DNA of 64,000 nt. Origin: Narcine bancroftii. Its lineage: Eukaryota. This document shows, piece after piece, positions 1 through 64,000 of this stretch; the stretch's first letter is position 1; each line of letters opens with the position of its first letter. The translations under genes were made by a program, and so were the position numbers. The notes below the pieces were generated by a model, which made no database searches, was not told the origin of the DNA, and was given only the letters and a program-made list of their open reading frames with translations. The stretch is from the NCBI RefSeq assembly GCF_036971445.1, contig NC_091473.1, forward strand, positions 205,778,001 through 205,842,000, read 5' to 3'.

Positions 1-2916
1 AGTATCCATGATTGAGAGTCTGTTAATAAAATTGATATGGACCAGACAAGTGTTATACTAATAGTGGGCTTTTATTAACAGACTATTACCTCTACTAAAC
101 TGGCCAGTGGGAAAACAATTATTTTTTTCTGGGGTGATGGGACGAGGCTTGCCGGTTGAAATGTCACAAAGGAGGGTCTGGTCATCGGGGCCGATGTGGA
201 CATCCACCAGCTTGAGTCCTGTTACTGCCATACTGTATGCAGGAACGTCAAGGACCCTGTGTTGGGCCTGGGACAGGGCTGTGTAATTGATCCCTTGGGA
301 CAGAGTCTGTATTGCCTGCACCTTTTTTCACTTGACCTCTTTTTGGTTTTCCTGCCATCAGCGAGAATAATGGATGCATGATGCAGGCTGCTGCCAGTAT
401 GAAGCAGTGATAGAAATTAATCATACCAGCAAACTCCTGGAAGCCTTTCACTGTATGTAGCTTGGAGAAATGCCCAATGGCCTTTAACTATTTGGGCAGA
501 AGTGTTGCACCGTGTCTATTAATTCTGTGACCCAGGAAGTCTATTGTCTCTTGCCAAAACTGGCATTTAGCCAGGTTGATGGTCAGGCCAAACTCTCTGA
601 GGCAGGTGCATACCTGTTTTATGTGGGGTGCGAGTTCTTGGTGATTGTGGCTGTCTATCAGAATATCATCCAAGTAAATGAATGCAAACTTGATATCCTT
701 GTGTGTTCCCCCTCACCCCCCGCGTCCTTCAAACTCTTGAACATTTGAGCTGCATTTTTAAGCCTGAAAGGCATCCTAAGGAACTGAAACAAACTGAAGG
801 GAGTGATGATGGTGGGTTTAGCAATGTCCTCTAGGCTGACTGAGATTTGTTGATTGCCCCTGATGAGGTCGACCTTTGGAGAATATCCATGCCCCCTGTA
901 TGTTTGCAGTAAAATCCTGTATGTGGAGAATAGGAAACCTGTATGGCATGGTGAGTCAGCAATAGTCCGCACATGGCCTCCATCCTCCTGCCATCTTCTG
1001 TACCATGTACAGGCGGGATGCCCAGGGTCTTCCAGAGCTTCTCCTTTTCAAGGTTAAATTTATCAGGATGGGGAGGGGAAGAGGTATGTGGGGGAGGGGG
1101 ACTTGGTATGGATGTGGTGCTGTACCCTATGTTTTGGTTCTGTTGAGGTAAACTGTTGCACCACAATTCAAGGGAATTCTGCCAGGATGTGTGCAAACTC
1201 ATTCTAGTTGGCGGTGACGAAATGTAGGTGGGGGTGGGGGATGCAGGTAGCTTTGAAAGTCTTGTCATGCACTAACCTCACCCTTTGTGGTCCAACGACA
1301 TTGAGCCCTGAGAAAGCCTGGCCCCAGGAATGGTTGTTGCACTGCTGCCAGCATGAATACCCATATGAAACACCTGCTCCCAAAGCGAAGTGGAATGAGG
1401 TGGGTTCCGAAGTTTCCTGTTGTATTGAGATTCATTTGGGGGTCAGATGTAAATGAGTCCATACACAGGGAATGGATAACTAAAGGGGTTATTAACATGG
1501 AGAGGAGCAGACTGGCTTGCCCAGCAACACAGCGGCAGATCAGGAGCAATTAAGAGCTCAAAGTAGTTAGCAATGTACAAGCAGTTGGAACCTAAACACA
1601 GCAGCAGAATGCAATAATAAGTAGTTGTAGGAGAAAAGTGGGGGGGGGGGGCTGTGTCTATAGAGATACCCTGGTTAATTTAATGGGTTGCGAGTCCCTT
1701 ACCTATGACCACATGGTAAATCGAAAGTAAAACTGAGAGTAAAAAGACCCTGCTCAGCAGAGGTTGTGAGGTAGAGGGCTAGACAATGGGACTGCGTGCT
1801 CTGGCTGGTGGGCTCACAACTGATTGGCAGGCTAGAGAGGCTGTGCAGTGCCTGGATGTTGATGGACAGTTGGATGTGGCTTCAGACAATGTTTCACGTA
1901 GGAAATGGTTACTGTCTATTTAGCAGTTAATATGTTAACATTGTTTATGACCCTCAGGGCTGGGCTTGGTTTGCAGTTGCAGGTGTCATGAGCTGAGGGT
2001 GGCAGGACACTGATCTCGGGCCTGGTGTCGACTAGGAACCGTTGCCCTGATAGGGAGTCCCACATGTGGAGAAGGCTGTCTCGTTGGCCGGTTGCCACAG
2101 CTATTAGTGATGGTCGGCTGTGGTGCTTCCCTGAAGCGCGCAGGGAGGGCAGTATCAACGGACCTCCAAACCCCACGAGGGGGTGGGGGGGGGTTTCCAT
2201 TGGCTTGCTGGTATGCTGTGGTGATCTGCACACTAGATATTGCGACTTGGTCTTTGGTCTACCAGATGCTGGAGTTTCTCTTCACTCCCCAGCTTGTGGC
2301 CAACATGACATTCATGAGAGTGAAAGGGACCATGACCCCAACCAAAACTATCTACGTATAACAGTCAGGCTGCACACTCATGTTTCGAGATCCTGAAAGT
2401 ACTCGTTGATGGCCAAATATTTGTCCTGATGTAGAAGCTGCCGGAGGAAATCAACGATCCTGCTGGAGCAAGCTGACCACGTAGCAATATATCTCGTGGC
2501 ATCGACTGTGATCTGTCAAATCTGGAACTGGGCCTTGTCCTGCTCAAACAATACCAGCGGCTGTGAAGTCCAGAATCCCAGCAGTTTCAGGGAAACTGTG
2601 TGGGGTGTTGCTTGTTGCTCTGTCGTCCAGTCCAAAGTGGGTCACCAATGTTGCGGGTGATGGGCGTGAAAGCAAGACACCAACAGGAAGTGAGCACAGT
2701 CCGTACTGATTTATTGACGGTTTGCCTTGCCTTATATAGACTCGGTGAGCAGAGTAGCCCAGCCGTTTCCGGCGGCCGCCGATAGGCCGGTGTTCCCGCT
2801 GGTGCTAGTTGTTTCCCACCGTGCGGCCTGCAGCCCGAGAAGAAAGGCCATTTACTCGGCATGGCCCCTGCAGGATGGCCGCGTTCGGCCTCAATCTTGT
2901 GTGCCGGGACGCCACA
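1..2916 (-). mobile_element. Degenerate Ty3/Gypsy LTR retrotransposon (5' LTR, gag, protease and RT/RNase H remnants; runs off the window start)
   Basis: Minus-strand ORF fragments: GQRFLVDTRPEISVLP (protease), KVDLIRG..QI, LRMPFRLKNAAQMF and MDDILIDS (RT), FAGMINFYHCFI. PBS-like TGGTGACCC lies next to the LTR at ~2639-2647. Confidence 0.85.
2649..2916 (-). repeat. 5' LTR of the Gypsy element
   Basis: On the minus strand it starts TGTGGCG and ends CA, with TATATAAG (~2730-2737) and AATAAA (~2710-2715). The PBS follows it and a V relic abuts its outer end. Confidence 0.65.
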
Positions 2917-3100
2917 ACCGCACATTTTTGGTACATTCAAAATCCCTATTTGATGAAATTTCCAGCTCAGCAGGTGCAGTTCCCAGACAGAATGACGAGA
3001 TCCTTGGAGAAGAATATTCTAACAATATCTCCGAAGCGCATGCAGCATTTATCTGCGCGCAGTGCTGTTTACACCGGAGACGCAAAAAAGTTGATTCTGG
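2917..3100 (+). pseudogene. TCR V relic (FR2-FR3), cut at its 5' side by the Gypsy insertion
   Basis: AHFWYIQ..YLMK..FPDRMTRSLEK, followed by a decayed RSS tail GGAGACGCAAAAAAGTTGATTCTG like that of family-B V segments. Confidence 0.6.
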
Positions 3101-3817
3101 TAGTTTGCAATGGTCCGCTATCACTAGAGGAACTGCCAGCCCATTCTATGGAATTGAAGCGGCAGCGAGATCTGCCTGGACAGGGTCTCCTCACACTACA
3201 GTGTGAGGACACTACAGTGTCCACTGTCCTTTCTCATAGTTATTCTGAGAAAAGAGTTTGACGTGGTGGAAGTTCTGAGGTGGAGGAGAAAGGAGACCGA
3301 GTGATGCAAATTTGGTGGATTTTATGTTGTGGGAGAGAAAAAGAGAGGGGAATATGTTGGTGAAAGGGATGGAGGGAGAGGGTTGGAGAAATAGGCGGGG
3401 AATCAGACGGGACAGATGAGAGAGAGCGGGAAAACGAACGAGACAGAGATAGAGAACGCGAAATTGGGAGGGAGAGAGATGGGAAGTGGTTTGCGAAATG
3501 TTAAGCAGGTGAACGCATGAGAGAGGGTGAGGTCGAGAAATAGAAAGAAAGAAGGGAAGGCAGGGTGGACTGAGTGTAAGCGAGGGAGGAGACACAAAGA
3601 GAGAAGGAGAAAGGCGAATAGTGTACAGATAGAGGGAGAAACACGTGAAAGACGGCGAACAAGATGCAGACGGTCTTAACAACTCGGTCTAATTGGTTCA
3701 CTCATGGCCACACAAACCAGTCCTGTGTGAGGAAAGCATTCTCATATCGGTCCCAAGCGTTGGTGCGCTCATCAAATCGACCCTCTCCTTGCATAGCGTT
3801 TGACTAACCCGCATACC

Positions 3818-4572
3818 ATGTGCCTCCTGCGTTGTTTGTTGATTCAATGGTGCGGTTTGATTGGTGAGTCAGTCTGATGGTCATCCACTTCTGCCCATTA
3901 TCCTTGCCCTACGTGTCTCCCATTAATGTTCGACGATTCCCCAGACTCGCACACCTTCAGACTCCCTCCGTTTACTCATTTACACTTCCACCCTGTACTT
4001 ATTGATCTTCCTCGCATGTACTCTCTCTCCTCGCCGCTCTCGTGCGAAGGAACAACCCATGTCCCCAAGAGAGGTTCTTCTGCTTCCGACATGACCTTGC
4101 GTTTTTCTATTCGGCGAGCTTTTGGAAACTATCGATCCTACGAATTGAGGCCGGGCATCATGTTCATCTTGATTCTTGGGGCCGTTCTGCCTGCTGAGAC
4201 TGACTGGTCAACACTTACCGCGCGGGTTCAGCGCCGACCAGCGTTGTTCACGCATCCTGCTTCGTTCCAGGGTTGAGTGGGAAAGATTCAGTGACCCAAA
4301 GGCTGCCGCAACTGGTATTCGATGAAGGGCAGATCGTACCATTGAGCTGCAGTTCCTCGAAGAGGCTGAAGGCATATATTTGGTACATACTGGAGAATCT
4401 CCCAAATATTTGATGAAAATCTACACGTCAGGAGATTATCCGGAGAGGATTATAGGGTACATTGGAGAAGAGCCAGAAATTCCACCTCAACATCTCTAAA
4501 AGCCTTGTGGAGGACTCCGCCGTGTATCTCTGCGCCGTGAGACACACACTGTTCCAGATCCGCATAAAAATC
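3818..4572 (+). pseudogene. TRAV/TRDV-like V pseudogene (family A): distal leader 3818-3863, broken proximal leader from 4160, V exon ~4271-4544, RSS 4545-4572
   Basis: TTCCAG acceptor; SVTQ..EGQIVPLSCS..AYIWYI; frameshifts; FHLNISKSLVEDSAVYLCAVR; heptamer CACACTG. Confidence 0.85.
4545..4572 (+). promoter_or_regulatory. RSS with a 12-bp spacer (CACACTG-TTCCAGATCCGC-ATAAAAATC)
   Basis: Counted directly from the sequence; paralogous RSSs have 23-bp spacers. Confidence 0.65.
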
Positions 4573-4706
4573 GTACATAACCAATTCAATCGGACGCTGT
4601 GAGTATGAGCGCCCCGGCCATGGAATGGAAGGGACATCGCGGCATTCCTGGAGGGTCTGCTGCAACGCGGAGTTGCTGAGATCTGCCCTCATTTGAGCAT
4701 TTCTTC

Positions 4707-4708
<2 letters not shown>

Positions 4709-4782
<74 letters not shown>
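4709..4782. repeat. (CT)n microsatellite
   Basis: Perfect dinucleotide run. Confidence 0.95.
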
Positions 4783-4784
<2 letters not shown>

Positions 4785-5225
4785 GTGCTCTGTGTCTGGG
4801 GTGTAAGGTTGGACGTCACGAAGAAATAGAAAGCTGTTTGCCGGAATATTGTACTTAAACGAAGGAGTGTTTGTCAGATAGAAGGGAGGGAGAGGTTATC
4901 ACTACTTTCGAAAGTTTAAATAAGTGTAAGAGGGAGTCGCGTCGAAACAAAACGGGAGAAGCGACGAGGAGACCCAGGAAAACAAAAGAAGGTGATGGGA
5001 AGGCATTAGCGAGAGTGAAGAAGATGAAGACGTGGGGAGTGTAAATGTAGATGAAGAAACAAGAGCGAAAAAGACTGAGAATGAGAACAGCCAACATTAA
5101 TAACCAGATTTCATTGCTCCAGGAATGGAGTCCTCTTGAGCCGATGTACGAGGAGGGCGCCCTCTTATGTGTTCAAGAGGATAGGCCGCTACCAAAGCGA
5201 TCCCACAGTCTTATATCAGGCTGAA

Positions 5226-5692
5226 ATGTTGAAATATTCGCTGCTTATCTTCATCCTGGCTCCCTCCTCATTTAGTTGTATGCTGATTCTGCGGGCCGTT
5301 CAACGACTGATTGGTCAGCGCGTGTCCCTCCCGTCTCAGCCCAATTCTTCGCATATCCTGCACTGCGTGCTTCGTTTCAGAAGCAATTGGGGAAATGTAT
5401 GATTGACAGATGGACATGGCTGCGGGAAGGCAAACAATGGCACCCGGCTAGTGTTACCTTATATTTTGGGCCGTTAAAATTCCCTTGAAATCTTAAATAA
5501 ATGCTTAAAAATAACACCTATGGCGATGAGGTTCCCTTTCACGATTATCCAGACAGGATGACGGTTACTTTGGAGAAAAGGGCCTGGATATTCCACCTCA
5601 ATATTTTTAAGCTCTTGAAGTGGCATTGGCCGTGTATCTTGGGCGACGCGGCTCACACTGTTCTTTGGAAATTGCGGAGACGCACAAAAGCT
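5226..5692 (+). pseudogene. V pseudogene (family B) with 23-RSS at 5654-5692
   Basis: Leader-like MLKYSLLIFILA; DRMTVTLEKRAWIFHLNI; CACACTG-23 bp-ACAAAAGCT. Confidence 0.75.
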
Positions 5693-6309
5693 GAATCTGA
5701 AATCGGATATGGCGGAAGCAAAACGGGAGAAAGACGACGGGAGACGTTAGGGATTGTGTAAAATTGAACAGGCGAAAATGTTAGATAGAATGATCTAGAG
5801 GAATAGAAAGGGAGACAGGAGATAAAAAGAGAGAAGACGGGGAGAGTGCACAGGTAGAGGGGGAAACCTTGCTGAAAGAAGGGGAATGCAATGCAGACTG
5901 TCTTCACAACGCGATCTGACTGATTAACGAATGACCACAACCAATCCTGTGTGAAGGAAACTCATCTATATCTGCCCCAGGTGTGAATCGCTCATAACAT
6001 CGCCCCTCCACCTGTACAGCGGTAACACAAGGAAATCTTCACTTCTGATCTTTAATCCACAGACCATGTTCTTCCAGAAGCGTTTGGTGATTCTTTGGGA
6101 CATTCTGACTGATGAGTCTGTCTGACTGGTCATCAACCTCTGCTCATTGCCCTTTATGTACGAATCTCTACCTTTACCTTCATTAAAGACAGACGATTTC
6201 CCCAAATATTCTGCTTTCCCTTACAGGTTCTCCCTCTGCTTGCTCATTTACACACTCTCTGCATTGACTGAACTTCCTCACGTTTTCACAGTCGCGCGCT
6301 CGCTCTGTC

Positions 6310-7360
6310 CTCGAAAACCAAGGTTCCCTCTGGTGACTTTCATCCTGACAGGAACATGCAAACACTGCACTCTCAAAATGTCGCCTTTGTAGGCCTTCCA
6401 CTGACTGTACACATATTTGCCATTAAACAGATTATTCCAGTCCACTCTTCCTAGATCCTTTCTCATTTCCATAAATTGGCCTCTCACCATTTTATAATAT
6501 TAACTCGCGGGCTAGACCTATCCATATCCATAATTAAATTGAAAATAATGACATTATGGTCACTCGACCCAAATGTTCGGCTACACCTGACCTGTCTGGT
6601 TCCCTTACATGAGATCAAGTATTGCATCAGCTCTCGGTAGCATCTATATATATTGATTAAGAAATCTTTCCTGAACAGATTTGATGAACGTTAAGCTACC
6701 CAGCCGTTTTATCACTTGGGGGTCCAGTCAATATATGGAAAATTAAAATCACCTACTATCCCAACTTTCTCTTTCTGACATCGGTCTGCTTACACTTCAC
6801 AGATATGCACCTTCAATTCTCTCGGACATTGTATGGTCTATAATACAAGCCCTTCAGTGTGGCCGCTCCTTATCCATTGCTGACCTCCATCCATATGGCC
6901 TCTGTAGACGAGCCTTCTCTGCTATCCTGTCTAAGCACTGCTGTGATAGTTTCCCTGACTAGCAATCTTACTCCCCCCCCCTTATGTCTGAAAGAGAGAA
7001 TCATGGAGGTCCTGCTGCACCTGCAACCACCTCTCAATAAAGGCGTAATTCCACGTGCCAATCCACGCCTTAAAACCGCCCGACCTTGTGGCAATACTCG
7101 TTGCATTGAAATAAATACACCTCAGAACATTTCTATCGTGTGCAAACATTTGATTTCTGTTTATACATGCAGTCCTCACATGACATCTATCCACCTCCAC
7201 CTCACTATCAGCTCTCACACTCTGGATTACCTCCCCCAACAAATCAAATTTAACCCACCGGAACAGCATCAGCAAACCTGCCCGCAAGGATATAGGTCCC
7301 CTTCCAGTTCGGATACAAATCCCCTGTCGGAACAGGTCCCACCTTCCCCGGAAGAGTGCC
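6310..7360 (-). mobile_element. CR1-type LINE fragment (endonuclease region), multiply deleted
   Basis: LRCIYFNATSIA..AWIGTWNY; GGGVRLLVRETITAVLRQD..STEAIWMEV; MRKDLGRVDWNNLF. Confidence 0.8.
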
Positions 7361-7389
7361 GAATGATATATCTATCGAGAGAGATTAAC

Positions 7390-7815
7390 GAAATATTCGA
7401 CAGTTCAGCTTCATCTTGGATTCCTCTTCATTCCGATGCTTGCTGATTCTACGGGCCGTTGTGCTTGGGGACTCTATGCCTGATGGGTCAGCTCGTGTCC
7501 CTCCCGCATCAATGCAATTCCTCACATTGTTCCGTTCCAGACACAAACGTGGGAATCCAGTGACCCACGGACCTGGAACAGAAGTGTCGCCGAGCTTTAG
7601 TTACCCGACAAGGGCTCCTGTATTTTTTTTGAAACATTGAAATTCTCCTGGAATCTTGGATATATTTGTTGAAAATCCACAGCTTAGGAGTAGACGATCT
7701 GTCGCACGATTGGATAGATAGGATGAAGGGAGATCCTGAAGCGGACTTGGCCGTTTATCTCTGTTCGGTGCGGTTCTCACCCTTGCTGGGAAATTGCGGA
7801 GGTACACATAATTTC
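7390..7815 (+). pseudogene. Highly decayed family-B-related V relic
   Basis: EADLAVYLCSVR motif and a degenerate RSS; paralogous to ~18120-18300 and ~27560-28045. Confidence 0.55.
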
Positions 7816-8230
7816 ATTCTGAGATGGGATGTGGTTAGAGAGAAAAGGGGAGAAGTAAGACGATAGAGCGTGTTGAGGATTGAGAAAAGTTAAGCAGGTG
7901 AAAGAGTGAGGCAGAGTGAGGAGGAACCGTAAAATGAATGAAGGGGTGAGACGGAGGAGTGAGGGAAAGCGAGGGAGGAGATACAAAGAGGGCAGGAGCA
8001 AGACGCGGGAAGTGGACAGAGAGGGAGAAACTGAGCGAAGGACGGGGAACGAGATGGGGATTGTCTTATCAACTCAGTCTAGTTGGTTCAATCATGGCCA
8101 GACGAACTAATCCTGTGAGAGGGAAACACTCTCATATCTGGCCCAGGCGTAATTTCGCTGATAACATCGCCCCACACTTGTACAGCGGTAACACAGGGAA
8201 ATCTTCGCTTTTGACCTTAATCCGTATACC

Positions 8231-8276
8231 ATGTCCCTCCTGAGTTGTTTGCTGATTCTGTGGGCCTTTCCGACTG
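8231..8276 (+). other. Distal V leader exon (MSLLSCLLILWAFPT/G), now separated from its V exon by the ERV
   Basis: ACC-ATG, 46-nt open hydrophobic exon, phase-1 G|GTGAGA donor. Confidence 0.7.
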
Positions 8277-8605
8277 GTGAGACTGTCTGATTGGTCATTG
8301 ACGTCTAATCATCATCTTTTCTCTATGTTTCTCCAACTTTAACCTAAAGAAAGTTGACAATTCCCCAAAATGTTACCGTCTCCCTCTACGTTCTCGCTCT
8401 GCTTGCTCATTTACATAGCCTGTGTTTATTAAACCTCCTCACGGTTCGTCTGTTTCTCTTCTCTCTCCGTCTCTCGCTCTTGGCTGTTTTCTGGCTTGGG
8501 AAACGGCGACTCAAACAGAGTTTCTGTTGCGTCCGACGTGGGATCGCGCTCTTATATGGTGGAGCATTTGTAAAATATCCTTGCTCCGAAATGAGTCTGT
8601 GCATC

Positions 8606-9367
8606 TGTAATGGAGGATTAAAACCATGTACTCAGATGCTTTTTGCTTATGTGGAACTGACGACACTGGGTCCACACGCAGGTCACCTTACTTTCAGAAC
8701 TAGCAGATGTAATTAAACTCAGCCATGGGGACTTATCTGAAGATACACTTTGAAATGGAATTCCACCGTGAGGCCCAGGGAAAGCAGTTGTCAAATACGA
8801 CACTCTGAAATTGACGTATTGGTCACAACCTGTCTTGCTCAAGAAGTTTTAATGAGTCCTTGTATCTACGAGATAAACCAGGATATCATAGCATCCTGCT
8901 CCATAATAATTAATCTTCTAAATTGTAGAATAGTATGCTCAGCTTTGATTTTGACTGACAAATGTTAGAGGGAGTAAATTGTTTTTGGGGTATAAAAGTC
9001 TGTGGTCCTGCTGCTGAAGTTTAGACTCTCCGAGGGGTGGGAACACCCCTTGTCAAGAAGGAAGAACAGCCAGAGTCCGAGCAACGTCCCGGTCGGGGGA
9101 GGTGGAGAAGCTGCTACCAGCGCCCTGACAACCTACTACAAGTGTGCAGTTGTTGCCTCGCTTCGGCAGTTGGGACCAGTCCAAGCGTTGATAAGTATAG
9201 TTGGGAAGGGCTTGCATATTGTAGTGTGAAATCAGCTTTTGAATTAGTAATAAACATTTGTATAAACTGAACTGCTCTCGGTGTGTATGTCTATTTTCTT
9301 TCGGTAGCTAAAACACTGTGACCAATCTAAAATGAACAAAATGAGAGGTATAAGTTTACCCAAGACA
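8606..9367 (+). repeat. ERV 5' LTR (762 bp)
   Basis: TGTAATGGAGG...CCCAAGACA; TATAAAA at ~8991; AATAAA at ~9249; nearly identical to the 3' LTR. Confidence 0.95.
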
Positions 9368-9369
9368 AT

Positions 9370-9387
9370 TGGCGCTGCGAGCAGGGT
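9370..9387 (+). promoter_or_regulatory. Primer binding site, tRNA-Ser type (TGGCGCTGCGAGCAGGGT)
   Basis: Two nt after the LTR; close to the complement of the 3' end of vertebrate tRNA-Ser(TGA/CGA), recalled from memory. Confidence 0.75.
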
Positions 9388-9397
9388 TGGTCTCAAG

Positions 9398-11188
9398 ATG
9401 TTTCGCCGAAAGAAAGAGGTGAGCCCTGAGCAGTTTTTGATTCCGGGATGGACTTCCAAAGATGATGGGTTTGGCATGCTGGCTAATACCCTGTCTTTGT
9501 TGGGACCACCCATCAGTTGGGATGAAAGGTTAGAACCCTTAAGTGTGCCTCTGGGAGAGCGGGTTGCCACTCTCCTCCGAGAAAGTAAATTTCCAAAAAA
9601 ACGGGGGACGCTGACAGACGGTTTTTGGCTGCTGGCCACAGCCTTACGCCACTCCGTTCAGCGTGAAGTTGAATTAGTTCAGCAGCAGGTAAAGTCTGAA
9701 CATAAGAGAAAACAACTAGAGGAGGAAGTAGAGACTCTGCGACAGCGCTGCTCGATGATGAGCGAAATTGTTAGCACCAGTCAGGATCGTGCCAAAGAAT
9801 GGGAGGATAAGCATGTTCAAACAATTTTCCGTAATATTAAACTCCGGCAACAGCTCTGTGCGAATAAGGAAAAGCAAGGGGTAGAACCTGATCCACACCG
9901 TATTCGTGCCATGATAAGGAATGGCAATGATCCTGATGTAATTGATGATTGGGACGGGAATATCTGGTATGATGATAATGGTAATAATGCAGATACCCCC
10001 CGGCATGTGCCTGGCATACTCCCCTCTCCCTCCGCTGTTCAAGCCCGCCCCGTAAGGCAGCGGACTGTCCAAGCAGATGAAGGCGAGAGGGGGGATGATG
10101 TAAGTGCAGAAACTGAAGGGACCGGTGCTCCGATCTCCCAAGCGGACCCAGGGGAAGGCTCCCAAACCCCTGCTTATGCTAGGTGGGCTCCCCCCTCAAC
10201 GGGATGGTCTCAGCAGCCTCCCATGTGCCAGAGTGGTAACAGGGGTCGGGAGCAGTCAACAACAATACGTGACTTTATAAAAGAGCTGGCCGCCATTGGA
10301 GATCGTTTTAGGCAAAAGACAGGAGAAACTTTGGCGGCCTGGCTTCTGCGGGTTTGGGAGCAAGGGGGAGGTAGCATATATCTGACCCCTGAGGAATTGT
10401 TGGGGTTAGGATCATTAACTACTGATATTCGAGTCACTGCTGAATTACGTGGCAGAAGGAGAGATGTAGACTATTTACTTGCTACTCTAGGAGAAGCCCT
10501 GTTACGGGTGTATCCGTCACCAGTAGATTGGGATCTGCATTTGCAGAACCATTGGGGCACACCAGAGGAGGGTATAGCAGTGATTCGCCAACAGGCCGTG
10601 GCCTCTGCTTTGTATGCGGGGCGCCTGAGGCTGTGGATGCATGGGGGGAGCCCTGATGAAGAATTATTCACAGCTGGAATGCATACCCGATTGGTTCGTT
10701 CAGCCCAACCTACTATACGGGGACTGGTCCTGTCTGTAACTAGTCCGCTAATTGGGCACCTCGTATCTGAGGCGGTGCACGCCCTATCTGGACTCCAAGA
10801 ACTGGAGTTGGGAGGTAAAATCCACTCACGTACAACCCAGGTTAAAGCAGACAGACAGGATGAAAGGAGAGGGGCTGCTGATAATAATGGACTGACCAGA
10901 AAAGAGCTTTTTCTAACTTTGTTAAAGTTAGGCGTACCTAAAAGTGATATTGATGGGAAACCTACTGCAGTCTTGTATGCCCTTTATAAGAGGAAGGCAG
11001 GGGAACATCATCCCCAGATGCTGGGTCCTCCCGGCCCAGCTGTGCCTTCTGCTCCCACTGCTGCTTCTATCGAGTCAGCTTCTCCTGCCCCAGTTACCCG
11101 TGATGAGGTAAAACAATGGGTTAAACAGGCTCTTAAGGATAACAATAGCATGTGGTCCTGGAAACCCCCGAACCCTTCTGAAGCCTGA
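9398..11188 (+). CDS. gag: ERV Gag polyprotein (ERV-L/Fv1-like, no zinc knuckle)
   Basis: Open ORF; the track start at 9332 lies in U5 and the first ATG after the PBS is 9398. ERV-L-type motifs LAAWLLRVWEQGG and LTRKELFLTLLKLGVPKSDIDGKPTAVLYALYK. Confidence 0.9.
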   Translation: MFRRKKEVSPEQFLIPGWTSKDDGFGMLANTLSLLGPPISWDERLEPLSVPLGERVATLLRESKFPKKRGTLTDGFWLLATALRHSVQREVELVQQQVKSEHKRKQLEEEVETLRQRCSMMSEIVSTSQDRAKEWEDKHVQTIFRNIKLRQQLCANKEKQGVEPDPHRIRAMIRNGNDPDVIDDWDGNIWYDDNGNNADTPRHVPGILPSPSAVQARPVRQRTVQADEGERGDDVSAETEGTGAPISQADPGEGSQTPAYARWAPPSTGWSQQPPMCQSGNRGREQSTTIRDFIKELAAIGDRFRQKTGETLAAWLLRVWEQGGGSIYLTPEELLGLGSLTTDIRVTAELRGRRRDVDYLLATLGEALLRVYPSPVDWDLHLQNHWGTPEEGIAVIRQQAVASALYAGRLRLWMHGGSPDEELFTAGMHTRLVRSAQPTIRGLVLSVTSPLIGHLVSEAVHALSGLQELELGGKIHSRTTQVKADRQDERRGAADNNGLTRKELFLTLLKLGVPKSDIDGKPTAVLYALYKRKAGEHHPQMLGPPGPAVPSAPTAASIESASPAPVTRDEVKQWVKQALKDNNSMWSWKPPNPSEA

Positions 11189-13435
11189 AGGTGTGGGCAG
11201 GATTCCCGTGTCTATTCCATCGAGACACGGCGCACACACGGGGATCCGCGGCCCTACATACCATTAACAATTCACTGGGGTGGGGGTAATGATCGCCAAT
11301 ACTTGGCTTTGGTTGACACCGGTGCAGAGCACTCGGTGATTCCTGGTAACCCCGACCTCTGGAACGGACCCACATTTCGAATAGAAGGAATGGGAGGGGC
11401 AATCACCCTGGCAAAGGAAATAAAAGTCCGTGCCACGGTGGGTGATGGCCCTTCCCCCATATGGTTACATGCGTTGGTAGCTGCCACTGACGAGTGTATT
11501 CTGGGTATTAATATGTTGGCCGGTACAGCCCTTAATACTAGCCAAGGGGGGTTTGCATTCGGAATTCGGACTATTACAAAAAGATTAGTGGTGGGTCAGG
11601 CCAAGTGGGATCCCGTGGTGGTGCCACCCCCCTCAAAACCTGTATGCATTCCGCAATATCGCCTCCCTGGAGGGCAGGAGGAGATTACCGCCACCATTGA
11701 TGCTTTGAAAGAAGAAGGGGTAGTGAGGCCTGCAACGTCGCCCTTCAATAGCCCTGTTTGGCCGGTCCAGAAGCTGGACGGCTCCTGGAGAATGACAGTT
11801 GATTATCGTTTTTTGAACAAACATGCCCCACCACTTGCTTCAGCAGTTCCGGACATTGTCACTCTTATTGAAAACATTGCTACTGGGAACTCAGGAACAT
11901 GGTATGCTGTCATTGATCTCGCTAAGGCCTTCTTCAGTATTCTTATAGCTGAGGACTCACAGGATCAGTTCGCCTTTACCTGGAAGGGGCGCCAGTATAC
12001 CTTCACCCACCTTCCAGTATCGCCTTCCCTCTCAATTCACCATTATATTGATGATGTGGCCTCCTGGAGCCTCTGGCAGAAACAAGAGGGTCGCCGAGTC
12101 CCACTAGGATTCTGGTCACGTACCATGCCTGAGGCTGCCACTCGTTATTCTGTTTTTGAACAACAGTTACTAGCCTGTTACTGGGCCCTGCTAGAGACTG
12201 AAAGAATGACAGGTGATGCAGATGTTCAATTGCGACCTGCACTTCCTATAATGAATTGGGTCCTGGCTAATGATGCTAATCTAAAGATCCGGCGGGCTCA
12301 GCAGTCTTCTATTGTTAAATGGAAGTGGTATATTCAGAGTCGTGCGACCAGAGGGCCTGAAGGGGTGGGCCGCATACACGAACAGGTGGCTTACCATCCT
12401 AGGTCAGGAACTCAGTTATCGGAGGAGGGGGATGGTGGCTCCAGTCAGTATGCTGAGTTGAAGGCAGTCACTTTACCACTAGATCCCCATGATCACCCTC
12501 TTCGCCTGTTTGCTGATTCCTGGGCTTTGGCTAATGGACTTGTGGTATGGATGCCTGATTTGCAAAAGAACAACTGGATGATACATGACCGCCCAGTATG
12601 GGGCAAAGAGTTGTGGCAGCTGTTGTGGGATGCTTCCCACCATCGTGAGATAACCGTTTATCACGTTGATGCCCATACCAATATGGCGACTAACATGGCT
12701 CAACATAATGCAGTAGCAGATCAGCTTGCCACTATCAGCTGTGCTGATACCGTCCCCCTGGCTCGATGGGCACATGAACAGAGTGGTCATTTGGGGGAGA
12801 AGGGATCAGCTATGTGGTCCCATACACATGCTTTATCCATCCATAAGGATGATGTCCGCATGGTCATATGTACATGCCCAGAATGTCAGCTTGTGAAGTT
12901 CCATACCGTTCCACCTGGTCCGCATGGCCGAATAAAACGGGGTGCTCACTCAGCTGCGGTCTGGCAAATTGATTACATAGGCCCCATGCTAGACTGCATG
13001 GGTAAATATTACGTCCTAGTAATGGTTGACACCTTTTCGGGCCTGGTTTTTACTTTTCCCACCAAGACGGCTGACCAAGCTAGCACTATCCAAGGACAAA
13101 ACCATTTGATTTATCGTTATGATGTTCCAGAGGAGATTCACTCTGATAATGGCTCGCACTTCTCCGGGAAAGCAATCTGTGATTGGGCAAATGACAACAG
13201 TATTTTATGGGTCCACCATATTCCTTATTACCCGCAGGCTGCCGGGTTAGTTGAACAAATGAACGGCTTACTGAAGGAACAAATTCATTTGTTAACATCA
13301 CTGGGGACCCAGAAGGGATGGTGCCATGTGCTGCAGCAGGCAGTCGACAATTTGAATCATCGCCCTTTAAAAGGAGGTACACCTTTCCACCGACTTCTTC
13401 ACGCTCCTGAATTACAGCCTATTCCAGAGGAATAA
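11189..13435 (+). CDS. pol: ERV Pro-Pol (PR, internally deleted RT/RNase H, integrase), in frame with gag after the TGA
   Basis: LALVDTGAE; SPFNSPVWPVQKLDGSWRMTVDYR; HYIDD; SSQYAELKAV; HHCC (WAHEQSGH..CPEC); WQIDYIGP / SDNGSHF / GLVEQMNG. A likely integrase C-terminal segment continues in frame at 13436-13624 after a TAA. Confidence 0.9.
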   Translation, partial: RCGQDSRVYSIETRRTHGDPRPYIPLTIHWGGGNDRQYLALVDTGAEHSVIPGNPDLWNGPTFRIEGMGGAITLAKEIKVRATVGDGPSPIWLHALVAATDECILGINMLAGTALNTSQGGFAFGIRTITKRLVVGQAKWDPVVVPPPSKPVCIPQYRLPGGQEEITATIDALKEEGVVRPATSPFNSPVWPVQKLDGSWRMTVDYRFLNKHAPPLASAVPDIVTLIENIATGNSGTWYAVIDLAKAFFSILIAEDSQDQFAFTWKGRQYTFTHLPVSPSLSIHHYIDDVASWSLWQKQEGRRVPLGFWSRTMPEAATRYSVFEQQLLACYWALLETERMTGDADVQLRPALPIMNWVLANDANLKIRRAQQSSIVKWKWYIQSRATRGPEGVGRIHEQVAYHPRSGTQLSEEGDGGSSQYAELKAVTLPLDPHDHPLRLFADSWALANGLVVWMPDLQKNNWMIHDRPVWGKELWQLLWDASHHREITVYHVDAHTNMATNMAQHNAVADQLATISCADTVPLARWAHEQSGHLGEKGSAMWSHTHALSIHKDDVRMVICTCPECQLVKFHTVPPGPHGRIKRGAHSAAVWQIDYIGPMLDCMGKYYVLVMVDTFSGLVFTFPTKTADQASTIQGQNHLIYRYDVPEEIHSDNGSHFSGKAICDWANDNSILWVHHIPYYPQAAGLVEQMNGLLKEQIHLLTSLGTQKGWCHVLQQAVDNLNHRPLKGGTPFHRLLHAPELQPIPEE

Positions 13436-13625
13436 CAGTCAATGCCCCCCATCCCCGAACTAGAGAATGTTGGACAAAAAGTATGGGTGGCACCACCAGG
13501 TAGTGGCCCTCCTGTAAAAGGGGAAATAGTGACACCTGCCCAGGGTAACACTCGGTGGGTAGCTATTGAGGGACAGGATGATTTAGTCTGTTTAAACACT
13601 GAACGCTTATGGTATCGTGAGTGAC

Positions 13626-14048
13626 ATGTGTCAGGCTTCTTTGTTCCAGGTTCTCCATTTTACACTCCTGGTGATCTGGCTTAACAGCTGCTTTGATGCC
13701 AGCAATTGGATTTGTAATGTCGAGGACGTTCCAAGGGAGTTCCCAGTGGGAAACACGGTCCGATGCATTACACCAAGGAAGTCCTCGGTCACCAGCCTCA
13801 AGTGCAGCTTATATAAATATGTTATTGTTCAGCATGTTTCAAAATCTGTTCGTGAGCTCCAGTATCTGGGTATTGTGGCCAACAAGGATAATTTGAGCCT
13901 TGGTTGGAATCCTTTCTCATGGCTAACTGCTACATTTGGGGGAGTGGGCCACAATATCCTCCGTTGGTTGCTCGCGTCATTGCTTATCTTTGTAATTGTT
14001 GTTTTGATTTCTCTTTTTTCGCTCCCTCTGTACTCAAATACTGGTTAG
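13626..14048 (+). CDS. env: Miniature env remnant (signal peptide, short Cys-containing ectodomain, membrane-proximal and TM region)
   Basis: Lies between pol and the polypurine tract; hydrophobic N-terminus; WNPFSWLTATFGG then LLASLLIFVIVVLISLF; splice acceptor TTCTTTGTTCCAG ends at 13649. Confidence 0.7.
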   Translation: MCQASLFQVLHFTLLVIWLNSCFDASNWICNVEDVPREFPVGNTVRCITPRKSSVTSLKCSLYKYVIVQHVSKSVRELQYLGIVANKDNLSLGWNPFSWLTATFGGVGHNILRWLLASLLIFVIVVLISLFSLPLYSNTG

Positions 14049-14073
14049 GCCTCGCAAATGACAGATTGTGACC

Positions 14074-14084
14074 AAGGGGTGGAA
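14074..14084 (+). promoter_or_regulatory. Polypurine tract (AAGGGGTGGAA)
   Basis: Immediately 5' of the 3' LTR. Confidence 0.75.
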
Positions 14085-14857
14085 TGTAATGGAGGATTAA
14101 AACCATGTACTCAGATGCTTTTTGCTTATGTGGAACTGACGACACTGGGTCCACACGCAGGTCACCTTACTTTCAGAACTAGCAGATGTAATTAAACTCA
14201 GCCATGGGGACTTATCTGAAGATACACTTTGAAATGGAATTCCACCGTGAGGCCCAGGGAAAGCAGTTGTCAAATACGACACTCTGAAATTGACGTATTG
14301 GTCACAACCTGTCTTGCTCAAGAAGTTTTAATGAGTCCTTGTATCTACGAGATAAACCAGGATATCATAGCATCCTGCTCCATAATAATTAATCTTCTAA
14401 ATTGTAGAATAGTATGCTCAGCTTTGATTTTGACTGACAAATGTTAGAGGGAGTGGGTGCATGATTAATTGTTTTTGGGGTATAAAAGTCTGTGGTCCTG
14501 CTGCTGAAGTTTAGACTCTCCGAGGGGTGGGAACACCCCTTGTCAAGAAGGAAGAACAGCCAGAGTCCGAGCAACGTCCCGGTCGGGGGAGGTGGAGAAG
14601 CTGCTACCAGCGCCCTGACAACCTACTACAAGTGTGCAGTTGTTGCCTCGCTTCGGCAGTTGGGACCAGTCCAAGCGTTGATAAGTATAGTTGGGAAGGG
14701 CTTGCATATTGTAGTGTGAAATCAGCTTTTGAATTAGTAATAAACATTTGTATAAACTGAACTGCTCTCGGTGTGTATGTCTATTTTCTTTCGGTAGCTA
14801 AAACACTGTGACCAATCTAAAATGAACAAAATGAGAGGTATAAGTTTACCCAAGACA
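14085..14857 (+). repeat. ERV 3' LTR (773 bp)
   Basis: Matches the 5' LTR except a net 11-bp indel near 14455-14466. Confidence 0.95.
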
Positions 14858-14862
14858 GCATC

Positions 14863-15292
14863 ATGTTCCTACTGAGTTGTTGACTGATTCTATGCACAGT
14901 TCCTCGTGGTGAGAGAGATTGGCCAGCACGTATCCAACGAGATCCGCTCGGACCCTATCCATTCCCATATTCTGTTTTATTTCAGGGACGATTGGGAACG
15001 ATTCATTGATTCAGGAACCCCGGGAATTGGCAGTCGATGAAGAGCAGATCGTATCACTGAGCTGCAATTACTCGATGGTTGCTAACGCATATGTTTGGTA
15101 CATTCAACGACCTGGAGAATCTCCCCAATATTTGCTTGAAATCTACACCTCAGGAAACGTGGTTCCGTCTCCCGAATGTCCGCAGAGAATATCGGATTAA
15201 TTGGAGAAAAAGAGTCAGACATTCCACCTCAACATCTCTAAAAGTCTTGTGGAGGATTCCGCGTGTGTCTCTCCGCCGTGAGACACACACTG
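14863..15292 (+). pseudogene. TRAV/TRDV-like V pseudogene (family A): leader 14863-14908 with TGA, V exon 14986-15285
   Basis: DSLIQEP..VSLSCNYSMVANAYVWYIQRPGESPQYLLEIY; TAA after RISD; heptamer at 15286-15292 with spacer and nonamer deleted. Confidence 0.88.
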
Positions 15293-15569
15293 TTCCTGAG
15301 TTCAATCGGACGCTGGGGATCGGGGTCCCCCTCGACCACGGAATGGAAGGGACAGCGCGATCTTCCTGAAGGGCCTGATGAAAAGTGGAGTTGCGGGAGA
15401 TTTGCCCTCCTCTGAGCGTTTCTCTTTCACTGAGTGCTCTTGGTCCGTGTTGTAGGTTGGAAGTCAGGGGCAGAGGGAGAAATAGGTAGGTATTTGTCAG
15501 TATATTGTAGGAAAATGAAGGAATGTTGGTTAGATGGAAGCTGAGAATTTTTTAAAAATCTTAGCCGCG

Positions 15570-15840
15570 CGGGTGGTTGGGACTAACGATCCCTCAAACC
15601 TGTTATTGCTAAAATGAAGAACTATCTCCTTGGTCTTTGTGATATTGAGAACATAATTTTTGTTCTCGAACCATGCAAACTGGTTCTCGAACACTATCCT
15701 ACATTCTGACTCATCGTTTCCAATTATTTGGGCAGCCGTGGTGGCGCCTTCAGCTAATTTGTAGATTGAGCTTGGAGTGAACTTGACTGAACATCTATGA
15801 GTGAACAGTGCTAAGTTTGAAGCGAGGGAGAAATTGGTAC
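15570..15840 (-). mobile_element. Rex1/L2-clade LINE RT fragment (copies at ~24880-25140 and ~34460-34730)
   Basis: The copy at 24866-25123 reads IYKLDADTT..ESECRMVIENQFGWFENDNYVLNITKTKELVVD. Confidence 0.65.
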
Positions 15841-16149
15841 TGCTCTCGAAAGATTAACTAAGTGTAAACGGATTCGCCTTAAGGAAGGAAGCGAAAGAGA
15901 ACACGAGAAGCGGCGAGAGGGTGCAGGAAAACAAATGAAGATGAAAGAAAGGGATGAGCGAGATTGAAGAAGAGAGAGACGTCTGGTGTATGAATGTAGA
16001 CAGGTAACACTTGGGGAAAAGAGTGAGAATGAGAACGGCCAACATTAATAACCAGGTTTCATTGGTTCTGTCACTAATGAGCCGATGTGTGAGGATGGCG
16101 CCCTCTTGTGCCGCTGCTGACGCGACCCCACTGTCTTATATCGGGCGAA

Positions 16150-16637
16150 GACATTGAAATACGCTCCTGTTTATATTCATCCTGGTTTTCTTCCACTTTA
16201 GTTATTTTCAGATTCTGTGGGCCGGATGACTTGGCGAGGCTTTGTTAATTGGTCATTCCGTGTCCCTCTCTGCTCAGGTTATTTCCTCGCACCTATGCAC
16301 TGCAGACTTCTTTCCCGAAACAAATGGCGAAATGCTCTGACACACGGACATGGCCGTGGGAAGGCAAGAAGTGGCACTGACACTAGTTATCCGACAAGTG
16401 TAACCTTATATTTTTGAGTCATTACAATTCCCGTGGACCGTGACATCTTGGATATAATATACTATTCGATACGCTTCCATCTCATTATCGTCCGTACAGG
16501 ATGACGGTTACTTTGGAGAAAGGGGCCTGGATATTCCACCTCAATGTTTCGAGAGCTCTTGAAGCGGACTTGGCCGTGTATCTCTGCGTGGTGCGGCTGA
16601 AAGTGTTCTTTGGAAATTGGGCAGATGCACAAAAGCT
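16150..16637 (+). pseudogene. V pseudogene (family B), heptamer mutated
   Basis: MTVTLEKGAWIFHLNVSRALEADLAVYLCVVR; nonamer ACAAAAGCT. Confidence 0.72.
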
Positions 16638-16719
16638 GATTCTGAAATCGGTTGTGGGTGGAAACAAAACCGGAGACAAGGGACGCGAGGCTCAGAGTGA
16701 GGCAGTCATATGGCAACTC

Positions 16720-18120
16720 GATCACACTCCCGCCACTCTCTGAGTGGAGGTTCCCCCTCAACCTTTCCTCTTTCACCATAAAGCTATGTCCAGTTGCAGT
16801 CATCTATCCAAATCTAATTGGAAAGAGCCTACTTAATTTTACAGTGTCTAAAACTCTCTTAAATTAGTAAATCTCAATCCAGCATCCCCTTATTCCTCAA
16901 CGCTACAAGTCCTAACGTGTGTAATATTTCCCTGTTATTCAACTCTTGAAGACTCACAACATCCAAGTAAGTCTCTTTGCACTCTTCCAATCTTAAATAA
17001 ACCCGTTGTATAGTTTGGCGACCGGAAGTGCACACAGAACTCCAAATGTTCTCATATTTTCTATACTCTTCTCGTTGCTCATTTTCTCTTTGTTCCCAAT
17101 ACACACTTTAGACCTTCTTCACCAGATCGTAAATGTCCTCGAAAACCAAGGTTCCCTCTGCCTGTTATCTGTGCCTTTAATCGTGATAGGAACGGGCAAA
17201 ATCTGCTCTCTCAAAATGTCGCATTTGAAGGCCTTCCATTGACTGAACATATATTTGCCATTAAACAGATTATTCCAGTCCACTACCTCGATCCTTTCAC
17301 ATTTCCATAAATTGGCCTCTCACTAATTTATAATATTAACTCGAGGGCTTGACTTATCCATATTAATATTTAATTTGAAAATAATGACATTATTGTCACT
17401 CGACCCAAATGTTCACCTACACGTGCTTCTGTCACCTGAACTGTATGGTTCCCTTACATGAGATCAAGTATTGCATCAGCTCTCGTTATGTTGAATAAGA
17501 AATCTTTCCTGAACAGATTTGACAAACGTTAAGCCACCCAGCCGTTTTACCACATGGGGGTCCAGTCAAGATATGGAAAATGAAAATCACCTTCTATCCC
17601 AACTTTCTGTTTCTTACATCGGTCTGCTTACTTTTTTCAGATTTGCACCGTCAATTATCTCGGACTATTGTACGGTCTATAATACAACCCTTTCAGAGTG
17701 GCTGCACCTTATCCGTTGCTTAGCTACATCCATATGGCCTCTGAGGCCTGTCCTGTCTAATCTCACTCCTCCCCCTTTCACCATCCCACATCATGTCTGA
17801 AAGAGAGAATCATGCAGCAATGTGCTGCCAGTCCTACTGCTCCTGCAACCACCTCTCACCAAAGGCAATAAAGACGCAATTCCACGCCTTAAAACCGCCC
17901 GCCTTTGTGGCAATACTCGTCGCTTTGAAATAAATAGAATATTTCTATCGTGTGCAAACCTTTGATTTCTGTATATACATGCAGTCCTCACATGGCATTC
18001 ATCCACATCCACCTCACTATCAGCTCTCACACTCTGGTTTCTCTCCCCCTACAAATCAAACTTAACCCTCCGCAACAGCATAAGCAATCCTGCCCGCAAG
18101 GCAGGATACAAACCCCCTGT
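16720..18120 (-). mobile_element. CR1-type LINE remnants (3' end and endonuclease pieces)
   Basis: GHSFMVKEERLRGNL..; homologous to 6310-7360 and 26060-27520. Confidence 0.75.
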
Positions 18121-18711
18121 CGGATATATTTGCTGGAAAATCCGCAGCTCAGGACTAAAGGTTCTGTCTCACTATTGGACGGACAGGATGAAGGGTTCCT
18201 TGGAGAAAAGTGAGATCCTGAAGCGGACTTGGTCGTTTATCTCTGTTCAGTGCGATTCACACCCTTCCTGGGATTTTGCGGAGGTACACAACGGCTCATT
18301 CTGATATGGGATATGGTTAGAGAGAAAAGGGGAGAAAGAAATGGATAGAGCGTGTTGAGGATTGAGAAAGGTTAAGCAGGTGAACGAATGAGACAGAGTG
18401 AGGTAGAACCGTAGAATGAATGAAGGTGTGAGACGGATGAGTGAGGAAAAACGAGGGAGGAGATTCAAAGAGGGCAGGCGAATGACGCGGGAGTGGACAT
18501 AGAGGGAGAAACTGAGCGAAGGACAGGGAACGAGATTGGGATTGTCTTATCAACTCAGTTTGGTTGGTTCAACCATGGCCACACGAACCAATCCTGTGTG
18601 AGGGTAACACTCTAATATCTGGCGCAGGCGTCATTTCGCTTACAACATCGCCGCACCCTTTTACAGTGTTAACACAGGGAAATCTTCAATTTAGTCCTTA
18701 ATCCGCGTACC

Positions 18712-19355
18712 ATGTCCCTCCTGAGTTGTGTGCTGATTCTGTGGGCCTTTCTGACTGGTGAGAAGGTCTGATTGGTCAGCGACGTCTATCCATCGTCTTT
18801 TCCCGTTGTATCTCCAGCTTTAACCTAATCAAAATTGAGAAATCCCCCAAAATGTTGTTTCCGACTTGGTATCGCGCTCTTATATAGTCGAGCATTTGTA
18901 AAATATTCTTCCTCCGAATTGAGTCCGGGCATTATTTTTCTACTGTGCTGTTGGCTGGTTGTTTGCGGCACTCTACCTGGTGAGAGTGATTGGTAAACAA
19001 GTCTAGTGGCATCAGCGTCATCCCGTGCGATTAACATCTTCTATTTTGTTCCAGGGGCGAGTGGGAACGATTCAGTTAATCAAGACCCCACGGAATTGGT
19101 GGTCTATGAAGGGCAGATCGTATCACTGAGCTGCAGTTACTTGAAGAGCCTGACGGCATATATTTGGTATATTCATCATCCTGGCGAATCTCCCAAATAT
19201 CTGCTGAAAATCTACACGTCAGGAGAGGCGTTTCCGTCTCGAGATTTTCCGGAGAGGATATCGGGTACATTGGAGAAAAAGAGTCAGAAATCCCACCTTA
19301 ACATCTCTAAAAGCCTTGTGGAGGATTCCGCCGTGTATCTCTGCGCAGTGAAGCA
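18712..19355 (+). CDS. TRAV: Potentially functional TCR alpha/delta V segment: distal leader exon 18712-18757 spliced to V exon 19055-19355
   Basis: Leader MSLLSCVLILWAFLT/G with G|GTGAGA (phase 1); acceptor TTTTGTTCCAG; open V with both Cys and the Trp (VSLSCSY..WYIHHPGESPKYLL..EDSAVYLCAVK). The proximal leader 18934-18979 has ATT in place of ATG. Confidence 0.8.
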
Positions 19356-19394
19356 CACGTTGTTCCCGGGCAGTGGCAGATCCGTACAAAAAAC
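19356..19394 (+). promoter_or_regulatory. 23-RSS (CACGTTG-23 bp-ACAAAAAAC)
   Basis: Spacer TTCCCGGGCAGTGGCAGATCCGT counted as 23 nt. Confidence 0.85.
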
Positions 19395-19976
19395 TTAGCA
19401 CACGAAATTCAATCGGACGCAGTGGGTCGGGGGCGCCCTCGATCACGGAATTGAAGCGGCCGCGCGACCGTCCTCGAGAGTCTGCAGGAACGGGGAGCGT
19501 GTGGAGTTCTGCCCTCCTCTGATCGTTTCTCTCTCTCTGCGTGCTCTATGTCTGAGGTGGGAGGTTGGAAGTCTTGAAGAAATAGACAGCTGTTTGCTGG
19601 AATATTGTTCTTAAACGATGGAGTGTTGTTAAGACAGAAGGGAGGGAGAGGTTATCACTACTATCGAAAGGTTAAGTAAGTGTAAGAGGGAGTCGCATCG
19701 AAACAGAACGGGAGAAGCGGCGAGGGGGCCCAGGAAAACAAGAGAAGGTGCTGGGAAGGGATGAGCGAGAGTGAAGAAGATAAAGACGTGGGGAGTGTAA
19801 ATGTAGGCAGAGAAACAAGAGCGAAAATTACTGAGAATGGGAACAGCCAACATTAATAACCAGATTTCATTGGTCCAGTAACTGCGCCCTATTGAGCCGA
19901 TGTGTGAGGAGGGCGCTCTCCTGTGTGTCCTAGAGGATGGGCCGCCATTGACGCGACCCTACAGTCTTAGACTAAA

Positions 19977-20464
19977 ATGTTGAAATATTCGCAGTTTATC
20001 TTCATGTTGGCTTGCTCCCCATTCAGTTGTTTGGTGATTCTGTGGACCGTTCAACTTGGCGAGCCTCTGACCTATTGGTCAGCGCTTGTCCCTCCTGGCT
20101 CAGCGCAATTCCTCGCATATCCTGCTCTGCGAGCTTCATTCCAGGAACAAATGGGGAAATGTAGTAACACACGGAAATGTCTGCGGGAAGCAAAGCAGAG
20201 TCACTGAAACTAGTTATACGACAAGTGTTACCTTATATTTTTGGGATGTCAAAATCTCCGTGGATCATGAAATCTTGGATATAATATCCAGTTCGATGTG
20301 GTTCAGACTCATGAACGTTCGGACAGGATGACGGTTACTTTGGAGAAAAGGGTCTGGATATTACACCTCAATATCTCGAAAGCTCTTGAAGCCGACTTGG
20401 CCGTGTGTAACTGCGCGGTGAGGCTCACACTGTTCTTTGGAAATTGCGGAGATGCACAAAAGCT
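19977..20464 (+). pseudogene. V pseudogene (family B) with 23-RSS at 20426-20464
   Basis: LHLNISKALEADLAVCNCAVR; CACACTG-TTCTTTGGAAATTGCGGAGATGC-ACAAAAGCT. Confidence 0.75.
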
Positions 20465-20841
20465 GATTCTGAAATTGGATGTGGGTGGAATCAAAACGGG
20501 AGGAATAGGCCGAGCACGTGAAAATGTTAGATAGAATGAGCTAGAGGAATAGAATGAAAGAAGGGGAGAGAGGGAGCGAGGGAGGAGATAAAAAGACGGA
20601 AGACACGGGGACTGTACAGATTGAGGGAGAAACCGTGAAAGAAGGAGAGTGCGATGCAGACTGTCTTCACAACGCGGTCTGATTGGTTTACGAATGATAT
20701 CATCAACAAATCTTGTGTGAAGGAAACTCATTCATATCTTCCCCAGGTTGTTTGCCCGCTCATAACATCGACCGAACCGTATTTCCCTATATTCAGCTGT
20801 AATACAGTGAAATCTTGGCATTTGACCTTAATCCGCAGATC

Positions 20842-21067
20842 ATGGATGTTCTGTGTTTTTTGCCGATACTTTGGGTCGTTTTGACTGGTGAGCATGTCCG
20901 ATATGTTACCGAACTCTGTCCACCCCGGTAGTCTACGTGTCTTTAACTTTAACATTAGTAAGGTTAGATGAATTCCCCCCAAGAATCAAGATCCTTAGCT
21001 GTCCCTCCGTTTACTCGTTTACTCTTTCACTGTCTACTTACTGATCTACGACGCGCGCCCCATTTCT

Positions 21068-21109
<42 letters not shown>

Positions 21110-21714
21110 GTCGCTCCTCGCCATTCTAATGAGAGAGAAACAAGTCCAGACTCCAAAAGAGATTTTTCAGCATCCGACGTGAGCATGTGACCTTGTATCG
21201 GGTGAGCATTTGGAAAATTTCTTTCTTCCGAATTGAGGCCGAGCATCATGTTCCTCCTGAAGATTGGGCAGATTCAAAGGGATGTTCAGCCAGCTGAGAC
21301 AGATTGGTTAACAAGTGCCGCGCGAGTGCAGTACAGTTCAGCGGCGTTCACTCATTCTGCTTTGTTCCAGGGGCGAGGTCAAAGGACTCGGTGACCCAAA
21401 GCCCGCCGGAAATGGTAGTCGATGAAGGGCAGATCGTATCAATGAACTATAGTTACTTGATTAGCCCCGACACTACTTTTTGGTACATTCAACATCCCGG
21501 AGAATCTCCACAATATTTGCTGAAAATCCAGACATCAGGACACGTGATTCCTTCTCGCGATTGGCCTGAGAGCATACATATCGGGTTCCTTAGAGAAAAT
21601 GAGCAAGAGATTCCACCTTAATATCTCACAAATCCGCGTGGAGGATTCCGCCCTGTATCTCTGCGCCCTGGAACTCACGCTGTTCCAGAGTGGCGGGGGA
21701 TCAGCACAAAAACT
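20842..21714 (+). pseudogene. V pseudogene (family A): distal leader 20842-20887, V exon 21371-21675, 23-RSS 21676-21714
   Basis: DSVTQSPPEMVVDEGQIVSMNYSY (first Cys lost); FWYIQHPGESPQYLL; frameshift; DSALYLCALE; CACGCTG-23-ACAAAAACT. Confidence 0.87.
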
Positions 21715-21984
21715 CACCTAGAGAATTTTCATCACTCGCGGTGGCTTGGGGGCGCTCTCGGTCCCCAGAAGCTAGTTCTGTCAATCAGATTAATAGAAGG
21801 GTGAAGTCAACGCCGAGGTGCTGGAGATTTCCCTCCTCTTAAGTTTCTTTTTCTCTGCATCCGTTTCGTTTCTTTGAGGTTGAAGGTAGGATGTCAGCGA
21901 GGGAGAAAAAGTGAACAGCTGTTTCCCAGAATATAGTAGTAAAAGGGAAGTTGTGTTTTTGTGATGGAAATTGAGAAGCTGATA

Positions 21985-22510
21985 AAGGCGGCGTGGGTAG
22001 GGCAAGAGCGTGGCCCCACAATGATGAGTGCATATGGCATAGAATAGAGGAGAAAGCAGGCAACCTTGGATTGATGCGTCTTTCTGATCATCGTAGAGGA
22101 GGTGATGTTGCCGATGAGCAATGTTGAGGTCTTCCAATGAGGATGATACCGATCCAGTCACAGATGGCTGGACAAAGTACCGGATCCTTTAGATTGGTCA
22201 TCCGCTTTGCAACTGTGTGGGCGTTAAACGCTGGCATTAGTCCTTGAACAGCAAACCCACCAAGGTATTTCGGCTGTATAAGTGATTTAATAAATAGTGG
22301 ACCGTCAACGATAGGGGGGGTTCGTCAGTTGTGGCGACGGGCGATGGGCGAATTGATGTGGGTCCAGGTCCTTCCCGTGATAGGTATTAATGCGCACGAT
22401 AACCAAACGGCCAAAACATTTCCTCCAAATCCGTTAACTTGCTCCTATTGGGCAAGACGAGGAGAGCGCACAGTGGAAGCAAAATCTCACAGAAATTCTG
22501 GAGCAACACA
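21985..22510 (-). mobile_element. Rex1-like LINE RT fragment (copy at ~31660-32170)
   Basis: QGCLLSPLFY and KCFGRLVIER..DLNTFKFAHR-type motifs. Confidence 0.6.
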
Positions 22511-23029
22511 GCCGGTGTCGAAGAGCCCAAAAGGAGGGAAATATTCCTAACCGATGTTTCGGGTCTGAGTCCTTCTTCAATGAATAAGAAAATCTCCGGA
22601 ATGTGTTAAAATAAAGACTGCAGACTGACCGTTTTTTGCCCCCCCCCCCAAAACGGTAGTACAGAACGACAGTTGATAATTCGATATGGAAGGTAAAGAG
22701 GTGAGAATTGATTTTGCTTCTGTCAAGGGAGACAGAGGGAAACTCGCATAGACGGAGACACAGAACGAGAGATAGAGANNNNNNNNNNNNNNNNNNNNNN
22801 NNNNNNNNNNNNNNNNNNNNNNNNNNNNNNNNNNNNNNNNNNNNNNNNNNNNNNNNNNNNNNNNNNNNNNNNNNNNNNNNNNNNNNNNNNNNNNNNNNNN
22901 NNNNNNNNNNNNNNNNNNNNNNNNNNNNNNNNNNNNNNNNNNNNNNNNNNNNNNNNNNNNNNNNNNNNNNNNNNNNNNNAGGGAGAGAGCGGGCCGCGGG
23001 GAAATGCAAAAGGGGGAAGAATTAACTGT

Positions 23030-23391
23030 TTATCCTGATTTTCTCCCCTTTCAGTTGTTTGCTGAATCTGTGGACCGATCCACTTGGCGAACCTCTGACT
23101 GATTGGTCAGTTCGCGTCCCTCCCGGCTCAGCGCAATTTCTCGCATATTTCATTCATTGCGTGTTTCATTCAGGCACAAATTGAAATATCGTGGCCCATA
23201 TATTAAATGCTTAAAAATAATAACCGAGACGATGTGGTTGCGCCTCACGTTTGAGCGGACAGGATGACGTTGGAGAAAAGGAGCCGGATATTTCACCTCA
23301 ATACCTCGAAAACTTTAGTAGCGGATTTGATCGTGTATATCAGCGCGGTGTGGCTCACGCTGTTCTTTGGAAATAGCTGGACACATAAATC
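23030..23391 (+). pseudogene. V pseudogene (family B), internally deleted
   Basis: RMTLEKRSRIFHLNTSK; heptamer CACGCTG at 23356. Confidence 0.65.
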
Positions 23392-24151
23392 GTATGTGGT
23401 TTGAAATGAAACGCAAGAAAGAGGATACTAGAGCACGTTAGGTATTGATTATTGTTGAACAGGTGAAAATGTGAGACAGAGTGAGCGTCAAGAATACGAC
23501 GAAAGAAGGAGAGAGGGAAGAGGGAGGAGATAAAAAAAGGGTAGATGCGGGGAGTGAACAGGTTGAGGGTTCGTGAAGCGAAGGGAACGTGATGCAAACT
23601 GTCTTCACTTACGCGATCTTATTGGTTGAATAATGACCACGCCAACCAATCCTGTATGAAGGAAACACTCTCATATCTGTCCCAAGTGTTAGACCGCTCA
23701 TAACATCGCCCCACCAATTGTACTGCGGTAACAGAAGGAAATCTTCGCTGATGATCTTAATCCACACACCCTGTTCTTCGTGAGTGGTTGGTGATTCATT
23801 GGGCCGTTCTGACTGGCGAGTCTGTCTGACTGGTCAGCGACCTCTGCCTATTGTCCTTTCTCCACAAATCTCTAGCTTTAACCTAATTAAAGACAGACAA
23901 TTTCCCCAAATTGCTTCGCTCTCCCTTGCACGTTCTTCCTCCACTTACTCAGTTACACACTCTCTGTGTTTACTGAACTTCCTCGCGGTTTCACTGTCGC
24001 TCTCCTCCCCCCCCCCACCTCGCTTTTCGCTATTTTCGTGCGAGGGAATCCGCGGTACAAACAGATTATCTGATGCTCCCAACGTGGGTACGCGACTTGA
24101 TATGGTCGAGGATTTGTAAAATATCCTACCTCCGAATTTAGACCGGGCATC

Positions 24152-24600
24152 ATGTTCCTACTGATTTGTTGGCTAATTATATGCACCTTTCCGCCTGTTG
24201 AGACTAATTGGTCAACTCGTGCCGCGCGGTTTCAGTGCCATGCAGCGGCGTTCACTCATTTTGTTTTGATCCAGGCGCGCGGGCAAAGGATTTGGTGAAC
24301 CAAAGCCCGCCGCAAATGTTAGCGGATGAAAGGCAGATCGTATCAATGAGCTGTAGTTACTTGATTAGCCCCGACACTAATTTTTGGTACTTTCAATATC
24401 CCGGAGAATCTCTAAAATATTTCCCGAAAATCTACACGTCCCGAGTTGTGGTTCAGACTCACGATTGTCCTGAGAAAATAACGCGTTCTCTGGTGAAAAA
24501 AGGAAATGAAATCCCACCTCAACATCTCTGAAAGCCTTGTGGAGGATTCCGTCGTGTATCTCACGCAGCTGCAGATGGGCTGGCAATTCACGCAAAAAAA
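24152..24600 (+). pseudogene. V pseudogene (family A): V exon from 24275, second Cys deleted
   Basis: DLVNQSPPQM..VSMSCSYLISPDTNFWYFQYPGES; frameshift; heptamer-like CACGCAG (24562) directly abuts DSVVY. Confidence 0.85.
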
Positions 24601-25479
24601 CCGAACCTCATGGAATTTAATTGGATGCTGTGGCTCGGGGGTGTCCCCGGCAACGGAATGTAAGTGACAGCCCGATCTACCTGAAGGGCCTGCTATAACG
24701 CGGAGTTGCAGGAGATTTGCCATCCTCTGAGCCTTTCTCTTTCTCTGAGTGCTCTGGGTCTGAATTGGAGGTTGGAAGTCAGGGGAAGAGGGAGAAACAG
24801 ATAAGTATTTGTCAGTATATTGTTGGAAAATGAAGGAATGTTGGTTAGATGTAAGGTGAGAAGTTTTAAAAATTATTAGCCGCGCAGGTGGGTGGGACTA
24901 GCGATCCCTCAAACCTGTTATTGCTTAAATCAACAACTAGCTCCTTGGTCTTGGTAATATTAAGAACATAATTGTCGTTCTCGAACCAGCCAAACTGGTT
25001 CTCGATCACCATCCTACATTCGGACTCATCGTTTCCATTTTTTTGAGCAGCCCTGGTGGTGTCTGCATCTAATTTGTAGATTGAGTTTGGGGTGAACTTG
25101 GCTGAACATCCATGAGTGAACATGGCTAAGGTTGAAGGGAGGGAGAGATTGGCACTGCTCTCGAAAGATTAACTAAGTGTAAGACGGAGTCGCCTCAAGG
25201 AAGGAAGTGAAAGAGAACACGAGAAGCAGCGAGAGGGTGCAGGAAAACATGTGAAGATGAAGGAAAGGGATGAGCAAGAGTGATGAAGACTGAGACGTCT
25301 GGTGTGTAAATATAGACAGGTAACACGTTGGAAAAAGTGTGAGATTGAGAACGGCCAACATTAATAACCAGGTTTCATTGGTTCTGTCACTATTGAGCCG
25401 ATGTGCGATGAATGCGCCCTCCTGTGCCTCCTAGAGGATGGACCGCTACTGACGTGATCCCACAGTCATATATCGGGCG

Positions 25480-25969
25480 AAGACGTTGAAATATGCTCCT
25501 GTTTATATTCATCCTGGATTCCTTCTCATTCAGTTGTTGTCTGATTCTGTGGGCCGTTCTACTTGCAGAACCTCTGTCTAATTTGTCAGCGACTGTCCCT
25601 CCCAGCTCAGACTATTTCCTCGCAGATCTGCACTGTTTGCTTCTTTCCCGAAACACATGGGGAAATGCTGTGACACACGGACATGGCAGCGGGAAGGCAA
25701 GAAGTGGCACTGACACTAGTTACTCGAAAGGTGTAACCTTATTGTTTTGAGACGTTACAATTCCTGTGGACCGTGAGATCTTGGATATAACATATATTCG
25801 ATGCGCTTTGGTCTCATGATCGTCCGGAGAGGATAACAGCTCCTTTGGGGAAAATGACCTGGATATTCCACCTCAATGTTTCGAAAGCTCTTGAAGCGGA
25901 CTTGGCCATGTATCTCTGCGCGATGCCACTCACACTGTTCTTTGGAAATTGCGGAGATGCACAAAAGCT
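25480..25969 (+). pseudogene. V pseudogene (family B) with 23-RSS at 25931-25969
   Basis: WIFHLNVSKALEADLAMYLCAMP; CACACTG-23-ACAAAAGCT. Confidence 0.75.
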
Positions 25970-26059
25970 GATTCTGAATTCGGCTGTGGGTGGAAACAAA
26001 ACCAGAGACAGAGGACGGGAGACTCAGAGTGAGGAAGTCATATGGCAACTCGATCACAC

Positions 26060-26824
26060 TCCCGCCACTCTCTGAGTGGAGGTTCCCCCTCAACCTTTCC
26101 CCTTTCACCATAAATCTATGTCCTCTTGAGGTTATCTCTCCAATTCTAAGTAGAAAGAGCCGACTCAATTTTACAGTATCTACAACTCTCATAAGTTAGT
26201 AAACCTCAATCAAGCATTCCCTTATTCCTCTACCCTACAACTACTAACCTGTGTAATGTGTCCCTGTAATTCAGCTCCTGAATTGTCGAAACATCCTAGT
26301 AAATCTCTCTGCACTCTTTCAATCTTAAATATACCCTTCGTATAGTTTGGCGACCAGAAGGACACACAGAACTCCAAATGTTCTCACATTTTCTATATTA
26401 TTCTCGTAGCTAATTTGCTGTTTGTTCCCTATACACACTTTACAGTTCTTCACCAGATCGCAAATGTCCTCGAAAACCAAGATTCCCTCTGGCTGTTATC
26501 TGTGCCTTTAATCCTGACAGGAACGTTCAAACTCTGCACTCTCAAAATGTCGAATTTGAAGGCCTTCCACTGACTAAACACATACTTGCCATTAAACAGA
26601 TTATTCCAGTCCACTCATCCTCGATCCCTTCTCATTTCCATAAATTGGCCTCTCACTAATTTATAATATTAACTCGAGGGCTAGACCTATCCATATGCGT
26701 AGGTTTATTGAACATAATGACATAATTGTCACTCGACCCAAATGTTCGCCTACACATGCTTCTGTCACCTGACCTGTCTGGTTCCCTTACATGAGATCAC
26801 GTATTGCATCAGCTCTCGTTAGCA

Positions 26825-26870
<46 letters not shown>

Positions 26871-27520
26871 TTAAGAAAAAATTGCTGAACAGGTTTGAAA
26901 AACATTAAGCCACCCAGCCTTTTTACCACATGGGGGTTCAGTCAATATATGGACATTAAAATTACCTACTATCCCAACTTTCTGTTTCTTACATCGGTCT
27001 GCTTACTCTTTTCAGATTTGCACCGTGAATTCTCTCGGACTATTGTACGGTCTATAATACAACCATTTCAGAATGGCCGCACCTTACCCGTTGCTGAGCT
27101 ACATCCATATGTCCTCTGAAGACGAGGCCTGTCATGTCTAATCTCACTCCTCCCCCTTTCACCCTCCCACATCATGTCTGAAAGAGAGAATCATGGAGCA
27201 ATGTGCGCACGTCTCACTAAAGGCAATAAAGTCGTGATTCCACGCCTTAAAACCGTCCGCCTTGTGGCAATACTCGTTGCATTGAATTAAACAGAATATT
27301 TCTATCGTGTGCAAACCTTTGATTTCTGTCTATATATGCAGACCTCACATGACATGCATCCACCTCCACCTCACTATCAGCTTTCACACTCTGGTTTCCC
27401 ACCCCACAAATCAAACTTAACCCACCGGAGCAGCATCAGGAAACCTGCCTGCAAGGATATAGGTCCCCTGCGAGTTCGGATACAAATCCCCTTTCGGAAC
27501 AAGTCCAACCTGCCCCGGAA
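26060..27520 (-). mobile_element. CR1-type LINE remnants containing a (TA)n run at ~26828-26867
   Basis: ITSRGHRFMVKGERLRGNL; paralog of 16720-18120. Confidence 0.75.
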
Positions 27521-27559
27521 GTGAGCCGAATGATATAACTGTCGAGAGATATTAACGAA

Positions 27560-28045
27560 ATATTCGACAGTTCGCCTTCATCTTGGCTTGGCCGATGCTT
27601 GCTGATTCTACATGCCGTTGTGCTTGGCGAGTCTCTGTCTGATGGATCAGCTCGTGTCCCTCCCGGCTCAGCGCATTTCCTCAAATTGTTCCCTTCCAGG
27701 CAGAAACGTGGAAATCTAGTGACCCACGGACCTGGAACGGAAGACGTGGGAAGTATCGCCGAACTTTAGGTTCCCTATAAGGAAGGGTTCCCGTATACTT
27801 TTGAAACATTGTAATTCCCGTGGAATCTTGGATATATTTGCTGAAAATCCACAGCTCAGGTGTAGAAGGTCTGTCTCACGATTGGACGGACAGGATGAAT
27901 GGTTCATTGGAGAAAAGGGATCGGATATTGTAGGTCACTATCTGCTGAGATCCTGAAGCGGGCTTAGCCGTTTATCTCTGTTCGGTGCGGTTCACACGTT
28001 CACACCCTTCCTGGGATATTGCGGAGGTACACAGGCTCATTCTGA
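27560..28045 (+). pseudogene. Highly decayed family-B-related V relic
   Basis: Paralog of 7390-7815; GLAVYLCSVR motif. Confidence 0.55.
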
Positions 28046-28560
28046 GATGGGATGTGGTTAGAGAGAAAAGGGGAGAAAGAAGTGGATAGAGCGTGTTGAG
28101 GATTGAGAAAGGTTAAGCAGGTGAACGAGTGAGATAGAAGTGAGGTATAACCGTAGAATGAATGAAGAGGTGAGACGGAGGTGTGAGGGAAATCGAGGGA
28201 GGATATAGAAAGAGGGGAGGTGAAAGACGCGGGAAGTGGACAGAGAGGGAGAAACTGAGCGAAGGACGGGGAACGAGATGGGGATTGTCTTATCAACTCT
28301 GTCTGGTTGGTTCAATCATGGCCAGACGAACTAATCCTGTTTGAAGGAAACACTCTCATATCTGGCCCTGGCGTCAGTTCGCTTTTAACATCGCCCCACC
28401 CTTGTACAGCGGTAACACAGGGAAATCTTCGCTTTAGACCTTAATCCGCGTACCAAATCCCTCCTGAGTTGTTTGCTGATTATGTGGGCCTTTCTGACTG
28501 GTGAGATTATATAGTCGAGCATTTGTAAAATATTCTTCCTCCGAATTGAGTCCGGGCATC

Positions 28561-28932
28561 ATTTTTCTTCAGAGCTGTTGGCTGAATGTGTGCACCGTTT
28601 TAACTGGTGAGAGTGATTGTTCAAGAAGTGTCCAGTGGGATCAGAGTTACCACGCGAGATTAACACCTTATATTTTGTTCCAGGGGCGAGTGGGAACGAT
28701 TCAGTTAATCAAGACCCCACGGAATTGGTGGTCTATGAAGGGCAGATCGTATCACAGAACTGCAATTACTCGAAGAGCCTGATTGTCCGGAGAGGAGATC
28801 AGGTACATTGGAGAAAAAGAGTCAGAAATCCCACCTTAACATCTCTAAAAGCCTTGTGGAGGATTCCGCCGTGTATATCTGCGCAGTGAAGCACACGCTG
28901 TTACCTGGCAGTGGCAGATGCCCACAAAAAAC
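28561..28932 (+). pseudogene. V pseudogene (family A), paralog of the 19 kb V with CDR1 to FR3 deleted; 23-RSS at 28894-28932
   Basis: ASGNDSVNQDPTELVVYEGQIVSQNCNY, then a jump to FR3; CAVK; CACGCTG-23-ACAAAAAAC. Confidence 0.87.
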
Positions 28933-29393
28933 ATAGCACACGAAATTCAATCAGACTGCCTGCTCTGTGTCTGGGGTGGGAGGTTGGAAGTCTTGAATAA
29001 ATAGACAGCTGTTTGCTGGAAATTGTACTTAAACGAAGGAGTGTTGGTTAGATAGAAGGGAGGGAGAGGTTATCACCACTCTCGAAAGCTTAAATAAGTG
29101 TAAGAGGGAGTTGCGTCGAAATAGAACGGGATAAACTGCGAGGGGGCCCAGGAAAACAAGAGAAGGTGATGGGAAGGGATGAGCGAGAGTGAAGCAGATA
29201 AAGACATGGAGGTGTAAACGTAGACGGAGAAACACGAGCGAAAATGACTGAGAATGAGAACAGACAACATTAATAACCAGATTTCATTGGTCCAGTCAGT
29301 GCGCCCTATTGAGCCGATGTGCGAGGAGGGCGCCTTCCTGTGTGTCCTAGAGGATGGGCCGCAACGGACGCGAATCTGCAGTCTTAGACTAAA

Positions 29394-29845
29394 ATGTTGA
29401 AATATTCGCTGTTTATCTTCATGCTGGCTTGCTCCCCATTCAGTTTTTTGTTGATTCTGTGGGCCGTTCAACTTGGCGAGCCTCTGACTGATTTGTCAGC
29501 GTGTGTCCCTACTGGCTCAGCACAATTCCTCGCATATCCGTCAATGCGAGCTTCATTCCAGGAAGAAATGGGGAAATGTAGTAACACACGGAAATGTCTG
29601 CGGGAAGCCAAGCAGTGTCACTGAAACTAGTTATACGACAAGTGTTGCCTTAAATTCTTTGGACGATAAAATCCCCTGGATCGTGAAATCTTGGATATAA
29701 CATCATATTCGATGTGGTTCAGTCTCACGATCGTCCGGACAGGATGACGGTTACTTTGGAGAAAAGGATCCAGATATTACACCTCAATATCTGGAACGCT
29801 CTTGAAGCGGTCTTTGGAAATTGCGAAGACGCACAAAAGCTGAAT
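29394..29845 (+). pseudogene. V pseudogene (family B), 3' end and heptamer deleted
   Basis: DRMTVTLEKRIQILHLNI; nonamer retained. Confidence 0.68.
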
Positions 29846-30351
29846 CTGAAATCAGATGTAGGTGGAATCAAAATGGGAGGAAGAGGACGCGAGATCCCGT
29901 TCGAGATTGCAAAAGGCCGAGCAGGTGAAAATGTTAGATAGAATGAGCTAGAGAATAGAATGAAAGAAGGGGAGAGAGGGGGCGAGGGAGGAGATAAAAA
30001 GACGGAAGACACGGCGACTGTACAGATAGAGGGAGAAACCGTGAAAGGAGAGCGCGATGCAGACTGTCTTCACAACGCGGTCTGATTGGTTCACGAATGA
30101 GATCATCAACCAATCCTATGTGAAGAAAACTCATTCATATCTGCCACAGGTTGTTTGTCCGCTCATAACATCGACCGACCTATATTTCCCTATATTCAGC
30201 TGTACAGGGAAATCTTCGCATTTGTCATTAATCCGCAGATCATGGCTGTTCTGTGTTTTTCGCCGATTCTTTGGGTCGTTTTGATTGGTGAGCATGTCCG
30301 ATATGTTACCGAACTCTGTCCATCCCCGGTAGTCGATGTGTCTTTAACTTT

Positions 30352-30830
30352 GTTAAGATAGCCCTAGCCGTAGCAAAAAAATGTATTATGTCAACCTGGA
30401 AATTGGAAGATAATTTGAATATACAACAATGGTATATAGAAATGAATAAATGTATTCCATTAGAAAAAAAAACATATAGTTTAAGAAATAATATTGAAAT
30501 ATTCGAACAAGTATGGGAGCCTTACATTAAATACAATAGCGAAAACCTACCGGGGACAAACATTACCTTAGTTGATGGAAGGAGAAGGAAAGAAAAGAAT
30601 GGACTCAGTAGAATATCTGGTGTATTTTTGTTGAATGACAACATTGTCTGACTGGTTTAATGCAACCTAGATTGTATACCTAAAATGGATGAGAGGGGGG
30701 GTGGGGGGGTGGCTTGGGAGGAGGGAGGGGGGGGGGAGAAAAAGTCACTGTATATGTGTGAAAAAGAAAAAGTGTACATCATGGCTAATGTGATTTATGG
30801 TGTGAAAAATAAAAAATTTAAAAAAAAAAA
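30352..30830 (+). mobile_element. 5'-truncated L1/Tx1 LINE with polyA tail
   Basis: ORF2 C-terminus WYIEMNKCIPLEKKTY..FEQVWEPY; AATAAA and A-tail; absent from the paralogous site at ~20950 (TTT/AAC). Confidence 0.8.
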
Positions 30831-30924
30831 CATTAGTAAAGTTAGATGAGTTCTAACTTGAGTTCGATCTTGTGTTGGGTGAGCATTTGGAAAATTTCTT
30901 TCTTCCCAATTGAATCCGAGCATC

Positions 30925-31387
30925 ATGTTCCTCCTGAAGATTGGTCAGATTCTCAGGGCTGTTCAGCCAGCTGAGACATATTGGTCCACAAGGGCCGCGA
31001 GGGTGCAGTACGATCCAGCGGCCTTCACTCATTCTGCTTTGTTCCATCAGCGAGTGCGAATGATTCACTGACACAAAGTCCGCCGCAAATGATAGTCCAT
31101 GAAGTGCAGATTGTGGAACTGAACTGTCGTTACTCAATGAGAACCTATGCTTATTTTTGGTACATTCAACATTCCGGAGAATCTCCAAAATATTTGATGA
31201 AGATCCAGACGTCAGAACACGTGATTCCTTCTCGCGATTGTCCTGAGAGGATATCGGGTTCCTTAAAGAAAACTAGCAAGAGATTCTACCTTAATATCTC
31301 ATAAATCCGCGTGGGGGATTCCGCCGTGTATCTCTGCGCCCTGGAGCTCCCGCTGTTCCAGAGTGGAGGGGGATCTGCACAAAAACT
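30925..31387 (+). pseudogene. V pseudogene (family A): V exon ~31051-31348 with a single TAA in FR3; distal leader at 30242-30287
   Basis: DSLTQSPPQM..ELNCRYSMRTYAYFWYIQHSGESPKYLM..LNIS*IRVGDSAVYLCALE; CCCGCTG-23-ACAAAAACT. Confidence 0.87.
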
Positions 31388-32629
31388 CACCTTGAGAACA
31401 GTCATCTCTCGCGGTAGCTTGGGGACGCACTCGGTCCCCATAAGCCAGTTCTGTCAGTCAGATTAAAAGAAGGGTGAAGTCAACGCCGAGGTGCTGGAGA
31501 TTTTCCCTCCTCTTACGTTTCTTTTTCTCTGCATCCGTTTCGTTTCTTTGATGTTGAAGGTAGAATGTCAGGTAGGAAGAATAAGTGAACAGATGTTTCG
31601 CAGAATATAGTGGGAAAAGGGAAGTTGTATTTTTGTGAGGGAAATTGAGAGTTTGATAAAGGCAGCGTGAGGATGGCCGCACATTGCATAGAGTAGGGGA
31701 CAAAGCAGGCAACCTTGGATTGATGCCATGTTTCTGATCATCGTAGAGGAGGTGATGTTGCCGATGAGCACTGGTTGGGCATTCCAATGAGGAAGTAACA
31801 GATCCAGTCACAGATCGTTGTACAAAGTACCGGATCCTTTAGATTGGTCATCCGCATTGCAAGTGTGAGGGTGTTGAACGCAGGGCATTAGTCCATGAAC
31901 AGCCAACCCACTAAGGTATTTCTGCGTTATAGGTGATTTAATGAATAGTGGACCATAAACAATAAGGGGGGTCGTCACTTGTGGCGACGGGCGATGGGCG
32001 AATTTAAATGTATTCAGGTCTTTCCCGTGATAGGTGTTCATGCGCTCGATAACCAACCGGCCAAAACATTTCCTCCAAGTCCTTTCATTTGCTCCTGTTG
32101 GGCAAGACAAGGAAAGAGCACAGAGGAAGCAAAATCTCATAGAAATGCTGGAGCAACACAGCCGGTGTCGCAGAGCCCAAAAGGAGGGAAACATACCTAA
32201 CCGATATTTCGGATCTGAGTCCTTCTGCAATGAATATGAAAATCTTCGGAAGGTGTTAAAATAAAGACTGCAGACTGACCGGGTTCGGGAGGGAGGGGTA
32301 GTCCAGAACGACAGTTGCTAATTGGATATGGAAGGTAAAGAGGTGAGAATTGATTTTGTTTCTGTCAAGGGATACAGAGGGAAACTCGCATAGACAGAGA
32401 TACAGAACGAGGAATAGACATAGATNNNNNNNNNNNNNNNNNNNNNNNNNNNNNNNNNNNNNNNNNNNNNNNNNNNNNNNNNNNNNNNNNNNNNNNNNNN
32501 NNNNNNNNNNNNNNNNNNNNNNNNNNNNNNNNNNNNNNNNNNNNNNNNNNNNNNNNNNNNNNNNNNNNNNNNNNNNNNNNNNNNNNNNNNNNNNAGATAG
32601 AATGCAAAAGGAGGAAGAAATATCTTTTT

Positions 32630-32992
32630 ATCTTTATCCTGATTGCCTCCCCTTTCAGTTGAGTCTGTGGACCATTCTACTTGACGAACCTCTGACTGAT
32701 TTGTCAGCTCGTGTCCCTCCCGGCTCAGCGCAATTTTTCCCAGATTTCATTCACTGCATGTTTCGTTCAGGCACATATTGAAATATCGTGGCCCATATAT
32801 TAAATGCTTAAACACAATAACCGAGACGATGTGGTTCCGCCTCACGATTGTCTGGACAGGATGACTTTGGAGAAAAGGGGCCGGATATTTCACCTCAATA
32901 CCTCGAAATATTTTGCAGTGGACTTGATCGTGTATCTCAGCGCAGTGTGGCTAACGCTGTTCTTTCGAAATTTCTGGACGCACAAAAACTGT
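32630..32992 (+). pseudogene. V pseudogene (family B)
   Basis: DRMTLEKRGRIFHLNTSKYFAVDLIVYLSAV; paralog of 23030-23391. Confidence 0.65.
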
Positions 32993-33375
32993 TTCTGAAA
33001 TCGTACGTGGTTTGAAATGAATCCCGAGAAAGAGGATACAAGAACACGTTAGGTATTGCTTAATGTTGAACAGGTGAAAATGTGGGTCAGAATGAGCTTC
33101 AAGAATTGAACGAAAGGAGAGAGGGAGCGAGGGAGGAGAAAAAAGGGTAGATGCGGGGAGTGTACAGGAAGAGGGTTCGTGAAGCGAGGGGAATGCATGC
33201 AAACTGTCTTCACTAACGCGATGTTATTGGTTGAATAATGACCACACCAACCAATCCTTTATGAAGGAAATACTCTCATATCTGCCCCAAGTGTGAGACC
33301 GCTCATAACATTTCCCCACCAATTGTACTGCGGTCAAAGAAGGAAATCTTAGCTGATGATCTTCATCCAGATACC

Positions 33376-34190
33376 ATGTTCATCGTGAGTGGTTTGGTGA
33401 TTCGTTGGGGCGTTCTGACTGGTGGGTCTGTATGAATGGTCAGCGACCTCTGCCCATTGTTCTTTCTCTACGAATCTCTAGCTTTAACCGAATTAAAGAC
33501 AGACAATTCCCCTAAATTTCTTCGCTCTCCCTTGCACGTTCTTCCTCCGCTTACTCATTTACCCACTCTCAGTGTTTACTGAACTTCCTCGCAGTTTCAC
33601 TGTCGCTATCCACCCCCCCTCGCTCTTTGCCGTTTTCGTGCGATGGAATCTGCGACACAAATTGAGTTTTGCTGCTTTCGAAGTGGGTACGCGACCTGAC
33701 ATGGTCGAGGAATTGTAAAATATCCTTCTTCCGAATTTAGAGCGGGCATCATGTTCCTACTGATTTGATAGCTGGTTTGATGCACCATTCCGCCTGTTGA
33801 GACTAATTGGTCAACTTGTGCCGCGCGGGTTCAGAGCCATCCAGCGACGTTCACTCATTTTGTTTTGTTCCAGGAGCGAGGGCGAAGGATTCAGTGACCC
33901 AAAGCCCGCCGCAAATGATAGAGGATGAAGGACAGATCGTATAAATGAGCTGTCGTTACTTGGTTAGACCCGACACTAATTTTTGGTACATCCAGTAGAA
34001 TCTCCAAAATATTTGTTGAAAATCTACACGACCGAGTCGTGGTTCAGTCTCACGATTGTCCTGAGAGAATATCGCGTTCTTTGAGGAAAAAGAAAATGAT
34101 ATCCCACCTCAACATCTCTGAAAGCCTTGTGCAGGATTCCGTCGTGTATCTCACGCAGCTTCAGGGCAGTGGTAGATCCACACAAAAAGC
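33376..34190 (+). pseudogene. V pseudogene (family A): distal leader 33376-33421, V exon from 33874, RSS 34152-34190
   Basis: DSVTQSPPQM with stops; same Cys-removing deletion as the 24.5 kb copy; CACGCAG-23-ACAAAAAGC. Confidence 0.85.
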
Positions 34191-34934
34191 AAACCTCATG
34201 GAATTTAATCGGACGCTGTGTCTCGGGGGCGCCTTCTGCAAGGAATGGAAGCGACAGCGCAATCTTCCTGAAGGGCCTGCTGAAACAGTGCCAGGAGATT
34301 TGCCCTCCTCTGAGCGTTTCTCTTTCTGTTTGTGCTCTGGGTCTTAGTTGGAAGTTGGAAGTCATGTGGAAAGGAAGAAAGAGATAAGTATTTGTTAGTA
34401 TATTGTAGGAAAATGAAGGAGTGTTGATTAGATGGAAGTTGAGAGATTTAAAGTGTTGCAGCCGCGCGGGTGGGTGGGAGTTGTACACGGTCCCTCAGAC
34501 CTGTTATTGCTAAAATGAACAACTTGCTCCTTGGCCTTGATGATATTAAGAACATAATTGTCGTTCTCGAACCAGCCAAACTGGTTCTCGATCACCATCC
34601 TACATTAAGACTCATCATTCCCAATTATTTGGGGAGCCCTGGTGGCGCCTTCAGCTAATTTGTAGATTGTGTTTGGGGTGAAATTGGCAGAAAAGCCATG
34701 GGTGAACTTGGCAGAGTTTGAAGGGAGGGAGAGATTGGCACTGCTCTCTAATGATTAACTAAGTGTAAGACGGAGTCGCCTCAAGGAACGAAGCATAACA
34801 GACCGCGAGGAGCAGGTTTCATTGGTTCAGGAACGGCGTTCGATTCAACTGATATGAGAGAAGGGCGTCTTCTTGTGTGTCCTAGAGGATGCGCTGCTAC
34901 TGTCACGACCATACAGTTTTATATCGGACTAAAA

Positions 34935-35404
34935 TGCTGAAATATTCGCCTGTTTATCTTCATCCTGGCTTCCTCCCCATTCAGTTTTTTCTGCTGATCC
35001 TGTGGGCCGTTCCACTTGTCTGATTGGTCAGCGCGTGTCCCTTCCGGCTCAGCGCAATTCTTCGCGCATCATAAACTGCGTGCCTCGTTACAGGAACAAA
35101 TGGGGAAATGTAGTGTCACACGTACATGTCCGCGGGAAGGCAAGCAGTGTCACTGACTTCTATTTAATCGACAAATGTAACCTTATATTTGTGGTACGTT
35201 AAAATTCCCGTTGACCGTGAAATCTTGGGAATAACATCCTAGTCGATGTGGCTCCGTGTCACGATTGTCTGGCCAGGGTGACGGTTAATTTGGAGCAAAG
35301 GGGCCGGATATTCCACCTCAAAAATCTTGAACCGGCTTGGACGTGTCTCTCTGCGCGGTGCGGCTCACACTGTTCTTTGGAAATTGCGGAGATGCACAAA
35401 AGCT
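34935..35404 (+). pseudogene. V pseudogene (family B) with 23-RSS at 35366-35404
   Basis: LCAVR followed by CACACTG-TTCTTTGGAAATTGCGGAGATGC-ACAAAAGCT. Confidence 0.72.
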
Positions 35405-37559
35405 GATTCTGAAATCGGATGTGGGTGGAATAAAATCCGGAGACAGAGGACGCGAGAACGGGTAAGGAACTCCTTACGGTCGAGCAGCTGAAAATATTAG
35501 ATACAACGAGCTAGAGGAATAGAATGAAAGAAGGGGTGAGAGGGAGTGAAGGAGGATAAAAAAAAGAGGTAAGACTCGGGGTGTGTACAGGTCGAGAGAG
35601 AAACCTTGGTGGAAGAAGGGGAACGTGATGCAGAATGTCTTCTCAACGCCATCTGATTGGTTGACGAATGATAACATCAACCAATCCTGTGTGAAGGAAA
35701 CTTATTCATATCTACCCCAGGTTTTAGTCGCTCATAACATCTTCCAAACACTTGTATACTGGTAGCACAAGGAAAATTTCTTTTGATGTTAATCCACAAA
35801 CCATGATCTTCTTGAATGGTTTGGTAATTCTTTGGGCTGTTCTTACTGGTTAGTCTGTCTGACTGGTCAGCGACCTCAGCCCATTGCNNNNNNNNNNNNN
35901 NNNNNNNNNNNNNNNNNNNNNNNNNNNNNNNNNNNNNNNNNNNNNNNNNNNNNNNNNNNNNNNNNNNNNNNNNNNNNNNNNNNNNNNNNNNNNNNNNNNN
36001 NNNNNNNNNNNNNNNNNNNNNNNNNNNNNNNNNNNAAATCTGCATGAAGCTAATTTTCTTGAATTTTAAATATGGTCGGAAAACAGGAAGAACAATGAAC
36101 CGTAAATCTGTTTGAGAAATAGGTAACAGAAGAAATAGTTCGCAGGTGTCTGTTTTTGGCGAGTGGGGGTGTGGGAGAGGTGGAGAGGGTGGGGGGAGGT
36201 AGGAGACCGACCATGAAACTGCAAGGAAGGTCAGTAAACACAATAAGTGTATAAATGAGTAAGCAGAGGGAGAATGTGCAAGGAAGAGCGCAAATTTTGG
36301 GGAAATCGTCTGTCTTTAATTAGGTTAAAGCTGGAGATTAGTAGAGAAAGGGCAATGGGCTGAGGTCGCTGACCAGTCAGACAGACTCACCTGTAAGAAC
36401 GGCCCAAAGAATCACCACACCACTCAAGAAGTTCATGGTATGTGGATTAAGATCAAAAGAAAATTTCCTTGTGCTACTGCTGTACAAGTGGTGGAACGAG
36501 AAAGAGAGGGAGAGGTGAGATCAGGTGAAAAAGTGAGAGAGATGGAAGTCCAGAATGTCAGTCTCTCGGATGTCTGAGCATCCGTTATTGCTCTAGAAAT
36601 TTGTTTGTTCCAGGTCATGTGGCTAAATTAGTATTTTCAATCCCGTATTGCTGAAATTCGCGATCAACAACAGCCGTGACACATCTTAATGTTGACTTTG
36701 CGGTCGATCGCCTCACTGATCCTGTTATGTTCCTACACTTCAATCAAATGAGAATGCTATCAGATGTTTGCGGATATCTTGTTCCATCCAATCCGATCGT
36801 TGTCAGTTGTTGGCACAGCAGAGTAATGGGTTCATTGTTTGGCATTTGTATTGTTGCCTCGAGTTTGGCGGACTTTAATTATATTCACACACGAAGCATT
36901 ATATAGTGCCAATCTTTAGAATACTCAAGCTCCTCAGATAACTTTCCATTTTAATATTGGCACCTGTAAGCAGGCATTGGAAAATGGAAGTTATTACAAA
37001 TATTAAGGAAGAAGATGAAAATTTCTGCAATATTGCTTTTGTGAAAAGGGGCTGCCAGGACATGACCGGAGTATAGGCTGAAAGAGCATTGGCAGTCGGG
37101 TTTCTGAGAGTGCACACCTTCAGTTACACGTATTCGGGTTAAAGATACGAGGTAAGAAGGTACCGATGTACGATATTATGGTTATGTATGGAGTTACAGG
37201 CCTTGCTTAGGTTGAAAACCATAAATCTGCTGGCAATTTTCTTTACATTGGAGGTCCTGCGAAGGGAGTTTAATGAATGCCAAGGAGGTGGGCAGTTAAA
37301 TGCACAATTATAGTAATCAGCATTGATGCATATTCTAACATTGAGTTTAAATTAGATGTATTGTTCGTTGGCGAATAGTTCCTTGCAATTGCTTTTTAGA
37401 AGATAGCTGAAGAACTCAAAGTCTAATAAAATGATCTTGCTGCATAAATGATTTCAATACATGAAATAAAAACGTATTTCATCACATCGTCTGTTTGCTC
37501 TGCATTCTTTATCACTGAAGCCAACAATGAAAGTTTCAGAGAAAATATTACGTTGTATC

Positions 37560-38277
37560 CCCATAGGGTCAGAGCCAGCTCTTCAACGCTTGATGTCCTG
37601 TTTTGTGGAAACTGCTAAAATGTTTGGCCTGGAAGTCAGCCTGAAGAAAACTGAAGTCCTCTATTAGCCAGTTCCCCACCATGACTACCAGACTCCTCAC
37701 ATTTCCATCGGGCACACAAAACTCAAAACTGTCAACCAGTTTACCTATCTCGGCTGCACCATTTCATCGGATACAAGGATCGACAATGAGATAGACAATA
37801 GACTCGCCAAGGCAAATAGCGCCTTTGAAAGACTACACAAAAGCGTCTTGAAAAACAACCAACTGAAAAACCTTACAAAGACTAGCGTATACAGAGCCGT
37901 TGTTCCTGTTCGGCTCCAAATCAAGGGTCCTCTACTGGCATCACCTATCGCTCCTAGAACGCTTCCACCAGCGTTGTCTCCGATCCATCCTCAACATTCA
38001 TTTGAGTGACTTCATCCCTTACATCGAAGTAATCTAGATGGCAGAGGCCGACAGTATCGAATCCACACTGCTGAAGATCTAACTGCGCTGGGTAGGTCAC
38101 GTCTCCAGAATGGAGGACCATCGCCTTCCCAAGATCGTGTTATATGGCGAGCTCCCCACTGGCCACCGTGACAGAGGTGCACCAAAGAAGAGGTACAAGG
38201 ACTGCCTAAAGAAATCTCTTGGTGCCTGCCACATTGACCACCGCCAGTGGGCTGATATCACCTCAAACCGTGCATCA
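37560..38277 (+). mobile_element. RTE-clade LINE 3' fragment
   Basis: FGLEVSLKKT; MEDHRLPKIVLYGEL..RGAPKKRYKDCLK; homologous to 49010-49730. Confidence 0.85.
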
Positions 38278-40069
38278 TACTCAGACTGGTCGGCAACCTA
38301 TAACTATTTTTACTACATATCTTCACAAATCAATGCAATCTAAATCCAGACTTCTTCACAACCTACCAAACGATCCTTTACACCGAGACATGAAGGCCAA
38401 CGTTCTAAGGTGAATAACCTGATGATTAGTGATTCATTGATCCATTTACTTGATGAGAACATGGAAACGCTACGAATATACGACGTATCTGTTGAAAATA
38501 AATGAAAAAAAAGAACAAAACCCACAGTTGTTCCAACGAGGAACCGAAAAGGAAAAACACGGCCACTGGTATTTTCAATGTAGAAATAGAAGAGAGAGAG
38601 ATTCAGCCAATCAGGAAGGATCCATGGACAGAAATTATCATTAAACGTTTCACATCAGAACCCTTGACTAGATTATTGGCTCCAATGAATAATTTTCACT
38701 GCGTATTTCATTCCATTGATGATTCCTGTCCGTCTAGCGGTGTCATGTAAGTCCAGAGTACCCATAACCTCCCAATAGAAGGCGCCCTCTTTCTCCGAGA
38801 CGTAAGAGAGTGACAAGCAGTGTAGAATATCGACTTGGTTATTCACACAAGCGAGTATTGGAACGTTTTCCCACTCTATCACATTCCGTTTTCTTAGCTG
38901 TTTGGGGGATATAATCTACTTCGAGTCTCGGCCCAACTGGAACTGCATGAAATGGAAATTAATAAAAAAGCTTTGAATTGATTGGTGAAATCGAAGAAAA
39001 AAAAGGAGAAATTTAACTATGGGAGATAATGAGGAACAGATCCAAATTGCGGTTGGTGTGGTTGGAGAGGGTGAGAGCATTGTGCTGAGCGGATGTCATT
39101 CTGCCAATCACGGAGAGACCAGACTTCACAGCTCTATTTGTACCTCCGATTACAAACTATTTCTGAATCATGTAGATTCAGATCAAATTAATCCTCGGCG
39201 CCTAGGAACTATGATGTATTCTCTTTCAACTTATTGGCTTCTTACATAATTTGGTCTCTACATCGGTAGATTGACTGCGTTTCAGGCCATTTAATCAGAG
39301 ATGGTAAAAAGGTAACAGGTAATCTCATCGCCTAAACAAAGCTTGAACAATTGTTTGCTGCTCCGTATATGCGTCACAAACCAAATGGATGACTGAAGAT
39401 GATTATCCAATTTTATGCTACTGATAACATAATTTTATCATCTTACATGTACAATTTATTGTCATGTAATAAAACAAAAATGAAATGTTATTATCTAATT
39501 GGATTTAATCTGTCATTAGGTGGAAAAAAGATGGAGCATTATCATTGCCCGGAGCCGCTGTCAGTGAGAGAAAGAAATGCAAACGAAAGTCCCCCCAGAG
39601 TCACCGAGTGTTGGTGGATTCGCCCCTATCGCACTCGGAGCCTCTGAAGCAGCACAAGCATCAAGTTCAGAGGCAATTAGAGCCTAGAGCTAAACTTCCG
39701 AATCTATAAGGAGGCCTTTGTCAGCCTATGGGGAGCCGTCGAACTAGGACTGGCCAATAGGACACCAGGCGGGAGCGCTGTGTCTTCTTTCCCCGCGGGT
39801 GTGCAGAGGCAGCGATGGCATTACAGCAGCTTCGCTAGTGCCGTCATTATTTCTAAATCTGCACCCACAGTCAGTTGACCAACCAATTCAAGATCAGAGG
39901 TGTGCCTTTGAAAAATGATATAGAACTCTCGCTTTGTATCCCTTCTTTTCTCATCCAAGGGTATTCACTGGTTCCGAGCCCTTGACAATTGGAAGAATTT
40001 TCCCTTTAAATTTAAGCCATTGCTGAATTGGTAAAATACGCCTCAAAATTTTGAAAATCCATTATACCC

Positions 40070-40763
40070 TGTCCTGGGTAAATTTGTACCTCGCATTTCG
40101 TTCGTTTTAGATTGGTCAATGTTTGAGCTACTGAAAGAAAATAGACACACACTCCGAGAGCACTTCATTTTATACAAATCTTCATTACAAATTCTAAATC
40201 TGATATCAAACTAAAATATTCAAGCCCTTGCCAATTATACCTATCAACACCTGGACTGGTCCCAACTGTCGAAGCGAGTCAATGACCGTAGCAGGTTGTC
40301 GGGGCGCCTGCTTCTCCACCTCCCCTGGCTGGACTCTAGAAGTTCTTCTTCTTGCTGAGAGATGTTGCCACCTCTCGGAGCGTCTCAAACTTCAGCAGCG
40401 GGACCATGGCTTATATTACCCCAAAACTGCACACACAAGCACCTATTCCCAGCACAGAAAGAAAGACAAGCAGGCAAGCAAGCATGCCTAGGCTTCTATC
40501 GAATAACATGATTTTCAGCTTACCGCTTTGGATACAATGGTTTATTGTGCATTAGTGTTAGGCCTCCGACAGTCTGTGACCAAAACAAGCAGGAAGATTA
40601 AATGTTCTTGGGACACAGATATCCTTTCGTCAGATAACTGCATCTCTGGCCCCTCGGTGGAATTTAGCTTATGTCTGCTGATTCTTAACAACAAGCAGGT
40701 TCTCAGCCTTGCAGAAGCAAAGGATGTAAAAGTAAAAACACATGGTCTAAATCTTCGATTACA
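40070..40763 (-). mobile_element. Solo LTR of the same ERV family
   Basis: Minus strand reads TGTAATCGAAGATTTAGACC...ACCCAGGACA; flanks TACCC/TAGCC; absent from the paralog at ~61.36 kb. Confidence 0.8.
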
Positions 40764-41475
40764 TAGCCTGCTTGCCCTGTTTCAGAAGTTATTAGCCTTT
40801 CAAAGTAACATCCCGATTTCACATATTTTAACTTATTATTCCTGATTTTTATTAACTTGTCTTGATAACACAACATCTGTGGAAGGTACAAGATCTATAG
40901 CCAGGCTTGCAGTCCAAGAGACCTCAAACACAGATGACGAGTGGTTGGGTGCAATGGTATCGGAAGCACCTGAATATGAATCAACACCACATACTGATTA
41001 GGTGAATGGAGGACACGGGAAACAAACTTTTCAGGTCGCAGTTTTAGACATTTTCGATTTACATTTAGCATCGTATTTCAACAGGCGTTGGCAAATCCTT
41101 CTCATTGTCCATGCTGTTATACTTTGTGTGTTCATTTCATTTGGTAGAAAAAAGCAGTATCCCTTTGATAGGAGGAGAATTATTTATCTAAATTGTCTAA
41201 ATTCTGGAGCGTATTTCTGCAGTTTCTGTTCATGCTATTCCGTCTCTCACTGCCTCCAGAAATGACCAAGTCTTCACCTACCTCTGCTTCGGGAAAGATG
41301 CCAACATCTGTAAAGACCCATTCCAAACCGGTCACACTCTCCCCCCACCCCGCGTTTGACAGAATATTGAAAACAGGAATACACCATTCAGCTTTTTTGG
41401 TTAGATGTTTGAATGGACGTCTTATCAGGTCAGCGTCGGTGACTTGCTATGTTTCAACTCAGTTATCTCCATAGC

Positions 41476-42129
41476 TGTAATGGAGGATTTAGACCAGCTT
41501 ATGCAAGAAGGGATGCAGTTGCATCAGAAGACATAATCTAAACTCCACCATGGGGCACAGTGATGCAGTTGAATAGGAAGACATAATCTAATTTACACCA
41601 TGACGCCCAGGATGCATATGAATTAGTAGACACATCTAAATTCCACCGTGAGATCCAGGGATGCAGTTTTATTTTGTTGGTCGCAGACTGTCAGGAGACC
41701 TTGAAGATAATTAAATAATTTCTTCAAAGAGATAGGCTATGAGTAAACAATTTATTGGGTAATATAAGCCATGGTCCCACTGCTGAAATGTTGACTCTCT
41801 GAGTTGTGGAAACGTCTCTCAGCAAGAAGAACGTCTAGAGTTCTGTTTACATCATGGACGGGGAAGGTGGAGAAGCTGCTACCCGCGCCCTGACAACCTA
41901 CAAGTGTGCGGTCATAGCCTTGCTTCGGTAGTTGGGACCATTCCAGGCATTGATAAGTATAATTGGGAAGGGCTTGCATATTGTAGTTTGAAATCAGCTT
42001 TTGAATTTGTAATAAACATTTGTATAAACTGAACATCTCCCAGTGTGGGTGTCTATTTTCTTTCAGTAGCTCGAACACTGTGACCAATCTAAAACGAACA
42101 AAGTGAGAGGTACAAGTTTACCCAGGACA
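41476..42129 (+). mobile_element. Solo LTR of the same ERV family
   Basis: TGTAATGGAGGATTT...ACCCAGGACA; R/U5 similar to 9000-9367; empty site at ~62033. Confidence 0.85.
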
Positions 42130-43829
42130 ACAGACTGCATCTTCTATTTGTAATACAGCCATCTTTTCAGTTTGAAGAAAGTGTGACACTTGTCCACAGC
42201 ACTTCTGTTTTGTTGTTGCATCATATGTTCTACATATTGTCTGTTAATTTGCCTGTATTTCAGAAAAGACAATATTATTTACTACGTATCAACAGAAATG
42301 GCAACGAAAAACTCAAAGTTTTAATTTATGTTATCTGCCATTTGAGAGCCAGGAGGATAATATAAATAAAAATGCACCAGCAATCATCCTTGAAGAACCT
42401 TTTGAATATGTGGCATTCTGATTTGAAATGAGTCTGGCCTAATAATATAAGGATCAGTTTAATTGCAATAGATGCTTCAGAAACTTCCATCGATTTAAAG
42501 GTTTCTGGATCAACACATTAACCAGCACTGAAAATCAAATATGCTGGAAAAAGGTATTTAATTTAATTTGGCTTACTACTCCGTGCTATATTATGTGCTA
42601 TCTTCTCGAATGCACAGCGCTTAAATCCGAACAGTAAAGAATCCAAGTATCAAGTGAATAAACACACCTTTAAAAGATCAATAGCGTGATTCATTGGGAA
42701 GCTTATATTATTCACGTGATCCTAGCATTATATCATTAACATTATATGAGACACGATCAAGTCCGGTGAAAATAAACTGGCCATATTTGAGTTAACCACC
42801 ATGTTCACCAAGCATAAGAAGTGAAATATTAAATGTAATGAGGCCAGTTCGGGCGAATATAATGGCAACGTCATTTGTAAAACCATTAACAAAATCTAGA
42901 ATAAACCGGAGAATACAGGCTGAAAGGATGACAAGCAGGTGTAAAACTATGAACGGAGCTGCTGCTTTTGATGGGAAAACTTTCATCGAAAGAGTGAAAA
43001 ATGCCTTTGCAGTGGAACATGATATATGGACTATCCACTTCAAAAGCGCCAGTGTGAGATGAAGAATGACCGGGCCAACTATTAGAAGGTCTATTTAATA
43101 ATAAATGGCGGATTAACTTAAATAATGCGAAACGTGCAAAATACACAGGGACTAAAGGATGAGCCCTCGGCATGCTATTCCATATGGTAATACTGGTCAC
43201 ATCTGCTATAATGTCGACCACAGGGTCTTATTGGGGCAAGAGAGCATCAAGTGAGAGGCCCGAGTGCATTTGGGGATGAGTATGACAAAAGTGCAACTTC
43301 AGATAAATTGTGCGAAGCGACTCTTAGCATCTTTGCTACTTAGACCCACATGCATCTTGGTGACATTAGTTAACTTTTGCATATTATTCCTGGCCTTATT
43401 ACACCTATTGTAGGGATAAGTGAACAACTTGATGCAAAAGAGATCATGAATCGAAAACATATATTTTCAGATTTATGTGTTGGTGAATGATATGCCATTC
43501 CCGTACAGTACACAAACTTATGCGCCAACAGAACACCATTTCCCCGTTATTTGAGCCAATGATTAGGCTTTTATATTATTCCAGTTATTCAAGTAAAGCA
43601 CACAATATATTTCCTCAGCGCGATTCAAATTTCACATATCCGTGTGCTGAAATAGTGGAGTTCAGTTGATGAGAAATGAGCCCTTGTCATCTCGAAGTTT
43701 TAGCACAATATTGAAAGGTGGGAGTGAATGAAAGGCTGCTAGTTGAACGGCACGTCGCATGACGGGGCTTCGGTAAAGTAAAGAAAAATAAAGAAAGGGA
43801 AAGTAAAATAAAGATAAAGAAGTAAGAAA

Positions 43830-46040
43830 AGAAATAAAGAAGAATTGTCGGGAATCTGTAGTCTACTCCACAGACTTCAAATTTTCAAGACTTATCTCGG
43901 CCTCGAGGGGACGTGAACGCAGTTCTCGATGGCGATCGGTGATGGGGGGTGGTTGGGCGGGCATGGGGTGAGCACAGCTAAAGAATGACACCCATAGTTT
44001 GTAAATATGGCTGTCATATTTTTAAAAAGTACATCCCAGATTATTTCTTAGGTTATAGAAAATCTTCTCAAGGGAAGGACAACTGTACATCTCCACATTC
44101 CAATGAGTTATACCTCCATGGGCATCAAACATCGTAGTTACCACTATATATTTCCTGGTCACTGGCAATGCATCTTGACAAATTCTATTTGATATTTTAA
44201 CAGCCTCATTTTAGGTCTTACTTTCACAATATTCCCAATAAAATAGTTCTGGGTTTTGTGAAATTTGAACCCAAATATGTTTCTCATGGAAACTCCATAG
44301 ACCCACCCAGAATGGTCTCACCTTGGGGCAGGACCAGGGTGAATGTAAAAGGGTTCCTGCACCCGTCTGAATATTACATTTATTGTGTTTGTCATACTGA
44401 CCATCATAAATCGTACCATTTTTATTCACCAATTCTTATATTTAAGTCTAGACTTATGTAACCTCCCCCCCCCCCCACCCCCCCGGTAAAGGAGTTCCTG
44501 TTTGAAGTATGAGATACATTGATGAGATGATTTTCTTAGTGTTTTCCTTTTGGATCAGAATACTCTCATCACTGCACCTTGGTAGAATAATTGTTGGGCC
44601 GAATTTGTCCCTTAAATAAGCTCTGAACTGAAAATAGCAGAAGATTGTATCATTAAGAATACCGTACTTAGTTTTTAGTTGGTCAAATGACATGAGTTAC
44701 CCCTGCTCATAACAGTCCTCGATATACCTGATCCATTTCCTGAACCGTTTTTAAAATGTTATTATTCGTTGTTTAAGGTATGAACATATTCAGATTCAGG
44801 GTTGTTTTGGAGATAGTGTAACATCATTCCTGCACAGACCCAATCTGATAATTTATTGTGTACCAAATATTTTTTTTTATATGGAGACTCGAGTCACCTT
44901 ACATTTCTAAAGAAAAAATCTGACATATTTATTTAAATACTGAAAAAAATCTGAGGCAACGGTATGGGCAGCGTCTGAAAGTCTATATATTTTTACACAA
45001 TTGACTCTGTAGCTAATAGTATTGGTTGAACCATCTACCGATTCAAATCCTCTTCAAACTTTTTAAGCAACGGAGATAATTTAATGTGCATACATTCTGT
45101 AAATTGTCTCTTCTGATCCTTACATATTTTGTTCATTTAGCAGCCATTTAAATTGAGTTTCTCTTTGTCAACACTAAATGGCATAATTTTGCATTTATCC
45201 CAATTTATTTTATAACCTGGGTCGTTCCGCATAGTCTTCCAGTTCTGAGTATAATTTTTGAAGTGAAGTTGCTGATTCTGTCAAATATTTCAGTACATCC
45301 TATGCAAATAAATTCTTCCGATATATTAGAACAGTGGTTCTCAACATTTTTCTTTTCACTCACATACGACCTTAAGCAATCCCTTATTAATCATAGAGCA
45401 GCTATGGCATTGGGAATACTTAAAGTGGTATGTGAGTGGAAACAAAAAGGTCGACGCCATTGTATTAGAATATAATTTATGCAATTTCTGCGGGGTAAGA
45501 TATTGCTGATACAAAAAAAATACTTTCCAGCTATCTATATCTTTCATTAATTGTATTAGTCATGCAGTCCTGTCATAAATCGGACTAGTTCGTATCACCA
45601 ATATTTATATTCAAACCTGATTCTTATCTCTGCTTTGATTTATATAACTTCCCCTTTGGAATGTCCTACTGAAGAAAGGAATACATTGCAGATGTAAACT
45701 TACCGGGGTTCCACTTTCGGATCAGCATTTCCATTTCATTGCACTTTGGTAACATCATGACCGATTCTAATTAAACTCTAAAAACTCTTAATTGAAAGTA
45801 GCAGAAGATTGTATTTTTAAGAATATTATATTTATTTTTTAACTGTTCAAACGACATTAATTGCCCTTGTTTATAGCAATGTTCCTCATACCTGATGTCT
45901 TTATGAACCATGTATGTAGAATGTTATTATGCATTGTTAAATTAATGTATCTAATTTGCATAAGTTATTCAATTTATTCTAAATATTCAAAATAAGCTTT
46001 GTTAAAGGTGTTCTTTTCCACCAGAAATAGATTTAATATC
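43830..46040 (-). mobile_element. Degenerate L1-clade LINE ORF2 fragments (probably continuing at ~49980-50440)
   Basis: MSFDQLKTKYGI..FCYFQFRAYL; GTLLHSPWSCPKVRPFW (C-terminal CCHC region). Confidence 0.75.
45332..45462. mobile_element. hAT (Charlie-like) MITE
   Basis: Starts CAGTGGTTCTCAAC, is internally palindromic and has a perfect 8-bp TSD TATTAGAA (45324-45331 and 45463-45470). Confidence 0.85.
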
Positions 46041-46399
46041 CCATTTATATGTGACCCGCTGCCGCCCTGTGTGGCCCGAGGTCCTGCCTGAGTCTGCCTG
46101 AGGTAACGGCTGCATCGCGGGGAGAGACAGCCAGCCGAGACCGGCCTGCCCGCACCGATGCCCGAGCACCGAACACAGGCCGCCGTCGCCAGGAAAACCC
46201 CAGCAGCCCGCACAGCCCGACCGTTGGCAGCCGAGCTCCGGGCCTGGAGCGGTCAATGAGAACTGTTTAGTGTATTTCAGAGTTAAATACACACCTCAAA
46301 AACCAATAGTCTAAACACTAACAACTGTGAACTCCATTGCAGAGTTCTCTCCAGTCTTAAATGTTTTTTTTTCTACTAGAACTTTTCTTTCTGATCCTC

Positions 46400-49300
46400 A
46401 AACAATGCTGCATCCCCTTTACTCGGCCGCGGCAGGAGTAAACGCACGCAGGCCGATTCCAGGGCGCAGCACTCCATAACTGTGGACAGCGGTCGTAGAT
46501 CTCCAAAAATGGTTCGACCAAAATGGGGAGAGAGGCCTCTTCAGCACGGTTAAGCAACCTGCATAGGAGAAGGTCACTCCAATATAAAACCTATGGCACA
46601 ACGACCTCGCTGCCATGTCCCAGCTTGCTTGGCCATAGCAAGGGGTGTAAAGAGTGGGGCCAGTACTGTGCACACTGCACTCCACCTAAAAGCTCCTTTG
46701 CGCAGGCCCGAGGACAGGTCCAGATCCTCCTCCTCACAAGATGCACACAAATTCAAGCTCGCATGCTGGAACATTAGAACCATGCTAGACAAGGCTGACA
46801 GCCACCGACCTGAACGTCGGTCTGGCCTCATCGCAAATGAACTCCTCAGACTCGACATCGACATAGCCGCTCTCAGCAAAGTCCGCCTTGCAGATGTAGG
46901 CAGCCTCCAAGAACACGGGGAGGGCTACACACTCTACTGGTCTGGAAAGCCTCAGGCTGAACGACACCTATCTGTTGTTGGCTTCATGGTCAAGAACTCC
47001 ATTGCCTCCAAACTTGAAAACCTGCCGACAGGCCACTCTGACCGGATCATATCCATCCGACTTCCCCTTCAAAACAAGCGACGCATCACTCTCATCAGTG
47101 TTTATGCTGCAACCCTTCAGGTGGAACCAGCAGAAAAGGACAAGTTCTACACTGATCAGTGCAACCCCATCCAACACACCCTTACAGCCGAAAAGGTTTT
47201 CATCCTTGGTGACTTCAATGCTCCAATCGGCAAGGACTCAGAAACCTGGCCAGGAATCCTTGGGAAGCATGGTGTCGGCTAGTGCAATGACAACGGCCGC
47301 CTCCTTTTTGAACTCTGCGCAGAACAGCGGCTTGCCATTACTAACACCCTTTTCCAGCAGAGAGACAGCCTGATGACTACCTGGATGCATCCCCAATCCA
47401 AACACTGGCACCTCCTGGACTACGTTCTGGTGTGAGGAAGAGACGAATGAGATGTGCTGCACACCAGGGTCATGCCCAATGCAGAATGCCACACTGACCA
47501 CCGGCTTGTTCGCTGCAAGCTCAACCTTCACTTCAAGCCAAAGTTCAAGAAGAGTGGAGCCCCCAGAAAGAGGTTCAATGTTGGAAACTTGCAGTCAGAC
47601 GTAGTGAGAGGAAACTTCCAGGCAATCCTTCAAGCAAAAGCTCGAGGATGAAAACTGCCTCACGGACCCGTCTCCTGAAACCCTCTGGGATCAGCTGAAT
47701 ACGGCCATACTGCAATTCACTGAAGAGGTACTGGGCGTCTATTCCTGAAAAAAAAACAAGGACTGGTTTGACGAAAACAACCAGGAAATCCAGGAGCTGC
47801 TAGCAAAGAAGCGATCTGCCCACCAGGCTCACCTTGCAAAGCCTTCCTGGCCAGAGAATAAACGAGCCTTCCATCTCGCATGCAGCCACCTTCAGCGCAA
47901 ACTCCAGGAGATCCAAAATGTGTGGTGGACTAGCCTCGGCAAACAAACCCAGCTTAGCGCTGACATTGGCGACTTCAGCTGTTTTTATGAGACACTGAAA
48001 GCGGTGTACGGCCCCTCACCACAAGTCCAAAGCCCTGTGCGCAGCTCAGATGGCGAGGACCTCCTCAGGGACAAGATCTCCATCCTCAATCGATGGTCAG
48101 AACACTTCCAATCCCTTTTCAGTGCCAACCGCTCAGTCCAAGAATCCGCCCTGCTTCAGCTCCCTCAACAACCCTTGAGGCTAGAGCTGGATTGGGTCCT
48201 TACCTGGGAAGAGACATATAAGGCAATTGAACAACTGAAAAGGGGAAAAGCAGCAGGTATTGATGGAATCCACCCAGCCCCCCGAGGTCTGGAAGGCTGG
48301 CGGAAAACCTCTGCATATCAAACTGCATGAGATTTTCATGCTCTGCTGGGACCCAGGAAAGCTGTCATGATGCCGTCATCATCACCCTGTACAAAAACAA
48401 AGTCGAGAAATTAGACTGCTCAAACTACAGGGGAATCACGCTGCTCTCCATTACAGGCAAAATCTTCACTAGGATTCTCCTTAATAGACTAATACCTAGT
48501 GTCGCCTAAAATGTCCTCCCAGAATCACAGTGTGGCTTTCGCGCAAACAGAAGAACTACTGACATGGTCTTTGCCCTCAGACAGCTCCAGGAAAAGTGCA
48601 GAGAACAAAACAAAGGCTCTGCATCACCTTTGTTGACCTCACCAAAGTCTTTGACTCCGTGAGCAGGAAAGGGCTTTGGCAAATACTAGAGCACCTCGGA
48701 TGCACCTCCAAGTTCCTCAACATGGTTATCCAACTGCACGAAAACCAACAAGGTCGGGTCAGATACAGCAATGAGCTCTTCGAACCCTTCTGCATTCACA
48801 ACGGTGTGAAGCAAGGCTGCATCTTTGCACCAAACTTCTTCAGCACGACGCAGAAACAAGCCATGGAAGACCTCAACAATGAAGACGTGTTTACATCCGG
48901 TACCACACGGATGGCAGTCTCTTCAATCTGAGGTGCCTGCAAGCTTACACCAAGACATAAGAGCAACTTGTCCGTGAACTACGCTTTGCAAATGATGTCA
49001 CTTTAGTTGCCCATTCAGAGCCAGTTCTCCAGCGCATGACGTCCTGTTTTGATGAATCTGCCAAAATGTTTGGCCTGGAAGTCAGCCTGAAGAAAACTGA
49101 TGTCCTCCATCAGACAGCTCCCCACCATGACCACCAGCCCCCGCCCCCCCACATCTCCATCGTCACACAGAATTCAAAACGGTCAACCAGTTTACCTACC
49201 TCGGCTGCACCATTTAATCTGATGCAAGGATCGACAAAGAGATAGACAACAGACATGCCAAGGCATGCGAAGGCAAATAGTTCCTTTTGAAGACTACACA

Positions 49301-49978
49301 AATTAGTCTGGAAAAACAACCACCTGAAGAAACACACAAAGATCAGCGTTTGCAGAGCCGTTGTCATATCCATGCTTTTGTTCGGATCGAATGATGGGTA
49401 CTCTACCTGCATCATCTACAGCTCCGAAAACGCTTCCATCAGCGCTGTCTCCGCTCAATCCTCAACATTCATTGCAATGACAAAGTTGCAATGGCAGAGT
49501 CTGCAAGCATCAAATGCATGCTGCTGAAGACACAACTGCGTTGGGTGGGTCACGTCTCCAGAATGGAGGACCATCGCCTTCCCTAGATCGTGTTCTATGG
49601 CGAGCTCTCCACTGGCCACCGAGACAGAGGTGCACCAAAGAAGAGGTAAGAGGACTGCTTAAAGAAATATCTTGGTGCCTGCCACATTGACCACCGCCAG
49701 TGGGCTGATATCGCCTCCAACCGTGCATCTTGGCGCCTCACAGTTTGGCGGGCAGCAACCTCCTTTGAAGAAGACTACAGAGCCCACCTCACTGTCAATA
49801 GACAAAGGAGGAGGAACCCAACACCCAATCCCAACCAACCAATTTTCCCTTGCAACCGCTGCAACCATGCCTGCCTGTCCCGCATCGGACTTGTCAGCCA
49901 CCAACGAGTCTGTAGTAGACGTGGACATACCCCTCTATAAATTTTCGTCTGCAAAGCCAAGTCAAAGTAAGTAAAGTA
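46400..49978 (+). mobile_element. Near full-length RTE-clade (BovB/RTE-1-like) LINE, inactivated
   Basis: Endonuclease: KLACWNIRTMLD..RPERR..GYTLYWSG, ILGDFNA. RT: NYRGITLLS, GVKQGCIFAP. C-terminal CxxC..H motif; (AAGT)-like tail; several stops and frameshifts. Confidence 0.92.
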
Positions 49979-50627
49979 TATATGAGATTATCTGATACGC
50001 TCTCTCCGACTTTGTGCATTTCAATTTCTATCCACTAAGGTTTGTCTCCTCGGTGAAAGAGGGAAGTGACAAATTTCATCTGGGCCTCTCATATGGTATT
50101 TCCAAAATTATGTTCCATGGAGACTTTGGCTAACCTAATTTTCCAAGGAAACTTCGTAACTAACTTACTAATATTAAACAAAATCTTCCTTGGTAATGGC
50201 GCTGGAAGTGTCTGAAAGATTTACTGTCTACATGGAAATATATTTAATTTCATACAATTAAGTCTTCCAAATTTATTAGAAAAGTTGACCATTCATTTAA
50301 AGCTTCTTCAACCTTTTAAAACAAGGGGTTGTAGTTCATTTTTCCACAAACTCTTCAAGTCATTATCTGTTTTTAATCCCAAAATACATAATCGCATTCT
50401 TCAGCCTACGGTGTGGATTTCTTGTTGATGAACAGGTGTTTGTAATTCCCTCAAAGGGCCAAAGCCCTTTCCTGCTCACTATTGGGAACTACTAAGGTGA
50501 AGGAAAGAAAACGTGAAAACCAGTCTTCTGATGTGAGGAAGAAGTAAAGAAAAATGGAGAGAGAGTAAAAGTGGATATGACCCTTGAGTCAGAGCACACT
50601 CTCGACAAAACCATTTAGCTCTCAATT

Positions 50628-50966
50628 CATAACATAACATAACATAACAATTACAGCACGGAAACAGGACATTAGGCCCTTCTAGTCCGCACCGAACCAA
50701 ACACCCCTTTCTAATCCCACCTCCCTGCACAATGCCCATAACCCTCCATCTTCCTCTCATCCATATACCTGTCCAGCCTTTTCTTAAATAATACAATTGA
50801 CTCCGCCGCCACTATTTCTCCCGGAAGATCATTCCACACAGCTACCACTCTCTGAGTAAAGAAATTCCCCCTCATGTTACCTCTAAACCTCTGCCCCTTA
50901 ATTCTTAACTCATGTCCTCTTGTTTTAATCTTTCCTCCTCTTAACGGAAATAGTCTATCCACATCC
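50628..50966 (-). mobile_element. CR1 LINE 3' end with pentanucleotide tail
   Basis: DVDRLFP..TRGHELRIKGQRFRGNMRGNFFTQRVVAVWNDLP; (CATAA)n tail. Confidence 0.9.
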
Positions 50967-52639
50967 AGCGACAATTCCAGCGACAATTCCAGCGACTTAA
51001 TGTTGTTTGTTGCAAGAGTTACAATGTTTAAGGTCTTCATGTCACATTTCAGCTGGAGCCTCGCTGAAGATACTGAAAGTAACCGAAGTTGATTCGCAGT
51101 TGTGAAATACTAAAGTCTGTGGACACTGTGATAGTAGTAAGAAAACTAAACGCTGGAGGAACTCAGCAGGAAGTAAAGATGTATATCCAAATCTTCAGAC
51201 AGGCGTTTCAATTCAATGTAAAGGTGTCAATTCGAAATGGAAGAGAGGAAAAGCGAGAATTGATAGCGGAGGTTGTTCTGGCTCTATGCCACAGAGCTGG
51301 GATCATGGAGGAAAAGCAAATATACGTCTTCATTCAATGGTAAGTCAGGAGAGAAGTACAGTCAAACAGTGAAATGGTGTTAATTTGATATGGAGACCAA
51401 GACCAGGAGAGAGGATGTAAGAATGCATTGGGGAGGAGGTTTGGCTCTATTAATNNNNNNNNNNNNNNNNNNNNNNNNNNNNNNNNNNNNNNNNNNNNNN
51501 NNNNNNNNNNNNNNNNNNNNNNNNNNNNNNNNNNNNNNNNNNNNNNNNNNNNNNNNNNNNNNNNNNNNNNNNNNNNNNNNNNNNNNNNNNNNNNNNNNNN
51601 NNNNNNNNNNNNNNNNNNNNNNNNNNNNNNNAGGAGATATAGAGATATTTGTTTGGGGGAAGGGGAAGCTGATGGAAAGCAGAGAAGTCGATTTGTAGGC
51701 AATTTGGATGGAGGATTCCCAGAGCGATTATGACATTTTTCCCTCCAGTTTTCGGGTGGTCTCAGTCTTACAGTTTACCAGAACATGACAGCCATTTACA
51801 TAAGGGAATTAGACAGAAATAGAAACGTTTATTTCCTGGGATATCCTGCTATGGCGGCACTCAAAGCTGAGGTACTGAATGATGCAATCTCCCAGTATGA
51901 CATCGAACCCAACACTCAGGTATGGAGGAAGGGAGAAAGGAAGGGAGGAAGGGAGAAAAAAGAGCGAAAGGTAAGAGAGATGTAAGCAGGGAAAGAGGGA
52001 GAAAATGTCAGAGGAAGTACGGAAAGAAGGCATGTATTGAAATTGCGGTCGAAGCTAGTCTGAATGCATCAGGATCGACCTCTTTCAATCGCAAAACCAA
52101 TCAATGCGGAGCACTGATTGAGCAATCAAAATTTTGGGGAAATACCCGCTCGTTTTATCGAAATAGAAACATGCCCCTCTCCGATCCAGAGTCCAAACAC
52201 GACAAATTAAATCCACAGGCCATGTTTTTCCGCAAACCAAACAGAATGCCGTTCCTCTGGTCAATATGGATTCTCATGTCCGTTTTAGTTTCCATGGCAT
52301 TTGTGCGACCACGCTATTTTTCTCTTCCTGACTGCTGCTTAATATTAAGTATAATATTTATTATAATTTTCATTGAACATAGATGCGCAGACATTCCTAC
52401 TTGCTGCAGCCCAGCGTATATTTTATAAATGAATAAAGGAACTTGTTTCTGGCCGTTGATGGAGTAGCACCTTTTTGAAGTTGCTCCAGCTTATGTTATC
52501 GTTTTCAAATTTTTTAAGTCCTTATTTTTAAACCACGTTGCGCATTAAATTGATTGGATCAATGGCAGTAACTGTCTTCAATATGGATATAAGGAGATAA
52601 GTGAAATCATCCCGCATCTTTGGAATCTCTTATGGAATT

Positions 52640-54050
52640 ACTTCGACAACATACGAAAGAATTATCTGATGAGAAAGAAATTCATAAAGGAATTTAAGGA
52701 GATGAATGCTAAATTGGATTATTTTCAAGAAATATAACATGATCATGATAGACGTATTCATGATAATGAAGAAATATCGACTGTTTTGGATGGAAGACTG
52801 GATGATATTTCAAATATTTCAAAAGTGATAAAATACTAACGAAGAATTAAAGCAGAATATCATTAACCATAAAAACAAAGGCAGAAGAATTAACTTACGA
52901 AGTCTAGGCTTACAAGTGTCACCTGAGGGTGATCAACCTCGTAAATCCTTTGAAAGTATTTTTTGTTAGAAATGTATTGTCCTGGAGTCTGCAGACTCTC
53001 CCTGTCAGTTCCAGTCAGAGAACTCGATCGGTTGTTGTGTGTCTTCATGAATTTCAAACGAAGAATTTTTAAACATGTGAATATCGTCGAAGAGGAATGA
53101 TGGACTACAAAGGTCAGAAGATTCGTCTCCTTGAAGATTATTCTCCCGATGTTACGAGTAAGAGTGTTAGATATAAGAAGATACAGTCGTATTTCTACAA
53201 CCAAAGGGTTAAGAGGGGTTAAGCCTTCGTTGATTTTTCCAATTGCGCCTTCGAATTACACTGAAGGACAAATCTAAGAAATAGTTTCATTCCGATGAAG
53301 ATGTCCAGGAGTTTTTGGATGAATATCTACCATCTATTTAAGCTCCGTCAGTATAACTGTTTCTCTAATTCCTGGAGATGATTAACTTCACGAATCTTTT
53401 AATTAATATAATGTCTTAATGATTTAATGCTTTAAGTGTGTATAAATTTTTATTTGAGTGTTTTGACACTTATTTAACAACTTAGATTATAATAATAGTC
53501 TTCTTGAATCTGATATAACTATTTAAATTAATCTTCTAATGCGAAGGTATCTTCTCGTTGTGATAAATGCATCAATGGAGATGCTTCATTAATTCATATG
53601 TTTTTGAATTGTCAGTTTTGAGAAATATTGGAACCAAGTATTTCAAAATTTCTCAGCACGTTTTAAAACTAATTGTATACCGAACACCTCATCTTCCATA
53701 TTTTGCATTGTTTGAGAAAATGACATAAAGTCAACAGCATCTGATCTGCATATACTAGCTTTTCATTTCCTCATGGTTCGACGGGCAGTGTTGCTTAAAT
53801 GGACAGAAATTGCTCTGTCTCTTCATGCTCAATGGATATGTGACCCAATGGCATATAGATATTTAGAGAAGATTAGATGCTCAATCTTTGAATTACTTTC
53901 ATAAACTTTCATTTGCTATGAAGGTAGAATTGTTGACTAATGAGGCAATTTATTACTCCAATAAGAATTTGTTGTTCCTTTGCTTTTAGTCAAACAGCTT
54001 ATTTCTTGGTAGTGGGTTTGGATCGTTTTATAAATAATAAAATATTAATA
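52640..54050 (+). mobile_element. Old degenerate L1 (ORF1 and ORF2 3' remnants)
   Basis: GQKIRLLEDYSPDV and KPSLIFP-like ORF1 motifs; LEKIR-like ORF2 end. Confidence 0.55.
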
Positions 54051-54919
54051 CAATATAGCTTGCTTGGTTGACAATGTGAATGGAGCAAACTATCATAGGG
54101 GTAACTGAGGTGGAATTGTTGCAAATTTAATGAAATACTTCGACGGATAAATTCATTGATAGGATTGGCAAATTGGACTAGTGTTGGTGGGGCATTTTCG
54201 GTGAGGTTTGCAGGCTAGCTTGAAGATCATATTTGCATAATTTTTCTCCATGATATGTGATTTAACAGAAGGTATTGCAACAATCTCATGCTGCAGGATT
54301 AACACCATTCAGGAATAAAGATCGCCATTATCCCCTTGTCAATTTAAGTGGCTCCTGCCATACTGACACATTTGTGCATTCTCTGTAACGAATTGCAAAA
54401 AATGCAATTAATTAGCCTGCAAATTGACGACAAGGAGAGAAGTGCACCGCTTAAAGTGAGATATTGTTTCCGACTCTGCCAAGTATCTCCTTGGAATGAG
54501 ATCCGCTGTGTTGCAGAGAAGCATTGGTTGAGGATTAGAAAGAAATGTTCTAGTAGAATTTTTTTTAAGACTGGAGAGAACTCTTCAATGGAGTTCACAG
54601 TTGTTAGTGTTTAGACTATTGATTATTGAGGTGTGTATTAAACTCTGAAATACACTAAACGGTTGTCATTGACGTTCCCGGGCCGGGGCTCGGCTGCCAA
54701 CGGTCCGGCTGTGCGGGCTGCCGGGATTTGCGTGGTGACGGCGGCCTGTGTTCGGTGCTCGGGCAGCGGTGCGAGCAGGCCCAGTCTCGGCGGACTGTTT
54801 CCCTCAGGCGGACTCAGGCATGATCACGACCCCCCCTGGCGGCAGCGGGTCCTCGGGCCTCCGGCGGCGGCAGCAATAGGACTTCGTGCCCCTAGGGTGG
54901 CAGCAGCAACAAGACCTCG

Positions 54920-55940
54920 GACCTTTTATACCTTCTGGCACACCAACAATTTTCACATTATTTCTTCTGCCTTGATAATCCAAGTAATCAATTTTACTTT
55001 CCAGCTCCTTCTCACGTTCTCCTAGTTGTATAATTGATTTTTCCACCTTCAACGCTTTTTCTGTGTTAGAAGTCACTTGCTGTTTACAGTCCAAAAAAGC
55101 AGTGTGATAATGTTTAAATTCTTCAAAAGATGCATCCACACGTGTCTTAACCATATTTAATTCTGAACTTATACAAGCATTCACTTGAACCATTTCATTC
55201 ATTTGTGATTTCAACAAAGGTTTTATAACAGCTTCAACAATAGCATTCAATTGCATACACTGTGATTCAGTAAAGCTCAGCTCTGCTCTCTCTGACATAG
55301 TGACAGAACAAGGTAACTGCAGCTCCTGCTGCAACTCAACAGAAGGCATTTTAAAAGTTTTACTGCAGGTCTGGACTCCCAGCGACGGCACCCCGACTTC
55401 CTCAGGGGATCACAGTTGGTCTCCCCCCGCATCTCGTTGTTGTTTCATCATTTCACTAAGAAAAACGATGTATTCAGATTGAAATGCTACCTGATGCAAT
55501 TCCAACAATGGAGTCGTCTTCCTGCATGCTCCCTCCGTTGAAATGGAAAGGCTATCCAAATCTGGGTCCACTTCTTGGGAACACACACCTTCTTCCGGAG
55601 AACGGTTAATTCCAGCCCCATCCTTCATTTGGTGAGCAATAAATATTTCTTTCAGCCCCAACAGGCAATCTTTGGGGTTTAGACAATGAAGAGATTGAGC
55701 CTGGGGCTGTATCAAGTCGTCTAGGCCCCAAATCTTCAACACTTCGAAAATGTAACTTCTTCTGAACTTGAGGTTTAGTCATTTTACCATTAGTGGCCAT
55801 AATAATTCCTTAATACTTTAAACTAAAATTAAAAAGTTTAAACTTGAATACAATGGGTTAAAAACAGGTATTTAAAAGTCTGGCTAGAGAGGTCGAGATT
55901 GCATGTCGAGACTCTATACCATCATGCCACGCCCCCGTTC
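54920..55940 (-). mobile_element. L1-clade LINE 5' end and ORF1 fragment
   Basis: LGEREKELESKIDYLDYQGRRNNVKIVGVPEG (L1 ORF1 coiled-coil/RRM junction). Confidence 0.8.
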
Positions 55941-56799
55941 ACCTGATTTATTCCTCTGTTGTTTAATTGTAGCACTAGAAGATCACCACTAATTGTCTTG
56001 TGGAACTAACAGTAAATTCATAGCCTTTCCAAACTCTCCATCCATCTCAGGACTCTGAGTTCTGGAAACATCTTGATAATTATTCTCTTCAACATGTCCA
56101 GATTGACAACTTAATTTCTATTACACGGTGACAAAATCAAAACACAATAATCCGCATGGTACCACATCAAAAATCCAGAAAGCTGTAACACCACTTTAAA
56201 ACATCTGTATGCAAAAATGAAACTCATGCTGGCTAATGTGAAGAGAGGCTTGTGACCAGCATATCTACCAATATAAAGATACTCTGTACCTTTACACCTC
56301 TGTTCTACAATGCAGCTCAGATTCCTAACATTGACAAAGTCGTTCCTGACAACGTTACACGTTCCAAATATCATACTACACCTTTCTGAATTAAACTTCA
56401 TCAACCATGCAACTACCTACCAGGCCAATTGTTCAATGGTTTGCAGCAAACTTTGGCAAACATCGTCACAATCTTAAAGACCAGACCCATGTACATTTTC
56501 ATTTAAACGATTAATATAGGTGAGAAACAGGAATAGTCCCTGCACAAAAGCCAATGGACAAATTTCGTCACCTGTGAGTGGTTAGCAATTATATACTGGG
56601 GAAACACCACTTCCACAGTGATATATTATCAGGGACTGGAACATGTTACATATATTCAGGGCCATTCTGTTAGGTCCAACGCAAACATCGTGCTGAGACT
56701 ATGGACCTCAATGATCATTTCATGGATCCCCTTTCTTGGTTCATGTGGGAACTTTAGTTTTGTTTTACTTCCAGATATGGAAATTTCTGCGCTTTGCTG

Positions 56800-57117
56800 C
56801 ACTGTTGTATGTCGAAAATTCAATGTCTCACAATAGTTTGAGCTTTCGCGAGAAGATCAACGATCTGTAAGAGGGAATTGCAGTGACGACACTGTCATTT
56901 GGTATATTTGGTGAACTGAAGCATAATCGAAATATCTTCTTCAGATATTGAGTAGTGGATCCGAAGAGCGATCTCGATTCTCTAGCCAGGGGTTCCGCTG
57001 TTATGATATCAGTATACATTTAGATTTCTCTGTGATCCTTGTGTTAGAAACCGAAGCGTTTGCGTGTGCCATGAGACACACTCGACGGCGGAGAAGCAGC
57101 GGACCCGAACACAGGAC
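56800..57117 (+). pseudogene. Very decayed V relic of a divergent family
   Basis: NVSQ..SVRGNCSDDTVIWYI..SKYLLQILSSG..FACAMR, then a degenerate heptamer-23-nonamer at 57079-57117. Confidence 0.55.
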
Positions 57118-57471
57118 CAATACCTGATAGTTTCAGTAAGCTCTCACCAAAATTAACACATCCTCGGCTGAAGTGAAGTGATGTAATCAGACGCAGAACA
57201 ATTTTCCGCTGTTTATACCTGGACGAGCATGTAAGTTCATATTTATTTCATGTCCAATTGGTTTCACGTTCAGGAGAAGATACTTTTTGATTTATGGAAT
57301 CGTATTCTTTAATCGATGATTCACTCACAATGAAAGATATATTTTGGAGTACAATGGACAATGTAGCTGTTGTGAAGTACGGAGGAGGTGTGATGTAGAG
57401 ATGCGAGACAGTGACATACATTATACACACATCAACACACAAACGTAAACACACAGACAGACATAAAGAGA

Positions 57472-57472
57472 A

Positions 57473-57530
<58 letters not shown>
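57472..57530. repeat. (CA)n microsatellite
   Basis: Dinucleotide run. Confidence 0.9.
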
Positions 57531-57532
<2 letters not shown>

Positions 57533-57634
57533 GCGCACGCACGCACGCACTCACACATACATACACATACAAACAAACAGGCACATAGAATCACAGAAAG
57601 CGAGCGAGAGAGAAAGTTTTCTCTTCTGTTGCAG

Positions 57635-57935
57635 GCGCCTTTGGCGATTATTCTATCTCCGAGTATCAATCTGACGTGTCGGAGGAAGAAGGACGAACTG
57701 TAACGCTGAACTGGAATTACACGGCTCCATACCATGCCGATATAGCCGTCTGGTATATCCTGCATCCTGGACATTCGTCTCGATACGTACTGAAAATATT
57801 AAGCACTGGGCTCGAATGCAAGTCGTCAAATTTCTGAAACCGATTTTATGCTGTTTATCAGAAAAGAAATCGGCTGGTTCTATTAACAATATAGGGCGTC
57901 CTTGTCTTCGACTCCGACTCAGCAATGTGGTCGAA
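57635..57935 (+). pseudogene. V pseudogene of a divergent family
   Basis: Acceptor TTTTCTCTTCTGTTGCAG; AFGDYSISEYQSDVSEEEGRTVTLNWNY..VWYILHPGHSSRYVLKIL..LLTI*GVLVFDS; stops, both Cys lost. Confidence 0.7.
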
Positions 57936-58502
57936 ACATTGCGACAGAGAATTAGCACAATCGTTCAATGACCCTTCACAGTTGTGATCTCCAGCTGTCA
58001 CCAGACGGAGCCGTTATCTCCTGGAACAAAGCAGGGGTGGATTATTGACACAAAGCGAATTATGTCCTGGTACAACTCTGAAGGACCAATTATTCTTATG
58101 GTGTATGTGCATCAACTTATGTGAAGATCCTGCATCAACTCGCCGAATGGAGAGGCGAGACGACCGGAATAAAGAGGCGTAATGGTAGCGTGGGACAGGT
58201 ATATGCTGTTTATTGTATGAATCAGGTCAAGGCAAAATGTGGATCACAGGTCGCAGCGAAATTTGCGCACCTTATTTTAAAACCGATTTGTCAACATCCC
58301 TTGCGTCTCCACAATTTTAAATTCCTATTCCTCAATAAATTCATCATCCAATTCCAACCAAACAGAATTTTGTGCAGTTGTCAGCAGGGTAATTCCTCGT
58401 GAATCACAGTTTAACTGCACATTTCGACAAGCGATATGTTGCTAATTCTTTTTGTCCAATATTACAGTCAAGCAAATGTAAAATATCAATTAAAAATAAT
58501 TT

Positions 58503-58744
58503 TAGGCATACAGCGCGATAACAGGGCATTGTAGCCCAAAAGCGTATGTCCCCAAATTATATTCATTAACCAACGACCTCCGGGACTTTTAAAAGTTGGG
58601 AGGAATCAAGGACTGCCGGGACAAATCCATGTAGTCAGGGGACAAGGTACCAACTGCTACAGACAGATCGGGATTCGAACCCCGGTCCTGATGGATGGTG
58701 CTATAACTGCGTGGTTGCAACCTCTACGTCAACGCTGCCACCCC
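58503..58744 (-). mobile_element. tRNA-derived SINE (V-SINE/HE1-like)
   Basis: Minus-strand 5' end GGGTGGCAGCGTTGACGTAG, B box GGGTTCGAATCCC and a CR1-like 3' tail. Confidence 0.7.
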
Positions 58745-59389
58745 GTTTCAAAATAAGTTCCATAATTATTACATCACCTTGCGAATCAGTGTATAGATCT
58801 AACATTTCTATAACTTTTGAAAAGCATAAATCATTTTAATTTTTGAAGATCTGCTTCATAAGGAATTGCAGAACAGTACATTTAAAGCATGAAGCAGAAA
58901 GGCGGTGCAGTACTCGAAAGAAATTTTAAGTGGTGAAGACATCTGTAATATCAGATATATATACTAAGAAGGGAAAGTGAGCGTCAGTGACTGACAGAGA
59001 GTGAGGGAGANNNNNNNNNNNNNNNNNNNNNNNNNNNNNNNNNNNNNNNNNNNNNNNNNNNNNNNNNNNNNNNNNNNNNNNNNNNNNNNNNNNNNNNNNN
59101 NNNNNNNNNNNNNNNNNNNNNNNNNNNNNNNNNNNNNNNNNNNNNNNNNNNNNNNNNNNNNNNNNNNNNNNNNNNNNNNNNNNNNNNNNNNNNNNNNNNN
59201 NTAGGCAACCCCATTAATTGCAGTTGAAGAGAGAATACACCCATGCATCTAGGTAATTCCCCTTAATGAGACTTGAAGAAAGCAAACTGCCGGAGACCAG
59301 AATTTCTTCTAATTCATGGGTCTGCGGCATAAACAGAGTGAAATTAGTCTGTTGTTTTTATTGGATCGATGTTCTAAATTCGTTTAAGC

Positions 59390-60141
59390 TGACGCTAGAA
59401 AAATAACTACTGTAAGTGTGAACTGCAGTTACCCGTCAGCAGTCAGTTACGACACTGTCATTTTACACATCGGGTGAAACAAAGAATAGTCAAAATATCT
59501 ACTAGAAGATATTCAGTACTGAATTCCTATTTGGAAAGAAAGAAGGAATAAGACACAAACTAAAATTGTCAATATATCAAGCGAAATTTGTTAAAATAGC
59601 AGTAGCAGTAGCAGTAGTAAGTGACTTGGAAATCGAACTGAGAAGAACATATTGGAAGATGGAATGCAGAAATTCAAAGCTGTATTCATTTAGAGAGAAA
59701 ATTACATAATATGAAAATAAATATCACATATTCGTTTGTGGATTTGGAGCCCGTATATAGAAATATACGGTATATGTATGCGGAAATGACCATCCAGGCT
59801 GTTTATACCTCAGTTAACGATCTTCCCTAAAATGAAAATGATCATAAAAAATCTGTTGAGTTCCAATTCATATAACGAATGGAGGCTTCTTCAATTGAAA
59901 CACTTATTATATAATGATTTATTAAATATATGTATGTAAAATAATTTTAAATAAAATATTTAAACTGATATTTAGTACTGAATCGATCTCTCGATTCTTT
60001 TGACAGGTATTCAGCTGGTTATCATAAAAATCGGTTTATTCCTTCCTCTACCTCCGTGATCATTTTGTTTGATGTCGAAGTGTTTCTGTGGACCATGGGA
60101 CACACACGGTGGCGCAGAAGCATGAAATATGAACATAGACG
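59390..60141 (+). pseudogene. Fragmented V relic(s) homologous to 56800-57117
   Basis: VSVNCSY..SKYLL at ~59410-59510; 3' end with CACACGG-23-ACATAGACG at 60103-60141; downstream flank matches 57120-57240. Confidence 0.45.
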
Positions 60142-60939
60142 AATACCAGGTGGTTCCAGCGAGCTCTCACCGCAGGGGTTACTTCCTCTTCTCAAGTGTT
60201 GTGATCAGATTCAGAACAATTTTCCGATGTTTGTACATGGATGAGCATTGTATTTCATCGGTTTTATTTTATATTCAATTGCTTGTATAATCAGAAGATT
60301 ATTTTTGTATTAACACTCAAAATCTATCGCCAATAATCGATTTACAATGCAAAAGGTATTTTAGGATTAAACGGACATTGTACCTGTTGAGAAATCCCGA
60401 GGAGGTGTGATACAGGGATTGCAAGACACATGCAAACACTTAAGACAGAGACACACACAGAGAAAGCGAAAGGAACAGATAAATAGATTGGTTGATGGAT
60501 AGATAGATGGACAGTGAAAGAGAAAGAGTGGGAGAGACTAGACGCGAGAGATTTAGAGAGGAGGACAATTTGTGATTAGAAACAGGGATGGGATGGCTGT
60601 TAAATGTATAAAAGAAAGGAACATGTACGAGTAGGAGAGGAATCAAATTGATTGAGGGCTGACATTCAGTTTTATCACCAGGGGAACGCCACTTCGTCAG
60701 GTTTGCTTTTCACGAATATGCCCTGACCCATTGAGTCCCTCCTGCATTTTGTGTGGCTCCAGCTTTCCATCATATGCAGTCAGTCTTCTTTACCAATTTA
60801 TATCTGCATCGCCCATCGGAGGGTTCACTTCCCAAGTCATCAAAAGTGACTGGAAACAGAAATTCCTCCTCGTTTTATAGTAAGTGCGATGCGAACATTC
60901 CCTCTTCCAGGGAGAAGAACTACCTCCAGCAAACCCGCA

Positions 60940-63130
60940 GCCTCGGAATCAGCACAAGCCTCTAGTTTAGATCAAACCATAGGCAGCCCGCGCCCAGAGA
61001 CAAAACTCCGAATCGATGACGAGGCCGATTTTAGCCTTTATGGAGACGTTTAGATACGACCGGCCGGTGGGATAGCACGTGGGAGTGCGGGTCCCCGCGG
61101 GTGTGCACCAGCGTCAGCGCTGCTATAATAGCGACTCAGGCAGCGCCGCAATTACTTCTAATTCTGCGCCCACAGTTACAAGACAAGTCTATTCCAGATC
61201 AGAGGCGTACCTTTGAAAAATGAGAGAGAACTCTTTATTCGCCTTCCTCCTTTTCTTATCCCAGGTTATTCTCTGGTTGCGATTGTGAGAAAACGTTTCC
61301 CTTTAAATTTAAGCCATTACAATATTGGTAAAATACGACCCCACATTTTATAAAACAATTTTACTGTGCTTGCACTGTTTTTTGGAACTTATTAGACTTT
61401 CAAATTTAGATACTGACTTCACTTGTTTTTAACTTAATATTCTTATATTTTTTAACCTCTCTGTAGAATGTACAAGAACTGCAACCTGTCCTTGATGTGC
61501 AATGGACCGCAAATACAGGTGAGGAGTGGTTGGCTGAAATAGTACTGGAAGCGCGTGAATATGAATCACCACTACATTCTGATATTTTATGGCACAGTTT
61601 TAAAGTCTTTAGGCAGACATATAGAACGGAATGGGGCATTTCAACAGGGTTTGGCAAATGGTTCTTTGACCCTCGTATTAGACTTCGGTGGTCATTTAAT
61701 TTGGTGGAAATAGCCATTGCACCTTCGATCGGAGGAGAACTATTTATCTAAATTAAATAAATCTTGAAGCTCATTTCTGCTGTTTCTGTTTCCGCTATGC
61801 TACCTCTCCCTGTCTCTACAATTGACCATGTCAGCACCTATTATTGCTTCGGGGAAGATGTCAAGATCTGCAAAGACCCTTCAAAACCAGTCACACATTT
61901 CCTTCTCCCCACCATCCGAAAGATGATAAATGAGATTGAAAAAATGAATACACCACTGACCTTCACTGGTCATCTTATTGAATGGGCCTCTTATCTGGTG
62001 GCCAGCTGTGTTTTAAACCAATTATCTCCATAGTTTGCATCATTTATTTGTTCCATTGCACACTGTTCACATAACGCATAAAAATGTGACACGCTGCACA
62101 CCACGTCCGTTTAATCATTGTACCGGCTACAGTACATAATGTGCCATCATTTATCAGTATTTCAGAAAATATCGGCAGAAATTGTAACAGAAAACAATGT
62201 CATTTTCTGTATTTATTTCGGTTATCAGCCAATTGAGTGGAAGAAGGACAATGTAAATAAAAAGGTCCCTGGAATAATGCTTGAACTCTATTTGAATATG
62301 TGGTATTCAGATTTGAAATGAATCTGGGCTAATATTATAAGGATAAGGTTAATTGCAATAGATGCTTTAGAATCTTTGAATCGAAAAGTTAACCTGCAGC
62401 ACAAGTAGCGTATATTGGGAAAAGATATTTAATTTAATTTGGCTTCCTGTTCCATGCTCTTTTATGGGCTATATTCTCGAATGCATAGTGATCAAATCAG
62501 AACAATGAAGATGTCAAGTATCAAGGGAATGAGCACATCATGAAAAAGTAAATTATTCCATTCATTTGCACGCTTATAATATTAATGTGTCAGTCTAGCA
62601 GTATACTATTAACATTATATGAAGCGCGAAAAATGTCGGTGCAAATATATTGGACATATCTAATTTATCTGGCATATTTACCAAGCAGAAGTGGTGCTAT
62701 ATGTAAAGTAATGCGACCAGAGCACGTGAACATAATGTTAAAGGTGGAAGCTACATGCGTAAAAATTTTTAAAGTAAAACCCATAACATTGACTGGAATA
62801 AACCGGAAAATAAAGGCCAAAGAAAATGATAAGGGGGTCTAAAACGATAAACGGGTTTGGTCTGAAAACTTCCATCAAAAGAGTGAAGAATGCGTTTGCA
62901 GTGGAACATGGCATATGGAGAGACAAATATCCACCTCAAACGCGCCAATATAAGATAAAGAATTATCGGACCAATTATTGAAATGTCTGTTTAATAATAA
63001 ACGGCGGATTACTGAATTAATGCATAACGTGTAATATAAACATGGATAAACGAAAAGCATTAATCCACATCGTTGTTTTGGTGGTCACATCTTCCATATA
63101 TCTTGACCACAGTGCGTCAGTGGAGCAAAA
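60940..63130 (+). repeat. Old duplicate of ~39640-43240 lacking the two solo LTRs
   Basis: Colinear matching blocks, e.g. TTTGAATATGTGG..GATTTGAAATGA (42402/62291) and AAGAGTGAA.AATGC.TTTGCAGTGGAACATG (42990/62879). Confidence 0.8.
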
Positions 63131-63919
63131 GAGCAAAGAGTAGATTTAAATTACAAGAATATATCTCTCAGCTATTATATAGGTGTTTGAAATCGTTTGT
63201 ACTGACTTACAGTAGCTCTTGATAATGTTAGTATATTTTATTTGATTCTCTGCATCCTTGAAAATTATGGACCGGATGTTCAAGCGATTCTTTCGCTTGT
63301 TGCTTTTCAAAATTTCCGATTAAGTGCGAGAATTGCACCTTTTGGTGATAGCCGGAGGGCTAGCGGAAATAGAAGTTTGATGGGACACAAAATATAGCTT
63401 TTCAGTTTTTCGGCGTTTCATTCTCTGAAGTGCAGTTTTGGAAAATGTGGGAGTACTGATCGAGCTACATTTCCTGCTTTGTTAAGAATGTTAATCGGCA
63501 TCTTCCAAGTCTTTTCACTTGAAGAGTTTGTAAGTAGTCCATAAATGCATTTTTGCCTCCACTGGTTGCACCGCATTCCATCGCAAAATACAAAATACAT
63601 GCGTCTATGCAGGATAATTTGAACAAGTAAATTGCCTTAAGTGCGTATAAAATTGTTGAAAACCGGGAGAGGCAAAGGAGGTAAAGACAAATCATAAGTG
63701 TGGTTAGTGCAAATATGCTCTCAATTGTTAGTATTGATTGGATGTGTGGAAAGGCCTCTTTCTGGGTGATGTCTCTGACAAATGCCGTAGTATTATCCTT
63801 AGCTTCTGAGATAATTGTCGTTGTGCAGAATTTCGAAGTTTGGAACTCAGTTTGGATAACTATTTACAAAAAATGTCTTATTCAAACTGGACCGGTGAAA
63901 AAGGTTTCTTTGTGCCCGA

Positions 63920-63922
<3 letters not shown>

Positions 63923-64000
<78 letters not shown>
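63923..64000. repeat. (TG)n microsatellite
   Basis: Dinucleotide run to the window end. Confidence 0.95.

Follow-up and report, generated by a model that had tools for sequence, protein, structure and literature searches.

The V genes of one T-cell receptor (TCR) family in Narcine bancroftii probably bypass their own leader, which is broken, and splice instead from a leader exon lying upstream; promoter and signal peptide are likely supplied by a third V lineage. The window, by which we mean the whole stretch analysed, comprises 64,000 nt of assembly GCF_036971445.1 (NC_091473.1, positions 205,778,001 to 205,842,000, forward strand).

Two leader exons per V gene

Each V gene of this family (family A; n = 8 units) has two leader exons, one proximal to the V exon and one distal, farther upstream. 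This two-leader architecture is confirmed as real in the Narcine array; sister units are 82-86% alike, which rules out chance or an assembly artefact. A distal-proximal spacing of about 100-400 bp, as claimed in the sequence-only reading, held start to start for most units (106-406 nt), the exception being an insertion-bearing unit at 683 nt. The unit 8231/14863 is spaced by 375 nt once a 6.25-kb LTR element is discounted. Interleaved with family A is a second family, B, whose V exons are all dead and 54% alike to those of family A; after each family-B V comes a distal leader or more array sequence.

8606-14857, + strand: LTR retroelement directly before proximal leader 14863; 5-bp target duplication; LTRs 98.4% alike
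5262-35405, + strand: interleaved family-B V pseudogenes, about 11 copies, with their own third leader type; intact start in none

Every named leader was read out (18, including the distal ones), and none of the eight proximal leaders is intact:

4160-4193, + strand: proximal leader; 12-nt in-frame deletion; donor +1 G to C (GT to CT)
14863-14908, + strand: proximal leader; TGA at codon 7
18934-18979, + strand: proximal leader; ATG to ATT; GT donor retained
21248-21293, + strand: proximal leader; donor GT to CT; core with six polar or charged residues
24152-24197, + strand: proximal leader; donor GT to TT
28561-28606, + strand: proximal leader; ATG to ATT, common to 18934
30925-30970, + strand: proximal leader; donor GT to CT, common to 21248
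33751-33796, + strand: proximal leader; three stops and donor GT to TT

All of the lesions previously named, at 4160, 21248, 24152, 30925, 14863, 33751, 18934 and 28561, were present on inspection. At 33751 the reported stop is one of three, and the loss of the donor (to T) had been overlooked. The ATG survives in 6/8 proximal leaders and a hydrophobic core in several.

The distal leaders have fared better: seven of the ten named ones keep ATG, an open frame and a phase-1 GT donor, in agreement with the earlier assignment of 3818, 8231, 18712, 20842, 30242, 33376 and 35803 as intact and of 6066, 23771 and 28455 as damaged. Eight distal leaders have a V behind them (6/8 intact); those at 6066, 35803 and 36436 have none in view.

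3818-3863, + strand: distal leader; intact
6066-6111, + strand: distal leader; donor GT to AT; without a family-A V behind
8231-8276, + strand: distal leader; intact; pairs with 14863 across the LTR element
18712-18757, + strand: distal leader; intact; spliced to V19055
20842-20887, + strand: distal leader; intact; a paralog is spliced to a V21371 paralog
23771-23815, + strand: distal leader; broken by CTG start, 1-nt deletion (frameshift) and GC donor
28455-28500, + strand: distal leader; start lost (AAA)
30242-30287, + strand: distal leader; intact; carries a 3-nt deletion
33376-33421, + strand: distal leader; intact
35803-35848, + strand: distal leader; intact; followed by an assembly gap
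36391-36436, - strand: inverted distal-type leader, an eleventh copy; intact; no V in view

The family-A V exons are themselves broken in 7/8 copies, a point on which the sequence-only reading was silent:

4271-4544, + strand: family-A V pseudogene; frameshifts, stop
14986-15287, + strand: family-A V pseudogene; stop, 1-nt deletion, second Cys lost
19055-19355, + strand: V19055, the sole open family-A V exon; V-set with both Cys and Trp
19356-19394, + strand: 23-spacer RSS of V19055; heptamer CACGTTG, or CACGCTG in a run X1 contig
21371-21675, + strand: V21371; first Cys to Tyr and a 4-nt insertion in the assembly
24275-24570, + strand: family-A V pseudogene; 1-nt insertion; 15-nt deletion of second Cys, common to V33874
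28684-28893, + strand: family-A V pseudogene; 91-nt deletion; sister of V19055
31048-31348, + strand: family-A V pseudogene; acceptor shifted 3 nt, stop, RSS CAC to CCC
33874-34165, + strand: V33874, a pseudogene; stops, frameshifts, second Cys deleted

V19055 alone has the V-set pair of Cys and the Trp, which the other seven lack as a set, and it matches PF07686 (E = 1.5e-14) with C, W and C all in place. Joined to the leader at 18712 it is open in frame for 115 codons, and the leader is split by a phase-1 intron (46-nt exon, GT..AG joint, open frame). A 23-nt-spacer RSS also lies at 21676-21714; the heptamers of both RSS deviate from the consensus CACAGTG. The nearest relatives are TRAV/TRDV and not Ig V, the names of the shark and skate matches being mostly uninformative, and among single-chain solved structures TCR alpha chains come closest. 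A word-based protein search found no near-length homologue; a longer search returned 35 multi-V gene models from other vertebrates and no full-length chain of family A. The 64-kb window holds neither J nor C.

Splicing of the distal leader in contigs of likely RNA runs

We aligned contigs from three runs of the same species (X1, X2 and X3, whose RNA status is a guess, recorded as "RNA?"); the alignment covered 4,401 of the 64,000 bases and two of the eight units. The junction predicted beforehand, 18757 to 19055, was present in one contig of run X3 (record 15; GT..AG; listed as 18756 to 19054, cut +1), which is likely RNA. This contig begins 16 nt before the ATG and differs from the window at 1 of 61 leader letters and 7 of 173 V letters. 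A corresponding joint, 20887 to 21371, was found in record 11 of run X2 (listed as 20886 to 21370, cut +1) and comes from a paralog, with mismatches at 15 of 109 and 26 of 137 letters. Each of the two joints is carried by a single low-depth contig (depths 3.3 and 6.0) from one study.

18758-19054, + strand: intron removed, 297 nt; contains the proximal promoter-like region and the dead proximal leader
19557-21370, + strand: read-through intron, in transcripts that have not rearranged; runs from a cryptic donor beyond the RSS to the acceptor of the next family-A V

Within the 297-nt intron a pyrimidine-rich CAG at 18815-18817 is skipped. The proximal donor was used in none of the eight joints listed for the two units, though 18934 retains its GT. 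Thus the junction, the second joint from a paralog and the lack of a listed proximal splice support the earlier proposal that family A splices the distal leader over the old one. Since contigs from likely RNA runs splice the upstream exon onto V, those family-A copies that work are likely to depend on a promoter and leader that they have borrowed.

Relative to the window the contigs show 2-19% divergence and therefore stem from alleles or paralogs other than those in it; the proximal leaders of these sources lie out of sight. The run X3 spliced contig is 4% apart from V19055, whereas the units of 18934 and 28561, which share the ATT lesion, are about 11% apart; its source thus likely shares that lesion, to judge from sequence distance. 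Two other assignments were considered. That the X2 spliced contig derives from 30242/31048 is unsupported, there being no gap at the 3-nt deletion of 30242 (counts are rough); that an unspliced X1 contig represents the empty site of the LTR element is weakened, with 4/5 and 6/10 listed letters matching that unit.

Could the distal splice belong to sterile RNA? The array might be a pseudogene graveyard in which the distal promoter drives only unrearranged transcripts, the leader having survived by chance or past selection, with no protein now made. Unrearranged read-through transcripts do exist: a joint listed as 19554 to 21369 (cut +2, GT..AG), in runs X1 and X2, runs past the RSS into the next V, and unspliced paralog contigs are present at depths of 26-37, so that the distal splice could belong to such RNA. 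The broken state of 7/8 V exons, the family-B leaders without start codons, the deviant heptamer of V19055 in the assembly and a distal-leader dN/dS of 1.01 point the same way. We nevertheless consider this account unlikely. An ATG and an open hydrophobic frame are needless for sterile RNA, yet they are retained beyond the neutral expectation. Moreover, contigs from each of the three runs lack the 4-nt frameshifting insertion of V21371, whose relatives are apparently expressed without it. Finally, three contigs of runs X2 and X3 cease to match at 19354, 21672 and 21667, that is, 1-8 nt short of the coding ends at 19355 and 21675, and continue for 94, 85 and 33 unlike letters; these break-offs are likely, as putative assignments, V(D)J joints. 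Leader-V and V-end contigs are separate records, and none of the contigs joins leader, V and J.

Leader lineages and decay

Distal, proximal and family-B leaders form three clades (99-100% support) with 47-50% identity between them, and on this comparison appear to be three old lineages. The distal leader would then be an orphan leader and not a duplicate of the proximal one; origin by tandem duplication is ruled out by 48% identity and separate clades. That the distal exon is a J-like segment of a NAR-TCR unit is likewise ruled out, by the ATG start and the leader homology; a weak 12-spacer match at 23473 is single and not kept in sister units. The sequence-only reading had traced the distal leader to a deleted neighbouring V. 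The existence of a third leader lineage makes this plausible, and the loss of the donor's V exon likely preceded expansion of the array, but the deletion is something we infer: nhmmer (--max, E up to 20) found no V-like match, and hence no V remnant, in the distal-proximal intervals.

The missing remnant would also suit the converse history, in which V started out with the distal exon as its leader and the proximal module came in later, as an insert that was never functional. Support for the internal root of family A is lacking (38/26), and it is equally parsimonious to place a dead donor there. Against this stand the normal geometry of the proximal module, which is that of family B (promoter-like stretch, leader, short intron, V), and its 47% identity to the B leaders, a divergence close to that of the A and B exons; and it is contrived to suppose that a leader was inserted together with its short intron so as to abut the acceptor exactly. 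We regard this history as scarcely credible.

The proximal leaders probably worked near the root, as indicated by the ATG in 6/8, the hydrophobic cores and a dN/dS of 0.70. The same features could mean that both leaders function as alternative promoters in working copies elsewhere in the locus, the proximal one being dead only in this decayed stretch, and the expressed contigs are indeed not identical to the window. That seems very unlikely, given the lack of any listed proximal joint and the ATT that the source of the X3 contig likely carries.

How the two leaders decayed can be compared statistically. A naive Fisher test of intactness, proximal versus distal, gives p = 0.004, which is overstated because sister copies share lesions. 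For that reason the earlier claim that the proximal leaders died "by differing lesions" stands only in part: all eight are dead, through 3-5 events when modelled on trees. The comparison corrected for ancestry still shows higher proximal loss (15-35 versus 2.5 per substitution per site; p = 0.011-0.017). Under neutral decay the probability of no intact proximal leader among eight is 0.13-0.33, that of at least seven intact distal leaders among ten is 0.004-0.04 and that of any open V is 0.003-0.07. Proximal decay thus fits neutrality and distal retention exceeds the neutral expectation, although with a slower neutral rate in the loss model the latter reaches only p = 0.07. The V exon has a dN/dS of 0.56, which favours the borrowed-leader reading; the dN/dS of the leaders lends it no support and is uninformative or contrary. 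The pairs 18934/28561 and 21248/30925 have a proximal lesion in common and no V lesion, from which it follows that V outlived its own leader.

We propose that splicing from a borrowed leader arose as follows. A deletion would have left an orphan promoter and leader ahead of a family-A gene, at a distance of about 330 nt. Once transcripts started at the orphan promoter and were spliced to the next strong acceptor, the proximal leader would no longer have been needed, as in mouse Trbv12-2/13-2. Duplication may then have copied the whole unit, which consists of family-B V, orphan leader, old leader and family-A V; afterwards the old leader would have been lost in 3-5 independent events, at roughly the neutral rate, with selection still acting on orphan leader and V. 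Most copies would later have been lost as ordinary pseudogenes; surviving copies would rearrange through their 23-RSS to give alpha or delta chains with a borrowed signal peptide.

Leader borrowing in other systems and its significance

Borrowing of a leader is itself known, from mouse Trbv12-2 to Trbv13-2, reportedly first described by Chou et al. in 1987; our literature search turned up no case in which it is fixed across a family and the donor is an orphan. As far as the available parts of these papers go, two-leader V genes are absent from PMC8517844, PMC2275272, PMC6795676 and PMC12227049. According to the portion available of a recent preprint, the TRBV12-2 L-PART1 is spliced to the TRBV13-2 V-EXON in 46,029 of 69,248 TRBV13-2 transcripts, "true" TRBV13-2 transcripts persist and few other genes borrow leaders (bioRxiv 10.64898/2026.01.30.702900). 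On that account the Narcine genes resemble the mouse pair in that the leader of an upstream unit is joined to a downstream V over its own leader (two joints here). They differ in that the mouse donor leader is part of a complete V gene, whereas the Narcine donor lacks its own V, lies some 300-480 nt from the acceptor and is duplicated with V in all eight units, and in that the native leader is dead in 8/8 units, whereas that of the mouse recipient is still usable.

A second parallel, again from the part of the source available, is the supporting V delta of NAR-TCR in sharks and elephant shark, where a rearranged NAR-type V serves as the upstream exon and there is a CDR1 Cys (PMC1845163). Both are cartilaginous-fish TCR V genes that have abandoned their own leader and are entered by splicing from an upstream exon; in Narcine, unlike there, entry is from a 46-nt leader, with no D or J between, and neither V19055 nor the other family-A copies have an extra CDR1 Cys. 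Relatives among cartilaginous-fish TCR alpha/delta V genes (XP_055487445.1, Leucoraja, 45%; UniRef100_A0A4W3GAV1, Callorhinchus, 44%; GCC21066.1 and GCC19782.1, Chiloscyllium, 41%) are like family A in V-set domain, split leader and 23-RSS; the comparison was of these three features, and family A has two leader exons per V.

Some annotation rules demand a sound leader adjoining V (for instance PMC10972964 and PMC8656973, in the parts available). Genes that work would be labelled pseudogenes under such rules and would go undetected by leader-primed repertoire PCR. The sequence-only reading's warning to this effect applies to V19055 and to the apparently expressed V21371 relative without the frameshift, but 7/8 V exons are real pseudogenes regardless of leader. 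Rescue by the distal leader in the assembly is limited to V19055, so the effect in the window is small (1/8 copies).

On balance we lean toward a broader conclusion: a still-rearranging V family captured for good the promoter and signal-peptide exon of an extinct neighbour lineage, multiplied in this captured form and, in several independent events, lost the leader of its own. This would be germline-fixed exon shuffling in which the captured promoter sets expression and recombination accessibility, and leader-based annotation would miss such cases. The array would then be a natural test case for the question of whether a V promoter located upstream silences, or outcompetes, the one that follows. 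It would also mean that a V promoter-leader module and a V exon can be permanently swapped in the germline, as the evolutionary end point of the optional borrowing seen in the mouse.

The V array and its leaders

The stretch from 2.9 to 36.5 kb holds a tandem array of V segments in two families, A (eight copies) and B (about 11), with about 54% likeness at the DNA level. The sole open family-A exon, V19055, belongs to the following unit.

18712-18757 (+), distal leader, the farther upstream
18934-18979 (+), proximal leader, the nearer to the V
19055-19355 (+), V exon (V19055)
19356-19394 (+), RSS

Because V19055 encodes a V-set domain, has TCR alpha chains as its best single-chain solved relatives, and among named single-domain or V-only relatives comes closest to those of skate, bamboo shark and elephant shark (41-45%; 150 listed of 1,173 matches, 10 of the 150 looked up individually), the array likely represents a TCR alpha/delta V region of a cartilaginous fish. 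No J or C segment was found within the window. Assignment of the family-A V to the supporting V delta of NAR-TCR was rejected, as the latter, in the available part of its description, is leaderless and has a CDR1 Cys (PMC1845163).

A duplication of ~9.7 kb produced sister units that are 82-86% alike, and recombination has occurred in the array: the leader at 8231 clusters with 18712, and its V does not. In all 10 aligned family-B leaders the start codon is absent from its expected place, and the family-B V exons (5262-35405) are decayed; amplification of the unit, with family B as its passenger, likely came after this family had died. Decayed V fragments of further families lie at 2917-3091, 56885-57113, 57619-57915 and 60072-60137. 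An intact, inverted distal-type leader within 36188-36494 (-), about 25% diverged from leader 35803, adjoins an assembly gap and hints that the array was inverted here or runs on in inverted orientation.

Origin of the distal leader and loss of the proximal one

The promoter-leader modules fell into three clades (distal, proximal and family-B) with 99-100% support; likeness is about 70% inside a clade and 47-50% from one clade to another. Given these separate clades and the low likeness between them, the distal module is, judged from sequence, a third lineage, of an age close to that of the A/B split; the clades and 47-50% identity also ruled out a recent copy of the proximal module. No V-like sequence was found in the intervals between the distal and proximal leaders. 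In four copies the distal intron has, some 60 nt from its start, a pyrimidine tract ending in CAG or TAG, perhaps the old distal acceptor. Since the proximal module is laid out like an ordinary gene, the proximal leader is likely the native one of the family-A V; that the distal leader is native instead, with that layout against it, is very unlikely.

Intact leaders number 0/8 for the proximal and 7/10 for the distal class, with an additional intact, inverted distal copy at 36436. Every lesion named in the sequence-only reading proved real on inspection of the leader sequences, and at 33751 the stop that it named is accompanied by a lost donor that it had missed. Its claim that all eight proximal leaders are dead held, but not as eight separate lesions: because sister units share lesions (ATT in 18934/28561, CT in 21248/30925, TT in 24152/33751) and five donors are altered at one identical base, the tree gives only 3-5 events. 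Of the eight family-A V exons, seven are themselves defective (stops, frameshifts or lost cysteines), and among six pairs tested the distal leader joined to its V is open only for 18712+19055. Two sister pairs have a dead proximal leader and no V lesion in common, so that by this comparison loss of the leader came first, with the V then still intact; in the third pair neither had survived.

At 31048-31053 the acceptor AG has become AT and a new AG 3 nt downstream preserves the frame of an exon that retains a stop and a broken heptamer. A young LTR retroelement (8606-14857; LTRs 98.4% alike, 5-bp target duplication, matches to RT, RNase H and integrase, a short ORF before the 3' LTR) sits 5 nt before the proximal ATG at 14863, parting leader from promoter-like region. 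An unspliced contig of this lineage from run X1 (see below) lacks the element; since it agrees at only 4/5 and 6/10 listed letters, it could come from a paralog and not from an empty allele. Older partial copies of the LTR (79-82%) lie at 40069-40426 (-) and 41741-42132 (+), and ORFs that are LINE-like by translation at 46554-48330 and 54804-55409.

Leader decay compared with neutral expectation

A neutral rate was taken from eight duplicated non-coding stretches (580 substitutions, 40 indels), and neutral decay was simulated on trees that take in exons and promoter-like flanks, with CpG effects outside the model. In these simulations loss of all eight proximal leaders fell within expectation (p 0.33 when indels are counted, 0.13 when they are not), retention of at least 7/10 distal leaders exceeded it (0.004 and 0.04), and survival of any open V was improbable (0.003 and 0.07). 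Under an irreversible-loss model the loss rate was 2.5 (0.6-6.4) for distal and 15-35 for proximal leaders, so the lesion contrast persists after correction for shared ancestry (p 0.011-0.017 across three event scenarios); compared with neutrality the distal rate gave p 0.005 with indels and 0.07 without. V exons have a dN/dS of 0.56. The leader values (distal 1.01, proximal 0.70, on 14 codons) are uninformative about leader borrowing or speak against it.

Transcripts and a probable case of leader borrowing

Read data covered 18300-22700, with two of the eight units, in 126 contigs (likeness 80) from three presumed-RNA runs of one study, X1, X2 and X3. Contigs covered 9/30 bins in X3 and 25/30 in X1, which may contain DNA or pre-mRNA. 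Among eight joints listed, the predicted 18757->19055, with GT..AG ends, was found in one 234-nt X3 contig (depth 3.3; mismatches at 1/61 and 7/173 letters), which bypasses the CAG/TAG of the distal intron. A second GT..AG joint, 20887->21371 in X2, comes from a more distant paralog (15/109 and 26/137 mismatches). A third, in X1 and X2, reads across the RSS of V19055 and is then spliced, by way of a cryptic donor at 19557, to the acceptor of the following family-A V (21371); it is unrearranged, V-to-V germline RNA (19269-19556 joined to 21371). The other five are paralog alignment breaks lacking splice ends. Splice support thus consists of two low-depth contigs, with one gene rescued in the window. 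None of the eight uses a proximal donor, although 18934 retains its GT. Because the contigs derive from other alleles or paralogs, the proximal-leader state of their sources was read from the tree; use of both leaders in copies elsewhere is improbable.

Six listed contig pieces extend to within 30 nt of the 3' end of a family-A V. Three end 1, 3 and 8 nt short of the V coding end and continue with 94, 85 and 33 unlike letters, and we infer that these are V(D)J joints; one crosses the RSS, and two ending at 19331 look like another paralog. No single contig among the records listed spans leader, V and J. A dead array giving sterile transcripts, to which the germline RNA and broken V exons would be suited and the putative V(D)J joints would not, is unlikely. 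Contigs of all three runs lack the frameshifting 4-nt insertion of the family-A exon V21371 (window 21574), and one expressed relative of V19055 has a better heptamer than the assembly (window 19360), so which copies are functional likely varies among haplotypes or close paralogs. Hypermutation, which nurse shark TCR alpha undergoes according to the part of the source available (PMC5931798), could account for some V mismatches; alleles or paralogs would do so equally well.

What is observed is a pair of leaders, proximal copies that are dead, splicing from the distal leader to the V, and an open frame. We consider it probable that they arose by leader borrowing. A deletion would have removed a third-family V but spared its promoter and leader, which then lay some 330 nt upstream of a family-A gene; RNA started at this orphan promoter would have been spliced onto the family-A acceptor, and the native leader, now redundant, would have decayed neutrally. 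The unit would then have been amplified, most copies dying afterwards, as is usual for V arrays, and surviving copies would rearrange and carry the borrowed signal peptide.

Leader splicing between mouse TRBV12-2 and TRBV13-2 was reportedly described by Chou in 1987. As far as the accessible part of a recent account goes, the working principle is the same, the TRBV12-2 leader being present in 46,029/69,248 TRBV13-2 transcripts (bioRxiv 10.64898/2026.01.30.702900); here, in contrast, the donor leader has no V of its own and the native leader of the recipient V is dead. No fixed two-leader V family was found in the literature searched, where coverage of subscription papers, key shark TCR locus papers and supplements was thin. 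The two-leader arrangement is real and supported by transcripts; what is new is a variant of an already known leader-splicing behaviour, one that would surprise a comparative immunogeneticist and is directly testable.

Follow-up and report, generated by a model that had tools for sequence, protein, structure and literature searches.

Class III endogenous retroviruses (ERVs) of the XtERV-S family in Xenopus tropicalis carry a DYRGLN motif, LTRs with TGT...ACA ends and a 5-bp target-site duplication (TSD), and deleted Xenopus copies usually retain just the primer-binding site (PBS), the gag leader, 5′ gag and the polypurine tract, as described in the portions of PMC8278194 devoted to these elements. 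As for antigen receptor loci of cartilaginous fish, many nurse shark V segments serve both alpha and delta chains, according to the sections of PMC5931798 on those segments. RSSs become accessible to RAG when transcription passes through them, and the MMTV LTR can make a tightly associated RSS accessible (both from the treatment of accessibility in PMC3335570, the latter as cited there).

The window analysed here, a 64-kb stretch of DNA from the electric ray Narcine bancroftii, contains a provirus of 6,252 bp inside a TCR V cluster, in sense orientation with respect to the V units (all features below lie on the forward strand). As an earlier note on this DNA had reported, the TSD, GCATC, abuts a start codon: its 5-bp copies lie at 8601-8605 (seen in the sequence and in DNA contigs) and at 14858-14862 (seen in the sequence), and an ATG follows directly at 14863. 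The 5′ LTR (8606-9367; 762 nt) has TATAAAA at 8991 and AATAAA at 9249, the 3′ LTR (14085-14857; 773 nt) has the same words at 14481 and 14739, and both have TGT...ACA ends. Alignment bears out their near-identity, with a single differing spot, consisting of 11 nt and one adjacent mismatch, and otherwise no substitution over 761 aligned positions. It is the 5′ LTR that is shorter, by 11 nt near 8974, ~17 nt upstream of its own TATA; this gap is absent when an older relative at 40.4 kb is aligned. LTR identity bounds the age of the insertion only loosely: with the mutation rate published for sharks, a few million generations is the upper limit, so that of the proposed recent insertion the relative youth holds and the recency is loosely constrained. 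The PBS (9370-9387; 18 nt, starting with TGG) is presumably of the serine-tRNA type, the ERV-L PBS being of the leucine type, and a polypurine-tract-like run (14074-14084) adjoins the 3′ LTR. None of the seven paralogous units carries the provirus, again as noted before. At the equivalent place, five of them read GCATCATG (at 4155, 21243, 24147, 30920 and 33746) and the remaining two have ATT instead of ATG.

That the insertion is real is confirmed by an empty junction joining 8600 to 14858 (a skip of 6257 with five shared letters) in DNA contigs; three of the four DNA runs have it, and these three derive from a single sample. In one of these runs (X3), the flank contig stops exactly at 8605 and the empty-junction contig starts 30 letters earlier, which, given how contigs are built, suggests a fork at the TSD. 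Among the contigs listed, none spans either filled junction. Depth at the empty junction was 5-7, compared to ~8 in the flank, with only the region 8428-8605 being higher (12-17). A reading of these depths as an unfixed, heterozygous insertion was withdrawn, as all window-type flank contigs lie at ~8 and a diploid baseline is lacking; the chances are about equal that the empty copy is the other allele or a close paralog with a 178-nt identical tract. A second organism (B; run X5) contained the family at 99-100% identity in the pieces listed, with almost no flank sequence and no junction.

The V unit hit by the provirus has two leader-like exons. The distal one (8231-8276; ATG, 15 codons, no stop, GT donor at 8277) is likely the true leader. 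The proximal one (14863-14908), to which the ATG beside the TSD belongs, appears vestigial, with an in-frame TGA at codon 7 and a GT donor at 14909, 52 nt behind the end of the 3′ LTR. Proximal leaders are intact in none of the eight units and distal leaders in six of eight (Fisher p = 0.007, with paralogs not being independent), and the only intact V has an ATG on its distal leader alone; the provirus thus most likely sits in a leader-V intron. Also in favour of an intronic site, two probable RNA runs contain an unspliced paralog (~90%) that lacks the provirus and whose coverage begins no later than 8378, before the supposed TATA, and extends through the V. Against it, upstream conservation is about equal for the two exons (invariant columns: 26/109 for the proximal and 35/164 for the distal leader), so a promoter may have existed, or may persist, ahead of the proximal leader. 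A search for near-length homologs that could inform on leader use found nothing; a representative search yielded relatives of at most 52% identity, and in the 14 of 150 relatives inspected the leaders match neither exon specifically. No spliced transcript from either leader occurs among the 15 of 23 RNA joints listed. The TATA-like word at 8552-8557, proposed earlier as part of a native promoter region displaced by the provirus, was rejected as a promoter element (TATA box at 8551) for want of conservation, its core (8553-8556) recurring in two of the seven other units.

The V exon itself (14986-15285) is TCR alpha/delta-like, a label given from the V segment alone in a window that holds no C region; the best T-cell-receptor matches of the V-set exon in PDB are alpha chains. 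In agreement with the earlier note, it is a pseudogene: it has a stop at 15198-15200 and a 1-nt frameshift near 15258, has lost its second conserved cysteine, and is followed by an RSS remnant (15286-15298) in which the heptamer-like CACACTG is followed by a 37-nt gap that has eliminated the nonamer along with most of the spacer. The hallmarks of a functional TCR V, namely an open leader and V frame, both cysteines and a heptamer-23-nonamer RSS, are not found together here. Because of its two stops, the frameshift, the lost cysteine and the missing nonamer, this V cannot rearrange, and with its RSS reduced to a remnant, the idea that LTR-driven transcription influences accessibility to RAG is inapplicable to it. 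Among eight V-end motifs in the window, only one lies in an open V frame, and a surviving insertion would therefore usually fall in dead sequence. The sole intact V unit found (18712-19394), which is also the nearest to the provirus, comprises a distal leader at 18712, a proximal leader without ATG at 18934, a V exon at 19055-19355 and a 23-spacer RSS at 19356-19394. This RSS, the nearest intact one, lies 4,499 nt from the end of the 3′ LTR, with no functional gene or RSS directly downstream of the provirus, leaving this unit as the only plausible regulatory target.

By its sequence, the provirus is an XtERV-S/ERV-L-like class III element, upholding the class assigned earlier: Pol matches, the 5-bp TSD and the TGT...ACA ends agree. 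The top named Pol matches are amphibian, fish, bird and mouse ERVs bearing XtERV-S/ERV-L motifs, including an X. tropicalis protein with the DYRGLN motif (P0008; 47% identity over aligned residues) and a 753-member mouse cluster with the ERV-L motif DYRKLN (P0009; 47% identity). Among PDB entries, foamy virus IN (1.6e-21) and foamy virus Pol (3.5e-19) ranked ahead of MMLV RT (5e-14). A quick tree, which contained no gamma, epsilon, beta or foamy rows, grouped the element with X. tropicalis and mouse rows in a set that has a support of 98. Gag (9398-11188; 596 open codons) and pro-pol (11189-13435; 748 codons covering protease, a partial RT, RNase H and the integrase core) share one frame, with a TGA at 11186-11188 ending gag and pol resuming at 11189. 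Pol has three in-frame gaps relative to full-length relatives: two, of ~20 and ~150 residues, flank the YIDD motif, and one of ~57 residues precedes RNase H. Most of the RT core is gone (the Pfam RVT_1 match covers profile positions 2-114 of 205), and the complete RT expected of an autonomous provirus is absent. All 14 Narcine bancroftii cluster members align without gaps to the window Pol at all three deletions, which rules out decay of pol in place and argues for a helper-dependent subfamily that was defective at its source.

We roughly estimate this subfamily at 30-60 copies, internal contigs having approximately 54-67 times the depth of window-type flank contigs in X1, X3 and X4. The window Pol is 93.9-96.2% identical to each of 13 other copies and forms a distinct sub-lineage. 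Four runs guessed to be RNA (X6 to X9) were available as assembled contigs, their tissue and insertion genotype being unrecorded, and the LTR family is abundant in all four. A viral splice donor GT at 9419, inside the gag region, is joined to an env remnant (13650-14048): the GT..AG joint 9418 to 13650 was present in X7, X8 and X9, and the same skip in X6, so that the acceptor preceding the remnant is in use in these probable RNA runs. The remnant is a 132-codon open frame with a signal-like start and a membrane anchor, its middle missing; it has no Pfam match. Parts of it show 80-87% identity to Narcine Env models, among them P0179, which matches TLV_coat (E 8.8e-15). No dUTPase match was found in the Pol frame, nor is one precomputed for P0001; a dUTPase could possibly have been lost through deletion in this deleted subfamily. 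In RefSeq, the Narcine gene models for HSPBAP1 isoform X4 and NKAIN3-like isoform X2 both end in the 132-residue env remnant, their tails beginning precisely at the family's env acceptor. From these fusions, known from gene models rather than reads, the acceptor seems to capture host exons elsewhere in the genome. Search listings of the open-access full-text literature returned no description of the family or the locus.

Together, these data make it probable that a defective class III provirus landed, by chance and harmlessly, in the leader-V intron of an already dead TCR V gene. The LTRs, the TSD, the empty site, the subfamily-wide Pol deletions, the V lesions and the breakage of all proximal leaders were seen directly. 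The provirus was likely copied with reverse transcriptase supplied in trans by another element, and would have integrated, with a 5-bp duplication, immediately before the start codon of a spare leader that is broken; this position is most likely intronic, 324 nt past the distal leader. The V had likely died before the insertion, since the V unit has accumulated five or more lesions (a stop in the leader, another in the V, the frameshift, the lost cysteine and the 37-nt RSS gap), whereas the LTRs show no point substitution outside their one differing spot. The landing beside an ATG would be coincidence, and the provirus likely persists because it does no harm, having no effect on the repertoire.

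The exact position invites other readings. The earlier note took it as integration into an open promoter, and an element favouring promoter-like or open chromatin would fit both the precision of the site, which the narrowest definition puts at ~3-5 chances in 10,000 for each insertion, and the fair conservation of the 60 nt upstream between units. However, all eight units have a broken version of the leader to which the ATG belongs, the supposed TATA is poorly conserved, and an inherited provirus must have entered the genome of a germ cell or an early embryo, a setting in which an active V promoter would not be expected. A start-codon-adjacent landing in the V cluster has a chance of ~0.03-0.6% per insertion, the value varying with the definition of the target, and any ATG follows 484 of 28,748 possible sites (1.7%); it is rare for one insertion, yet not for tens of copies from which a site was picked post hoc in a large scan. 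We therefore regard targeted integration as very unlikely. Misplacement of a multicopy provirus into the V cluster during assembly would account for the lack of listed contigs over the filled junctions and for the empty form in the same sample, but is at odds with the exact TSD and canonical LTR ends, with the fork-like contig pattern at the TSD in X3, and with a Pol that forms its own sub-lineage instead of a collapsed average of the other copies; such an artefact is extremely improbable.

Two further readings grant the provirus an effect on its neighbours. In one, the host donor at 14909 would stand in for the viral donor, recruit U1 and suppress the poly(A) signal of the 3′ LTR, whose promoter would then give rise to sterile transcripts that are spliced into the dead V and run on to the intact V 3.9-4.5 kb away, altering V use. 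Indeed, the host and viral donors have equal offsets (52 nt from the LTR end and 170 nt from AATAAA), a coincidence offered by only 71 of 28,748 sites (0.25%); the viral donor is in use, as its joint to the env acceptor attests; and the 11-nt gap upstream of the TATA, absent against the relative at 40.4 kb, affects the 5′ LTR. For HIV-1, a donor located 195 nt past the poly(A) signal suppresses its use, and the 3′ site functions because no donor follows (both in the HIV-1 material of PMC3694450). Yet suppression in MoMLV is independent of the donor (from the same source's account of MoMLV), so the donor-dependent form is not universal, a donor-like word occurs within 20-120 nt after 20% of random sites, the adjacent RSS is destroyed, and the stretch from the LTR to the intact RSS contains four A[A/T]TAAA words (16996, 17260, 17867 and 17929). 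No LTR-side piece crossed 14857/14858 among the 32 of 6,259 pieces listed, in contigs that drop rare forms, and depth at 15168 was wholly paralog-type in X6 and X7 and zero in X8 and X9; listings of this kind weigh neither for nor against read-through. We consider this mimicry unlikely, and its predicted consequence, a 3′ LTR acting as a 5′ LTR, escaping polyadenylation and shifting use of the intact V on the provirus haplotype, to have a slim chance. Conversely, the sense provirus might end a sterile transcript from the distal promoter, either at the poly(A) signal of its 5′ LTR or by splicing of the distal leader donor (8277) to the env acceptor (13650), and so lower transcription downstream. 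In line with this, unspliced contigs of the empty ~90% paralog cover the whole unit to ~17390 in X7 and part of it in X6, and the HSPBAP1 and NKAIN3-like models show the kind of fusion expected of an exon trap. On the other hand, the joint 8276 to 13650 is absent from the 15 of 23 RNA joints listed, its product would be out of frame and stop after 10 codons, the host fusions are gene models, and the interrupted gene is dead, requiring any phenotype to act through neighbours; the probability of this reading is small.

If, as we favour, a defective ERV lies within a dead V gene, the meaning of the insertion itself is most likely slight, and what the locus adds is an XtERV-S-like family of an electric ray that depends on a helper, was amplified recently and is still transcribed. 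If the host donor does mimic the viral one, host sequence alone could convert a 3′ LTR into a promoter, and a comparison of alleles at the locus would test whether germline transcription controls V use in the most ancient lineage whose receptors depend on RAG. The empty counterpart found in the same animal would then make the locus a natural experiment, within one individual, on the transcription-accessibility model in a cartilaginous fish.

ALV at c-myc is the type case of retroviral promoter insertion, and the present locus resembles it in that a sense LTR directly precedes a host exon carrying a splice donor; it differs in that this exon contains a stop, the V has a frameshift, the RSS is gone and the 5′ LTR is present. 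Like the nurse shark TCR alpha/delta V cluster, the ray cluster has a 46-nt leader exon, a 23-spacer RSS and tandem units; unlike it, as far as PMC5931798 describes the shark units, each ray unit has two homologous leader-like exons and most are pseudogenes. With ERV-L (clade Huo), the provirus shares the 5-bp TSD (PMC6001957; Table 2 of PMC8278194), but ERV-L, as characterized in the relevant parts of these two papers, has a dUTPase after integrase and is env-less, whereas the provirus has an env remnant and no dUTPase match, and thus falls outside a strict definition of ERV-L. XtERV-S, within the features laid out in PMC8278194, comes closer: both have class III gag-pol in one frame with a TGA between and a YIDD motif, a 5-bp TSD with TGT...ACA LTR ends, a spliced env with a class I-like TM (here via the TLV_coat match of the Narcine relative P0179), and many internally deleted copies with near-identical LTRs. 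In contrast to XtERV-S, the host is a ray and the provirus lacks most of the RT core, the middle of env and a dUTPase match after integrase; and unlike the deleted XtERV-S copies, the ray subfamily retains open gag, pol and env-remnant frames.

The provirus occupies 8606-14857 in sense orientation and is flanked by GCATC at 8601-8605 and 14858-14862, with the ATG at 14863 following directly. Its LTRs (5′, 8606-9367, 762 nt; 3′, 14085-14857, 773 nt) begin with TGT, end with ACA and differ at one spot only (11 nt plus one adjacent mismatch), with no substitutions elsewhere over 761 positions. At the equivalent place, five of the seven other units of this V family read GCATCATG and two have ATT instead of ATG; none carries the provirus. 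This confirms the observation of the earlier note, namely an ERV at the start codon of a TCR V leader, with LTRs distinguished by one small indel and absent from paralogous units, while its interpretation is partly supported. Overall, the most probable reading is that a defective class III ERV of the XtERV-S-like type inserted neutrally into the intron of a TCR V that had already died.

The empty site that the earlier note had envisaged was found as a junction of 8600 to 14858 with five shared letters in contigs of three DNA runs from one sample (X1, X3, X4); the fourth DNA run, from another organism (X5), had no coverage of this junction. Because the window itself may come from that sample, these runs do not independently support the filled form. 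One flank contig terminates precisely at 8605, which fits a fork between filled and empty forms. The window-type flank has a depth of ~8, higher only over 8428-8605, and the empty form may be either the other allele or a close paralog.

Assuming 1e-9, 5e-10 or 2e-10 substitutions per site and time unit, the LTR comparison bounds the age at ~2.0, 3.9 or 9.9 million units, respectively; with the epaulette-shark mutation rate of 7e-10 per generation given in PMC10587355, hand arithmetic puts the bound at ~2.8 million generations. The provirus is thus likely young, as claimed from its near-identical LTRs, although "recent" holds only within this loose bound. Compared with 13 other copies (of 14 cluster members, one without an anchor motif being left out), its Pol shows 93.9-96.2% identity to each; seven of the 13 are mutually 99-100% alike, suggesting that the donor element belonged to a separate sub-lineage whose differences predate the insertion.

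Each unit of the provirus-bearing V family contains two homologous 46-nt leader-like exons in tandem (distal/proximal: 3818/4160, 8231/14863, 18712/18934, 20842/21248, ~23771/24152, 28455/28561, 30242/30925 and 33376/33751). Intact leaders, with ATG, GT donor and no stop, occur distally in six of eight units (the eighth scored from a pairwise alignment) and proximally in none, the proximal copy being broken differently each time by a stop, a lost ATG, a lost donor or a deletion. The sole open V frame found among eight V-end motifs has its ATG on the distal leader and ATT on the proximal one. These two patterns make it most likely that the ATG at 14863 survives as a relic within the leader-V intron; the distal leader would be the real one, and the provirus lies 324 nt past its donor. 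We infer this placement rather than observe it, since no leader-V splice is among the RNA joints listed (15 of 23) and, across the eight units, the distal leader is preceded by sequence no better conserved than that before the proximal leader. The target V (14986-15285) is a pseudogene, as had been proposed: its proximal leader has a stop at codon 7, its exon carries a 1-nt frameshift as well as a stop at 15198 and lacks the second cysteine, and a 37-nt gap has removed the nonamer and most of the spacer from its RSS. This number of lesions, set against LTRs that are nearly identical, argues that the V was probably dead before the insertion.

Two further claims fared worse. The TATA core at 8553, put forward as part of the native TATA-like region, recurs in only two of seven other units. 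This speaks against integration into an open promoter, as do the broken proximal leader of all eight units and a germ-line origin: inherited insertions arise in the early embryo or in germ cells, in which open V promoters are not expected. Host sequence here (about 30 kb) offers 8-16 leader-like starts; an insertion would hit one exactly with a probability of 0.03-0.05% and land within 5 bp of one with a probability of 0.3-0.6%, and 1.7% of sites are followed by any ATG. Given tens of copies and a post hoc find in a scan of many windows, landing beside an ATG needs no targeting. In the probable RNA runs X6 and X7, coverage of an unspliced ~90% paralog lacking the provirus begins at 8378 or earlier and passes over the empty site, reaching about 17390 in X7; these contigs (8378-17390 equivalent) cross leader, V and RSS and continue for ~2 kb. 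If the runs are RNA, the contigs are candidates for germline (sterile) V transcripts of a ray, and transcription of this unit type would start upstream of the supposed TATA, though contigs cannot reveal starts.

The window's TCR V units form a tandem cluster, several followed by 23-spacer RSSs on the + strand, called by the RSS consensus. One of eight V-end motifs located in the window has an open V frame (unit 18712-19394); it matches the V-set family (Pfam), and its best T-cell-receptor matches among solved structures are alpha chains. An X6 contig ~96% like this V (19153-19354) stops one base short of the RSS heptamer, the end expected of a rearranged transcript. A second V family (~5260-5690, 16190-16630, 20010-20465, 25520-25970, 29430-29830 and 34970-35405) interleaves with the first; its leader-like exons lack an ATG, no open V frame was found in these units, and four retain a full heptamer-23-nonamer RSS. 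Two more distant V-like remnants lie at 56840-56962 and 57640-57810. Two older partial LTRs, 79% (40070-40426, - strand) and 82% (41741-42130, + strand) identical to that of the provirus, lie in opposite orientations. The + strand also carries, at 46500-50000, a broken and presumably RTE-like LINE-like element whose frames resemble endonuclease and RT.

The 3′ LTR has a TATA at 14481 and an AATAAA at 14739, where its transcripts should terminate. One conceivable effect is retroviral promoter insertion, for which ALV/c-myc is the comparison case, a host donor having turned this LTR into a promoter that would bias use of the neighbouring V. A spare host donor indeed lies 52 nt past the 3′ LTR and 170 nt past its AATAAA, exactly the spacing of the viral donor behind the 5′ LTR, a spacing found at 0.25% of sites (some donor-like word falls in range at 20%). 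According to PMC3694450, U1 on a donor 195 nt downstream suppresses the 5′ signal of HIV-1, whose 3′ signal is active because no donor lies behind it, and MoMLV controls its signal differently; according to PMC3335570, transcription across RSSs can open them to RAG and the MMTV LTR can make a tightly linked RSS RAG-accessible. Here, however, the linked RSS has been destroyed, 4,499 nt with four poly(A)-like words separate the LTR from the next intact one, and we consider such a promoter effect very unlikely. Nearly as plausible would be the opposite, with the provirus terminating the native sterile transcript or capturing it, because two N. bancroftii RefSeq models, P0176 (HSPBAP1 X4) and P0177 (NKAIN3-like X2), have predicted ends in the env remnant, starting precisely at the viral acceptor; the family apparently traps host exons at other loci.

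Compared with full-length relatives, Pol is short by about 20, 150 and 57 residues, and at these three places none of the 14 Narcine cluster members shows a gap against it, which suggests that the deletions were inherited and that the subfamily relied on copying in trans. Internal contigs have 54-67x the depth of flank contigs, which, depending on the depth baseline, corresponds to some 30-60 copies per haploid genome. The family is present in all four probable RNA runs (X6-X9). A GT..AG joint 9418->13650 occurs in three of them and the remaining run has the same skip, whereas none of the eight DNA joints matches it. The env-type splice joins gag codons 1-7 (9398-9418) in frame with a 132-codon frame (13650-14048) that has a signal-like start and a membrane anchor, lacks the env middle and shows 98% conservation in two further copies; a small membrane protein may be a product of the subfamily. 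In organism B (X5), the listed family pieces are 99-100% identical and the sole listed flank piece 96%, pointing either to recent activity in common or to a close relationship.

With 95% identity between Pol and annotated N. bancroftii proteins, the host is probably this electric ray or a very near relative. Pfam places a protease, a partial RT, RNase H and an integrase core in Pol; a gag open frame of 596 codons ends in a TGA in frame with pro-pol. The primer-binding site is putatively of the serine-tRNA type, that of ERV-L being of the leucine type. Among solved structures foamy-virus integrase and Pol rank first and MMLV lower, and near relatives include an X. tropicalis Pol with DYRGLN and a mouse cluster with the ERV-L motif DYRKLN, bearing out the assignment to class III; a quick tree groups the provirus with class III relatives, class I and foamy rows being absent from it, such that the tree itself leaves the class unproven. 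Class III ERVs (clade Huo) are present in all major vertebrate lineages according to PMC6001957. Among the listings of open-access full-text searches, no paper described the Narcine family or locus. A close parallel is XtERV-S, for which PMC8278194 lists DYRGLN and describes the same gag-TGA-pol layout, LTR ends and 5-bp TSD, together with deleted copies and an env whose TM is class I-like, as in the Narcine family.

Follow-up and report, generated by a model that had tools for sequence, protein, structure and literature searches.

Evidence for splicing of the gag start to a probable env remnant in a class III endogenous retrovirus family of the ray Narcine bancroftii

Alpharetroviruses begin their Env protein with the first codons of gag, and a 6,252-bp provirus in the genome of Narcine bancroftii raises the question of whether a class III endogenous retrovirus (ERV) does the same, and whether the very small Env protein that would result is anything more than a remnant. 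The provirus (8606-14857), which ends in TG...CA, lies in a window of 64,000 nt (the whole stretch of contig NC_091473.1 analysed here, to the first letter of which all positions refer). All the proviral features described are on the forward strand.

Structure, age and class of the provirus

Identical 5-mers beside the LTRs form a 5-bp target-site duplication (left copy 8601..8605, right copy 14858-14862). Comparison of the LTRs defined a 762-bp 5' LTR (8606..9367; TG...CA, TATA at 8991, AATAAA at 9249) and a 773-bp 3' LTR (14085..14857; AATAAA at 14739). They differ in no substitution, a single 11-nt indel being the sole difference, and the insertion is therefore very young. An 18-nt primer binding site (9370..9387), starting with TGG 2 nt past the LTR end, is presumably tRNA-Ser-like, and a polypurine tract occupies 14074..14084. 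The leader between the 5' LTR and the gag ATG at 9398 comprises 30 nt.

The gag ORF (9398..11188; 596 aa) ends with TGA and encodes an MHR-type motif at residue 306, with neither a Cys-His box nor Gly2; a comparison of Gag with Pfam gave no significant family. The pro-pol region (11189..13435) continues in the gag frame after the TGA, carries the protease motif DTG and ends at a stop at 13433, which is apparently common to a contig in sequencing run X9. The Pfam families RVP, RVT_1, RT_RNaseH, RNase_H and rve were all found in this one frame, RT and RNase H being partial and the protease and integrase core lying in the same ORF. Divergence from longer copies in DNA runs revealed internal pol deletions near 12012 and 12058 (RT) and near 12391 (RNase H). 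All three of these large deletions preserve the frame, and a single ORF runs through to the integrase core. The 62 open codons past the pol stop (13436..13624) have no Pfam match; they are probably a cut-off integrase C-terminal domain. RT, RNase H and IN are broken in this provirus.

Third codon positions account for 24 of the 39 variable sites in gag (p ~0.0003) and 14 of the 21 in pol (p ~0.002), counted on the 61 variable sites among the best-supported rows (a further 552 and 466 rows lie outside the count). This excess is compatible with purifying selection on gag and pol in the history of the family. The env exon described below holds just one of the 61 sites and thus permits no inference on env selection. 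Most family copies in runs X1 and X6 differ from the window gag by many substitutions and some have gag deletions; compared with these two runs, the open-gag type of the window is a minority subfamily.

By the ranking of PDB matches and by its architecture, the provirus resembles a class III (ERV-S/XtERV-S-like) ERV, in agreement with the class assigned in the original prediction. The best PDB sequence matches of pol were foamy virus IN and PR-RT, and such entries (PFV integrase, Pr125Pol and others) took the top 13 places among 145 matches. Class III traits present here are the 5-bp target-site duplication, a stop separating gag from pol within a shared frame, and an MHR without a Cys-His box. 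ERV-L proper was rejected because an env-derived exon is present and a dUTPase match is absent (no Pfam match in pol or in the segment beyond it, although a deletion could conceal one). No relative of the element appeared in scans of viral and metagenome contigs. Close protein matches came exclusively from Narcine bancroftii, an electric ray; the host, which had been predicted to be a fish, is thus likely a cartilaginous fish, either this species or one closely related to it. As the best reading, we regard the provirus as a replication-defective, very young copy of a multicopy non-autonomous derivative.

The combination of class III Pol with gamma-type Env is already known in anamniotes, according to the available text of bioRxiv 10.1101/2021.11.23.469661. 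In the text available for XtERV-S of Xenopus tropicalis (PMC8278194), this element and mammalian ERV-S are, like the provirus, class III in gag-pol with a gamma-type TM. XtERV-S also has a TGA between gag and pol, which share a frame, an MHR without a Cys-His box, a 5-bp target-site duplication, deleted non-autonomous copies and a Ser-type primer binding site (the last likeness depending on our assumed assignment in the window). It differs in its leader (158 bp vs 30 nt in the window provirus) and in dUTPase, none being detected with Pfam in the window provirus. Its Env is described as initiating at a start of its own, which overlaps the stop of pol, and as having a signal peptide of 19 aa; the donor is predicted to lie in the LTR (PMC8278194). 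The window exon has no ATG, and the donor observed there lies inside gag.

Probable splicing from the gag start to the env exon

The ATG at 9398 is followed, after 21 coding nt, by the phase-0 donor GTGAGC at 9419, as originally predicted. In the spliced env RNA, the coding sequence of exon 1 consists of these first seven gag codons (9398..9418); four of the seven residues are basic and they form a predicted signal n-region. Scored with a crude matrix of vertebrate frequencies, the donor ranks first among 347 GT sites, and the acceptor ending at 13649 ranks second among 353 AG sites, which bears out the strong in-phase acceptor that had been claimed. The pyrimidine tract and acceptor AG occupy 13626..13649, and an env-frame ATG at 13626 lies inside the spliced-out segment. 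The intron itself (9419..13649; 4,231 nt, GT..AG, phase 0) is defined by the joint found in presumed RNA runs. For the higher-scoring acceptor at 13237, no joint was found among the best 15 of the 17 joints listed in these runs.

Eight of 13 listed runs were compared, namely four presumed RNA runs (X4, X7, X8 and X9; four samples from one study, their RNA status being a guess) and four controls. Two of the controls, X1 (6,488 contigs placed) and X6 (1,951), are deep DNA runs, and two are weak: X10 with 17 contigs placed, and X11 with a share of 0.06, 5 contigs and env uncovered. Contig depths are treated here as rough indications that do not measure copy number. A 4,231-nt skip at 9418|13650 was present in all four presumed RNA runs, at depths of 63, 239, 58 and 73. 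Its ends were called GT..AG in X7, X8 and X9; in X4 a skip of the same length is shifted 3 nt to the left with its ends uncalled. This joint is absent from the 10 joints listed for X1, X6, X10 and X11. The RNA junction proposed as a check was thus recovered in 4/4 presumed RNA runs and 0/4 controls, at the level of the family: at position 13745 a letter other than that of the window makes up all the depth in X4, X7 and X9 and 3,338 of 4,336 in X8, so the evidence of transcription applies to the family and not to the window locus. The junction contigs have 26-40 nt on their short side, too short to tell a mini-env from a long env downstream.

Alternatively, some genomic copies might carry the joint as a deletion in their DNA or as a spliced form that was retro-copied, and the presumed RNA runs would then be DNA. 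The guessed RNA status, the origin of all these runs in one study, the loss of rare variants from contigs and the comparison of one of the four DNA runs of sample S1 leave some room for this reading, but we consider it highly improbable. The joint ends GT..AG at the top-ranked donor; it is unlisted in X1 and X6, whose listed joints (depth 5-32) include no GT..AG; and in host gene models the acceptor is joined to different donors.

These NCBI models of Narcine bancroftii genes switch to the env exon exactly at its residue 1 in P0002 (an HSPBAP1 isoform), P0003 (NKAIN3-like) and P0006 (uncharacterised). The NKAIN3-like isoforms P0062 and P0064 use the env acceptor as well, whereas isoform P0063 carries on with the usual NKAIN sequence at the point where P0003 enters the env exon. 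The env-exon ends of the HSPBAP1, NKAIN3-like and P0006 models are predicted to add a membrane anchor to the host protein or to truncate it. A strong phase-0 acceptor in front of an in-frame TM exon is a potential gene trap in the Narcine genome.

Two ATGs in U5, at 9332 and 9341 (9332..9343), share the gag frame, which stays open from them to 9398, and could add 22 and 19 residues, respectively, in the window copy. They had been overlooked in the original prediction, as had the ATG in the env frame at 13626 and the shift of frame beyond the TM helix described below. It is possible, though we think it unlikely, that the splice is real but that its product differs or is not made, since the ATGs at 9287 (which opens a 6-codon uORF), 9332 and 9341 would be met first and would give a 161- or 158-aa form or little protein. 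All four leader ATGs are in the gag frame, and those at 9332 and 9341 have A at -3 just like 9398. However, of the two other LTR pieces in the window, both lack the ATG at 9332 and one lacks that at 9341, and the gag start of XtERV-S in a published primer has the same first two residues as that at 9398 (PMC8278194). A longer leader would, moreover, still be Gag-frame priming. The same primer (PMC8278194 Table 1) contains a phase-0 AG|GT after eight codons, at a place matching the window donor, which we note as a lead.

Other joints in the presumed RNA runs include a 4.25-kb deletion form from 9594 to 13845 (X4, X9) and, in X8, short skips in R-U5 (9183-9312), some beginning with GT. The depth of the env exon exceeded that of gag-pol in presumed RNA and not in DNA; this was left unused because contig depth cannot rank parts of a gene.

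Alpharetroviruses provide a parallel to this arrangement. Their Env shares six gag codons, and the common N-terminus of Gag and Env was reportedly described by Ficht in 1984. They have a class II backbone, a Trp primer binding site and a long signal peptide with no need of gag residues for its n-region. In the window provirus, by contrast, seven gag residues directly precede the hydrophobic core, and pol is foamy/ERV-L-like. RSV/ALV and the window family have in common a major donor a few codons inside gag, so that Env and Gag share an N-terminus, as is predicted for the window. In RSV this donor is located at nt 397, just past the gag start (PMC7291142, PMC5035971, available text). A donor inside gag, in phase with env and used in presumed RNA, is present in the window family; the donor and the joint support the ALV/RSV-like Gag-primed start that had been proposed, in which translation would begin at the gag AUG. 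With the splice evidence, Gag-primed expression of Env reaches beyond the class II alpharetroviruses to a class III lineage of a cartilaginous fish. The literature searched, which consisted of main texts with few subscription papers, yielded no description of Gag-primed Env for class III ERVs. The start of Env is not addressed in the available text for SnRV (PMC12193657) or in that of a review of gamma-type Envs (PMC9967133), and the spliced mRNA of Ovex1 is described as holding only the third ORF (PMC2717909, available text).

Anatomy and origin of the mini-Env

The env exon (13650-14048) has 132 open codons and no ATG, and together with the seven gag codons it gives by arithmetic the 139-aa product that had been announced. 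Hydropathy agrees with the predicted signal core and TM helix: exon residues 1-11 are hydrophobic (KD window-11 mean 2.37), and a TM helix spans residues ~105-124 (about 13962-14021; KD window-19 mean up to 2.79). The first part of the exon (residues 1-54; 13650..13811) comprises the hydrophobic signal core and a likely SU N-terminus. The second part (13812..14048) comprises the C-terminal heptad of TM, a Trp-rich membrane-proximal segment, the TM helix and an 8-residue tail. Single-sequence AlphaFold models were of low confidence (pLDDT 37.8 and 56.5), the TM helix alone being confident.

The two parts appear to have different origins within env. Residues 58-123 are 82-85% identical over 66 aa to the C-terminal part of TM in the long Narcine Envs P0004 and P0005. 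Residues 1-54 align from the start with the 493-aa Env P0007 of the stingray Hemitrygon, with three Cys in register. The start-anchored score of 24.5 was the best among 55 long Envs (the others: mean -7.3, SD 7.9, max 9.5) and was reached by 12 of 5000 shuffles, in a test picked after the alignment had been viewed; an unanchored (local) test confined to the mature part did not reach significance (421 of 5000 shuffles). Given the post-hoc choice of the former test and the outcome of the latter, SU origin of residues 1-54 is likely, not certain. Judged from these alignments, the exon is an Env chimaera in which ~54 residues from the signal/SU side are fused in frame to the C-terminal half of TM. 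On the P0007 mapping, ~355 codons were lost from env, in frame, and with them the furin site, fusion peptide, ISD and CX6CC; the large env deletion that had been postulated is thus substantiated. The N-heptad is also gone, and ~37 mature SU residues are left. Just past the TM helix, in a T-run near 14011-14017, the frame is shifted relative to the long Envs, and a sequence like their basic tail sits in another frame downstream of the helix.

The long Envs P0005 (Narcine) and P0007 (Hemitrygon) carry CWxC, a furin site, ISD, CX6CC and a basic tail, and P0004 (Narcine) carries a furin site with CX6CC and a basic tail. No furin-type motif, CWxC, ISD or CX6CC was found in the mini-Env exon, so the predicted lack of a furin site and fusion peptide stands, the latter being among the lost codons. 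The features of a functional gamma-type Env (CXXC, furin site, fusion peptide, ISD, CX6CC) are all absent from it. An N-x-S/T sequon which precedes the heptad in all three long Envs is absent from the exon too. With the furin site, fusion peptide, N-heptad, ISD and CX6CC gone, the mini-Env cannot act as a class I fusogen.

The annotated P0007 has a Met of its own, placed at the hydrophobic core. Env exons without an ATG are missed or annotated from an internal Met, like P0004 and P0005, which lack signal peptides, and screens for intact ERV env genes can therefore undercount such families. Ahead of the usual CWxC region, residues 20-115 of P0007 form an additional Cys-rich module that closes with a second furin-type site; the mini-Env seems to keep only the first third of this module. 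The idea of an Ig-like fold was dropped, the N-terminus of P0007 pointing only to TLV_coat clusters in the ESM Atlas. The exon itself matched none of the Pfam families, TLV_coat included, and gave no usable match in the ESM Atlas. None of 18 candidates scored in a search of proteins of mini-Env length.

The sORF2/FAST proteins (bioRxiv 10.1101/2025.03.14.642691, available text) are, like the mini-Env, small single-pass proteins of LTR elements without a working Env. The mini-Env differs from them in its clear Env descent and in lacking a myristoylation motif and a polybasic tail. Assignment to this group (MGxxxS/T, an ectodomain of 10-50 aa and at least 3 K/R after TM) was rejected, since the mini-Env has no Gly2 and no K/R in its 8-residue tail and its ectodomain is too long.

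Remnant, selected element gene or host gene

We favour, with a probability of about 60%, the reading that in this class III ERV family a donor located seven codons into gag is spliced to the acceptor of env and that the ~139-aa membrane-anchored product is likely an unselected by-product or expressed remnant. The LTR transcript would be spliced at 9418|13650, for which there is family-level evidence in presumed RNA, and translated from the gag AUG. The signal peptide would be composite, with a basic n-region contributed by the seven gag residues and a hydrophobic core contributed by the start of the exon. Type I insertion into the ER is predicted, with ~85-90 luminal residues, one N-glycosylation sequon, the TM helix and the 8-residue tail. 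The splice route may have come from an envelope-competent progenitor, the ~355-codon deletion having spared the acceptor at one end of env and the PPT-proximal end at the other. Such a deletion would be expected when an ERV turns to helper-driven spread, and the element probably spread with a helper; degradation of env accompanying intragenomic spread has been described (PMC10536682, available text). On the best reading, a class III lineage has an alpharetrovirus-like route of Env expression, which its multicopy non-autonomous derivative has inherited. Since protein searches found no annotated long Env or mini-Env beginning with gag residues, we infer its inheritance from a full virus.

The survival of the mini-Env frame had been taken as a hint of function. 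With no substitution between the LTRs, no decay is expected yet, and the intact frame is uninformative in this respect. Counting against a mere remnant, all four large deletions (three in pol, one in env) keep the frame, which would occur by chance about once in 81 if they were independent. As the pol deletions are included, frame keeping is not specific to env but characterises the element as a whole. Random frameshifts in sister copies and a lack of spliced reads had been named as evidence against the idea. Spliced contigs exist, and in this part the idea stands. Some sister forms do shift the frame: two of the three other env deletion joints in DNA run X1 are out of frame (net -38 nt; depth 9-14 within an overall 9-19), the third being net -78 nt, and P0006 shifts frame at the deletion junction. 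One of the out-of-frame joints also occurs in three of the four presumed RNA runs (depths 171, 133 and 70, like the splice joint). On the side of selection, the full 132 codons are retained in both P0002 and P0003, each of which has 2 substitutions. Contigs covering 13860-14084 and 13853-14084 carry the shifted tail with 1 difference and no gap, at depths of 385 in X6 (DNA) and 1,149 in X9 (presumed RNA), and the in-frame mini-Env with shifted tail looks like the common form. A contig of X10 (organism C) over the deletion junction and tail (1 difference, depth 6) was not counted as a second species, carry-over being possible.

The product had been suggested to be a restriction factor, an immunomodulator or only a remnant. 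The last is the likeliest of these options. Immunomodulation through the ISD is excluded by its deletion, and restriction by receptor interference is unlikely with most of SU deleted. Domestication of the mini-Env by the host for restriction or immunomodulation, as with Fv-4 and further env genes that were co-opted, seems to us very unlikely. It would be in line with the spliced presumed RNA, with the use of the exon as the end of several host gene models and with the insertion among antigen-receptor V segments. The identical LTRs, the many copies, the intact gag and the loss of the ISD and most of SU speak against it, and no homolog of the mini form outside Narcine was found in protein searches.

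Selection might also have acted at the level of the element. The SFFV gp55 protein starts at its own AUG. Its virus resembles the provirus in being defective, with deletions in structural genes, an in-frame SU-TM fusion without a cleavage site and a post-TM frameshift leaving a tail of a few residues, a likeness of anatomy only (PMC3185572, available text). In a gp55-like role, the uncleaved and tailless mini-Env would bind a host membrane protein or a helper Env through its TM/membrane-proximal region and so aid the spread of the subfamily. We regard this as possible but doubtful. Both lesions of gp55 are present here (in-frame loss of the SU/TM cleavage site, post-TM frameshift with a short new tail), the mini form is multicopy and found in presumed RNA, and out-of-frame joints are of low depth in DNA. 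However, gp55 is much larger, retains the whole N-terminal domain of SU (vs the ~37 residues here) and has a proven target (PMC3185572). The dead pol also carries in-frame deletions, one master copy could explain the common form without selection, and the exon has 1/61 of the listed variable sites. If such selection were true, the mini-Env would be a natural germline parallel to SFFV gp55. We are similarly sceptical of a wider scenario, in which an ERV-S-like lineage of rays uses gag to make the signal peptide of its Env (perhaps ancestrally in ERV-S) and has independently reached a selected, amplified gp55-like mini-Env that is spliced onto host genes as a membrane-anchoring last exon.

As to the genomic surroundings, the flanks contain V-set segments resembling T-cell receptor V genes (Pfam); a scan for RSS motifs found nothing. 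The provirus lies inside a tandem V-set array (window 4400-35500) with duplicated blocks of ~9.5 kb and several segments that are apparently broken. Two further LTR pieces of the same family, at 41476-42130 and about 40070-40426 (-), are 79-82% identical to the provirus LTR and apparently solo.
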